Assembly (NCBI RefSeq): GCF_006345805.1
Contig: NW_021835162.1
Location: forward strand, 1-42,110
DNA length: 42,110 bases
Direction: 5' to 3'
Origin: Octopus sinensis
Lineage: Eukaryota
Shown here: piece by piece, positions 1 to 42,110 of the stretch
Numbering within the stretch: position 1 is the first letter of the stretch
Layout of the letters: the number at the start of each line of letters is the position of its first letter
Translations under genes and position numbers: made by a program
Notes under the pieces: generated by a model
Seen by the model: only the letters and a program-made list of their open reading frames with translations
The model's database searches: none
Told to the model about the DNA's origin: nothing

Positions 1-1128
1 CGAATGAAAAAAACATCCACTCCTTCATGGCTCGGGAATACTGCTCAGACTAGTCCCCGCCTCAATCAATCATCAAAGTCACACAAACAGACTCAAAGCC
101 ACAAACATGAAAGCCCAGAGCCCCAACAAATCTGCTTACGCAAAATAATCCACTCGAAACTTAGCGAGGACGGGGTACGGGCAGCCCTCAGAGTTATCTC
201 GTTTGACAATAGACCACTCAATCCGTCTCGGTCAGTCCTCGAGGCTTTACTCTAAAAACATCCACCTTCACCCTCGGATCTACGCGTCTATCCCCACCCG
301 GCCAAACAATCGCCTTAATTTTTTCGAACGAAGATGTTTCTATCGGGATCCGATGGACTGCGCCCCGACATCTGAAGGACCTAATTTCCCACACCGTGGG
401 TGAGCTCGGCACACGTCTGCTCAAATCAATTACTTGTCTGATAAGTCTGCCGGATGCTATTCGGCATATACTCCTCTTAGCCGATCTCAAAAAATGCGGA
501 GGGATCTGCCCAATTGCGACCGGCTTTGTCTTCCATCGACTTGCAGCAAGATTGCATGCAAGAAAATTATTCCCTTCATCGCTGCAAAACTCAGCCCAGT
601 CCTGGAAGTTGCGAATCTGCAGTTCATGCTATTCCCACATTCTCAGATGCATGCAAGAAATTTCCATTTCCTAACATATTGATCAAACTAGACATCAGAA
701 ATGCTTTAAACAGTATCCAACGGAACCGAGTTTTTGAGGTTTGATCTGAGCATTGTCTTTCATTATTTGACTTAACTTTCCTGAAGTCTGGAGGGAACAA
801 GCCCTTGACTTACCTGAGGATCGAATGTCTCAACGAGCCTGGATCTAATAGAATGTATCAAACTTTCAATCTGCTACTCAAATCGTCCAACCAACATTGC
901 TGCGCTTGGCTATTTTCGGCAGCATTCCTGGCCAGTAAAGTTTGGCTTTGCGTATTCTCGAACGCATCATCCGGCACCCTTCTCGATGACGAATCGGCAA
1001 GGATTAGAATATCTCTGCGCCTTAAGTTAAAGCAATGTATCCTTTCAGATAAGTTTTTCGTGCTGCTGATTGTGGTGGAGACATCAGTTGCTCTTGGTCC
1101 AATGACGGACTTGATAAAATTAAAATGA
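1..1128 (+). mobile_element. Degenerate CRE-clade non-LTR retrotransposon fragment (RT region)
   Basis: Broken frames give GGICPIATG..HRLAA (cf. GGIRPIAVG..RRLA), KLDIRNALNSIQR (cf. KLDFxNAFNS) and later CAWL..GTLLDDESARIRISLRL, typical of CRE-type RT/RLE proteins. Many stops and frameshifts. Confidence 0.7.
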
Positions 1129-2666
1129 TTGCTGTTTTTTCGAATAAATTTGGAAAAGTCAATTTAGACGTTAATTAAGACTAATATTGTTTTAGTTAGT
1201 TACCCCGACCTCTCTAGCTTGTAGGAGGCCCGCTGTCCTCAGGCGCTCAGCAGCGAGTGCTGATCCAGGCTCGTTGAGACATTCGCTATTTTCGAAAAAG
1301 TTGGAAAAGTTTAGATTTGAATTAAAAAAGCCAATCAAAAGAATTCTTGATTACTTTGTTAAAAAACAAAGTAATCAAAAGAGTTTTGATTTGATTAAAT
1401 ACCGGCTTGCAGAAAAATTAGAGGTTATATGGTGAATTTGAAACCAGCAGCGATTATAAACTTGTTGTTGCTTGACTAATAGTTAACAGAATACGTAAAA
1501 AACTCAGTGGCATCGTCTAAGTACGATACGGAGAGGTATTGCGACAAAACTTTAACAATCGTGGATATTGTATATCTCTGAGAAATTCATCAACTTTATC
1601 GACGAAGAAAATATGGAAGGAAATACTCGTCGCCTAATAAAGAATCTGATTTTTGAAATTTGAGTTCACAGAACAACAAACCGACAGTGATTAATTAGAC
1701 TATGGTCTTTTCTTGTTGTTAACACCAGTATCTTTTACTGGATATGAAATCATTAACTTCGTTATACTATTCCTGCTGATCAAAACACTATCTATCACTC
1801 GGTAATCACTCGATAGATATCAGAACTGCAAATTTTTTAAACAAAAATAATTGGTAACTTAATTTTCTTTTGAAGATATGACTCATTTCGGATTTGTCAC
1901 TAAAAAAACATTGTTAAAATCGGTTTAATGTCAAGTTTTTATTGCATTAGTTTTCTTCTTTGAATCAGTAACGACTCTATAATAAAATATATGGGTGAAG
2001 TTGTTAAAATTTTCGTTCTTAAGTCAAATTTTAAAAATTAGAAAATAATAATTTTAAAAGTTAATAAGTTTTATATTTTGAAATCGACTTGAAACCAGCG
2101 GATCGCTTTGGCCATTGTTCGCGGCAACGCACACTGCGTCCTTGCCGCTGGCACATAACGCTTTTCTTCTATTTCTGTGTTTAGAATAAATATTTCTCTC
2201 AAAAAAAACTTGAAACATAAAGTTCAATCCATGAAGAATTATCAAATCACAACCAAGTTAACACAGAGAGACCTAAGCCCAATAAATTTTGAAAATATGG
2301 TATTGGAACCAGCACTGTATCGGATATCCAAAAAAACTCTAAAAAATATTTGGACATATATGATGCCAATTGAAACAGAAAGAAAAAACGTTTTGAAAAT
2401 AATTTAAGTTTGAAAATCTAAATAAACTCATCTGTGAATGGCTTTAGAGAGCTAGATCTTTTCACTATGTGATATCTGGACCTATTATTTAGGCGAAGGC
2501 ACGTGTGACACAGAAAATCCAGCCAGGTATTTCAGCGTGTCTTTTTGGCAATTGTATACGAAAATTGTATTGCAATTCGCTGCGCCTAAAGGTCTCATCT
2601 TTTCTTTCCCATTAAATATCTTTTTTAAAATAAGTATAGAAATTGAACAACATATTAAAATAAAAT

Positions 2667-3206
2667 TTAAAATCCAAAAGAAGTATTTTTGTGAGTAAAA
2701 AGTGGGTTGTCCCCAACGTATTCTCCGGTTGTCATCGAATCACAGTTATTAAGGAACTCAGCACTTCCCCATTGAGGAAACTGCATTCCATTGACAGGAT
2801 AACTCTGAGGGGCGTAGTAATACAAGTCTTGGTATAACCCTCCCTCGGTGTAATACTGGTAGGGATAATAATAGTTGTAGTTCATTTCGTTTGTATAATT
2901 TTCGTGCAAAAAATTAGTATTCAGGGTTAATTGAGAAGAATTAGTGTCCGCAAGTGATTGAGCGGGAACTGAGGGATTTCTGATACATTAAAACAACTCA
3001 AGTCTTACTTTTTTTCTACGTTCAAATTTGAAGGATATTGTTCTTTTAATTCTTGATTTTTAATTAATTTCTTAGAATTTAAATATAACGTGGAATACTT
3101 TATTTTTTCTTGGTTTTTTAGGACCATTTCTTTTCTCGTAAAAGTATACTTTTACTAAATTTTTAGAGTTTATATAAATTGGATTTGTTCTGGAAATTTC
3201 AGACAT
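2667..3206 (-). CDS. Putative small multi-exon gene with Tyr/Asn-rich C-terminal exon, function unknown
   Basis: ORF 2909-2667 extends upstream to a plausible 29-nt intron (gtaagacttgagttgttttaatgtatcag); ATG at 3206. No recognisable homology, and joining the frames needs an indel. Confidence 0.25.
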
Positions 3207-3401
3207 TGTGGCAGGTTAAGTGCACGTTATTTATATAACAAAACGAGATGTAAGGAAGTAAATAAATTTAATTCCTTCCAACGTTTAGGTTTCCCAAAGA
3301 ATTGATACTCAATAATTTAATTACGTAAAAATTTGAATTTATAATTAATGTAAATATAAAAATTTGTCAAAATTATTTTTAATGAAAACAATTAAAAAAA
3401 T

Positions 3402-3656
3402 CTAGCTATTAAATACCGGCTCGCAGGATTGAAAGACAATTTCCACGTGAAACAGCCAGCGAGATCCTCTGAATAAGGAATATAAATTCCCTGAAATCTC
3501 TGAAGCGATGGGTGCACAGACGGCCAAGTTTCTTAAGATGAGCAAGCGTCTTGGGCCCAAAACACAGGAAGTCTCGACAGCAATTGCCCAAAAGTAAGAT
3601 CGATCGTGCAAATCCTCGTATTTTGTCAATTTTATGGATTCGGCCTTTCCGGCCAT
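3402..3656 (-). mobile_element. CRE-clade LINE 3' fragment (end of restriction-like endonuclease domain)
   Basis: KYEDL..FWAIAVETS.VLGP followed by FLIQRISLAVSRGN, the same motif series as the ORF at 33348-33728. Confidence 0.8.
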
Positions 3657-4129
3657 TACAGCTATATCCGTATAATGGGTATTTTCTATAACGTATTAAA
3701 ATTTCATCGCCACTTTCAACTCCATAATCTTTCCATTTTCTTGCTTTTCTATCTTTTCCATCTTTCTATTTTGCAATATTTGCGAGGGCAGTTTTTCTTT
3801 TTTGCACAACTTAATAGCCTAATCTAAATAGACAAATACACTATATCGATGAATTTTAATTTTAGTTCATTGTCTTCGATATAAAAGAAACGGAATTTTG
3901 AGTCATTTTTTGGTGTAAGTATCGTTCTCTTTAAAACTAAATTTTTTTGATATATCACTGTATTCTTGCCTTCTCTTCCGAAATTATAGAATTAGAAAAG
4001 TGACCTGATTCACAATATTCCTTAATTTTTCCAATGGTGTCATGATTTAGTTAACTAAACCAATCATTAATTGTAATCCTTTAAACTTTTTAGAGCTTTT
4101 TATTGATTAGTTTTTATTTTGTTAGATCC

Positions 4130-4400
4130 ATCGGTCAGGGTTCCATTGAGGTGTCCCCAATGTTGTTTCAAATGGCCTAGAGTACTTGTCTTTTACCCTG
4201 ACCGATAGATAGGTTTCTGATAAGCATGCCCTGATCATCCAGGTAGAGGATTGTCCAGGAATTCTGTAAAGACATTCATCAATTTTTGACGATTGATCAA
4301 GTTAAGAACTCTTGACATATCGATTCTGAGATTTTTTGTCGCATTTTTGAACCTTTAAATAGTAGAACATCGCCACGTCGTAGAAGAAGAGTGCTTATCA
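4130..4400 (-). mobile_element. Non-LTR reverse transcriptase fragment
   Basis: Minus strand reads IDMSR..LINRQKLMNV and SVRVKDKYSRPFETTLGTPQ (RT motifs D..AFD and G.PQG), similar in type to the fragment at 30095-30400. Confidence 0.55.
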
Positions 4401-5029
4401 CTGTTCACGAAGATTTCTATCTGCCAGAAGACGATAAAAAACATTTTAAAACGCGTATATATTTCGAGACTGTAAAAGCTTAATTGACTTTGTTTTTGAC
4501 ATTTTTTGTTTTTTATGTAAATTTTGAAATCTTATTGGTTTTTAAAATTAGGGCTTTGTAAAAGTTAGGGCTCAATAGGCGTTTTTGAGTTAGGGTTGGC
4601 TTTTAAAAATAAGGTTTAGTAAACATTCAGGTTTTGTTTGGTTGGGTTCGGTAAAAATTAACGTTATCTTAGGACTTCTGTTGGATAATTTTAATTTGTA
4701 GTTTTTTCATAAAAGTGATTTTTCTAATTAAAACTGAGTATTTTAATTGGAAAACCTTTAAAAGTAATAAAAACAATAACAAATCAATGGTTTTTCAAAT
4801 TTTAAATTAGACTGGTTTTGTTCTTTGTCTAATTTTTCTAAAAGTCACAAAAACCATCCAGGAAGACACTGAACATGTTTAAAATCGGCATAGTTCAATT
4901 TTTTAAATTTTCGATCTTATATTCATAAAAATTTTCATTAATTCATTTAGAGGCTATTTTCGTGCAGGATGAAATGCAAAAGTACCAAAAAGTCTAATTT
5001 CCACCACATCGAATGTTGATATGAATTCT

Positions 5030-5405
5030 TACAAGGACAAAATAACAGGATTGTAACAACAATTTGACACACGTTTTGAATTTTTTCGTGAACTTGAAAA
5101 TGAATTTACTGTTTTTCGATGACCATTCACTGCAAATATTTCTGATCTTGCAACTAACTTACAATCGGTTATGATTGATTTGAAATACGACTCAGATCTG
5201 AAAAATAAAATTACCATGATAAGCTTAGACTGCTTTTATAAATATTTCTTGCTGAAGTATCCCAACTTTACAGTTTTGAGAGTTTATCAAGCTTTGGAAG
5301 TACATATTTATGTGAACAACTTTTTTCTTCAATGAACATAAACAAAGCAAGTTTTCGATCGAGGCTCACCCACACTCATCTAAGGGAGATTCTAAGATTG
5401 ACTTC
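5030..5405 (+). mobile_element. hAT (Charlie/SPIN, GTF2IRD2-like) transposase C-terminal fragment
   Basis: PF.AN..DL..NLQ..MIDL and FGSTYLCEQLFSSMNINK..RSRLT..HL, matching the end of the hAT ORF at 34069-35520 (FGTTYQCEQTFSRMKYVKS..RARLTD.HL). Confidence 0.75.
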
Positions 5406-5778
5406 AATGCCATTCTACATGGTCTTGATGGACATGTCCAAACCGTGTGAGTTGGTCAAGTATGCAATGCGGGGGGAGTGTGGTGGGGGCACTCAGTCGG
5501 GTGGGGCCCACCATGGTCAAGCTAATTAAATATAATTATTAGTATTAATTAAGTATTTTAAAGATTCTCTTTTCCATAATTATCTGCTGAAAATGGGTAG
5601 GTCACGTGTACTAACAATTTTCAAACGCAGCCATTGGGCAGAGCCTTTCAACCCAATCTTATTATAATTTTACTAATAAGTGACAATATTTTAGTATTTC
5701 TTTTATATTTAATGGTCTATTTTTTTTCTTCAGTATTTAAAAAAACTAATTAAACATTGATCTTGGAATTAAGCCTAT

Positions 5779-6657
5779 TTATGTTCAATTTTCTTGATTT
5801 TATACTATTCGGGGAATAATCAACGATGGAAATATTAATAAATATTACTGGCTTGTAAAATATCAAGGATACTGCTGGGATTTAAACGTTTTTAAATAAT
5901 TAATGAAATTCTTGCCTATAGAACATAGATTAGGACTGTTGTCCCTACTCCATCATTAAGGTTGTAATTTGCATATAGCGTTAAAAATATATTATTCTAC
6001 TCTAAAGACAGTCAAAATTAATGACAGAACTGCATAAGCCCTACCTCCAAAAATTGTACTGTATAATGGACTTGATGTAATTAGGAGTGCAAAAACTAAC
6101 AAAAATGAGACTGGGCTTTATAAATATCTACTGCAGAGGTAGTATAGACATACAGATATGTGCCACAACACAGAAATTTCTGAGTACTGTTCACATAATA
6201 GGAATTGATCTCTTCTGAGCGTAACCGTGCCACTAATCATTAAGCAATTATGTTTAAAATAAGCCGCGGCTCCTTTCAAGGTAGACAACGCACAATCCTG
6301 CCACTATTCATACAAAATGACCTGAAAATGCTGAAATCCTATCAAAAAAGACTGCCGACCTCCGACAGATCGCAACCTCAGGAGATTTACTACAAAACCA
6401 TCCAAGTACCTGGTTACGAATAGGCAACTTTCCCACAGCGATGTATGTAATAAAAAGTTCGATCGAGTCTAAAATTAGTCAAAATTGACCACGATAATAG
6501 ACACTACTGTCGATGCCACGTTCACATTCTTTTTTTCCGTAATAATCTCACTGGTGAAATCTCCAGGATACACAGTCAGCAACGCAAGAATCTCGAAAAC
6601 ACAACTAATTATTAGAGAAAACACAACTCCCAGACAAAAGAGAACAACGGAAAACAT
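5779..6657 (-). CDS. Putative multi-exon membrane protein (possibly PMP22/claudin-like), immediately downstream of UQCRC2
   Basis: Hydrophobic N-terminus (MFSVVLFCLGVVFSLIISCVFEILALL), a short GT-AG intron, then HTSLWESC (reminiscent of the claudin GLWxxC motif) and a later hydrophobic segment LLVFALLITSSPLYSTIFGGRAYAVLSLILTVF. Exon structure unresolved. Confidence 0.3.
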
Positions 6658-6740
6658 TGCCTAACTTATTTCTAAGACAATAAATAAAACATAAGTTGAT
6701 AATCTAAAAGTGAACTGTTATTAGTAAGAATTGGTGTTAG

Positions 6741-8360
6741 TTAGACACGCAACTCGTCGAGGTAGGGAACTCGGTCAATACCGCCCACTGCTGACATGGC
6801 AAACACCCTCTCTCGTGTGCTCAAAAACTAAACTGACTGACTCATCCAATACTTTCTGAAATGTAGAAAATGCTACATTGTCAATTTGCCTCCAGACTTG
6901 CCCCAATTCACTGATCGGCAAACCAAGACCTACCAAAGGAAAAACCCGCTCAAATTTCCCGCCAAAAACAGTTTCCTCTCTTGCCAAACAACTCTTAAAT
7001 TGTCTCCTACACATCGGACATTAATCTCTAACTTGGCAACTGCAAATTCCTCCTCAGTGACATGTCCGTCGAGAACAGAAATAAACTCCTTATGTGCCCT
7101 CATGACCAACTGTCCATAATAACAGGAATACTAACATTATTCATATCTTCTGCCCCTCCACTCACAATATATCCCAACATCCCTGCATCCGAATACGAAA
7201 AGCTCACACCTTTGCACTACTCAGAGTTATCTACCCAAACAAACCAGGAAAGGCCGACTCGACTGACTCATCAAATATTCAAGTCTGGAAGTAGTCGAAG
7301 ACCCGACAACTCCGACTTGTCCACCGAGGATAAATCTGAACAGTCCAGCACACCAAAAGTCATCCCCCACACCCAAACTGCCAGTCACCCACCACAACTA
7401 ACCTCACACCAGGAATGGCCACAATTGCATGACCAATCGGACTGCAAGAGGGGACCCTTACCTCAGCTTCAATACTGATTATAAATATATCAACAATTAT
7501 GAAATGAACTCTTCTCCGCCTTGATTCCTTTACTTGTCCGAATATCAAGCAGTCGGGCAAACCGTTCCACGTCGTCTGAACTGACACCACACCCAATCAC
7601 CGACATATTCTCGGCTATGAAATGCTGAGACACAAATTGTTGGATCTATCCTCTACTGAGGAGATATTACGTTGGGGGATGTGAGGTTGTGGGTCATATA
7701 CGGAGAGGAGTGGACTGAATTGCCCAAATTCCGATGGAAGGCAGCCTCGTGAATCTTTTCAACACAAACAAGCCGGTCGTTGGAATTGGCGATGGAAATG
7801 TCCCTCAGAAGAGGAGTGATCATATCCGACACTTCCCACCGCTTAAAAACGGGGTGGACAGCAGCGAGGGCAAGGTAGGGGGCCATTTGATCACTATTGA
7901 CTCAACACAGTATTCATACAGCACATCCCTCGTGCAGTCCACATAGTAGTACATTGACTCACGTGAGACCACACAACTTGGAAATAACACGACTGATTAA
8001 CCCGAGTGAGGCTCCTCTTTGCTGGACTGATCGAATAAAGTTGAATCCTGTGCAATCCACTTTGCTCTACGCTCACAAATGTGTCAAACTTGGTCAATCA
8101 TGAGTCGAAGAATGTCGCAGATGCCTCGCTGAGTGGTCGACTCGTAGCGTGGGCCAGTTTGGTAGCAAATGGCGAGTCTGGCCATTGGGGATTGGTCGTC
8201 CCGTGAGGCTACTTTTATTCCATTTTTTAAAGTGAAGGACTATTTTCGGTTATTTGTTAATCACCTTCCACGGCTCTGTTTTTAGTGTTGAGGGTGATTG
8301 TTTTATGTTTGGCAAAGATGAAAGACTCCTTCTCTGTTTTGTGTTAGCAAATGACAACAT
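6741..8360 (-). CDS. UQCRC2: Cytochrome b-c1 complex core protein 2 (M16 peptidase family), 12 exons
   Basis: Removing 11 GT-AG introns (25,23,25,26,25,28,25,28,26,26,25 nt) gives an open 446-codon frame containing TLKNGIKVAS..GPRYE, PVFKRWEV, EKIHEAAF, SYSDAGMLG and the C-terminal VPYLDEL, colinear with human UQCRC2. Confidence 0.9.
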
Positions 8361-9408
8361 AAACCATATGACAAAACTAGAATTGATTTAAATAAATTTT
8401 TAACAATTATATTAATAGCAGTTCCTCAAAAATTATTATATAATATATCTCAGAATTGTTGCAGTCGAAAACCTTGTAGTTGAAATCAGTCTGCTTATAC
8501 GCAGTCGCGTGGTTGTAGGCCTTTGGCGTGCTCAGACTATTTCTTTACCCTAAATAATATCTCAACATGAATTGTGTGCTGGAATAGAGCAATTGTAGAT
8601 ATTTGAGTAAAGCAAGTAGTTATTTCTCTGTTTTATCATTCTTCAGAATTTGAAATTATTCTAACTAACCGGGCAGATGTAATGACTACGTGTTTTTAAT
8701 GACTATTTATGCTGTTTATTGTAGAGTAATGTTCTAGCAGTATTTTGTGAGTGCTGAGTTATATGCATCGGAGTTCTGTTTTTCGTGTTTTGAACAGAGA
8801 GATGTCGTATTAGTATGTCTAAAGTTGAAAAGCGTAGGCCGGACGTAATCTTGGGGCTGTAAAGCATATTTAGTAATCATAACTAATGTTAGATGTATGC
8901 CTACTCAAACACGTCCATTCCTAGTTCTTAATACTATTCAACAGACATGTAAAACAAACATAGTTGTAGTTCTAAATAGAGACTGTAGAGGAAAATATAA
9001 AATACGTGGAGGACTGAATTGAACATTTTGTTTTTTGGCCGGTCTTTGTATTAAATCTTGCCAGTTGTCCATTAATCTCTCAATAAATGTTATCAAAAAT
9101 GTTTATGTTACAATAAAAATGCGTGGGCTAGAAATCAAAAGTCGTACCCCAAAAGTCAAAAAGTGGGCCTATTGTAGTGAATCTGACAATACCTAAAAAA
9201 TAAAAAAATCAATTCTTAGAATATAATAAATAACCATTCGTGACATTGCTAATGATTTTTGTCAAAAAGTCAAAAACATAAATGTAAAAAAGAGACTTTC
9301 AAAAACAATAAATATAATTTAAAGTATCTTTACTTCTACTTAAAGGGAGCAAATTCGCAAAAGAAAGCCAAACCACATGAACCACAAAAATAATCAAAAC
9401 AGGAAAGC

Positions 9409-10216
9409 TTAAACGTCGTCTGTCGAGGAATCCTCCTCCGAGTCCTGTTCCTTTCGTCCTTGGAATATATCACTCAAAAAACACCCCAAAGATCCAAATT
9501 GTCCTTCATCAACTTAAGAATATTGGTAGCATCGTTGTTAGTGTTGTCCCAATCCTCGTCATAGTTCGCGTAGGCCTCCGCAAATGCCTCACTGGCCACC
9601 TGAATTGCCTTCTTGGGGTCATTCATGATCTCGTAGTAAAACACAGACAAGTTCAGAATCAGACCCAGTCTGACAATATTCTCAGGAGGCAAATCCTTCG
9701 ACAGAGTTTCTGCCCGGGAATATGCCTCTTTGCTGGCCTGGAGAAACTCCTCACTCGAAGGGACCACTTCAGCCACATATCGGTTATAGTCGCCTTTCCT
9801 GCAATATTACTGCACAATTCACATTTTATAGGCAAAGACTTGGACTTCCACCGAAGGAGACAGTTCTAATAGTCTATCGGCGTATTTGCAGGCCAGGTCT
9901 TTGGTCTCCATAATTTTCTCGACACAGAGAGCTCTGACCTCGGCAATAACCCTTGCCGCATTGTTGTCGGAGTACTCCTCCCTTACCACAATGACGTCCA
10001 ATGTGCGCACTGCGTTCCTGTATTGGGAAATTTTGTTTTTGCAGCAGGAGGAAAGGCAGCTTCGAACACTCTCGGAAACGTCAGTTAAAGTAGTGTCAGA
10101 AAGGAATTGTTCCAGTAATTCACAAGTATCTAAAAGTCGAGATAAACTTGCTGACCATTTGTACGGAAAACTTGGTCTGTGACAAAAATTCCCAATTCGA
10201 GATTGCTCCACATCAT
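9409..10216 (-). CDS. Divergent 14-3-3 protein, 4 exons
   Basis: Introns of 26, 24 and 26 nt give 244 codons containing KMKGDYNRYVAE, RLGLILNLSVFYYEI, ILKLMKDNLDLW and an acidic tail (RKEQDSEEDSSTDDV). Confidence 0.92.
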
Positions 10217-10607
10217 CTCTCTCCTTTTTGATATTTTATTATATTTAATATTTTTATAACAAGTTAATTTTCATGAAGTATTACTAAAAATCTATAATTT
10301 TAAATGTTAATAATAAACCCATATCTCACTAATTTATATCCCCAAAAATGCATAAAAATTAAATAACAGTTATCTTGGTTTATTATAGTGATATAAGAAA
10401 ATTGGTGTCTTTTTGTAAAGTCAAAAATAGCCCATAACGAGTCCAGTAACCAAGTATTATTACTTCACAAAACTCACAAATGAATATTCGCTTTTTCCGA
10501 CTGAGAGAAATAAGAGTTGTCTCGGAATGAAGTAAAAATCAGCATCGCAACATTCCATAAATACTAATATAATGTCTGCTCTTATTTTTAAAATAAATAT
10601 AATTATA

Positions 10608-11319
10608 ATGAACGTGGCTCCAGGTGCTGTATGCTTCCCAGGTTTCGTTTTTAAAGATTAGTCGAATAAGGGGAGGAACTGTCCTTCAAAAATACTCACC
10701 AATCCTCTGCAGGGACCTACGAATTCTTCAACTCAATCCACGCCTCCTTACACGGGACAGTCCAAGTCACCACAGAGAAAGTAAAACACAATTTAACACA
10801 AAGTCAATTTCTGTCTCCCCTTTGACTAAAAAGGCAATAATTCCTTCGGTTGATGACACTGTTCTTGTCCTAATCACCCACGTTTCTGTCAGATTCTGCA
10901 AATGTAGCATCCTCTGTGTGAACTACGAGAAAATGAACTATCCGCGAAAAGGACTTTTAAGGTAGGATGTTCTTTGTGGTAAAATTCAGAAAAGAGGACG
11001 TCCGGGCCACGGAAAAGGACAAAGTTGATTTGTATGCGTCCTTCCGCTGTGGAGACTATGTTTTGGCCAAAATAGTATTTTGAATATTTTTGATTTGTAG
11101 TTAGCAATTGGGGAGACGATGGCCTTTCTGTTGACAACGCAGGAGGATGAGTTGGGGGTTATTTATGCTGATTGTGACCCCCCGATCCCCTCGGCGATGA
11201 TTCCTATCAGTTGGATGGAGATGCAGTGTCCGGTCACTTTTGAAAAGCAGAAGAGGAAGGTGGCTATGACGAACGGACAGGTCATTGAAAAGTGGTTTTC
11301 TTCATTTGCGACTTTTTGA
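10608..11319 (+). CDS. EXOSC1: Exosome complex component CSL4, 5 exons
   Basis: Introns of 29, 23, 28 and 26 nt give 202 codons containing CFPGEEL, RKEDVRATEKDKV, FRCGD.VLAK, LLTT.EDELGV and PISW.EMQCP..RKVA. Confidence 0.93.
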
Positions 11320-12054
11320 TTTTTCATTTTCTTATCTTGTATACATGATTGGCCCAACTAAAACTGACCATCTGTCTTTCTAATTCTATCAGGTGGGCCG
11401 ATAGGATTCAAAGCATATTTAGTTTGTCGTTTGGTTGAGTAACTGCACAAATATATCGGCCATGTCCGTTTGTAGAGCTCGCAGTGTTGTCTGATCTAGT
11501 TTAGCGATTTTTTGAAAGTTGAAGGTTCATTGTTGAGTCCGATAATATCACCATTTTTCAAAATAAATGGATAAAAAAAACTTTTATTAGCAATAGGTCA
11601 CAGAGACTGTTGTTCCTGGTAGTCGTGCTATAGTTTACTAAAAAAGACAAATCAAATAGATTCAATTAAGTGATTCTGACTTTGCTGCTTGTTCGACTTT
11701 TTTGAATTTGTTTCTAAGAGGCAGAGAACATTCAGAAATAAAAGTGTCATCGAACAATCTCGACAAGCACCATAAACCTTCCATTGGGTATAGAACATTT
11801 TGTATATCCTTGTTGTCACGGGGGAAATGATGGATAGTGGCCTCTGACGTATGAACAGATATAGCAAATATGCTCACATGGTTTAGAAATATTCGTCAAT
11901 CCGTAATTATAAAGTATTCTTTGAAATTATTGATCACAAGGCAGTGATAAAAGTTAATTAAGTCTCCTGGTAACTCTGCGTGAACAAAAAGGTTTTGAAA
12001 ACAATAATTAATATTAAAGAACAAAGTTAGATGCTAGTTAGAGTAAGTGGCTGA

Positions 12055-12145
12055 AAAGGTAGTCGAGAGGCTAAGGGTCAGCTCAACAACGCCGCGCTGC
12101 CCATTGAGTGAGTTTCCGCGGAGCACGGCGACCGAGATTCGCTGG
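12055..12145 (-). mobile_element. CRE-clade LINE 3' fragment
   Basis: QRISVAVLRGN; nucleotide sequence nearly identical to 33400-33435. Confidence 0.75.
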
Positions 12146-12164
12146 GGTAAAGTTTAGGATTTTG

Positions 12165-12660
12165 AATACATCCTTCCAACCTTTAGCAAAAAGTTATTTT
12201 TTTCATCTCCAAATATAAAAATTCTTCATCAATATTCGTTGGATCCTATATTTACCTTTTTAACTATTCTATCGAGAAAAGTTCCAGATCCCCAAAGCTT
12301 GAGGAGCAAATTTCGAATCTGAACGAATACCACAATTATCTCATTTACAAGTTTGTCGCTGTACCATATTCAGTACAACATGCCGTTGCCTATTCGAGCG
12401 ACACAGACTACTTTTTTGTTCCAGATTTGTGTGAGAATAATGGAAGCAACGGGCAAATTAATATGGACGAATATTACTTTTTCTTACTAGGGGCGAAATA
12501 AAAAAATAGTTTATTCACTTTTTCAGTCTACAAACCGCGAATAACAAATGGATAATCCATGTTATCATTGGCTCCCGGAATCATCGTGGGATCAGGTGAC
12601 GAAATTAGACAATCTTCACCATTTTAACCAGGTTGTGGTGTCGTCTTTTAATATATTAGG
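12165..12660 (+). pseudogene. Isolated fragment of an axonemal dynein heavy chain (DNAH2-like) with mini-introns
   Basis: Frameshifted translation QYSLD.YIYLFNYSIEKS..KLEEQI.NLNEYH, TCRCLFERHRLLF, GKLNMDEYYFFL.G and QMDNPC..WL matches the post-AAA5 region of DNAH2. It contains an in-frame TAA and a 23-nt intron; the rest of the gene is absent. Confidence 0.75.
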
Positions 12661-12739
12661 GAGTTAACATCGAGATTGTTACCCTTGACAGGAATACTGG
12701 ACTGGCCAGCAACAAAACATGATAAAGAAAGACAATTTA

Positions 12740-13405
12740 TTACAATTTAGAATAATTAGCAGAAATGAACCCAAAATTATCATATAGTCTAGAATGGTGT
12801 GAAAAGTGAGTTTCATAGTCGCTGTTAGGAACATGACAAACAAACTGAAGATAGCGAAAAGGATACATACAACCATCATCAAAGGCTACCAATACCCCAC
12901 ACCCAACAACCTGTCAATTCAAATTCCTCAGGCACAAAATCGTCCAAATTTGTGCGATTGGTCTTTGGTCTCAGCCAGGAAAGAGTGGCACAATACTCGC
13001 TGTTTGTGGGAACACAAATGCACTTTATTTGTGCATAATAAGTGACCCCTCCATCAACCACCGACACAATATCCCCGACTATGTATGTATTGCCCTTATT
13101 ATATGTATATTTATACAACTTTGTGAGTAGTCGAGAATAGCTTGTTAACAGTGCTGGAAAGGGGATGGAATGAATTGGGCTATAAATAATAAAATCGTAA
13201 AAACGTCATGTTTGTAGTCTTTTAGTGGTGGATTATTACTAGTATATATGTTTTGGTGGCAAATGTGGCAGAGTGTGTGTCCTTGAGTTCTGTTCCAAAA
13301 TTGTGCCTCTTGGACACCACATTGGTAACATTCTTGTGTAGAATCGAATTTACTCTAAAAATGATTGTTATTCCAATTTGTACACACAGAAAAAGTACTC
13401 GACAT
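12740..13405 (-). CDS. GATAD1: GATA zinc finger domain-containing protein 1
   Basis: CYQC-x16-CHIC finger, then GNTYIVGDIVSVVD..TYYAQI..LSWL and YLQFVCHVP (human: GVYYQIGDVVSVID..YYAQI..LTWL, YLEFVCHAP). 3-4 introns of 25-33 nt; the middle junctions are ambiguous. Confidence 0.85.
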
Positions 13406-13489
13406 TATAAGAATTTATTCAAATATTTTAAATTAATGTGAATATTTTTAATTAATCAATCTTTCTTTAATAATAACAAAACTCAATCA

Positions 13490-13625
13490 CAAAGTACGCC
13501 TCATTGGAGAACACCTGCCTTTTCGTTCCTCCGGCTTTCGAGAGGAGTGGGATAATAGGCCCAAAAGGCCTGAAGTTCCTTTCGGAGATTGGCTTGATGA
13601 TCTCAAGGAAGTGTCACGAGAGACG
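13490..13625 (+). mobile_element. CRE-clade LINE fragment
   Basis: KYASLENTCLFVPPAFERSGIIGPK (cf. KYGNISDSYEFVPLAFETSGIVG at ~33500-33590). Confidence 0.6.
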
Positions 13626-13638
13626 TTAGTCTAAATGA

Positions 13639-13975
13639 CCATTCAAATAGATCTCTGTCGAATGGTTAAAACTTGGGCAAGTAAATTTTCTTGTTTTTTG
13701 GTCATCCTGAAAAGTATTCCTTCAGAATTTTTAGAATTTTGTTTATGCAGCCCAAAAAACATTGAAATAAAGAGATAAATCACGCTGTGTGTAATGTCCA
13801 TTTTTGTAATTCAATTATTTCCTTCATTTGAAAAAATGACGCGTTTTCGTTTTTTAACCCTGCTAACAACTGTAGAGCGTGTATTTTATTGATTTTAAAG
13901 AATTTTCATATACGATGTAAAAATATTAAATTTAATATTTTTATGTTCACAAAAAGTTAATGTTCACTATTCCTC
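13639..13975 (-). mobile_element. pogo/Tigger-like 5' fragment, second copy of the family at 33844-36985
   Basis: 13639-13830 aligns directly with 36777-36980 (accattcaaatagatctctgtcgaatgg...gctgtgtgtaatgtc) and shares the tgttcactat motif. Confidence 0.75.
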
Positions 13976-14142
13976 AAAAGCAAAATGGAACTTACCAAAA
14001 GCAAACTGGTACAAAAATAATTTCTGTTTTTTTTAACAAAGTGACATTCAAAAGTGCAGTGATCAATTGGAAAAGTGACTAAGCAAAAACCTATATATTT
14101 TGATGTTTGGGTAAATATTTCATTTTTCATTTGTATGCTTGC

Positions 14143-14490
14143 AATAATAATAAATAAATCAATACAGCCGTTCCGCGAGATCGCAACTTAATGTGAAATC
14201 TCGCACTGGCCAGCCACATAAGATCAAGATAGAAAGAGAAAACATGTTATTAGGAACTAACTAATCCAAACGAACGAATCCAAACGAGCTGTCCCCCCGC
14301 ATCTATTTTTCTCTCGTGCTGTGGCTGATGTAGACATCCGGTTCCGCAGTGAAATCACTGATGACGGCGTCACTCGTCAATCCAGGGTGCATGTAGTATG
14401 CATGGAACCTTCGGCCGGAATGATAGCAGTGAGATTCGAACCCAGAGCTTCGCGAAACTGCCAAATTCTTCAAGCACTGCACCACCCGGC
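14143..14490 (-). mobile_element. tRNA-derived SINE-like element (~350 bp)
   Basis: Minus-strand head GCCGGGTGGTGCAGTG (A box) ... GGGTTCGAATCTC (B box), GC-rich body, (ATT)n tail, flanked on both sides by gcttgca (possible TSD). Confidence 0.7.
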
Positions 14491-14619
14491 TTGCACGAAT
14501 GCTTGCACGAATAAAAAATTCTGAGGCTGCAATTAAGAAAAATATTATTATCGGGGCCCATGAAAGATATGGTGAATGAAGGAAACTTGGTCTCTTGGAT
14601 TGTTACATTATGAATTGAA

Positions 14620-14860
14620 ACGTGGATCCTTTAATAAAGAATCTGCTCATTAATGGTTGAGAATTTGTCTACGGAAACCCAGGCAAGCTTAAAATTTCTT
14701 AGTAGTGGTAGTAGACAATGCTTTATGCTATTCAGGAATGAAAGAAATTATCACAGAAAAGGAATTCATAGAAAATAAAATTTTAAGATTGGTTCCTAAT
14801 GCTCAACACAATTGAGAATATTTAGTCAGTATTCAAAACTGACATAAAAAGACACATCGC
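14620..14860 (+). mobile_element. Tc1/IS630-like DDE transposase fragment
   Basis: VVVDNA..S and ILRL.P..MLNTIENI (cf. DNAPCH..LP.YSP.LNPIE); degenerate. Confidence 0.55.
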
Positions 14861-15549
14861 AAAGACATAAAAATATTTTGAATGGTGTAGAAACTTTTCC
14901 ATCAACTGAGTTTCTACTTGAAAGAAACTAGGATTAAACTAGTATAATCACTCCATCTTTATGCAACACCGTAATTGCTAGAATTCAGAGGTTAGCCCCA
15001 TCGGTTTTAAATAATAATGACATGGTTAATTAAATAATTTTATTGTTCCACTTTGCTTTTAAGAAGTTCACTTTAAACCTGAAATGGTGTAGAATAAGTA
15101 CCAGACTTGAAAAAATTAATTAAATAAATAAACCAAATGTTTCTGGATTGTTCTAGAACTTTGTCTACTTCCGAATTTTTGGCAACAGTATTTGATCCAG
15201 GTAATTACACGAGGTTTATTCTTGAGCATTTTGAAAAATACAAAAATTGAGAAAGTTTTGTTGTCGTTAAAGATAAGTATAAAAATTGAATTTTTATTTC
15301 ACAAGTCTATAAATATTGTTTAAGGATGTCCAAAGTCAACAAATAATCAAATATTGGAGTATATCAGCCTATCTCTATTCGCCTGACCAGATTTGAGTCA
15401 CTGAGAAGGTCTCCTCAACACCCTTTATTCCGCTACAATTTTTTAACAAAATTTAAAAATAATTTTTTTAGATTTAAACAAAGTTTTTGTATAAATTAAA
15501 TAAATAGATTAACGTTTTTTTAACGTGCGATTTTTATTCTATTTTGCCT

Positions 15550-16442
15550 ATGGGAAAGACAGATGCTAAATATGCTGCTATAAAGAAAAAGAAAACGTAG
15601 TTTTAATCAACAATATAAATAGTATTGACCCCTTTTTGAGGAAGGAATGGTACAACGTGAGTGCTCCTCCCTATTTTGAGAACACAAAAATCGGAAAAAC
15701 TGTCGTAACAAAAACCACTGGAGAAAGTACCCGAGTCTTTGAAATTATTAGAACTCGCATCTGACAACTTGAAAGGGCGTTCATACAAAGTGTCTTTGGC
15801 AGATCTGGATAAAAGCGAGAATTTGTGCTACAAAATATTCCGTTTTGTGTGCGATTCCGTCGAAGGGAAGAACTGCTACACCTCCTTTGCCGGAATGGAC
15901 ACAACCCAAGACAAAAAACAAAGCATTGTCAAAAAATGGCACGTTGGCTTTATTTTGTGGACCTCCATTTAGACTTTGGTGGATGCCCACGCCTCCGCGA
16001 GCACAACCGACGGATATAAACTGCATTGCTTTATGGTGGGTTCTACGGGGAGGAACAAGAACCAGATCAAAAAGACCAGTTATTGTCAGAGGAGGCAAGT
16101 GAAGCGAATAAGGAAGGTGATGGTGGACACGATGACCAGAGGAATTGCGTCCTCCGACTTGGCTTCGTTTATCAAAATAATGTAATCATTCGGTTTTGAT
16201 TTTTAGTAAAGCAGAGGCGATGGCTAAGGATGTGATTAAACGGACAGAGAGGATCTATCCTTTGGGCAAGTTCTGTTGACTAAAGTCAAGGTTTTAAAGC
16301 GACCTAAATATGACAGTTTTTGTTTTGGTGAGTTGTAGAGTCTCAACTTGAACAACTGTATTCGACTGGTGCTGATGTTCAGCCTACGGTTGTGGATAGG
16401 CCTGTTGAGCACGTAGAACCTCCGATTCTTGATAAGGTTTAA
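15550..16442 (+). CDS. RPS3A: 40S ribosomal protein eS1 (S3a), 6 exons; one apparent 1-nt deletion at ~16264
   Basis: IDPFLRKEWY, LKGR..VSLADL, T.F.GMD.T.DK..S.VKKWHTLVDAH, IYPL..KVKVLKRPK and EPP. Introns at 15597-15622, 15727-15751, 15943-15972, 16182-16206 and 16316-16338. Spliced length 764 nt, one base short of a full frame. Confidence 0.95.
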
Positions 16443-17029
16443 ATATTGTGAACTTTTTTATTTCTTAATAACGTTTTTTCCTTTTGTTTTTGCCTTAAAA
16501 TTTTTAAAAATGACATTTTTTGGCTAAAATATTCGATTTTTAATTTAATAAAATCTATTTAACTTTTGGTAACAATCCATTTTTTATTTTGCTTTGGACA
16601 CATTAGCTACTTAGACTATCATGTCCGAAATTATTGTTTCATATCGAATTCTACAAAAAGTATCAAATCTTTAAAACTATTTATTGTCAAAGGAAGCAAA
16701 CAAAAATGTGGTGGACTAAATACCTCTGTTTATTGCCATTCTTCAATAGAATCATTTGTTTTAAGACCAGCAATGTTTGCTGCATCAAAACAATTCTTTG
16801 ATTGGCGGAAAGAATCTTCAATCCATGTAAAAGTCATTATCTTAAGACGAAAGGACTATGTGATTGAGACTTATTCGAAAGAATTTTTGTTTTTAAAGTT
16901 TAAAAAGTTTATTTTAATTAAGATTACCGTTTTGTTATCTCTAATTTATTGACTATTAAAAATTAATGTTGTCGTTTGTTGTTTTTTTTCGAAGTAACAA
17001 CATTACTTTTAACGAAACAAATACTAAAA

Positions 17030-18430
17030 TCATTGTTCCAACAAATATCCCGACAAATATTCCAACAAATATTTCAACTTGAATAAACTAATATTTTTTA
17101 AAATTTTACATACCCTCATCTTGTCTTTTTTATTGTTAGGATCTATAAATTTATCATGATTTTCTTTTTCGCATATTCCAAAATTTAAAGAATTAATTTT
17201 CGGACTCCACGTTCCATCACACGAAGATATTCTTGAAAAAGCTACTAAAACCTTGCTTAGAGGTGCGTCAGAATTATTCTTAAAATTAGAATACCACAAA
17301 AATGCCATGTTTTTAAAAGTCTTCACCGATTCATATCTATAAAAAGTATAAAAACACATCTACATTCCAATTAGCGAATCATGGACGATAGTCTCTAAAT
17401 TAATTAGTAGATGAAATCTTACTTGAAATAAATTCATTTTCTAATGTAGAATCTATACTGATCGGATACGCATCAAACTCGGCGCATATATACTTATAAT
17501 CATAAAACCAGAAATATTTGTTTATTAGAATATATTCATGCTCCTCAAATTGAAATTTATTTGTTGTTCCTTTTAAATTATGATGAATAAGTTTTTTAGG
17601 CTTGTCTATTTCAGAAAGTTGATAAGTTTCGACATTATTAGAAATGTTATCTAAGTTTAATCAATAAATTGACCTATTTCACAAACAATGTTTCCATAAG
17701 AAAATAATGTAAATTTACGAAAGATGAACCATTTTTGCGTACAGTGATCAAGTTTTATTGCATTGTATATATCTTCACTATTGACGTCACTAAGCATCCA
17801 GTTTGTATAAGTCTCTATATAACCAATAAAAAATTAACTAAAGATTCATAATTAGCTATATTCACCAACGTAGAATCGTTAGATCTTCTTTGTATTCCAA
17901 GTACAATATTTTCACCACTTGCCCCTTATTTATCTTTATTTAAAAAAACCAGCAAGAAATTGGTTTTCTTCTTCTGAATCTACAATTACTGGATAAGCAG
18001 CATATTTTCTGCATTCTGCAGAATAAGATGAACCGGCCCGTGCATAAAGGAAAATATAAGTATGATTATTAAAATTAAGTTTTTTCCCTATATTTATATT
18101 CAAAAAATACATTCTTGAAAACAAAAAACCGAAGAAATAAGTATGTAATAATTTAACAGCATCACAGTGTGATTATAGCAACAAATCTTTTTTCTGAATA
18201 TATAGTCCGATGTTTTTGAGGTCAAATATTTAAATTCACGTCAAATTCTTCGAATATTAACAAAATTCGAAGAACCACCACCAGAAATCAATGAATATCA
18301 CCAAGAAAAACGTAAGATTTCGCTAGGAACATCACCCCTGTTCCGAACATAATTAAACAGAAAAAAACAGAAAGAAGCCTCCGTAAAACTCCATTCGTTC
18401 TCTCGTATTCAGAGAAATCATCCCATACAT
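17030..18430 (-). CDS. Putative multi-exon gene of unknown function downstream of BTBD10
   Basis: ATG at ~18430 followed by a hydrophobic stretch (FYGGFFLFF..IMFGTGVMFL), several minus-strand open segments (18124-17936, 17359-17030) and candidate mini-introns. No recognised homology. Confidence 0.3.
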
Positions 18431-18591
18431 AAAACCACTCATTGGGACTTCTTACAACCAATACTCAATATGGAAAGAAATACTCAAATCTATCCTCCAT
18501 TAGCCTTAAATTTTCATAACACATTTTTTTACTAGTTAAAATTAAGTACATATGAATAAAATAAACCCCCAAAACATAAATACATATAAAG

Positions 18592-19685
18592 TCAAACATC
18601 CTGATCGTCGAGTGACTCCCTACTACTGGGACCAGAAGTTCTCCTGTACTCAAGCAGATCAGTCTCGTCAACAAAAATAATATTTTCATACTCCCGAGGC
18701 ACTCTTATCGCACTAGGAGGATCTGCATTGGCCTCGTTCAGACTGACCACCGACCGAGACCTGACATACTGAAACTCCACATGCCGAGTACTGCTGTCGT
18801 TTCTCTCCCACGAAACGTGAATAAACGGTCTTTGCACATAATTATAAAACACTGCCACGATATGACAACGTTCTTACCCTCTGTCCGCCTGCTGGGGTAT
18901 GTCCTCACCCGATCACGTGTTGTGGGGTGGTCTTCGTGAACTATTTTGACTTTCTTAAAACCCCGCATTTCAAGGACTTGTTTGGCCATTATTCGGTTAT
19001 CTGCATATTTGAAAAATTTAGACATTTCTGTGTCGTGGATCACTTTTTGTTAATATAAAAGGATAAACCTTCCACTGGGTGATTAAATGGCCTCTCTCCT
19101 TCATCCAACTCGACATAATCCGAGTCCCGCATAATGGCTATATGACTCTCTCTTTCTCCCCTTAATTTTACTACCTCAATTTGAACCTTGCAGAGCAGTC
19201 TAGTAGTACTTTTAGTAATTGTGTATTCAAAAAGGCATCAAACCGTCCACGAGCCCCAATATTCGAAAATTCATGCAAAAGATCGCCTAAAAATCTATTT
19301 TATCTGCCAAACCCAAATTGTCACATCTAATCGTGGAACTATCAAATGGAATCATCAGGTAATCACACGCCTCTTTAATGTCCAAGAGAGAAAGAGCAGT
19401 TGGGCAGTAAATTGTGTCGTGGAAGTAAAAACCCTATGATTTAGTGGTCCTGTCTACCAGAGTGATTTCAAATATATCCGCAGGAATTCCAAAGCTAGCT
19501 CATACTCGCCATTCTCGTTTTTTACAATGTTATTTAGTTCTTGCTCATTGTTGAACATTCTAAGGTTTCTTTAGGAGTAGTTACCTTCCAAGCATAGAAT
19601 TGGGGTGACGTGTGAGGGCTGTGAGAGGGACGTCAAAACGACGGTGGTCGATTAGAAGTTTTACTACTTCTGAATTCGCAGACAT
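18592..19685 (-). CDS. BTBD10: BTB/POZ domain protein of the BTBD10/KCTD20 family, at least 7 exons; one apparent 1-nt deletion at ~19492
   Basis: PNSMLGRMF, NENGEYE, KEACDYL.I.F, LLHEFSN.GAR, GERE.HI, FFKY.DNR..AKQVL..RG.KK and FYNYVQRPFI..SWE...RHVEFQ.VRS. Six GT-AG introns of 24-26 nt. Confidence 0.9.
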
Positions 19686-20129
19686 TGTTGTTAAGAACAA
19701 ATGCTAAAACACCACATGAACAAATGGACTAATATTTTATTAATAAAAAAATATTTTTTGATTTTATTTATAATTAAATATAAAATTAATTGATCTTAAG
19801 AAACTGAAGTTATTGAGTCTAGTTTTTCGATTATATAAAGTAAAGTTAATATTCACATATTTATTAAGTCAAGTTTACCCATATTTAGACGATTCTGGTC
19901 ATTGGTGATTCTATTTTTGTAATAATTTAGATTTAAAAGTTTACACAATTACCATAATTTTGATGAATTCACTGTACTGCTGTTTGCTTTGGACAATGTC
20001 TACGATTCACAGTCATAGAGGAAGATTAGGAACATAATGTGCGTTAACAAGTCTTATCTTTGTTCTGAGACAGACATCCTTGCTATTCCAGATTCGATTC
20101 AGTTTTATCATCATACTTTTGCATATGGC

Positions 20130-20386
20130 CATTCGTTTTCGAGGTTAGATTCGATTCACAATTGGTTTTCGAGACACAACAGTTATCAGACTACCCAGAA
20201 AGATGCTGTTTTCAGCACATTCTATTTCATCGTTATTGACGATAACTCTCATTTTCGAGATATTTGTTTCTTCAAAACAGAAGAAAAAATGTAAGCTATA
20301 TGGTCCATCGTGAGACTTTTGTTCTCTTCCATGTACGCAATAATGCGACGTTTTTCATTAAAAAACAATCTTGTGCACTTACGCAT
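20130..20386 (-). mobile_element. pogo/CENP-B-like N-terminal HTH fragment
   Basis: MRKCTRLFFNEKRRIIAYMEENKSLTMDHIA..F resembles the psq/CENP-B-N HTH; broken downstream. Confidence 0.4.
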
Positions 20387-20433
20387 GTTGAATTTAGCGT
20401 GGTTGAAATATTTTATATAAAAAATAAGTTAAG

Positions 20434-20890
20434 TTAAGCCATATTCAGCCGATTCCGGCCATTGGCGATTCTGTAAGACAAGTCCCTCCACGAAACTCTA
20501 TCCCCCACCAGCTCTGCTATTTCCGACAAATGATGTCCGGTAAGTTTCACCTGCTTCCTTTTTCCAGCGAACGAAGACAGCAGGATTTCTTTTCCTATAC
20601 CATTCTCCCGAAGCACGTGCCCCAAATATGATAATTGTTGCTTCCAAACTTTCGCCACAAGCGACAACATAGGTTTAATCCTTTCGAGAACAACGACATT
20701 TGACACTTTGTCGTACCAATTTATGTTCAAAAGTTGCGCCAGCACCATAATTCCAGTGAGTTACTCTTTTGCTGTGAGCTTTGGACAGTGTCCAAGATTC
20801 ACAGCCATAGAGAAACACGGGAAACACAATCGCGTTGACGTTTCTTCTTGTTGCCTTGCAAATTCTTCTGACAAATCCTTCACGGATCCT
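20434..20890 (-). mobile_element. RTE-clade (BovB-like) LINE, RT C-terminal fragment
   Basis: NAIVFPVFLYGCESWTL, LNINWYDKVSN..VL and QLSYLGHVLR. Confidence 0.85.
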
Positions 20891-20929
20891 TCCGCCCAAA
20901 TTGTCAATAACGTTAACCCTTTTCCTACT

Positions 20930-21105
20930 AATGTGCGCATTGCGGATTCTCACAAAATTGCAACGTGGAATGTAAGAAAACTTAGTACCGGGAAATTGGA
21001 CATTGTAAAATCTGAAATGCGTCGTTTAAATATTTCCTTAGTTGGCATAAGTTAAGTCCACTGGAAGAACAATGGTTGTTTTCAGTCTGATGATTTCGTG
21101 ATCTA
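20930..21105 (+). mobile_element. RTE-clade LINE, apurinic endonuclease N-terminal fragment (opposite orientation to the preceding piece)
   Basis: KIATWNVRKL.TGKLDIVKSEMRRLNISLVGIS*VHW (cf. IGTWNVR...GKL..VK.EM.R...ILGISE..W). Confidence 0.8.
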
Positions 21106-21109
21106 TAGT

Positions 21110-21215
21110 GCATCCCAGAAAGATAAATAATCCTATTATTATAAAGAATGATCCTAATATTATAAATACAAATCCCAAAAAGATAAATAACGATCCCAAT
21201 ATTATAAATAAAAAT
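21110..21215. repeat. Degenerate ~20-21-nt tandem repeat (ATCC(C/T)AA..ATAAATA), about 5 units
   Basis: Units atcccagaaagataaata / atcctattattataaaga / atcctaatattataaata / atcccaaaaagataaata / atcccaatattataaata. Probably subterminal repeats of the host element encoding ORF 22712. Confidence 0.7.
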
Positions 21216-21243
21216 TACAAAGTGCGTAAAGTAAAGATAAATA

Positions 21244-22705
21244 CACTAAGTGCAAAAAAAACCGTTTTTTTAAATACGGCATATTTTGCAAAGATAACCG
21301 TGATTTTTCTTTGTCGATATCGAAAGGGATCGTTAAATTAACCCTAAATCAATTTTGTTATATTTTTTTTGTATTGTGTTATATGTCTAAATTAAAAATT
21401 TTAATTACACGAGCGCAATAAAAAACCGTTTATTCGGGTGAGTGTGACATTTTTTACTTTTTTTAGAATTTTAACCCTCGATAAAATTACGAATGCTTGA
21501 TGTAATAACAAAAGGAAAGATTCTAAGCTTGAATGCGTTAAATTGGACCACTAAAAAAATATCTGAAGAGCTTAATATCCCGCGATCAACTATCGCTGAC
21601 TTCATCCAAAAATTCATTAAATATGGTACGACTGAAAGAATGAAAGGTTCGGGGAGACCAAAAATTCTTAATAAGGACGATATCCTTATTTTACTCAACC
21701 TGATTAAAGAGGACCCCCAAAAAAAAGCTGATTGCTTAAGGAATGATCTCCGTAAAATAACCGGAAGAACAGTCGGTAAAAGATCCATCGCAAATTATTT
21801 AAGAAGGGAGCAAATATATGCTCGTGTATGTAGAAAAAAACCATTATTGAACAAAATAAATAGTGAAAAACGCTATAACATGGCAAAGCATTTCATTACT
21901 GTGGCAAACACTGAATGGATGAGGACAATTTTCAGTGACGAATGCAGTTTCGAAGTTTTTAATATTAAAAAACGGCAATATTGTTATCGGAAAAACAATA
22001 CAGACCTTCAAAAAAGCAACCTTTCGCCTACTGTAAAATTTGGTGGGGGGAAAGTTATGGTCTGGGGCTGTTTTTCCTATTACGGAATGGGCTCGCTTGC
22101 TTTTATACACGGGAATATGAATTCCGCACTTTATATCAACACACTATGTAACCATTTATGGGAATCTGCAAAAAATGGAGCTTAGTGACTTTATTTTCCA
22201 ACAAGACATGGCACCATGTCATACTTCCAAGATGACTATGCGATTTTTCAAGAAAAGAAAGTAAACCTTTTACCATGGGCACCTCAATCACCGGATTTAA
22301 ATCCGATCGAACATATATGGGCTCATATGAAGAGGGAATTAAACACCTTTCATCCAAAGAATGTTTCGGAATTGAAAGAAAAAATCGAAAATATTTGGAA
22401 TGAAATACCGATTAGTTTTATAAAAAAATTAATCGAAAGCATGCCGAATAGAGCACAAAAGCTTTTTAAGGCAAAAGGGGACCATATTGAATACTAACTT
22501 TAAATAATCAAAAATAAAACGGTTTTTTATTGCGCTTGATTTTTTGTTAGTTATAATTTGTTAAGTAAAAATGATTACAAGTTCAAATATAAAAATAAAA
22601 CTAGTGTTAAAAAATGATAAATTATTCAATTCTTTAATAAAAACAATATAGTTGCATAGTAAATTTTTGATATTTCGAAAAAAACGGTTTTTTTTGCACC
22701 TAGTG
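21244..22705 (+). mobile_element. Full-length Tc1 (DD34E) transposon with IR/DR-type ends
   Basis: TA|cactaagtgcaaaaaaaaccgttttttt ... aaaaaaacggttttttttgcacctagtg|TA. Inner repeats gcgcaataaaaaaccgttt (~21413) and aaacggttttttattgcgc (~22517). Confidence 0.92.
21493..22497 (+). CDS. Tc1 transposase, broken only by two 1-nt deletions in homopolymers
   Basis: Paired-like HTH, GSGRPK, FSDEC, VMVWGC and FQQDMAPCH...SPDLNPIE, with 34 residues between the second D and E after restoring bases at ~22172 and ~22246. Confidence 0.85.
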
Positions 22706-22711
22706 TAACAT

Positions 22712-23221
22712 ATGGAAGACAATGTTTGCAACCGAAAAATACGAATGACAGTCACATTTGATTTATTTAATCAAATTCTAAGATTACGAAACAATATTCC
22801 TGTTAAAGAAATTTCCAAAATAGTTGATATATCACCTTCTGCAATTTACAAAATTTGTAAAATTTCGGATGAAAATGAAAATGTTGATTTCTATGCTTAT
22901 GTACGGTCTAAAGGCCCTAAGAAAAAAGATAACCGTAAAATAATTGAAAAAATTACAAATATTATTAATGAGGATAATTCTTTGACACAATTAGGTGTTA
23001 GAGAAAAGCTTTTTACAAATCAAAACAACAGTATATCCATAAGCAGATCAAAAATCAATAGATTGTTTAAAGAATCAGATTTAACTAGAAAACGTTTGAA
23101 GAAACGTTCAAAAGTTATTCTCACACAAATTCATTTAGATTCTATTAAATATTACGCAACAAAGTTATCAACATTCTTTAATAAAAGAATTATTTTTTTG
23201 GATGAAAGTGGATTCAACTTA
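22712..23221 (+). mobile_element. IS630/Tc1-like transposase N-terminal half, truncated after the first catalytic Asp
   Basis: HTH (VKEISKIVDISPSAIYK), DNSLTQ..REKL, LTRKRL and IIFLDESGFNL, then an abrupt junction to another Tc1 fragment. Confidence 0.75.
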
Positions 23222-23787
23222 ACTGGGGATTTGAAGAATGGAGTAATGTAATTTTTTCAGATGAATGTCGAATTATTTTATTTCCAAATGTTCGAAGACT
23301 AGAAAAAATAAAGTGAAATGAAAAATTTCATCAGAAACTGTAAAGTTTCTCCGAATATCTTGGTATGGGGTGCTATCACTGCAACTGGAAAAGAGAGCAT
23401 TGGTTTTGAGTAGGAAAAATGTTAATTCCAATGAATACCAAAGAATTCTCGAAGAAGGATTAGAAATATAGATTTTCAAAATATGATGTTCCAGCAAGAT
23501 GGGGCCCCATGCCACAAATCGAGATCAACCATTCAATATCTTGATCAGAAGAAAGTTAAATTACTTGAAAAGTGCCCGAGTCAGTCACCGAATTTAAACA
23601 TTATTGAAAACCTCAAATTTACTGACTGCTAAAAATTCAATATTGTAAAATTTTATGAAAAAAGAAAAGTACAAAAGTTATTTATTCATTTAATATTAAA
23701 ATTTGTCTAAGAAAGTCAAGCCGTAGCTGCCAAATATATATAGAATTGAAAAATAATTGGACGGTGCGGAACATTTGCACGGTACTG
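23222..23787 (+). mobile_element. Second Tc1-family fragment with right TIR
   Basis: EWSNVIFSDEC, ILVWGAI, FQQDGAPCH and PSQSPNLNIIEN; ends ..catttgcacggtactg|TA. Confidence 0.8.
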
Positions 23788-24035
23788 TATAATATTGGGA
23801 AAGGACTGTCTCAAGATTAAAAAATAAATTGGAAAAGGATTTTCAAAAGCAGAAACGTGCTCTGATGAACACTCGTTTAAGAACTTTGAATCAGATCTTT
23901 CTATTCGAATTGATCGAGGCAGTCAATTTGGGCCATGAATGCCTTGAAATTGCTGCAGCTAAAAGTTCAAGTACAGGATGATCGAAATTACTATTCAATT
24001 TAGAAATAGGGAGGAAGAATCTCACAGAATACAAA

Positions 24036-24215
24036 TGACCGGAGGGAGACGAGCTGGCTTTTCCAGCGCATCTCGGTTGCAATTCTTCGCGGGAACTGCC
24101 TCTCTATCCGCAGTGCTTCGTCGTCGGACTAACCCTCAAGTTCACGACATTAATTCTCTATTAATTAATTTGACTGTATTTAGAAAATTATTAAACACTA
24201 AAAAAAAAAAAAAAT
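24036..24215 (+). mobile_element. 5'-truncated CRE-clade LINE end with 3' UTR and poly(A)
   Basis: DRRETSWLFQRISVAILRGNCLSIRS* followed by an A-run at ~24200-24214. Confidence 0.8.
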
Positions 24216-24772
24216 TTAGAAATAAATATTTTCAAAATTAATAAAAAGCAGCCCACGCTTTTTAAAAAAATCAAAGAACAAATAAATAAAATTCTGCTAT
24301 AAGAATATTAAGAATAGAACTTTCTATCAAAAAATAAAGTGAAATTCAATAAATAAAAATAAAGTGAACAGATTGAAAGAATAAACTCACAAATATTACA
24401 AAATGATGAAATTTCAGATAATTTATCCATTAAAAGAAACTGCATCTCAAAATATTCCTTCTAATCCAATTAAATAAAAATAAAGATCGACCAAATAATG
24501 TAGCAGGACAACAAGGTATTCCAACAGCGTGGTCACACGTGGCATAATTTATTAGGTTTTCTATTAATAATTCGGTAACTAAAAATTAAGATAATTTATT
24601 AAAGAAAAAAATATTATTTTAATTAAAACACACTTCTACTTAGTAATATAAAATTAAGTAAAATTTCATGTTTTAAAAATATTTGTGCCGTTCTATTATA
24701 CAATATTGGTGAGAAAATAAAAGACTCCTGAAATAGATTTAATGATAGCTACTGTAGAAAATTAATTAATGA

Positions 24773-25649
24773 CTAGAAAGCAAAGTCCTCATTGAGCCAA
24801 TTGGGATCCTCCATTGCGGAAGGAACCTAGAAATAAAAAACTGAAATCCAAACAAAGTTCATATCATACTGACGAGCATCCTGATTATAGACCATATCCG
24901 ACTCCTGTTCGTCCACATTTTCAACCTCCTCTACACGGTCTGTCTCCTCGACTTCTCTGTACAGAACATATCCACCATAACATCCCACGGACTTTGTCTA
25001 CTCAGAACTCCCTTAATTCTGAGGAACTCTCTGGACAACAAATACCACATCACCCCAATAGACTCCCTCCCCTACACACTCACTATGAACTACAACCTTG
25101 TTATTGCAGGGAATAACACAATCCACGTTATTGGGGTAGTTGTCACTGTCACAGAAAGCAATCACAATTATCCCCCGCATGGAGGCTTCCTTAATACACT
25201 GATGGTCCACTTGGGGATTGGCTACCACCAACACCAGGGGTTCCATGAATTGTTTCTACCAATAAGAAACATTCCCAGCCTGTCCCCGATTGGTGAACGA
25301 GCCGGGAGTGAATCTCTGGACGACAGAGGCAGATCCCGTGTAGCGGGCAAACTTGAGAGCTGCTCGCTGGGCCAGAATGTTCCCCCCCACAGCGACGATA
25401 TCTTTCGGGTTTTTGATGGCAACCATCAATCGAGCGGCGATTTGGATTTTCTCCCACATGAGGTGAATGTTTATTATGTTTGTCCCTTTTGATTATTAAA
25501 GTGAGTCCCCGAGTACCATCTGTGTTGGTGCTGTAAATATACCTTTCCATTTGTTTGTTAATGCTTGGAGAGGCGATGTGAGCCTTTGAAACAAGTATGA
25601 GTCTTACATCCTCGGGGGTTATTTTCATAAGATTACATCCACCAGACAT
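24773..25649 (-). CDS. RPSA: 40S ribosomal protein uS2 (SA), 5 coding exons; one apparent 1-nt deletion at ~24965
   Basis: [58 protein letters not shown] and PWDVMVD. Introns of 31, 24 (GC-AG, 25279-25256), 25 and 27 nt. Confidence 0.95.
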
Positions 25650-25678
25650 TCTTATCTAGCTACAAAATGCGTGCAAAT

Positions 25679-27746
25679 CAGGGTTGTTAAAAATCATGAT
25701 TTTTTTCAAAAAAATCAAAAAAATCTGATTTTCTTGATTTAATCACGATTTTTTTTGATTAAATCAGATTTTTTTGAATAAATGATCTTTATTTCAAAAC
25801 GACCCTTTCCACCTGGCTTATCAGAGAACCTCTCTCTTTGTACATAAACACTGAAACGGCCACGCAGAACGATCTATCGTAGTTCCTTATGTCCACCGGG
25901 ATCACTTAACTAGTTTGCATTACGCTTTCTTTCTTTGTGGTCTTCGGGTTAATAAATAAAAAAATATTTCAAAGCGAACTAAAATAAAAAACAAAAACAA
26001 TGGAAATCGTTTTTATTTATTTAAAAGCTTGTAAATGGAAACAAGTTTGGCTGCTTTTTCGATCCCCAGCCTATTGCGTACATTTGAATGTAGAAATCCG
26101 AATGTTGAAAAGATTCTTTCTATTCCACCTGTCGAAGCAACTGCTCAAGAATTTTTTTGCATAGTGAAATTACTTGTGAAGGTAACTGGTATGAATTCGA
26201 CTCCCGCCAAGCTATAGGTGATACTTTACTCAATAAATTCGGAGCAAACATGTATTGTTTAAATGGATCAGCTTTTGCTCTGAAATTAATCAGAGTCGGA
26301 AGTGCATATTCATAATTTTGAGCACAATAACTCAATGCAATGTCAATCTCAACATTTGAAAGAGATTCCCACTACATGTCGGGTCGATCAAATTCGCAAG
26401 TAAGTGGAAAGGTGTTAATGCTTGTTTTGCTCGAATTCTCACTTTTCCTAAAATATTCGTACATCCATTGTCAATATATGTCTGTTCAAGTTCTTTCCAA
26501 ATTTCTACAGCATGACTAATCGTGGTAGAATCATTCTGAATTTTATCTAAAGCGACAGCAATTGGTTTAATAAGCATCAGATATTCTTCAACGCGTCGTT
26601 TTAGGGAAATATTTGGACCTTGGAAAAAATCTCTGTATCAATATCCGTTCTGTGTTCCTCACAAGTTCTCAAAATAATAGACCAATTATCCAGATAAGAT
26701 TGAAAACAGTCTGATAAAGTGTTCCACCGTACATCAATCGGAAGAACGAGTTTTTTTCCTCCATTAGATTTGTACCATGCAGCTGGAAGATGGACGTTTC
26801 GGAAATATTTATTGATTGTTACATAGTTCCTTTAACGTCCGCTACCTCGACATCCTTCAAAGAAGTTGAGATAATGTGCCGAGCAACCATAAGTAATTAT
26901 TTCATTGCCATCTTCCATCATTATCCGTCTCATTTTAGTCATGTTGGCAGCATTATCCGTTACAAGACTGCCGATTGTACATCCAAACCGTTGTTCAGCC
27001 AATTGTGCGGAGGCTAAAGCAACAGATTGAAGATATTCCGCAGTGTGGCTATATCCAGAAGTGTCCACAGTGTCAATGAGATAATTTTCCCCATCTGATG
27101 TCACAACCGAGACACAAATAACGGGTTCATTATGAATGTTGCTCCCCCGTCCAACATCATAGACACTGTTTTGTCCTGGAGTCTTTGTCGACAGTCTTCA
27201 TGTATTTGGTCGTACACATGATCAAGTAATGTACCACCATTTGATGACGAGAGGGTAAACGATACCCAGGAAGAAGCATTTGGACGAATTTGACAAATTC
27301 GGGATGTTCTACACAGCAGCAAACGGAGTGTTTGTAGAAAATATGTATCTAGCGAGTTGCAGATCCATCAAATCTTTCTTAGATGAAGTCGTCGTAGTTA
27401 CGAAATTGATTAATGAATGGTCCTTCATCCTTGGAGGAAATTCGCTTTCAGGTCTCGGCATAATTTTCAGGGATATCAATATTACTTCGACTATTACTAC
27501 ATAATAAATGATGCTGCCTCATCCGAGATACAGACCTTGTATGTCCTTCCCACAATTACGACATCTGGCACGGCTTCCGGTCTTTCCAGGAATAATACGT
27601 TTATCAAAATAAGCCCACAAAGAATCACGCTTTCTTCCAGACATTTAAAAAATTTAAATGATTTTTTTGATTTTTTGATTTTTTTTAATGATTTAAATCA
27701 TTGATTTTTATTGATTAAAATCAAATGATTTAAATCTAACACCCTG
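25679..27746 (-). mobile_element. Full-length hAT transposon with 8-bp TSD, 30 bp upstream of the RPSA ATG
   Basis: TSD gtgcaaat at 25671-25678 and 27747-27754; ends cagggttgtta... and ...taacaccctg; GATTT/AAATC-rich subterminal repeats. Transposase from ATG 27644 has a BED finger (WAYF..CRNC..H), LDG(W)SN, VTDNAANM, CSAH, RWNT and STGGIERIFS, broken by single-base indels. Confidence 0.92.
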
Positions 27747-28214
27747 GTGCAAATATTAAAGAACAATATAGAAATCAATAACGTGTCTACTTTTATTTAA
27801 ATTAAATTCCTTTTGTATCAAAAATAACTTTAATTTTTATTGTCAATTTCTAGTTTTTAATACACAATTTCAGAGTTTTTGATTGTCATTCGTGGCTTCA
27901 GACTTGTCGATTTACTTAATTAAACAGCCAATAATCTATTTGTTGAGGAAGCAATTTATGTTATCACCACGGAGGAAATCAAATAAAATCTTTTGGAATT
28001 CGTTAGCAGATCTTGCCCTAATTTCCAAAAAACTCCTGGAAAGAAGAATCTTTTGTATTTTGGATCTTCTGGAAGAAGCGTACCCCGAAATCACTGTCTG
28101 AAAGTTAAAGAAAGTAGGACAGAAATGTGAACCATTTCGGTCGACAATTCTAAACCCTAGACAAAGTGCAATCTGAACATTTTAAACAACAATATTTATA
28201 AGAATGACACAATG

Positions 28215-29281
28215 TTAAAAATTAAGATCTGAGTAGAAATTTATATTGGGATAGTTCTGGAATGTCTGATCGGGAGTTTGAAAATGCATTGAGGGGAGGA
28301 ACAGCATTGATTTATTGGCTCTTATTGGCTCTCTCAACATACTTTCTGGGTAATATTCGTTTCCATAATGTCCATAATGTTGATAATCTGTCACAAATGA
28401 CGAAAACAAACTATTTTTAAGTCTGTTATTCTGCAGGATTTGTGGTCTTGATTAAACTGATGTTGGTAGACCCCAAATTCTGTGTTACTGGGAGGTGGAT
28501 TGAGAGGTAGGAGGCTAGAGTTGCTCGGTTGTTTCTTTTCCGTTCCTTGGACCTCCTGTTTTGAAACCAGACCTAACACTAAAGACCCTCATTCTGACTT
28601 GGATGACGCGAACTGATAGTCCAGTCATTTGCTCATTTCTTCCAATGTATGACGCAATGGCTTTCTTTCACTTTCGTACAATTCTGTAAGCAGCCCAATT
28701 TGATGTGGTTTGATTGATGTTCTCCGTCCTCGCTGTTTGCATCTGGCTTCATGCTTGGCCTGAACTTCCTGACTAAGGGATTCAGGCTCTTCAGGACTCC
28801 CTTCACTTCCGAACAAGAATCAGGGGACTTTGAGATGCCTTCTGATTCCGCAGTGTTTTTTACTAAAATAACTCGATTATCAAACATATATTTTTGTGAT
28901 AATAGTCCATGCAGTAAAGTGTGGATTTATTACAATAGTGAAATGAGTCCCCAGTTTTGAGTTCTTTGTTACAACACAGACACTTGAGGCATTCAATATG
29001 ATACATATGTGAGTTGATGTTATACACCAATGTATTTAGTTCAATTTGGACGTTACACAACGGACAAAACCCATACATCCTACAAACTAAAATTTTAATA
29101 AAACATTGCATAGTCGTTAAAACAGTAAATCCCATTTCTCACGTAACAACATATGTGAGTACCTGAGAACACACACAACCTGGAGACAGTTAGTGTGAAA
29201 ATATGAGTCCATCAGACGCAAATATGAGTGTTTTGTATAAATTACTTCTTGACATTTGGTACATTTCAGCTGACCATCCAT
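28215..29281 (-). CDS. LIM-homeobox protein, Lhx1/5 (Lim1/lin-11) family; several apparent 1-nt deletions
   Basis: LIM1 CTKC..HTNC, LIM2 CPLC..HIECLKCLCC..LYC.D, homeodomain RGRRTSIK..Q..TGLSVRVIQ|VWFQNRRSKER with a 26-nt intron at the canonical IQ|VW position. Confidence 0.85.
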
Positions 29282-30094
29282 GCGGCGAGAAAAACTAAAA
29301 ACAAGAATGATAACTACGCTAATTATTTAATGGAATATCAGAACGGAGTTTACGCTGAAAGTCGCCCTTTGATACGGTTTTAAGCGACGCCGGAGGGGAG
29401 TGTGGTCAGATTAGCAAATACAATAAAATATATTGAGATTAAAAAAACAAGTTATTTCCAATTCCTAGTGCAAAGCATCCAATTTATTTTTAAGTACCAC
29501 TCAATACCAAGCTAAAAACCAAGTATAATTATCTAACCACTGAAAATAATACAGTTTCCAACAGGCGTCTTTCAATCGGGATGTTTGACAGTACCAAGTA
29601 GGTTAATCACTTATGTTCATTTTCAGAATCATGGCAATCACAACAAGTCAATTTTGTAATTATATAAGTCATTATATTACATCTGTTCGAATTGAGTTGG
29701 TAGTTTAGTAAATTGATTTTTGAATTTTTGCTAAAATCACTTTTTTAAAGAATACATTGAAATTTAATAATTGACTAATATATATAATCAATAAGCATCT
29801 GCAATAATTCTTGTACATAAAATTATGGAATTGATTAATCATGAAATAATTGTAGTATTTCCAGACAATTATGTACGTGAACTATAATTTAGAGACAGTT
29901 ATAAAATAACTCGATTTTTGGCACGTATCTAACATTTATTAGTTTACTAAATTTATATTTCAGAAATCAATTATTGTACTAATTATGTCATACAAATATC
30001 ATTTTTCGAATGATATTCCCTAAAAATACTTTGAGTCAAATCAATTATTTGCACTTCCCATATAAATCAGATTCTAAAAAAATGTATGTACCTG

Positions 30095-30400
30095 TCAATT
30101 CTGAGCCATTTTACCAGTTGAAAGAAAATTTGCCATCTTAGTTCTCATTCTTTTTAATGCAACCAGCGAGAGTGTTACCCGAAGCGTCGATAGTAGGCTA
30201 ATAGATCTTAAGTCGGGTATCGTTCCTTTCTTTTTTCTGGGTTTCTTCAGTAGAATTAACCATTCTTTGCCGAGGTCTAATAGTCTATTCTGCTCAAATG
30301 CTTTGTTCAGGATGTTTGCAATGGTTCTAGCAAAGCACGTCGTCCTGAAATGCAAAAACCTCACTGCTATAGGAAGATCATATAAGATAAACTCCCTCCT
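30095..30400 (-). mobile_element. Non-LTR RT N-terminal fragment
   Basis: LILLKKPRKKKG..DLRSISLLSTLR.TLS (RT domain 0/1, K.GK...RPISLL). Confidence 0.7.
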
Positions 30401-31290
30401 TAACTTATGGTGTGACCTTCTATTTTCTTCGTGCCGAATTCCTCTCAATTTCAGGGCGAATGAGCTTAAATAAATAAAAAAATCAGTGCCAACTCTCACT
30501 GTAGGAACAAATGTCCATCTCATATACTAGTTCAGGCTAATTTTATAAACTAACCGTAACTCACTTACGTTCAAACTTGGAACAGATAGACGATAGGTCA
30601 TACAGGTAACATAGTCGGCTGTGGAAAAAAAAGACATGAGAGACTAAATCTTAAAAGCAGTTGACGGAACCCACGTTTGTCCGATTCCAACTAGAATAAG
30701 ATAGCAGCTTCCCAAATACAAGCCTAAATCCCGTTTGCAACCAACAACGTCAAGAAAGCTTTTCAAATTTAACCGCCCCCTTATATAATCAAAAAATATC
30801 GAAATTTATTCTGGGACTTTGCCATTTTGTTATTTTTTACCATTTTTGTGCGTACTGTAGCTTGTGGAGCGGTCTTTTTGAGAAATAAGCCAAATGTTAT
30901 GCAGTTTTTAATAGAATAAATAAATTAATAATTAAAAAATGGTTAAATAGCACATAGAAAAGCTGAGGAACTTCATTCCGGTTGTCTGGATCATCTAATT
31001 AATTTATTTGATTCACTGTTTGTGATTTTCAGTTAAATAAAAAACTACCTTGAATAGAGTTAACAGATTTTTAAAGACACTTATAGGAGAACTATCTCGG
31101 CAGCTTCCTTCGCTCATCGCGAGTTAGCTCCTGTGGAGGGCCTGTTTCATCAAACAACTATAAATGTATGTAGATATATAACAACCTAGTTTGATGTAAG
31201 GCTATTCTAATGCCTGTTGATAGACGATGTTTGTCATCTGTTCTTCCTTAGCATATATGACTAAATTTTCGTTTTGGAAAAAAATAAACT

Positions 31291-32319
31291 GGTACTTTTG
31301 TCGAAGTGGTCGCAGTTTTTTTAGGCCTTTTAAAAAATCTAATAATTTTTGAGGTGGAATATATTATATTTTATTTAAGTCGCTCTATCAATAATTTAAA
31401 ATATTATTAAATTTTTTACTAATTTATTTTCTAATTTTTTTAATATTATGGCGAGCATGTACCTAATATTGATATAAACTGGCACTATAGGTCACATGGA
31501 AAATTCTGTTGTGGACTTATGCAACATCAAATTCCGACAGCTCCCAATAAGTAAGGAGGATGCAGTGCATTTTCTGCAAAATGTGGATATCCTTTCAAAA
31601 TCACGTATATGTCCGAAGGGACATCAGATGGAATTAGTCTTGGGACCGAAGCTCAATTGAAATGCTCAAGAGTTGGTTGTAGAGTCCAATGTTCTATTAA
31701 AAAAGGTATAATTTCTCTCAAATAATTCTAGATACCTGGTTAGAGAATTGAGATGCCATTTGAGGATGTCATCGCCTACATATACTTATGGAGTTACGAT
31801 AGGCATACCTTCAAATGGCTTCATCACGAATACAATTGGGGTGAACATACATATGTCGATTGGGCTATGTTTTTACGTGAAAAATATAATATATTCAGAA
31901 AATTCTTTTGTGATCCAACGACGGGAGTGCACACCCAGACAGTAGAACGAATGTGGGGAAGTGCAAAATGCAAGAATAAAGCTCAAAGAGGAGCTGTAAG
32001 ACATCATCTGGGATCTTATTTCGCAGGTTTTTTTAGTTAGTTATTTTTTCAGATTTGTGGCGAAAACAAATACAGAAACTATAAGGAATCTTTTGCACAG
32101 ATTGTAAAAGACATAAATTCCTTCTACAGTCCTGGAATTTGGATGCCGCGTACTAAAAATGACTAAATTGGTTAAATAAATTTTTAAATAATTTTAATAA
32201 CCATTTAAATTATTGATAGAGGGTTATAAATTAAATAATCTATTTTTCACTAAAAAAATTAATTAATTTTAATTATCTTCTAAAAAAACTGCGACCACTC
32301 TCACTTCGACAAAAGTACC
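31291..32319 (+). mobile_element. Merlin (IS1595/ISXO2-like) transposon, internally deleted
   Basis: Ends ggtacttttgtcgaagtg / cacttcgacaaaagtacc with imperfect TIR similarity over ~130 bp; 8-bp TSD aataaact (31283-31290, 32320-32327); remnant zinc-ribbon region and DPTTGVHTQTVERMWG motif; central DD region missing. Confidence 0.88.
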
Positions 32320-33347
32320 AATAAACTTAATAAACTTAATTGAATTCAAAATGACTGACAATATTAAATGTTATTTATATAATTTTTTAAATGTTCGAAA
32401 TTATCGAATTAATTGAAATAAATTATCACGTGTTATTAATGTTTTTTTCTTCTGTTGTGGTTCTGGTTGTAAAATTTTATTTCATTTTTCTTGCTATTAA
32501 TGTTTTATTGTTTAATATTTTTGTTTTTTATTTTTTTTTTGAAGATTAATTAATTTGACTACTGGTAAAATATCTTGGATAAAGTTTATTTTGCAAGCGA
32601 ATTTATATTCACTTTATCAATTAATTAATCTCCATTCATAAGAACTTTTTACATTAAATTTAATTCTATTGTCTATTTGGATTTTTTAGTATTTTGATTT
32701 TTTCCACTATTTTATTGATTATTTTTTATAGTTGTAGCATCAATTTGAATTAATAATTACTCAAGCACCTTGTTGTATAGTGCCAAATCAGGGGAATTAT
32801 TTTTTATTTTCATTTTTGGTAATTTCACTTTTATTCCCAAAGACAGAAGCGAGTTTTTTTTAATTCATAGATTAATTTCTTGTGACCGGTTCATAATGAG
32901 ATACGGTTGAATACGAGCCGTTAAAAAATCGATAATTAATATACCGATTCAAAAGGCCAATTAATATAAAGCCAAACGTTCCGAAAAAAACGAAAAATTT
33001 TATCCTAAGACAATCAATAATGTCTTTATATAAAAATAAAAACCAAATCAGAAAACGCACTAATCACTGTTAATAATGTTTATCAGGATTTATAAATGCC
33101 TTCAAATCGACTTTCTTGGTATACGAAAGACTTGAGATACCATTAAATATACTAATAATGAAAAATAAACAGCAAATAGAAAAATAAAATGAAAATATGT
33201 TCATCATAATATACAAGAATATGTAAAAATTCAATTTTTATCAATACACAATTCCATAGCAAACCATCAGAAAAACAAATAACAACAAAGATTAATATAT
33301 TTTATTTTTTTTATAAAGACATTAGCGGTGAATAAGTTATTCACGAA

Positions 33348-33760
33348 TTAATAAAGAGCCTGGAGGTTGCTCAAAGTCGCCGCATTGCGTATCGAGTGGC
33401 AGTTTCCGCGGAGCACCGCGACCGAGATTCGCTGGAAGAGCCAGCTCGTCTTCCTCCGCTCGTTGGTCTTCCTGGCAATTCTCCTGGCAATGTCGGCAAG
33501 AAGTCGAGTCGCAGACCTGCCGACGATTCCAGATGTTTCGAAGGCGAGGGGGACAAACTCGTAAGAGTCCGAAATATTTCCATACTTTGATTTCTTATCC
33601 TCCTCAGCCTGAGCACTGGCAGAACCCGGGTTAGTCATGGACTTGAGTAACACCGTCGCGGAGAACGAGTCAACACAAGTTGCATCCCAAATCAGGGACT
33701 TGCCTTCCCTGAAAGGGAAGGTAGTCATCCCGTCAGGACGCTTTCCATCACTCCGAGAGT
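33348..33760 (-). mobile_element. CRE-clade LINE 3' portion with RLE domain
   Basis: DGKRPDGMT.FPF.EGKSLIWDATCVD (PD..D), K.SKY, PLAFETSG and FQRISVAVLRGN. Confidence 0.88.
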
Positions 33761-33909
33761 GGAGGGGAAAGTGTACACACGTTGAGAATAATTGATTGTT
33801 TATATGTCAATTAAATTTTGTAATGCTTACTATTTATAAAGTACAGTCAACCCTCTCTATAATGAACAAAATGTCCACGTCAAAACATCATGTTCACTAT
33901 TGTCTATAG

Positions 33910-35881
33910 CAGGGGTCACCAAACTTTTTGCACTCGCGGGCCGGATTGACCCCAACACAATGAACGCGGGCCGGAGCACGTGCATAGGATTATAATTTTA
34001 CTAGAAATTCATAAGTGTGTTTTTTACAATAAAAACTAATTTAAACAAAAATAAAGTAAACAAAAATTTTAATGAGAGCTATGGAACTGTGATCTTTTTT
34101 TGATAAGTTCATCAATATTTGGTTTTAAATTGCTGCATCCTATCATGAGAATTGATTTTAAGTGTCCGTCAGTCAATCTTGCACGATGGGCAGACTTAAC
34201 ATATTTCATCCTCGAAAACGTTTGCTCACATTGGTAAGTTGTGCCAAATATAGAAATCATCTTTATCGCAAAATTCTTTAGTCTCGGAAACTCATCATCC
34301 TTGAGATATTCGTAGAACTCAGCGAGTTTGGTCCGTCTGTGACAATCTTTGAGCTGTTCATTTGATTGTAAGTCAATAACTTTTAATTGTAATTCATGTT
34401 GAACATTTTCAACATTACAAGAAAATGGATTTTCGAACAAAATTATATCGCTTTCAATTTTGTCAAGTTCAGAAAACTTATGTAAAAAATGATGTTTTAA
34501 TTCTTTGATAATTCCAATTTGGAAAGTAATGTCGATCTCATAACAGTTTGCCTCACAAAAACTTTTAAAACAAGAAAAGTGTGAAAACTGACGTACTCCA
34601 AGTTGTGACTCGAATAACATCAATTTTTGTCGAAATGCTTTAATTATCCTGTAGAAATCACAAATTAAGTTTTCCTTTCCTTGTAATTTCAGATTTAGCT
34701 CATTCATGTGAGTTGTAACATCAACCAAAAATGATAATTTTGATAGCCAAGCAAGATCTGATAATTCGGGATAATAGTTATTTTTACTGGTTAGAAAAAT
34801 ATCAATCTCACTTCGGAGTTTATAAAATCTATTTAATACATTACCACAGCTAAGCCATCTAACTGCAGTGTAATATGGTAAGTCAAAATATTCAGATCCA
34901 AAATCGTCAAGTAAAACTTTAAACTGACGGTGATTAAGTGAGCTCCCTCGAACAAAGTTTATTATGCGAATAACTGGATTCAACACACATGAAATATTAA
35001 GAGCCTTCGCACATAGTGCGTGCTGATGAAGGATGCAATGAATGAACAAAGTGTTTGAAATATGTAATTCCTCCAATTTATTAGTTATTTGCCCAACTAG
35101 ACCCTTTTTAGAACCAGCCATATTCTTTGCCCCGTCAATCGTAACACAACTCAGTTTCTCCCATTCAAGGTTATAGTCACTTATAGTTTGTTCCAATTCA
35201 TCAAAAATATCTTTTCCAGTGGTTGTTCCATGAATAGAACAAACAGATGCCAGTTCTTCAGTTATGGAAATATTCTCATCAACTCCACGAATAAAAATAA
35301 GAAGTTGCGATGTTCCCGAAATGTCAACTGACTCATCCAATGCAAGAGAATACCACAACATATTACTTGTCTTTTCACAAATTTGTAAATATATATTTTT
35401 TCCAAGCTCTTCAGTTCTCCGTGATACAGAACTCGCCGACAAACTTATTCCATCAAATAAGGAAGAATTTAGTGGGCACAAACAATTAACTGCTTCAATA
35501 ATGCAATTTTTGATATACATCCCATCACTAAAGGGTTTCCGTGTTGTGAAATAATTTTCGTTATCTCGTATCCAGCTCTTGTTACATTTTCATTATTTTC
35601 AAAATTTTTTTTTATAAGGCCTTGTTGAATTTGTAAAGTGCGTTTCAGTGATTCAACTTTATCCTCACGTAGCTTTCCAGTGTACTTGGAATATATCGGA
35701 GCATGATTCGTTTCATAATGACGTCGAATGTTATACTCCTTCATAACAGAGAGATGTTCGTGGCATATTAAACAATAATTATTAAGGTATTAATTGAATA
35801 TATTAAGGTATTAATTGAATATCTCGAAATAGTGCGCGGGCCGGATAAAATGTTGTCGCGGCCGTAGTTTGGTGACGTCTG
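33910..35881 (-). mobile_element. hAT (Charlie/SPIN-like) transposon nested in the pogo element
   Basis: TSD gtctatag at 33902-33909 and 35882-35889; TIRs caggggtcaccaaact / agtttggtgacgtctg; cgcgggccgg subterminal motifs. Confidence 0.93.
34069..35775 (-). CDS. hAT transposase (GTF2IRD2-like), one frameshift at ~35535, N-terminus apparently deleted
   Basis: CLIC..KEYNIRRHYETNH, LALDES, TIDGA, HCILH, VRWLS and CEQTFS; 483-aa uninterrupted ORF. Confidence 0.85.
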
Positions 35882-37619
35882 GTCTATAGTGAACAAAAGG
35901 AATCAAAATAACATTAAACAATATTAAAGTATAATTACAAAGATTATTTAGAGATTTTAATCATGTAATCGGTGATTTTTTGAGAATGATTAGTTTGATA
36001 ATTTCTTAAAATTTTTGTATTTCGTATACTTTTCCTCTTTGTTCATAATCATTCTCAAGAAACCATAATTCAAGTGCCTTCGCATATTCACTAGCTTCAT
36101 ATAGTGTCGGAACATAAATTTTTTCATCTTCTTCTTCAACTTGGTCTTGTTGTTTTAGTTTTCTCGCAAAGTTTTGTATAAAGTTTTCGTCGTCAATTTG
36201 ATCATTTGCATGAATCAAAAAATTTTCATCATCTATTTCTTCTATTTCTGTCAGGTTCTGTATTAACGCATTTTCAAATGCTTTCTTGAAACAATTTGTA
36301 ATTGTTAATTCCGACACTTCTAACCAAGCTTGTTTTATGAATATCAAGCAATTCAATAGAGTGAATTTCTTCAACTTTTCCGTAACTTTTTCGTGATCTA
36401 CATTGTCATCATTAGTATAAAATTCAATCAAGTGTGCACATAGGAGTTGTCTATACCTGTCTTTGAATGATTTATTATTCCTTGATCAAGGGGTTGTAAC
36501 TTCGATGTTGTATTTGGAGGGAAAAAAAAGAGTTCGATGTTACTGTTCTAATTTTCTATTAAGGCTTTCTGTAAAATTTTCAATCACAGAGGTTTCAAAA
36601 AATTGATTTTCCCCACATAAAGCACGGGAAGCAATGCAATATCGATTTTTAAATTTCTCAAGCCATCCATTTGATGCTTGAAATCCTTGAATATTACAAA
36701 CTTTCGCCATTTTTAGAGACATGGACTTCAAAAGATATTCATTGATTGTAAATCCAAATGATCGTTTTTTAACGAACCATTCAAATAGATCTCTGTCGAA
36801 TGGTTGTGACTTGGGCAAGTAAATTTTCTCCTTTATTGGTCATCTTGAACATTAAGAATTCCTTCAGAATTTTTCAAAATTTTGTTTATGCAGCCCAGAG
36901 AAACATTGAAATAAAGGGATAAATCGCGCTGTGTGTAATGTCTATTTTTATGATAAAATTCGATTATTTCCTTCACTGAAATGGAGCATATAGCTATATC
37001 TCTACACGAATATTCACACGGAGGAGTAAACAAATCAGAAAAGTCATTCGAAATTGTGAAGTATGTAAATTTGCCTGTCAATTGAAAGTTTTAATTCTTT
37101 TTAATTTTTAATGTAGATTGGTGATATGAATCATCATATCTTTGCTTTTTCTCGGAATGAAAGATTTCAACAACTTAAGATCACTTTTCTACCTATATGG
37201 ACATTGCAAAATTTTGCAATCAGATTCAAGAATGTATCTCTGAGAGATCTATGCGAAGGGTTCAATCTAGTTCAGATACATGGAAGACCAAACAATCCCC
37301 GTACACAGGGGATGGATAAATTCGAGTCTCCATTCTATCAGGAGGCTGAAATAATTAACATTTTATCAAATAATCGAGTCGAGGCAAATCAATCATTTTT
37401 ATTTAATAGATAAAATATGCTAAAGGAGAGATATGGAGGGTACCAATGGCAAGACTAAAAAATGATTAATTTTAATATTTTTTGTTAAAATGCATTATTC
37501 TTTCAAGTTATTCGATGATTAAAAATTGACATCTACAAGGTCAAAAATGTATGAAATATGAGTCTCCAAAAGTTCAGTTTGAATGTGTTGATTAATTTCG
37601 AAATCATTAATTCTTAATT

Positions 37620-37770
37620 CATTTATTTTTAGACATCTATGGCACTTAGCATTATCAAGAAGAATCAAATTTTTTTTGATTTTGTGAAGACATTTCATCA
37701 TTATTTGTTGTAACCAATTGTTAAAAATATTAATAGTCATCCACGTATTTTAGAACGCATCGAATATAAC
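37620..37770 (-). mobile_element. pogo-type DDE_1 fragment
   Basis: WMTINIFNNWL..LILLDNAKCH. Confidence 0.6.
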
Positions 37771-38540
37771 CTTATCGAGGTGGTCGGCAGATCCCAAAGA
37801 AGAGGGGAGAGATTGAAGTGGTCTAGAACATTAAATGAGGTCATCTGGGTGGATGCAGTGATGTGGTCTGTGGAGAAGGAAATGGTGGCTCGAGCGGATC
37901 TTTAATAGGTGTACAAAGATTTTGCTGATTCTGATTTATCGACAAGGAGAAGTGCGGAGTTTTGTAGTTTATTGTGTTCAAGTGATCTTATGACTTGAAT
38001 GGAAACGTTGTTGTGTATTTGTTTGGACATGGTTGATCAGTAGTCTTAATCGGTTCACAAGAATGTAATGAAATGTTTTTGTTTCTTTACAAGGTAACAC
38101 AATATTGAGGGTATGGCCTGTTCAGGACCTCATAGAGGAATTGTAATCCTCGTATTTCTAAATGATGACTGACAAAAAAATCCTGGATTCCCTATTAAAG
38201 GTGGTCGATGGCTGTCGATGGCGAAATCTAGTAACTGTGGGGAGGGCAGCGTTCAGGAGCGCTGAAGTTTTTGTAAGTTCGTGAGGGATAAACTCTAAAA
38301 ACAGCATGGCCTAGGATAATTTGTATACTACTATATTTTGAATAAAAATAAGATTTATTTCACAAAGCAAAATTATTTTTGACCTCATGATTATTCAATC
38401 TCAAAGTTTAGAAAATTGGGATTATTCATTTATACTTTTTTGACAATACATTCAATACTTTTTTTGACAGTTGATAGGTAATATTAATAGAGAAAGATTT
38501 TTTCTGATTTATTTTTTAAGGAACTATTTATTGTTTCAAC

Positions 38541-39103
38541 GAGGGGTTCTCAACCTTTTTTACCGTCGACCCGTTGATTTTTTTATTTAATCGACCCCCT
38601 TATGTTGGAAAATAGAGTAGCGATTGTGCTATTTCGTTCCACAATTTTGGATAAGTCTCTTTCACTTTGATATTTTACCAAAAAATAACTGACGTTTGTA
38701 AGTCATCATAATATAGTTTTAATTTTGGATTGAATTTTAAAATAATTAATTCCTCTTGAATATTTTCTTTTTCTTCTTCTGGATTCGACAAAAAAGGATT
38801 AATCATCCAAGATGAATTTCTAATTCAAGAATATCTTGAAATCGGAGAATCAAATCTTTTTCTATAATCTTTTTCATAAATCCAAATGCCAAATATTCAT
38901 TTTTATATTGACGAATTTTTAATGTAGACGGACGATTCATACAAGAACAAAATCTGGCATTGTAATTTTAAAAATTTTAAAAAACAAAGGTTTACCACTT
39001 TAAAAATAAACTAACTTAATTTAAAATGAAAAAATTATTAAATTAATATTCGACCCCTTACGATGATCTGGGCTGATTTTCGAGCCTAGGTTGAGAACCA
39101 CTG
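38541..39103. mobile_element. Non-autonomous hAT (Charlie/Buster-type) derivative, ~200 bp upstream of PLAA
   Basis: Ends gaggggttctcaacct / aggttgagaaccactg; TSD gtttcaac / gtttaaac (1 mismatch); internal remnant WMINPF. Confidence 0.75.
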
Positions 39104-39302
39104 GTTTAAACAACCTGGAAATATGAAAACAAGTATCGGCGGTATATTTTCTTTTTACAGATGATTTTTCAATTTCAATTTTTAATTTTTATATTACTTA
39201 AATGATATCAAAATATAAATTTTTTTGATTTTTTATTTTTTTATTATTTTGTTTGAATAATGAAATAAACTGTTAAACGTTTTTGCTTCTTGTCGGTTCG
39301 AA

Positions 39303-41686
39303 ATGTTTAAAATTAGTCAATCTATTAATGCACATTCTGACGACGTAAGATGCATATTTATTGACTCTGCAACATCCTTTCTAACATGTTCAAGAGATAA
39401 ATATGCCAAAAAATACATTCTTAACTAGTATTTACAAACCTGTCAAATTCCCAGCCAATCTGGGCTATTTGAGGAACAGTACAGAACATTTGACCACCCA
39501 AAGTATGTTTCCTCAGTCTCCCATTTCCCCCCAAATACTCAATTCCCCAACGGCCTTGTTATAACAGCTTGTTACGATTCAAAAATAAGAGCATTTGATC
39601 TTACAAATCCAGAACCAATATTTACACTGAACAGTCATCGAGGAGAAGGCTCTAATCTAATATATATTTGATAGTATCATGCCTACATGTTCACAACTCA
39701 GTCTTGATAAGTGGATCGTTGGACTCTTCTGCCGTAGTTTGGTTTGATTTTAAAGAGAAATATCGACTGGAAGGCAATTTTGGTTTCTTAAGTCTTTAGG
39801 ACATTCACTTCCGGTGTGGGATGTGGCCATTTACAGGGATGAGTTATACCTGACTGCCTCTGCTGACAGGACTATCAAATTATGGGAGGGTTGTTCGTTA
39901 CGGGCTACTTTCTGGGGGCATTCTGATTGTGTGCGTGGGTTGTCGGTGGATGACGAATTGGACACCTTCTTTTCATGTTCGAACGACGGAACAGTCAAAT
40001 GCTGGACATATGAGTCAAATCAGAGTTTGGAGACTTACTATGGCCATACCAACTATGTGTATGGAGTACAGGGCAGAGGAGGGGATTCATTGGTGTCCTG
40101 TGGGGAAGACAGGTCTGTAAGGGTGTGGAAATGTGGGGAATGTGTGTCCACAGTTGTACTTCCCGTCCAATCTGTGTGGTCTGTTTCTTTTTTTCCAAAT
40201 GGAGACATTCTGACTGGCTCATCGTAGTTATCCTGGTCCATTTTAGTGATGGGATTGTCCGTATTTTTACCCAAGATCAAAGTCGGTATGCTAGTCCCAG
40301 AGATCAAGAGGCATTCTCCGCCGCAGTGGCTTCGATGAACATTCCAGCACAGATCGGGGACCTCTCCACTGAGGCTATTCGAGGAGAGGATTCACTGAGT
40401 GAGAGAGGTGGGTGTGCCCTTAGGAAATATTGCAGGGTCGAAGGAGGGGGAGATTCGAATGGTGAGAGAGGAGAGTGGAGATGTCCTCGCCTACAGTTGG
40501 TCGACCGTGGAGGAACGTTGGCTGAAGATAGGACGAGTAGTGGGGGCGAATGACAGTTCTAAGCAACTACATGAAGGCCGGGTGGTTTCCGTGTGTATCA
40601 GACACAGGAATATGATTATGTCTTTGATGTGGAGTTGGAGGAACTGCTTCCTGGACTCAGACTCAAATTGCCGTATAACATTGGTGAGTCTTATGAGGAG
40701 GCTGCCGACAGATTTGTGTCTGAAAATGACCTTCCTCAATTTTATAAAGAACAGATTGTCGACTTTCTTAAGGCGAATACTTCCAAAACTAATTCGAGTT
40801 TGACTTGGTTGTGTATTTTAGACAAATCAGCTGCGTGTACTGTATATTCTAATCTTCAGTTGGAGGCCATGTCGAGTTGTGTTGTGGGGATTATTTTGGC
40901 AGATAAGATCAAGGAGTTGTCTGATTTGGTCCCCTCTGAGTGGAGGATCAGTGATTTGGAGTGGAATGTTATTCGGGAGGTCGACAAATCGGTGGACTCA
41001 ATGCTTCCTGTGCTCAAAAAACTGATAAACTGGCCTGCAGGTGTTATATGTGGTGATGTGTGTTAGAATATATATTCCCTGTGGTGGATATGATGAGGTA
41101 TATCATGGCTGTGTTCCCCCAGGACATGTTTTTTGTGCTCAAAACTATTTTCCCCGACGAAGGCGAGTTGAGTGGTGTGCTTAGAGAGTGGTTTATTCAG
41201 GCAAGTAAAAGCAGATCTCCAATTCTCAAGTTTATTGCCAATGGACTGGCCTGTGTGAGGAGCAGGGAATATTTTGTGTGTTTGTTGGGTAAATTGAAAA
41301 GTTTGCTGTTTGAATTTGTGGGGTGGCCTGTGGGGGGACAGTCGTTCCCGGTCAATCTCGTATCCCCGTTTCTGACCGTGCTAGTCAATGCGGTCATTTC
41401 TGTCAGGTCACTGGGTGGAAGGGAGGACACTCGGGATGACCTTTCGACTCTTATGATATCCTTTCTTCGAGTTTATATCACTTTCCCTGAGAGGAAGGAT
41501 GAGAACGTGGTGACTGGGCTCAATGTTTTGGGGACTTTGCTTAGTGGGGACTCACGCTTGTCTGCTTTGGTGTTGAGTTCTCTCAACTTTGATGAGCTTT
41601 TGGGGGATATTATTGAATTAAATGTCGGTGGTGGGGCTGTAGCTGCTGCCAAGGAAGTTCGTTCGATTATTCAGAACTCCCTTTAG
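39303..41686 (+). CDS. PLAA: Phospholipase A2-activating protein / Doa1 (WD40-PFU-PUL), 10 exons
   Basis: Introns 39428-39454, 39649-39674 (GC), 39774-39799 (GC), 40224-40246, 40408-40435, 40582-40607, 40798-40821, 40876-40902 and 41041-41066 give an open 717-codon frame containing HSDDVR, SADRTIKLW, GHSDCVRGL, SCSNDG, GEDRSVRVW, EYDYVFDV..LKLPYN and WP.EYIFP..D. Confidence 0.93.
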
Positions 41687-41794
41687 TCACGTGTCTTTGT
41701 TTTCAGCTTATTTTCAACTGTTTTTTGATTATTTAAGAAATTAGTTTTATTTTTATTTAAATGACAAATCGATATATTTAATTAATTTAAAATA

Positions 41795-42110
41795 ATGATC
41801 AAGTGGTTTGGACGTGGAGTTGAGTTGCTATTCAATCATCAGTCACTCCGATCTACCTCAAGCCATCAATTTTCAAGGCAAGTTTCTCTGAGGCTATAAA
41901 GCAGGCGTCACGCCATTGCCTTTCTGGGTAGCTCTTTGTGTACTCTGGGTGTCGGTCTGGGGACGTTTGCTTATGTAAATCCTACGCTTCATTCAAAGGT
42001 GGCTGGTTTATTAGAATCTTTGAAAAATATAAATATGGAAAAAATTGTTAATTTTTTTTAATTATCTTTAATTTTAGATTTCATTAAATTTATTGGAAAA
42101 TAAAAGTCAA
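41795..42110 (+). CDS. Partial gene: presequence-like N-terminus plus one TM helix (MIC60/mitofilin-like architecture, unconfirmed)
   Basis: ATG at 41795. The frame stays open only via a 27-nt AG|GCAAGT..cag intron (41878-41904), giving AIAFLGSSLCTLGVGLGTFAYVNP. Second intron near 42047; runs off the window. Confidence 0.45.

What the first reader, a model, noticed from the sequence alone, without database searches (positions are those of the whole stretch)
6741..41904. Genome-wide ultra-short introns (23-33 nt) at ancestral positions, with almost no splice-site consensus
Seen: about 50 introns in 10 genes all fall at 23-33 nt (mode 25-26), and their removal gives exact frames for UQCRC2, 14-3-3, EXOSC1 and PLAA. 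Donors vary freely (gttt, gtgt, gtca, gtag, gtgg), acceptors include AAG, and many introns are purine- or G-rich with no polypyrimidine tract (e.g. gttagttgtggtgggtgactggcag). From my memory of human gene structures, all five RPS3A introns and most UQCRC2 and PLAA introns are at conserved positions, so introns shrank rather than being lost. Inference: splice sites are chosen largely by distance, by a modified spliceosome. Introns this short are known from dicyemids, so the phenomenon may not be new, but the mechanism is poorly understood.
Basis: partly seen in the sequence, partly recalled or inferred. Interest (0 to 1): 0.75.

Follow-up and report, generated by a model that had tools for sequence, protein, structure and literature searches.

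The report
Tiny introns of hidden dicyemid parasite
This DNA is not from the octopus-like host whose genome holds it but likely from a dicyemid, a tiny kidney parasite already known for very short introns; its genes are split by 23-33-base segments at the same places as the host's long introns, and these are likely removed by an ordinary splicing machine working near its minimum size.

Summary
The window is a whole small contig in a 2.7-Gb cephalopod assembly. A second 18S rRNA, second copies of single-copy genes and an RPS13 79% like Dicyema japonicum's point to a co-sequenced dicyemid other than D. japonicum. I modelled 50 introns in 9 genes (23-33 nt, median 26). Of 34 that could be compared, 26 sit at the same codon and phase as the host's long introns (about 0.2 expected). 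So 'genome-wide' holds for the parasite only. 'Almost no consensus' is overstated: all 50 have an A between +16 and -6, none of 49 ends in GAG, and weak signals separate introns from exonic decoys (AUC 0.95; length 0.59). Parasite-type U1, U2 and U6 keep their canonical pairing sequences, and U1-70K, SF1 and UPF1 are present. U1 is trimmed and lacks the GCG/CGC stem of stem-loop 4. Short, weak-signal, position-conserved dicyemid introns are in print (2007-2026), and this scan found the same on other contigs (e1-10334303, e1-10356729). No RNA was examined.

The parts
6741..8367 (-).
   Evidence: Exact frame; PDB match to complex III core 2, E 8e-6; 10 of 10 positions in the aligned span shared with host G000:C7, two of them on weak alignment
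9409..10216 (-). 14-3-3, 243 aa, 3 introns: 10155-10130, 9822-9799, 9484-9459
   Evidence: PF00244; exact frame; 1 of 2 positions in span shared with host C6 paralogue
10608..11319 (+). EXOSC1/CSL4, 201 aa, 4 introns: 10642-10670, 10781-10803, 10962-10989, 11075-11100
   Evidence: PDB CSL4 E 3e-10; ECR1_N and EXOSC1 Pfam pieces below cut-off; exact frame; no host comparison (one search found none)
12740..13405 (-). GATAD1-like gene (name recalled, from no call), 4 introns: 13387-13355 (33 nt, least certain), 13204-13180, 13119-13095, 12910-12886
   Evidence: Exact frame; no Pfam or credible PDB match for the exons tried
15550..16442 (+). RPS3A, 5 introns: 15597-15622, 15727-15751, 15943-15972, 16182-16206, 16316-16338; one base short in exon 5
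   Evidence: PF01015; host protein recovers 4 of 4 introns in span with flat cost, but the host gene shares 0 of 4 positions
18595..19685 (-). BTBD10/KCTD20-like gene, 6 introns: 19584-19560, 19457-19434, 19312-19287, 19186-19161, 19068-19043, 18877-18852; one base short in exon 2
   Evidence: PF16017 BTB_3; 6 of 6 recovered by flat-cost host alignment, 5 of 6 positions shared with host C2, one off by 2 nt
24773..25649 (-). RPSA, 4 introns: 25516-25486 (31 nt; 24 nt in four other copies), 25279-25256 (GC donor), 25096-25072, 24853-24827
   Evidence: PF00318; 3 of 3 positions in span shared with host C28, whose introns are 2482, 1406 and 938 nt; copies
27880..29281 (-). LIM-homeobox gene, 3 introns used: 29104-29080, 28885-28863, 28598-28573; 3' end not resolved; several one-base gaps against sibling contigs
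   Evidence: LIM and homeodomain Pfam hits; alignment to four copies; not compared with the host
37639..37998 (+). Unnamed open frame with candidate introns 37710-37736 (27 nt) and 37885-37908 (24 nt); not in the curated 50
   Evidence: Open frame after removal; no Pfam match
39303..41686 (+). PLAA, 716 aa, 9 introns: 39428-39454, 39649-39674 (GC donor), 39774-39799 (GC donor), 40224-40246, 40408-40435, 40582-40607, 40798-40821, 40876-40902, 41041-41066
   Evidence: WD40 and PFU Pfam hits; exact frame; 7 of 9 positions shared with host C10
41795..42110 (+). Start of a further gene cut by the contig end; candidate GC-donor intron 41878-41901 (24 nt); not in the curated 50
   Evidence: Frame continues after removal; gene continues on C8318; no Pfam match

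Best explanation
The window is likely DNA of a dicyemid parasite co-assembled with its cephalopod host, and its 23-33-nt GT/GC..AG segments lie at ancestral intron positions and are likely ordinary U2-type introns shrunk to about the smallest size the spliceosome can handle. Steps: (1) SHOWN: the segments interrupt conserved frames at the host's intron positions. (2) SHOWN: parasite-type U1, U2 and U6 genes keep the 5' splice-site arm, the branch-pairing sequence and the ACAGAGA box. (3) INFERRED: U1 binds a weak donor, helped by the exon-side MAG bases and the C-poor, T-rich intron body. (4) INFERRED: U2 uses an A no closer than about +16/+17 as the branch point. (5) INFERRED: the acceptor is the first non-GAG AG about 6 nt or more beyond that A, which gives a floor near 21-22 nt. 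(6) INFERRED: mis-spliced or retained products are cleared by nonsense-mediated decay, as in Paramecium. Distance thus sets the floor and the acceptor, but not which GT is used.
For: Origin: the window is all of G000:C11633 in 2.72 Gb. RPSA, RPS3A, PLAA and BTBD10 each occur as a small-contig type and a chromosomal type only 43-49% identical. There are two 18S types, 1667 nt at 45% GC and 2645 nt at 64% GC. The small-contig RPS13 matches D. japonicum at 19 of the first 24 residues and 22 of 23 first-exon bases, with a 27-nt intron where D. japonicum has 26 nt (counted by eye). Positions: 26 of 34 shared, about 0.2 expected. Branch A: an A in +16..-6 in 50 of 50 (shuffles 40.2 +/- 2.4, 0 of 500 reach it) and in 367 of 410 predicted introns (266 +/- 8.3); the peak is at +17 (51%) in 22-24-mers and moves to +18..+20 in longer ones. 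Acceptor: the rule 'first A from +16, then first non-GAG AG 6 nt on' predicts 50 of 50. Donor exon side: A49/C31, A61, G47; all 3 GC donors follow AG, against 11 of 47 GT donors. Classifier trained on other contigs: AUC 0.95. Machinery: U2, U1, U6, U1-70K, SF1, UPF1. Decay: 9 of 50 are multiples of three (p=0.024), 7 of those 9 with an in-frame stop.
Against: No transcript was examined, so splicing and branch use are inferred. The acceptor rule fits the predicted set less well (319-358 of 410) and internal AG depletion was not reproduced there. That set is about 70% accurate (21 of 30 window predictions match curated introns) and has no deficit of multiples of three (131 of 410). Rule parameters were chosen on the same 50 introns. 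Stopless multiples of three are harder to detect, which inflates the decay signal. The classifier's decoys are coding sequence, so part of the AUC may be coding versus non-coding composition (composition alone 0.83). A strict YTRAY motif is not enriched in the 50 (8 against 7.5). The taxon rests on one 24-residue comparison plus context; the RPS13, 18S and snRNA contigs are tied to the window by tiny introns and 4-mer composition (+0.03 to +0.08 against host -0.11 to +0.02), not by physical linkage.
Confidence: 0.72

Rival explanations
1. A pure ruler: a modified spliceosome joins any GT to an AG about 25 nt away, with no other signal.
For: Narrow length peak with a floor near 21-22 nt, also when the gene finder started from a flat 18-37-nt prior. 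The acceptor is the first non-GAG AG from +22 in 50 of 50. Donor +3..+6 match to U1 is only 28-42%.
Against: 184 exonic decoys against 47 introns; 18 of 50 have a competing GT; length AUC 0.59. The RPS13 intron outside the window skips a TAG ending at +22 (read), which the branch-anchored rule explains. snRNA pairing sequences are canonical.
Confidence: 0.1
2. Same introns, but early spliceosome assembly is rewired: the trimmed U1 has lost the stem-loop 4 contact with SF3A1, and U1 and U2 are set side by side by another, fixed-length contact.
For: Parasite-type U1 is 146 nt against 164 nt in the host. Its stem-loop 4 is predicted as 6 bp without the GCG/CGC stem that the host keeps and that SF3A1 reads in human (PMC8833184, abstract and introduction). 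U6 is also trimmed (100 against 106 nt).
Against: SF3A1 was not examined. Yeast U1 also lacks this stem-loop. Fast sequence evolution and general genome reduction explain trimmed snRNAs without any link to intron length. The fold has no compensatory pairs among four near-identical copies.
Confidence: 0.15
3. The segments are artefacts: read errors, pseudogene insertions or chance GT..AG pairs chosen to restore frames, or host genes.
For: The contig has one-base errors in four genes, and some sibling copies are decayed (RPSA on C10703, RPS3A on C9076).
Against: 26 of 34 positions coincide with host introns (about 0.2 expected), and flat-cost alignment recovers 28 of 34. Intact copies keep GT/AG and length while introns change faster than exons in RPS3A (14 of 130 against 22 of 765) and BTBD10 (9 of 154 against 19 of 939), though not clearly in RPSA (4 of 108 against 25 of 771). 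Separate host orthologues lie on chromosomes.
Confidence: 0.02
4. The co-sequenced organism is not a dicyemid but another short-intron symbiont: a myxozoan, or a ciliate such as Chromidina, which also lives in cephalopod kidneys.
For: Myxobolids and Paramecium have introns of this size; Chromidina infects cephalopod renal appendages (search listing).
Against: The standard code gives open frames ending at TAA, TAG or TGA, unlike the Paramecium-type code (recalled). A LIM-homeobox gene is present. RPS13 matches D. japonicum at 19 of 24 residues against 13 of 24 for Myxobolus rasmusseni (by eye).
Confidence: 0.04

Closest known systems
Dicyemid ultra-short introns (D. acuticephalum, Aruga 2007, PMC2222250; D. 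japonicum, Lu 2019, PMC6736024, and Ogino 2010 as cited in PMC6543705; Dicyema sp., Zverkov 2019, PMC6543705)
   Same: Uniform length of about 25 nt (26.2 +/- 1.9, n=16; median 27 in Dicyema sp.; median 24, Q10 22, Q90 32 in D. japonicum), about 5 introns per gene, conserved positions, cephalopod host, GC near 36%.
   Different: Not D. japonicum: RPS13 exon 2 matches at only 31 of 49 bases (by eye). Median 26 in the window, 25 on other contigs. The species could not be named.
Hadjez et al. 2026 (PMC13644364; whole main text and supplement parts 3 and 58 read): myxobolid and D. japonicum introns under 30 bp
   Same: Donor reduced to GTa, acceptor to AG, no clear pyrimidine tract, weak A stretch proposed as branch site, conserved positions, canonical U2 branch-pairing region.
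   Different: Their U2 search lists no dicyemid, and the parts I read do not treat U1, U6, GC donors or decay. Here dicyemid-type U1, U2 and U6 were retrieved, and +3 is T (49%) more often than A (33%). Supplement figures and unread parts may hold more.
Irimia and Roy 2008 (PMC2483917; passages)
   Same: Dicyemid introns gave the weakest known 5' boundary score (0.5 bits).
   Different: They saw no branch-point signature in 41 introns; a positional A shows here.
Tiny introns of Stentor (PMC9505925; abstract and section 2.1) and Paramecium (PMC8997360; passages)
   Same: Fixed-position branch A about 6 nt from the 3' end with all snRNAs present (Stentor); about 25-nt introns with low GC and reliance on nonsense-mediated decay (Paramecium).
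   Different: Ciliates, independent origin. The Stentor lariat loop is 10-11 nt, against about 16-19 nt inferred here.

Membership tests
U2-type spliceosomal introns | GT/GC..AG ends interrupting a conserved reading frame | tested here: met
   47 GT-AG and 3 GC-AG of 50; frames restored
U2-type spliceosomal introns | Removed from mature mRNA | not testable with these tools
   No reads were examined
U2-type spliceosomal introns | Branch adenosine near the 3' end | tested here: inconclusive
   A in +16..-6 in 50 of 50 and 367 of 410, above all shuffles; no strict YTRAY excess in the 50; no lariat data
U2-type spliceosomal introns | Major-spliceosome snRNAs with canonical pairing sequences | tested here: met
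   Non-host U2 (17 copies printed), U1 (9 hits, 4 checked, E about 1e-11, below Rfam's gathering score), U6 (5 identical hits, 3 checked). U4 and U5 were not searched.
U2-type spliceosomal introns | U1-70K, SF1 and U2AF proteins | tested here: inconclusive
   U1-70K (C8695) and SF1 (C8459) found on small contigs; U2AF not searched
Typical animal introns | GTRAGT donor and polypyrimidine tract | tested here: not met
   Donor +3..+6 carry 0.33, 0.10, 0.25, 0.14 bits against 0.80, 1.07, 0.56, 0.92 in the host; pyrimidines 0.52 against 0.78 (host boundaries were found with a consensus bonus, and runs without it gave the same RPSA and BTBD10 boundaries)
Dicyemid ultra-short introns | Narrow length peak at 22-30 nt across genes | tested here: met
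   48 of 50 curated; 473 of 516 predicted in 77 models over 831 kb, 14 longer than 44 nt
Dicyemid ultra-short introns | Ancestral bilaterian positions | tested here: met
   26 of 34 shared with the mollusc host; RPS3A 0 of 4; vertebrates not available
Dicyemida (taxon) | Sequence identity with known dicyemids | tested here: met
   RPS13 19 of 24 residues and same first-intron site as D. japonicum; one short comparison only
Dicyemida (taxon) | 18S placement in a tree | not testable with these tools
   Non-host 18S found but no reference sequences on hand
Dicyema japonicum (species) | Near-identical DNA | tested here: not met
   RPS13 exon 2 31 of 49 bases, unrelated intron sequence; only one non-host RPS13 type found

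The most novel reading that the evidence does not exclude
An unsequenced dicyemid species hidden in a public octopus assembly runs a rewired early spliceosome. Its 146-nt U1 keeps the 5' arm but has lost the GCG/CGC stem of stem-loop 4, the handle by which U1 contacts SF3A1 across an intron. U1 and U2 instead dock at a fixed 16-17-nt spacing, so intron definition is a steric ruler read from donor to branch A, backed by nonsense-mediated decay.
Probability: 0.12. Interest if true: 0.6.

Novelty: new member of a known kind. Interest (0 to 1): 0.24.

Why it matters
The trait is known, so the biological surprise is small. Three things remain useful. (1) The assembly holds much DNA of a dicyemid other than D. 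japonicum, which allows a between-species test of what is conserved in minimal introns. (2) The 2026 paper leaves open how such introns are recognised; the retrieved U1, U2 and U6 and the branch-then-first-AG rule make that testable. (3) Public annotation is misled: protein P0001, named by its source as an Octopus sinensis 14-3-3-like protein, is a chimera of a BTB-gene exon, two non-genic pieces and the 14-3-3 last exon, joined by false introns of 1630, 273 and 6925 nt.

Tried and rejected
Sequencing runs: no RNA holder listed, which is no evidence either way; no reads were laid. Homologue searches named no Dicyema protein. A gene finder with a fully flat 12-400-nt prior showed a 22-26-nt bump but was too noisy to use. 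The self-trained version is about 70% exact and was used only as a second, weaker set. Iterating from short seeds got stuck and gave false long introns (in part, 60); full-length models replaced it. 'A second parasite species' from the 83% RPSA and 50% RPS3A copies was rejected: these have dead splice sites and look like decayed duplicates, and only one non-host RPS13 type was found. U1: the Rfam search and three patterns found only host copies or chance hits, and a U2-promoter pattern found no U1; a fourth pattern found it. A plain U6 pattern was swamped by host copies. Dicyemid-specific primers were not found in three papers. No EXOSC1 host match. The protein atlas gave no result, so the GATAD1 name stays recalled. 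Rows dropped before counts: the predicted set leaves out window genes, near-duplicates, models with more than one frameshift or fewer than 3 introns, and introns outside 18-40 nt (516 to 410). The classifier test used the 47 GT introns only. Two unnamed frames and the transposon candidates are outside the 50. In print: searches for dicyemid+intron, dicyema+spliceosom, Octopus sinensis+dicyemid+contamin, Octopus sinensis+genome assembly+parasite contig, and short introns+U1+stem-loop IV listed no report of this contamination or of dicyemid U1/U6. Most subscription papers are not in the library, and Ogino 2010 was seen only as cited.
Full report
WHERE THE DNA COMES FROM. The window is the whole of contig G000:C11633 in an assembly of 2.72 Gb and 13,516 contigs with about 30 chromosome-size pieces. 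The 14-3-3 last exon is 99% identical to P0001, which its source names as an Octopus sinensis protein; the next hits are 48% or less. Single-copy genes come in two types. RPSA exon 2 matches four small contigs at 97-100%, a fifth at 83%, and chromosome C28 at 49%. RPS3A, PLAA and BTBD10 behave alike, at 48%, 43% and 43% to the chromosomal copy. Two 18S genes exist: 2645 nt at 64% GC on chromosomes and 1667 nt at 45% GC on C1618. The supplement of PMC13644364 prints the start of D. japonicum RPS13. The small-contig RPS13 shares 22 of 23 first-exon bases, 19 of 24 residues and the first intron site (27 against 26 nt), but only 31 of 49 bases of exon 2. Myxobolus rasmusseni shares 13 of 24 residues. 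All these counts are by eye. I infer a dicyemid that is not D. japonicum. Dicyemids live in cephalopod renal sacs, and D. japonicum was sampled from O. sinensis (passages).

THE OBSERVATION. I modelled 47 introns in eight genes by coordinates and three in a LIM-homeobox gene: 23-33 nt, median 26, mean 25.9. Five genes give exact frames. Three need one more base. For RPSA and BTBD10 sibling contigs supply it, so these are probably read errors. As a check free of length preference, host proteins were aligned to the window with a flat intron cost and recovered 28 of 34 curated introns exactly; the rest shifted in poorly conserved stretches. On 831 kb of small-contig DNA a gene finder started from a flat 18-37-nt prior gave 516 introns in 77 models, 473 of them 22-30 nt and 14 over 44 nt. 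It is only about 70% exact (21 of 30 window calls). A 21-nt intron fits the U1-70K frame, so the floor is near 21-22. Host introns in four of the orthologues are 471-10,978 nt. 'Genome-wide' therefore describes the parasite and not G000.

ANCESTRAL POSITIONS. In the aligned spans, window introns match host introns in codon and phase for UQCRC2 10 of 10 (two on weak alignment), PLAA 7 of 9, RPSA 3 of 3, 14-3-3 1 of 2, BTBD10 5 of 6 and RPS3A 0 of 4: 26 of 34, with about 0.2 expected by chance. A few host introns are absent from the window (UQCRC2 codon 158, PLAA 178, BTBD10 209). EXOSC1, the GATAD1-like gene and the LIM gene were not compared.

SIGNALS. Donor positions +3..+6 carry 0.10-0.33 bits, against 0.56-1.07 in the host, and there is no pyrimidine tract (0.52 against 0.78). 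The signal is weak but not absent. The exon side reads A49/C31, A61, G47; +3 is A or T in 82%; -3 is never G (0 of 49); -8 is A in 55%. Three donors are GC, and all follow AG, against 11 of 47 GT donors. Every curated intron has an A between +16 and -6 (50 of 50; shuffles 40.2 +/- 2.4), as do 367 of 410 predicted ones (266 +/- 8.3). The peak is at +17 in 22-24-mers and moves to +18..+20 in longer introns.

DISTANCE. For acceptors, non-GAG AG ends at 30 of 800 internal positions up to +20 and at 0 of 193 from +21 on (p=0.002). The predicted set does not reproduce this (168 of 6538 against 27 of 1214). 'First non-GAG AG from +22' and 'first A from +16, then 6 nt' both predict 50 of 50 curated introns, but 358 and 319 of 410 predicted ones. 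The RPS13 intron skips a TAG ending at +22, which only the branch-anchored form explains. For donors distance is not enough. There are 184 exonic decoys against 47 introns, and 18 of 50 introns have a second GT at an allowed distance. A classifier trained on other contigs scores AUC 0.59 from length, 0.83 from composition and 0.95 from weak positional signals. Decoys are coding DNA, so the last figure is an upper bound on true splice information. Multiples of three are scarce (9 of 50, p=0.024) and 7 of the 9 hold a stop. Detection bias favours this result, and the predicted set shows no scarcity (131 of 410). UPF1 is present on small contigs.

MACHINERY. A non-host U2 of about 190 nt occurs in 17 printed copies on small contigs with the branch-pairing sequence intact. 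A non-host U1 gave 9 hits. The four checked score 53-56 bits, below Rfam's cut-off of 69.5, with E near 1e-11; they are 146 nt long and keep the canonical 5' arm. A non-host U6 of 100 nt keeps the ACAGAGA box. U1-70K and SF1 were found; U2AF, SF3A1, U4 and U5 were not searched. These contigs group with the window by 4-mer composition. The one structural departure is U1 stem-loop 4: predicted as 6 bp, without the GCG/CGC stem that the host keeps and that human SF3A1 reads (abstract and introduction).

MECHANISM. Most likely an ordinary major spliceosome works at its steric floor: a weak donor, a branch A from about +16, the first eligible AG about 6 nt on, and decay as proofreading. The frames, positions and snRNA sequences are shown. 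Splicing, branch use and decay are inferred, since no transcript was examined.

WHAT IS KNOWN. Aruga 2007 reported 26.2 +/- 1.9-nt introns at conserved positions (passages). Irimia and Roy 2008 gave dicyemids the weakest known donor signal (passages). Zverkov 2019 gave a median of 27 and cites Ogino 2010 (passages; Ogino itself not seen). Lu 2019 gave a mean of 38 (passages). Hadjez 2026 reported reduced GTa/AG signals, conserved positions and a weak A stretch in D. japonicum and myxobolids, and left recognition open (whole main text; supplement row and parts 3 and 58). Stentor and Paramecium supply the fixed branch A and the reliance on decay. This scan had already noted the dicyemid origin and the +17 adenosine on other contigs; my reading was recorded before that look-up.

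VERDICT. A real feature and a new member of a known kind; interest 0.24. What is added here is the direct host-versus-parasite position test, GC donors, the three snRNAs with a trimmed U1 stem-loop 4, evidence that the species is not D. japonicum, and one chimeric public protein.

Noticed in passing
window 19025-9477 (-); P0001: The public protein named Octopus sinensis 14-3-3 protein 3-like is a chimera of a BTB-gene exon, two non-genic pieces and the 14-3-3 last exon, joined by false introns of 1630, 273 and 6925 nt; 242 of 242 residues map to C8318.
   Followed up: yes
L261:1947-2092 (-), L262, L263, L264: Parasite-type U1 is 146 nt, below Rfam's gathering score, with a changed loop I and a short stem-loop 4; standard annotation would miss it.
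   Followed up: partly
window 31440-32170 (+): Broken transposase-like stretch (Merlin-like by recall and by note e1-10332661; no Pfam hit) with two 26-nt candidate introns at 31706-31731 and 32027-32052.
   Followed up: partly
window 25516-25486: RPSA intron 1 is 31 nt here but 24 nt in four other copies: a 7-nt insertion after +3, showing that small length gains are tolerated.
   Followed up: partly
C10703 about 10.0-10.9 kb; C9076 about 55 kb; C8318 143 kb and 308 kb: Duplicated gene copies, some with dead splice sites; blocks of the window recur on C8318 with about 70 kb between them that the window lacks.
   Followed up: partly
window 21244-22708, 25700-27700, 33900-35900, 36000-36900: Transposon remains between genes: a Tc1/mariner element with inverted ends, a DUF659 element, a hAT element and a Tc5/pogo element.
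   Followed up: no
G000:C14:35500645-35504463: The host RPS3A lacks the four introns the parasite has in the aligned span and has one at another site, which may point to a retrocopy origin.
   Followed up: no
window 6001-8000 and 40001-42000: Strong strand skew inside genes (GC skew -0.19 over UQCRC2 on the minus strand, +0.24 over PLAA).
   Followed up: no
C12597, C9061, C9004, C9530, C8320, C8594: Many divergent 14-3-3 paralogues on small contigs, most with 21-30-nt introns, four of them at the same site as window 9822-9799.
   Followed up: partly

Follow-up and report, generated by a model that had tools for sequence, protein, structure and literature searches.

A C/A-to-G/T strand shift within short genes of a probable dicyemid, and its probable tie to germ-cell transcription

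The window, by which we mean the whole stretch of 42,110 nt analysed here (contig NW_021835162.1 of the Octopus sinensis assembly GCF_006345805.1), carries eight housekeeping genes and, as a ninth, a LIM-homeobox-like gene (Table 1). The 14-3-3 gene was missing from the gene names of an earlier note on this DNA. Several names are our assumption: 6741..8360 is presumably UQCRC2-like, as that note has it, the EXOSC1-like, GATAD1-like and BTBD10-like genes carry putative names, and the LIM-homeobox-like gene is putatively so called from its translation. Among the exons tested, those of the UQCRC2-like and EXOSC1-like genes gave no Pfam match. The UQCRC2-like exon model is free of internal stops, and the GATAD1-like model, which shows no indel against the other haplotype, took a 1-nt frame adjustment for the classing of sites, with a provisional phase at the 13205/13179 junction.

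Table 1. Genes of the window and their change of composition. G+T is the fraction at synonymous third positions and intron cores, first 300 nt against at least 450 nt; change-points are in nt.
Gene	Position	Strand	Features	G+T	p	Change-point
UQCRC2-like (presumed)	6741..8360	-	C/A zone ~8360-7990, G/T-rich body down to 6741	0.28 to 0.61		+366
14-3-3	9409..10213	-	PF00244; C/A-to-G/T shift	0.41 to 0.64	0.0006	+433
EXOSC1-like (presumed)	10608..11319	+	switch near 10950	0.39 to 0.75		+345
GATAD1-like (presumed)	12740..13405	-	switch near 13120	0.43 to 0.73		+283
RPS3A	15550..16442	+	PF01015; switch near 16010; model tested up to 16269	0.46 to 0.64	0.006	
BTBD10-like (presumed)	18592..19685	-	switch weaker and later than in other genes	0.40 to 0.56	0.007	+815
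RPSA	24773..25649	-	PF00318; switch near 25240	0.42 to 0.68		+411
LIM-homeobox-like (presumed)	28426..29281	-	internal control, no overall flip	0.56 to 0.48	0.53	
PLAA	39303..41686	+	WD40 and PFU; C/A zone ~39303-39700, then G/T-rich body	0.40 to 0.64	0.0002	+1126

The source of this DNA is likely a dicyemid that was assembled together with its octopus host. Dicyemids are tiny parasites of the octopus kidney that form a long-branch phylum and whose germ cells are internal. Their spliceosomal introns are mostly shorter than 30 nt, with a median of 27 nt in Dicyema sp. (PMC6543705); here, in DNA sequenced together with that of a cephalopod, the 1807 predicted introns have a median of 25 nt, and 94% of them are under 30. 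Among the protein matches listed, the labels name an octopus, the next matches are at most 48% identical, and none is a named dicyemid sequence at high identity.

All eight housekeeping genes of the window pass from a C/A-rich 5' part to a G/T-rich remainder on the coding strand (p ≤ 0.007 for each, range 0.0002-0.007, permutation within site classes), as measured on exon models that were checked by hand in genes left out of gene-finder training. The earlier note had illustrated such a flip with quoted strings, and all eight of these were found at the genes and strands it named. It had further remarked that introns follow the pattern, so that codon choice is not the explanation; the intron cores taken alone gain G+T in 8/8 genes. 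It had also seen the flip in RPSA and RPS3A and, more weakly, in BTBD10 (Table 1). The single change-points lie at +283 to +464 in six of the eight genes, the exceptions being BTBD10 and PLAA. Raw GC skew over all sites of the first 300 nt is negative in only 6/8 genes (14-3-3, +0.04; RPS3A, +0.11). The LIM-homeobox-like gene shows no overall flip, with an amplitude of -0.33 in the window and of -0.9 and -1.2 in two copies elsewhere; its intron cores alone do rise, from 0.57 to 0.69.

On the sister contigs, 102 of the 107 genes outside the window shift in the same direction (72 at p < 0.05), and they do so regardless of orientation, as had been claimed, with 54/58 genes on the forward and 48/49 on the reverse strand. 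The fitted midpoint, +387 nt from the ATG (bootstrap 325-408), falls within the 250-450 nt proposed by the earlier note, and the rise is gradual, with a tanh scale of about 140 nt. In a metagene of the kind that the note had called for, built from 114 genes outside the window, GC skew at fourfold sites is -0.29 to -0.40 at +50..200, and that of introns goes from between -0.3 and -0.5 to between +0.13 and +0.20 at +600..2000. Introns and silent sites move together (rho 0.62, 58 genes), the skew tracks distance more than intron order in a small sample, and the G/T excess continues for some 150-300 nt beyond the stop codon. A comparison of skew resetting across AT-rich long introns (12 versus 8 cases, many of them probably mis-joined genes) gave similar small drops in both groups.

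These gene models are our own and biased to typical genes, and among 66 low-scoring models only 44 have a positive amplitude. We nevertheless regard it as hardly credible that gene prediction or amino-acid composition produced the shift. The final gene finder does model the 5' part separately, and some 5' ends were cut short under a one-zone model, but the one-zone finder gives the same sign (64 genes), starts anchored by Pfam show the shift in 20/20 testable genes, introns and fourfold sites show it too, and the window genes stood outside training and were hand-checked. A gene model made neutral to skew was dropped, as it was less powerful and overlooked 5' ends. No RNA record was listed for positions 6601-16500 of the window, a blank that counts neither for nor against the models.

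Comparison of gene classes resolves the pattern into two layers. The first, shared by housekeeping and ciliary genes, is a 5' zone of ~400 nt that is poor in G and rich in C/A; the second is a G/T excess of the body, strongest at the 3' end and found in housekeeping genes only, the bodies of ciliary genes staying C/A-leaning. The earlier claim that most genes flip stands for housekeeping genes and fails for ciliary ones. With 17 housekeeping against 8 length-matched ciliary genes, sets that were picked after the per-gene values had been seen and in which some identities are presumed, the bodies differ at p = 1.8e-6, and at p = 5e-5 for introns alone. Mid-gene intron GC skew is +0.19 in housekeeping and -0.09 in ciliary genes, the other mid-gene values of housekeeping genes being -0.28 (intron AT), +0.09 (fourfold GC) and -0.06 (fourfold AT). 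From 5' to 3', their fourfold GC skew goes from -0.38 to +0.13, and their AT skew from +0.15 to -0.31 at fourfold sites and from +0.08 to -0.42 in introns. Ciliary genes have a 5' zone of almost the strength seen in housekeeping genes (-0.107 versus -0.156, p = 0.09; p = 0.7 for introns alone, p = 0.002 for silent sites alone), so that this zone does not simply depend on germline expression.

A held-out set of dyneins, 13 ciliary and cytoplasmic dynein-1, gave a silent-site index at or below 0 in 14/14 loci against above 0 in 17/17 housekeeping genes, a comparison that is not like-for-like because the dynein index used homology-defined codons. Cytoplasmic dynein-1 ranks highest of the 14; its intron index of 0.27 lies within the housekeeping range (0.23-0.94; 10 ciliary models, -0.13 to +0.25), while its silent sites reach only about 0, under every housekeeping gene of that comparison. 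In terms of intron base frequencies, ciliary introns (A.294, C.188, G.157, T.361) and held-out ciliary introns (A.303, C.191, G.157, T.349) provide a baseline, relative to which housekeeping bodies (A.238, C.139, G.204, T.419) are lower in A and C and higher in G and T, the losses and gains forming near-equal pairs, and housekeeping 5' introns (A.375, C.233, G.079, T.312) have changed by the mirror pairs.

The earlier note had offered as one explanation a fixed germline replication origin in each gene, which here would lie some 400 nt into each active gene and leave the leading strand G/T-rich. The polarity agrees with the bacterial and human CpG-island pattern (PMC2817419), long housekeeping genes show a fairly sharp switch, 9 close convergent pairs have a weak 3' zone, and an origin would likewise leave germline-silent genes without a flip. 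Composition ignores the predicted fork direction, however, and this branch is not supported: the neighbour-dependent coefficient of fork polarity comes to +0.04 (95% -0.11 to +0.16), against the +0.38 or so that an origin requires, and pure fork models are worse by 86-106 AIC. Gene-body sites predicted to be C/A-rich stay G/T-leaning, in a test limited to 6 housekeeping genes (14 of all non-ciliary genes) and to our own annotation of neighbours; ciliary genes give -0.076 at predicted positive and -0.089 at negative polarity, with no response to fork direction. Furthermore, the extremes of skew lie at +100-200 and at the 3' end, away from the switch. We hold an origin in each gene to be highly improbable.

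Breaks or origins at AT-rich gene edges, acting both ways, might instead yield mirror-image zones at both gene ends if resection or fork polarity left one strand single-stranded on either side. An AT-rich patch does occur at -80..-30, and the pooled fit favoured a zone at either end, the two being about equally long (some 350 nt). This mirror model with a neutral middle was the best pooled fit and was demoted, the middles being G/T-rich in housekeeping and C/A-leaning in ciliary genes, so that the pooled neutral middle stems partly from mixed classes. The neighbour terms (-0.15, -0.21 and -0.47, the fourth, +0.18, being uninformative) stand against the +0.5 to +0.8 predicted for additive sources, and unique upstream flanks have a G+T excess of merely -0.02 to +0.08. 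Intergenic DNA turns over fast, which could hide an outward half. A search of the literature on resection-linked skews, judged by title, gave nothing useful. We deem a gene-edge source improbable.

We consider it rather unlikely, though less so, that selection on nascent RNA maintains the 5' C/A zone, G/U-rich RNA being avoided because of R-loops, structure or early termination, with only the body excess being mutational. Such selection would be expected to act wherever genes are expressed, as the zone in ciliary genes has it, and G loss is indeed the largest component of the zone. On the other hand, GG and GGG are not depleted beyond base composition (1.05 and 1.15 of expected), which also led us to reject avoidance of G runs or G4 as a cause; G loss is alike in all four next-base contexts, and copies do not diverge less in the 5' zone (95/1801 versus 486/5562 sites, the body count being dominated by one distant paralogue).

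In our reading, the housekeeping change has probably accumulated through mutation or repair that is strand-biased and linked to transcription in the germ cells of the probable dicyemid. The transcription-coupled branch of the earlier note is supported because the G/T part tracks probable germline expression, couples introns with silent sites and runs past the stop codon. In dicyemids, cilia belong to somatic cells and the sperm have no flagella (PMC10636606), and judging from this anatomy ciliary genes would be silent in the germline. Composition suggests that the G/T layer may arise as in mammals, from an excess of A>G and C>T on the strand that is not the template, through exposure of that strand or repair of the template. 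In the 5' layer these transitions may fall on the template strand instead, while transcription initiates or pauses or where antisense transcription runs close to the promoter; the cause of this layer is the weakest step. A further reading, which we put forward only tentatively, is that in the dicyemid germline C>T and A>G hit the template within the first ~400 transcribed bases and then move to the non-template strand; the swap would mark the boundary of early versus productive elongation. Differences between duplicates or alleles, uninformative because few and poorly polarised, number 26 toward G/T and 28 toward C/A in the 5' zone, and 169 and 148 in the body.

CpG methylation was rejected as a cause, CpG not differing between the two zones (0.83 versus 0.82 of expected). 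As to repair genes, an XPA-like gene with short introns was read by eye on a compact contig, XPB and p44-like domains are present, and the one contig type to yield a UVSSA domain was chromosome-scale, its blank on the parasite contigs carrying no weight.

The pattern resembles a fungal 5'-C/3'-G skew combined with a mammalian-type bias. Unicellular fungi have opposite GC skews at the 5' and 3' gene ends, proposed to result from phase-specific transcription mutagenesis (McLean & Tirosh 2011, PMC3315797), and as here their coding strand is C-rich at 5' and G-rich at 3', at fourfold sites and into the 3' UTR. In fungi, however, AT skew does not change along the gene and the C bias is greatest in the promoter. 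Here AT skew changes as well, the zone begins near the ATG and has its maximum at +100-200, the organism is an animal, and a class probably silent in the germline lacks the G/T part. The upstream GC skew here, +0.02 to +0.13, speaks against a promoter peak, though weakly, given the fast turnover of the flanks and unmapped transcription starts. As in mammals, where a non-template excess of A>G and C>T gives G>C and T>A, passes the 3' end and is absent from genes unexpressed in the germline (Polak et al. 2010, PMC2927911; Xia et al., 10.1101/282129), housekeeping bodies have G>C and T>A at near-neutral coding-strand sites, the skew follows the gene strand past the 3' end, and ciliary genes, our proxy for germline-silent ones, lack it. 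The mammalian asymmetry holds from the TSS and reverses upstream, but the reversal here lies within the first ~400 nt transcribed, so that no single sign holds throughout; intron GC skew in mammals is below 0.06 over most of the transcript, against housekeeping intron skews of 0.2-0.45 here. Plants and fungi show C>G at their TSSs, while none of the 10 animals studied had a significant C excess (Fujimori et al. 2005, PMC555766); the C excess near the gene start is of similar or larger size here, but it sits 3' of the ATG and gives way to a G/T body. In Drosophila (Bergman et al. 2017, PMC5786239), intron skew also tracks germline expression; it is C-rich, at about 1% overall and 4% in highly expressed genes. 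The portion covered here describes no within-gene switch, and the skew here is roughly ten times larger or more.

The ciliary control is the new element here. Two wider questions are whether mutation or selection gives rise to 5' compositional skews, and what makes mammals differ in sign from fungi or plants. On these, the present genome brings both signs inside one short animal gene, at some ten times fly-intron size or more, along with a natural control, the cilia genes of an animal whose germ cells have no cilia. The skew alters N-terminal amino-acid use (K, N and I up; V, F and M down), misleads gene finders that assume a single zone, and phylogenies of this long-branch phylum could be distorted by it. 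If the strand swap put forward tentatively above is real, a single animal gene would suffice to reveal it and, with ciliary genes as the germline-silent control, skew alone could call the genes active in axoblasts and the end of early elongation.

In the window, the earlier note had seen the coding strand pass from C/A-rich to G/T-rich roughly 250-450 nt after the ATG, and all eight strings that it quoted were located there. The seven genes it named bear it out, with G+T rising at synonymous third codon positions and in the cores of introns (p<=0.007 in each); together with 14-3-3, 8/8 housekeeping genes of the window gain G+T on hand-checked models (permutation p 0.0002-0.007). Pfam backs the identities of 14-3-3, RPS3A, RPSA and PLAA, and the names UQCRC2, EXOSC1, GATAD1, BTBD10 and LIM-homeobox-like, in part those of the earlier note, are putative. 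No flip was seen at the same two classes of site in the LIM-homeobox-like gene of the window (p=0.53). This gene and its copies (amplitudes -0.33, -0.9 and -1.2) lean the opposite way, as if reversed and not merely unskewed.

The analysis was extended to 1.59 Mb on 10 contigs, a non-random sample since these were chosen via a common repeat. A one-zone gene finder, which cut short some 5' ends, gave an identical sign change in 64 clean genes, and a two-zone finder with the window left out of training placed starts about 20 nt or less from the hand-read ATG in 8/8 window genes. From 166 de-duplicated models, 8 transposon-like or split ones were removed, and 114 of the remaining 158 (non-window, short introns only) formed the metagene set. 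Skew at fourfold and intron sites plotted against distance from the ATG, the check suggested beforehand, changes sign in these 114 genes: fourfold-site GC skew runs from -0.29 to -0.40 at +50..200 and is positive beyond about +500-700, intron GC skew moves from -0.3 to -0.5 up to +0.13 to +0.20 along the gene, and AT skew shifts in parallel. Furthermore, 102 of the 107 genes longer than 600 nt shift toward G/T, 72 of them individually significantly, with no significant reverse shift among the 107, and the shift occurs in all 20 testable genes of the 22 with Pfam-anchored starts. The G+T excess is about 0 upstream of the ATG and dies away by 200-300 nt 3' of the stop, these flank values being weak because intergenic DNA carries insertion differences even between haplotypes. 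The flip is real and reproducible. Just ahead of the start codons of these 114 genes, between -80 and -30, GC drops to about 0.20, which points to promoters rich in AT and to 5' UTRs that are very short.

The window is the complete 42-kb contig C11633 of a 2.7-Gb assembly, gene-dense and with tiny introns. In protein searches its 14-3-3 exon has 99% identity to an octopus-labelled database protein with the second match at 48%, and an innexin on a sister contig 100% with the second at 46%. Introns in our gene models (n=1807) have a median of 25 nt, 94% being below 30 nt, with GC donors in 60. The portions consulted of earlier reports give an intron median of 27 nt for Dicyema sp. (PMC6543705), a GC of 36.7% and introns averaging 38 nt for D. 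japonicum (PMC6736024), and, in a 2026 survey, such short introns confined among animals to myxozoans and dicyemids (PMC13644364). No named dicyemid sequence was matched among the matches listed in three protein searches. We infer that the contigs come from a dicyemid assembled together with its octopus host. The octopus-labelled 14-3-3 protein, public model P0001, is chimeric, joining the true 3' exon to parts of BTBD10 and to intergenic stretches, and host-trained annotation therefore misreads these contigs.

The window largely matches contig C8318 (L161-L172) at 96-99.6%, with large structural differences and genes 97-100% identical, and looks like another haplotype of a part of that contig, or else a rearranged copy of that part. 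The gap between BTBD10 and RPSA is about 73 kb in C8318, where it holds other genes, and about 5 kb in the window. Contig C8702 carries several further near-identical gene duplicates, and transposase remnants occupy much of the window's intergenic DNA. One possibility for the frame change in the GATAD1-like gene is a non-canonical splice site.

Coordinates of features in the window and of one copy elsewhere
Feature	Position	Observation
UQCRC2 first exons and upstream DNA	8166-8990	73-81% copies on three further contigs
Public 14-3-3 model P0001	9474-19025	
GATAD1-like exon junction	13205-13179	frame change in both haplotypes, without indel between them
BTBD10	18266-19756	dispersed intron-keeping copies, 96%; roughly gene-sized copies of BTBD10 and RPSA among L173, L174, L176, L009
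RPSA	24756-25677	dispersed intron-keeping copies, 95%, starting ~140 nt upstream and ending 17 nt beyond the stop
hAT-like element (DUF659)	25679-27746	~30 nt upstream of RPSA start codon; missing from C8318
LIM-homeobox-like gene	28426-29281	
LIM-homeobox-like copy	L175:2604-3415	
Tc1/mariner-like, hAT-like, DDE_1 (pogo-like) transposase remnants	21258-22705, 34069-35589, 36006-36839	Pfam; outer limits by eye

Flip amplitude is heterogeneous among genes (Q=364, 113 df), several low scorers being ciliary-looking. With all genes pooled, the best fit had a zone of about 350 nt at either end and a neutral middle; it was set aside once the genes were split, housekeeping middles being G/T-rich and ciliary ones C/A-leaning. 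With 9 ciliary and 41 housekeeping genes, classed by Pfam and presumed function once per-gene values were known, housekeeping genes switch at about +390 and are G/T-rich thereafter with a maximum at the 3' end, whereas the C/A lean persists in ciliary bodies and ciliary 3' UTRs carry no G/T excess. TTC30, AK7, the name CFAP299 and the ciliary role of the kinesin and of the TTL are presumed assignments. Length-matched, 8 ciliary and 17 housekeeping genes differ at mid-gene with p=1.8e-6 (introns alone, p=5e-5).

For a held-out comparison, dyneins, tektins and one radial-spoke gene were located by family search and 20 stretches taken, with 15 dynein loci, less one duplicate. A GC-independent silent-site index spans -0.21 to 0.00 in the 14 dynein loci and +0.04 to +0.94 in 17 housekeeping genes (p=2.6e-6), a comparison not fully like-for-like as dynein codons were homology-defined. 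The highest of the 14 is cytoplasmic dynein-1, whose gene models give an intron index of 0.27, a value that housekeeping genes also show, but no more than -0.01 for the silent-site index; dynein-2, with a P-loop as in dynein-1, stands at -0.16. Ten ciliary gene models have intron indices of -0.13 to +0.25 and silent-site indices of -0.03 to -0.29. Since in dicyemids cilia are borne by somatic cells, axoblasts are enclosed in the axial cell and sperm have no flagella (PMC10636606, consulted in part), ciliary genes are likely silent in the germline. Silent-site GC spans 0.23-0.62 across the dynein heavy chains (L184-L197), a spread that could come from isochore-like domains or from a mixture of parasite species.

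The ciliary intron baseline is A.29-.30, C.19, G.157 and T.35-.36, a mild C/A lean that may stem from codon and splice-signal preferences. Relative to it, housekeeping intron bodies are lower in A and C and higher in G and T, and housekeeping 5' introns show A +.08, C +.04, G -.08 and T -.04; in ciliary 5' introns the G-to-A half alone is present (190 sites). Such a composition would be left by A>G and C>T if these fell on the non-template strand within gene bodies and on the template strand close to the start. Neither G-run avoidance nor a CpG gradient was seen. Across genes, intron and silent-site values correlate (rho 0.62, n=58) and the 5' zone and body do not (rho -0.15, p=0.25), which suggests a partly separate cause for the 5' zone.

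The earlier note had weighed a replication origin inside each gene against transcription-coupled mutation or repair or antisense transcription, and the tests here disfavour the origin. With fork polarity computed from an origin at +450 of every non-ciliary gene, a step in own-gene coordinates beats the fork models by 86-106 AIC, and the neighbour-dependent fork term comes to +0.04 (-0.11 to +0.16) against a required +0.38. Those body sites for which the origin model predicts C/A richness, contributed by just 6 housekeeping genes (14 genes in a larger set), have a fourfold G+T of 0.54, slightly below the 0.57 of other body sites, the 5' zone being at 0.37. With origins placed at +400, composition in ciliary genes does not vary with the predicted fork polarity. 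Three of four neighbour terms likewise speak against bidirectional sources acting additively at gene edges.

Among the closest known systems, as described in the portions consulted, the fungal 5'-C/3'-G gradient (PMC3315797) resembles the flip at the gene start and mammalian transcription-associated asymmetry (PMC2927911; 10.1101/282129) resembles it in the gene body, but the flip departs from one defining feature of each. Also among them, the C-skew of plants and fungi at the TSS is reported to reach significance in none of 10 animals (PMC555766), and fly intron skews to be 1-4% (PMC5786239). No description of a dicyemid skew was found in the main texts of the open-access papers covered: the word "skew" is absent from the main text of PMC6736024 and PMC6543705, and further papers on dicyemids and skew, among the matches listed, are by title largely mitochondrial or unrelated. 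With the direction of mutation read from composition, the flip is most likely a footprint of germline transcription, accompanied by a less well explained promoter-proximal layer.

What the first reader, a model, noticed from the sequence alone, without database searches (positions are those of the whole stretch)
39649..39799. Two consecutive GC-AG mini-introns in PLAA; GC donors about 6-8% in this window
Seen: homology (LNSHRGE|VSCL; YRLE|GHSLPVW) requires GAAG|gctctaatctaatatatatttgatag and GAAG|gcaattttggtttcttaagtctttag, both 26 nt. With the RPSA intron (25279-25256) and a probable one at 41878-41904, 3-4 of ~50 introns start with GC, and all follow exonic AG. Established: GC donors are about 1% of introns in most animals and normally need a near-perfect GCAAGT. 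Here gctcta and gctggg do not match that. Inference: 5' splice-site recognition is relaxed and depends on exonic AG|G plus distance to the acceptor.
Basis: partly seen in the sequence, partly recalled or inferred. Interest (0 to 1): 0.7.

Follow-up and report, generated by a model that had tools for sequence, protein, structure and literature searches.

The report
GC-starting mini-introns in octopus parasite
In DNA that likely comes from a dicyemid parasite assembled along with its octopus host, about 1 in 20 of the tiny introns is predicted to start with GC instead of GT (about 1 in 100 in most animals), nearly always after an exon ending in AG and before an A, likely because an otherwise standard splicing machinery has stopped checking the letters further into the intron.

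Summary
Confirmed at DNA and homology level; no RNA evidence could be obtained. The window is a contig of a co-assembled parasite, likely a dicyemid, inside an octopus-type assembly. Both 26-nt PLAA introns are GC-AG: they score best among 720 and 656 alternatives, the rival GT donors lose 14.7 and 8 bits, a second haplotype has the same bases, and the host's PLAA has GT introns at the same positions and phase. A donor-blind spliced alignment of 10 dynein genes gives 16 GC to 306 GT donors (5.0%, CI 3.1-7.9). GC donors carry -1G 16/16, AG| 14/16 and +3A 15/16, but +5G only 3/16. In the AG|G_A context 25% of donors are GC, equal to the intron's C/(C+T), so +2 likely drifts freely there. GT donors show no selection for -1G. 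U1 5' end, U5 loop 1 and the U6 ACAGAGA box are canonical. AG|GC plus distance is not sufficient. This is a relaxed variant of U2-type GC-AG introns, with a precedent in copepod GA donors. The scan noted the same trait before on another piece of this genome (e1-10334387).

The parts
39303..41686 (+). PLAA/Doa1 gene (WD40, PFU and a likely PUL region), 8 predicted mini-introns of 23-28 nt
   Evidence: Open reading frame after splicing; WD40 and PFU Pfam hits; 18 orthologues
39649..39674 (+). GC-AG intron A, 26 nt, phase 1, AAG|gctcta; ancestral position
   Evidence: Best of 720 alternatives; donor-blind alignment; same in C8318; host PLAA has a GT intron at the same codon and phase
39774..39799 (+). 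GC-AG intron B, 26 nt, phase 1, AAG|gcaatt; ancestral position
   Evidence: Best of 656 alternatives; host PLAA has GAAG|gtatgc at the same place
39634..39635 (+). Rival GT donor for intron A (41 nt), rejected
   Evidence: 14.7 bits lower; removes the conserved His-containing stretch
39783..39784 (+). Rival GT donor for intron B (17 nt), rejected
   Evidence: 8.0 bits lower; shorter than any called dynein intron (minimum 22 nt)
39428..39454 (+). PLAA GT-AG intron 1 (27 nt, phase 2)
   Evidence: Removes a stop; host intron in the same phase and region. The donor-blind alignment preferred a donor 3 nt upstream
40224..40246 (+). PLAA GT-AG intron (23 nt, phase 2)
40408..40435 (+). PLAA GT-AG intron (28 nt, phase 1)
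40582..40607 (+). PLAA GT-AG intron (26 nt, phase 0)
40798..40821 (+). Possible PLAA GT-AG intron (24 nt, in frame, no stop)
   Evidence: Ab initio only; uncertain
41041..41066 (+). PLAA GT-AG intron (26 nt)
   Evidence: Needed for the frame; ab initio 0.97
25256..25279 (-). RPSA (uS2) GC-AG intron, 24 nt, phase 0, CAG|gctggg, ends in an in-frame TAG; ancestral position
   Evidence: Exons contiguous on PDB uS2 chains; identical in 4 copies; host RPSA has an acceptor at the same codon
41878..41904 (+). Probable GC-AG intron, AAG|gcaagt (acceptor 41904 or 41901), in a gene starting with a mitochondrial-presequence-like and a hydrophobic stretch
   Evidence: In-frame stop must be removed and the GT at 41882 shifts the frame; same in C8318; no homology test

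Best explanation
These are likely ordinary major-spliceosome introns at old positions whose donor has likely mutated from GT to GC; GC donors stand almost only behind an exonic G (mostly AG) and before A, and the spliceosome likely no longer needs intron positions +4 to +6. Shown: the GC donors, their ~5% share, the AG|GCA context without +5G, shared intron positions with the host, and canonical U1, U5 and U6 recognition motifs. Inferred: in a 22-34-nt intron a bare GT at a workable distance from branch point and AG is enough. A +2 C loses one U1 pair and a catalytic-site contact, and is tolerated when -2/-1 (U1 and U5 loop 1) and +3 close the mismatch on both sides; U6 ACAGA-box pairing at +5 is not needed to compensate. 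In that context +2 likely drifts as a free pyrimidine, so the 5% is a by-product of relaxed selection rather than a regulatory device.
For: 16 GC / 306 GT in 10 dynein genes; donor-blind calls gave 14 GC, 253 GT and 9 spread over 8 other dinucleotides, of 276. Context GC vs GT: -1G 16/16 vs 153/306; AG| 14/16 vs 96/306; +3A 15/16 vs 133/306; +5G 3/16 vs 79/306. Random GC near donors is AG|GCA in 7 of 206. AG|G_A class: 13 of 51 GC in dyneins and 7 of 32 in non-dynein ab initio calls, against an interior C/(C+T) of 0.25-0.27. Outside that class 3 of 271. Synonymous test: GC 7/7 G-ending codons (p=0.0013), GT 63/148, not different from background. U1 matches about equal in both classes (5.19 vs 4.90 of 9, p=0.27). 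Three of three testable window GC introns lie at host-shared positions. 15 of 15 parasite U1-like copies begin ACTTACCTG although the pattern allowed G there (4 checked with Rfam); U5 loop GCCUUUUAC in 4 of 4; U6 ACAGAGA in 2 of 2.
Against: No spliced read was seen. The AG|G_A class was picked after seeing the dynein data; the replication set is ab initio and noisy (that model missed intron A and invented one at 39734; its GC donors show AG| in only 9 of 15). n=16 is small and comes from one gene family. Intron A (gctcta) has only 3 of 9 U1 matches and does not fit the +3A rule. 37 exonic AGGCA...AG decoys are skipped, so a further signal is missing from the model. +5G is still twice background at GT donors (26% vs 13%), so U6 or U1 pairing there is weakened, not gone. 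Sequence alone cannot say whether U1 or U5 reads the exonic AG.
Confidence: 0.68

Rival explanations
1. The GC donors are consensus errors of a low-coverage parasite assembly (T lost or read as C).
For: The contigs do carry indel errors: a base missing in window RPSA relative to C9338, frameshift states used by the ab initio model, and a few called donors look like damaged GT sites.
Against: Loss of T would give GA about five times more often than GC (GTA 133 vs GTC 25), but GC:GA is 14:1. Errors would not pick AG|GCA. The sites are identical in independent haplotypes and copies.
Confidence: 0.04
2. A changed spliceosome part (a variant U1 with G opposite +2, or altered U1-70K, U1C, LUC7, SNRNP27K, METTL16 or PRP8) actively favours GC donors.
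For: Parasite U1 has an altered loop I and a trimmed last hairpin and falls below the Rfam cut-off (56-62.6 vs 69.5 bits); U6 has a shortened 5' hairpin.
Against: No U1-like copy with ACTTGCCTG among 15. GC reaches, but does not exceed, the neutral share in its best context. Protein factors were not examined, and U1 copies with other 5' changes would be missed by the pattern. This rival may be the cause beneath the best explanation rather than an alternative to it.
Confidence: 0.14
3. GC donors are kept by selection as weak, regulated sites (intron retention or alternative splicing).
For: GC donors are enriched in alternatively spliced genes of human, nematode and Arabidopsis (PMC3488318, passage). 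PLAA has two in a row.
Against: They are spread at 1-3 per gene over all 11 dynein genes, sit in housekeeping genes, and their share matches base composition.
Confidence: 0.08
4. The GC introns are recent introner-type insertions at AG|G target sites.
For: G follows the acceptor in 11 of 16 GC vs 141 of 306 GT introns (p=0.12).
Against: Three of three testable ones are at host-shared positions. GC introns share no word longer than 8 nt and have the same length as GT introns (26.7 vs 26.6).
Confidence: 0.03

Closest known systems
U2-type GC-AG introns (Sheth et al. 2006, PMC1557818, passages; Parker et al. 2025, PMC11732430, passages)
   Same: GC-AG ends, a compensating exonic -1G, GT/GC switching at conserved positions, major-spliceosome snRNAs.
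   Different: Share about 5% against 0.37-0.87% in five model species and 0.98% averaged over 489 animals. Human GC donors have both -1G and +5G; here +5G is 3 of 16 and AAGT 0 of 16.
Dicyemid and myxobolid ultra-short introns (PMC13644364, parts 1-2 of 3; PMC6543705, PMC6736024, PMC2222250, passages)
   Same: Length 22-35 nt, median 26; donor reduced to 'GTa'; genome GC about 36%; ancestral intron positions kept.
   Different: The text I saw reports no GC donors (0 occurrences of GC-AG in PMC13644364 and PMC6736024). The logos, the 2026 supplement and Ogino 2010 were not seen.
GA/GG donors of the copepod Eurytemora affinis (PMC5714493, part 1 of 2) and of Oikopleura dioica (PMC7072748)
   Same: A non-GT donor is tolerated with obligate exonic AG and nearly always +3A, the same compensating pattern.
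   Different: There +2 is A or G (about 12%), introns are long and described as recently gained, and GC-AG is 1.9% and 3.3%. Here +2 is C, introns are tiny and old, and GA is at most rare (2 unverified candidates).

Membership tests
U2-type GC-AG intron | GC...AG ends that restore a conserved reading frame | tested here: met
U2-type GC-AG intron | Removed from mRNA at these junctions | not testable with these tools
U2-type GC-AG intron | Major-spliceosome snRNAs with canonical recognition motifs present | tested here: met
   U1, U5 and U6 on parasite-type contigs; U2 and U4 not searched
U2-type GC-AG intron | Exonic compensation (-1G, -2A) | tested here: met
   16/16 and 14/16; synonymous test 7/7
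U2-type GC-AG intron (typical animal form) | Intronic compensation at +4 to +6, above all +5G | tested here: not met
   +4A 6/16, +5G 3/16, AGT 0/16, none different from GT donors
U12-type GC-AG intron | GCATCC donor and U12 branch box | tested here: not met
   None of the 4 window or 17 dynein GC donors reads GCATCC; motif
Dicyemid ultra-short introns | Length mostly under 30 nt, donor reduced to GTa | tested here: met
   22-35 nt, median 26; information at +4 to +6 about 0.1 bit
Dicyemid ultra-short introns | The DNA belongs to Dicyemida (marker gene or tree) | tested here: inconclusive
   Inferred from octopus-labelled host assembly, intron size, GC 35-38.5% and many axonemal-type dyneins; no dicyemid-named sequence was returned to compare
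Introner elements | New positions and families of similar intron sequences | tested here: not met

The most novel reading that the evidence does not exclude
This parasite's spliceosome has dropped U6 ACAGA-box checking of the intron side and reads a donor of about five letters (AG|GYA), with the nearly invariant +2 U turned into a free pyrimidine and occasionally a purine (AG|GAA candidates on C8320 and C8459). That would be the highest GC-donor share known in an animal, reached with unchanged U1, U5 and U6 motifs, and so would point to loss or change of a protein proofreader.
Probability: 0.25. Interest if true: 0.68.

Novelty: new variant of a known kind. Interest (0 to 1): 0.47.

Why it matters
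Why +2 of the intron is almost always U, and which of U1, U5 and U6 compensates when it is not, is an open question in splicing. Human GC donors need help on both sides (-1G and +5G). Here a whole animal genome appears to run GC donors on -1G and +3A alone, at the rate drift would give, with unchanged snRNA motifs. That separates exon-side from U6-side compensation in a natural system and predicts which protein factors should be altered. In practice, gene models that assume GT or a minimum intron size fail on this DNA: at 5% and about 6 introns per gene, roughly a quarter of genes would hold a GC intron (my arithmetic). It also flags parasite genes filed under the host's name.

Tried and rejected
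A homologue search with an RPSA exon found nothing at E<=1e-8; PDB chains were used instead. The public protein for the 14-3-3 region is a chimeric model that skips the mini-introns, so it gives no splice evidence. Competing-GT idea (GC used only where no GT gives an allowed length): no difference, 6 of 30 vs 159 of 774. U1 patterns with canonical loop I found only chance or repeat matches; the Rfam search returned host-type copies only. No shared upstream motif was evident before the U5 and U6 genes. GT/GC polymorphism between haplotypes: 0 of 40 donors differ between D133 and D141; one GT-to-GC difference lies in a broken copy and is uninformative. The GA candidate on C8320 has no second copy. 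The first ab initio run (760 kb) gave 31 GC of 780 but no AG enrichment at GC sites; I treat it as under-trained. The Atlas did not hold the protein downstream of 41878. Literature: 'Dicyema japonicum' + 'GC-AG' gave 0 papers; (listings only, apart from the papers named) showed no report of GC donors in dicyemids. Subscription papers such as Ogino 2010 are not searched.

Full report
What the window is. The window is the whole of contig C11633 in a 2.72-Gb assembly with chromosome-size contigs. It does not look like those chromosomes. Four neighbouring-number contigs and the host snRNA loci are mostly microsatellite-bearing and correlate 0.55-0.86 with the window's tetranucleotide profile, while two U6-bearing contigs correlate 0.96. 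The host has its own PLAA with kilobase introns on C10. A public database files a protein from the window's sister contig under an octopus name. Introns of 22-35 nt (median 26), GC of 35-38.5% and many dynein heavy chains match published dicyemid values: mean 26.2 nt (PMC2222250, passages), median 27 (PMC6543705, passages), GC 36.7% (PMC6736024, passages). The assignment to Dicyemida is inference; no named dicyemid sequence came back for comparison.

The four junctions. I built a profile from the 18 PLAA/Doa1 proteins among 120 listed hits and scored every stop-free in-frame excision of 14-60 nt with any ends: 720 for intron A, 656 for intron B. GC-AG was best in both, tied only with shifts giving the same protein without an AG end. 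The rival GT donors lost 14.7 bits (39634) and 8.0 bits (39783, a 17-nt intron). A spliced aligner with no donor preference found both again. The host's PLAA has GT introns at the same codons and phase (ACTG|gtaaat and GAAG|gtatgc), as it does for four other window PLAA introns; one host intron is absent from the window. The RPSA exons abut on PDB uS2 chains without a gap, and the host has an acceptor at the same codon. All four GC donors are identical on the second haplotype C8318, and the RPSA one in two more copies. The 41878 intron rests on frame logic only. No RNA run was listed, so excision is predicted, not seen.

How common. I fetched 20 dynein heavy chain loci and 150 homologues (the 78 of 2500 aa or more were ranked, the top 7 per gene used). 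Nine loci were left out as fragments or a haplotype duplicate, and 11 were aligned with all 16 donor dinucleotides equally allowed and AG fixed. Of 603 sites on the best paths, 358 had both flanks at 6 bits or more. Dropping D139 (97% identical to D149) left 331, of which 322 were called GT or GC at posterior 0.9 or more: 306 GT and 16 GC, 5.0% (CI 3.1-7.9; p=2e-7 against 1%). With no learned prior at all, 276 of 331 were decided: 253 GT, 14 GC and 9 over eight other dinucleotides. The share held at other flank cut-offs (22 of 387, 12 of 213). A self-trained gene model without exonic context, on 1.1 Mb, gave 98 of 1654 GC (5.9%) with every other dinucleotide under 5, and 15 GC, 475 GT and 2 others among high-confidence non-dynein calls (3.0%, biased low). 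That model makes errors in PLAA itself. I put the share at 3-6%. For comparison, the animal mean is 0.983% (PMC7072748 Table 1). Reading its 489-species table by eye, the highest GC-AG plus AT-AC shares are about 4.6% (Diaphorina, an annotation with many odd sites) and 3.3% (Oikopleura); no dicyemid is included. Those figures depend on each annotation.

The rule. GC against GT donors: -1G 16/16 vs 153/306, AG| 14/16 vs 96/306, +3A 15/16 vs 133/306; +4A, +5G and +6T do not differ, and AGT at +4 to +6 is 0/16. Human GC donors have both -1G and +5G, read as U5 loop 1 and the U6 ACAGA box jointly offsetting +2C (PMC11732430, passages; PMC1557818, passages). Here only the exon side and +3 compensate. 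The exonic demand is specific to GC: at phase-0 GT donors, K/E/Q codons end in G in 63 of 148 cases against 38.6% internally (p=0.35), at GC donors in 7 of 7. In the class AG|G_A, 13 of 51 dynein donors and 7 of 32 non-dynein ab initio donors are GC (pooled 20 of 83, CI 16-34%), against an intron-interior C/(C+T) of 0.25-0.27; outside the class it is 3 of 271. The class was defined on the dynein data, so only the second set is a test. Against a simple rule: GCT donors exist (6 of 31 pooled, and 2 of the 4 in the window); intron A has 3 of 9 U1 matches; 37 of 72 exonic AGGCA words have an AG 22-30 nt away and are not introns; and +5G is still twice background at GT donors.

The machinery. After three failed searches and a lead from scan note e1-10356699, a looser pattern that allowed ACTTGCCTG found 15 copies of a parasite U1 family, all ACTTACCTG. 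Four checked match Rfam U1 at E of 1e-14 to 8e-13, below the gathering score, with altered loop I and a trimmed last hairpin. U5 loop 1 (4 of 4) and the U6 ACAGAGA box (2 of 2) are canonical. A compensating base change in these motifs is therefore not the cause. Protein factors were not examined.

Mechanism. Most likely (0.68): an ordinary U2-type spliceosome defines these tiny introns largely by GT/AG, spacing and a weak branch A (the last from PMC13644364, parts 1-2 of 3; not tested here). Selection on +4 to +6 is weak. A T-to-C change at +2 survives where -2/-1 and +3 hold the site, and there it drifts to the background level. The pairing partners (U1 or U5) and the drift step are inferred. 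Rivals: an altered spliceosome part favouring GC (0.14), selection for regulated weak sites (0.08), assembly error (0.04; single-T loss would give GA about five times more often than GC, the reverse of what is seen), and introner insertion (0.03).

Comparison and novelty. It works like a U2-type GC-AG intron and meets the end, exonic and snRNA tests, but not the +5G compensation of typical animal GC donors. The compensating pattern (obligate exonic AG, +3A) is the one described for GA/GG donors in Eurytemora (PMC5714493, part 1 of 2), so the principle is known. The degenerate 'GTa' donor of dicyemids is published, but I found no report of GC donors in them (0 papers; listings; Ogino 2010, the sequence logos and the 2026 supplement were not seen and may bear on this). 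Other notes report rare TG acceptors (e1-9936715), which my AG-fixed models would miscall and which may account for some of the nine odd donors.

Verdict. Real feature, new variant of a known kind, interest 0.47. Spliced reads are the missing proof.

Noticed in passing
G000:C11633 (whole window) and C8318, C8459, C7755, C8702 and others: Many small contigs of this 2.72-Gb assembly are parasite DNA: no microsatellites, mini-introns, a shared Tc1-like element. The window is a rearranged second haplotype of part of C8318.
   Followed up: partly
window 9400-10213 (-) and about 18600-19040 (-): A public protein filed under an octopus name fuses the start of one parasite gene to the 14-3-3 gene and skips its mini-introns: host annotation mis-models these contigs.
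   Followed up: yes
L207-L210 (C8853, C10357, C8697, C12462): Parasite U1 snRNA, at least 15 copies in two or more sequence types; canonical 5' end and loop II, altered loop I (by recall the U1-70K site), trimmed last hairpin.
   Followed up: partly
L019 5102-5201, L020 4992-5091: Parasite-type U6 is 100 nt with a shortened 5' hairpin and an intact ACAGAGA box.
   Followed up: partly
L127 about 5837-5864 (-), and C8459 block: Two possible GA-AG introns, both AG|gaaa, one supported by homology; single copy, so an error is not excluded.
   Followed up: partly
dynein loci L143-L146, L151-L152, L157-L166: Many partial or transposon-broken dynein heavy chain copies, 91-99% identical to each other or to intact genes.
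   Followed up: no
dynein introns: 67% of called GT introns are phase 0, and 148 of 208 of those follow a K, E or Q codon against 20% background, a likely legacy of ancestral MAG|G sites.
   Followed up: partly
window 21250-22700, 34069-35589, 36006-36485: Tc1/mariner transposase with many near-identical copies, an hAT transposase and a DDE_1 fragment.
   Followed up: no
window 24757-25677 vs L206 and L211: Four RPSA copies on parasite contigs, two about 95% identical to the window; could be paralogues, further haplotypes or a second parasite population.
   Followed up: no
window about 24955-24990 (-) and 16250-16280 (+): Apparent single-base assembly errors in RPSA (a base present in C9338) and in RPS3A (frame break seen in the sequence).
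   Followed up: partly
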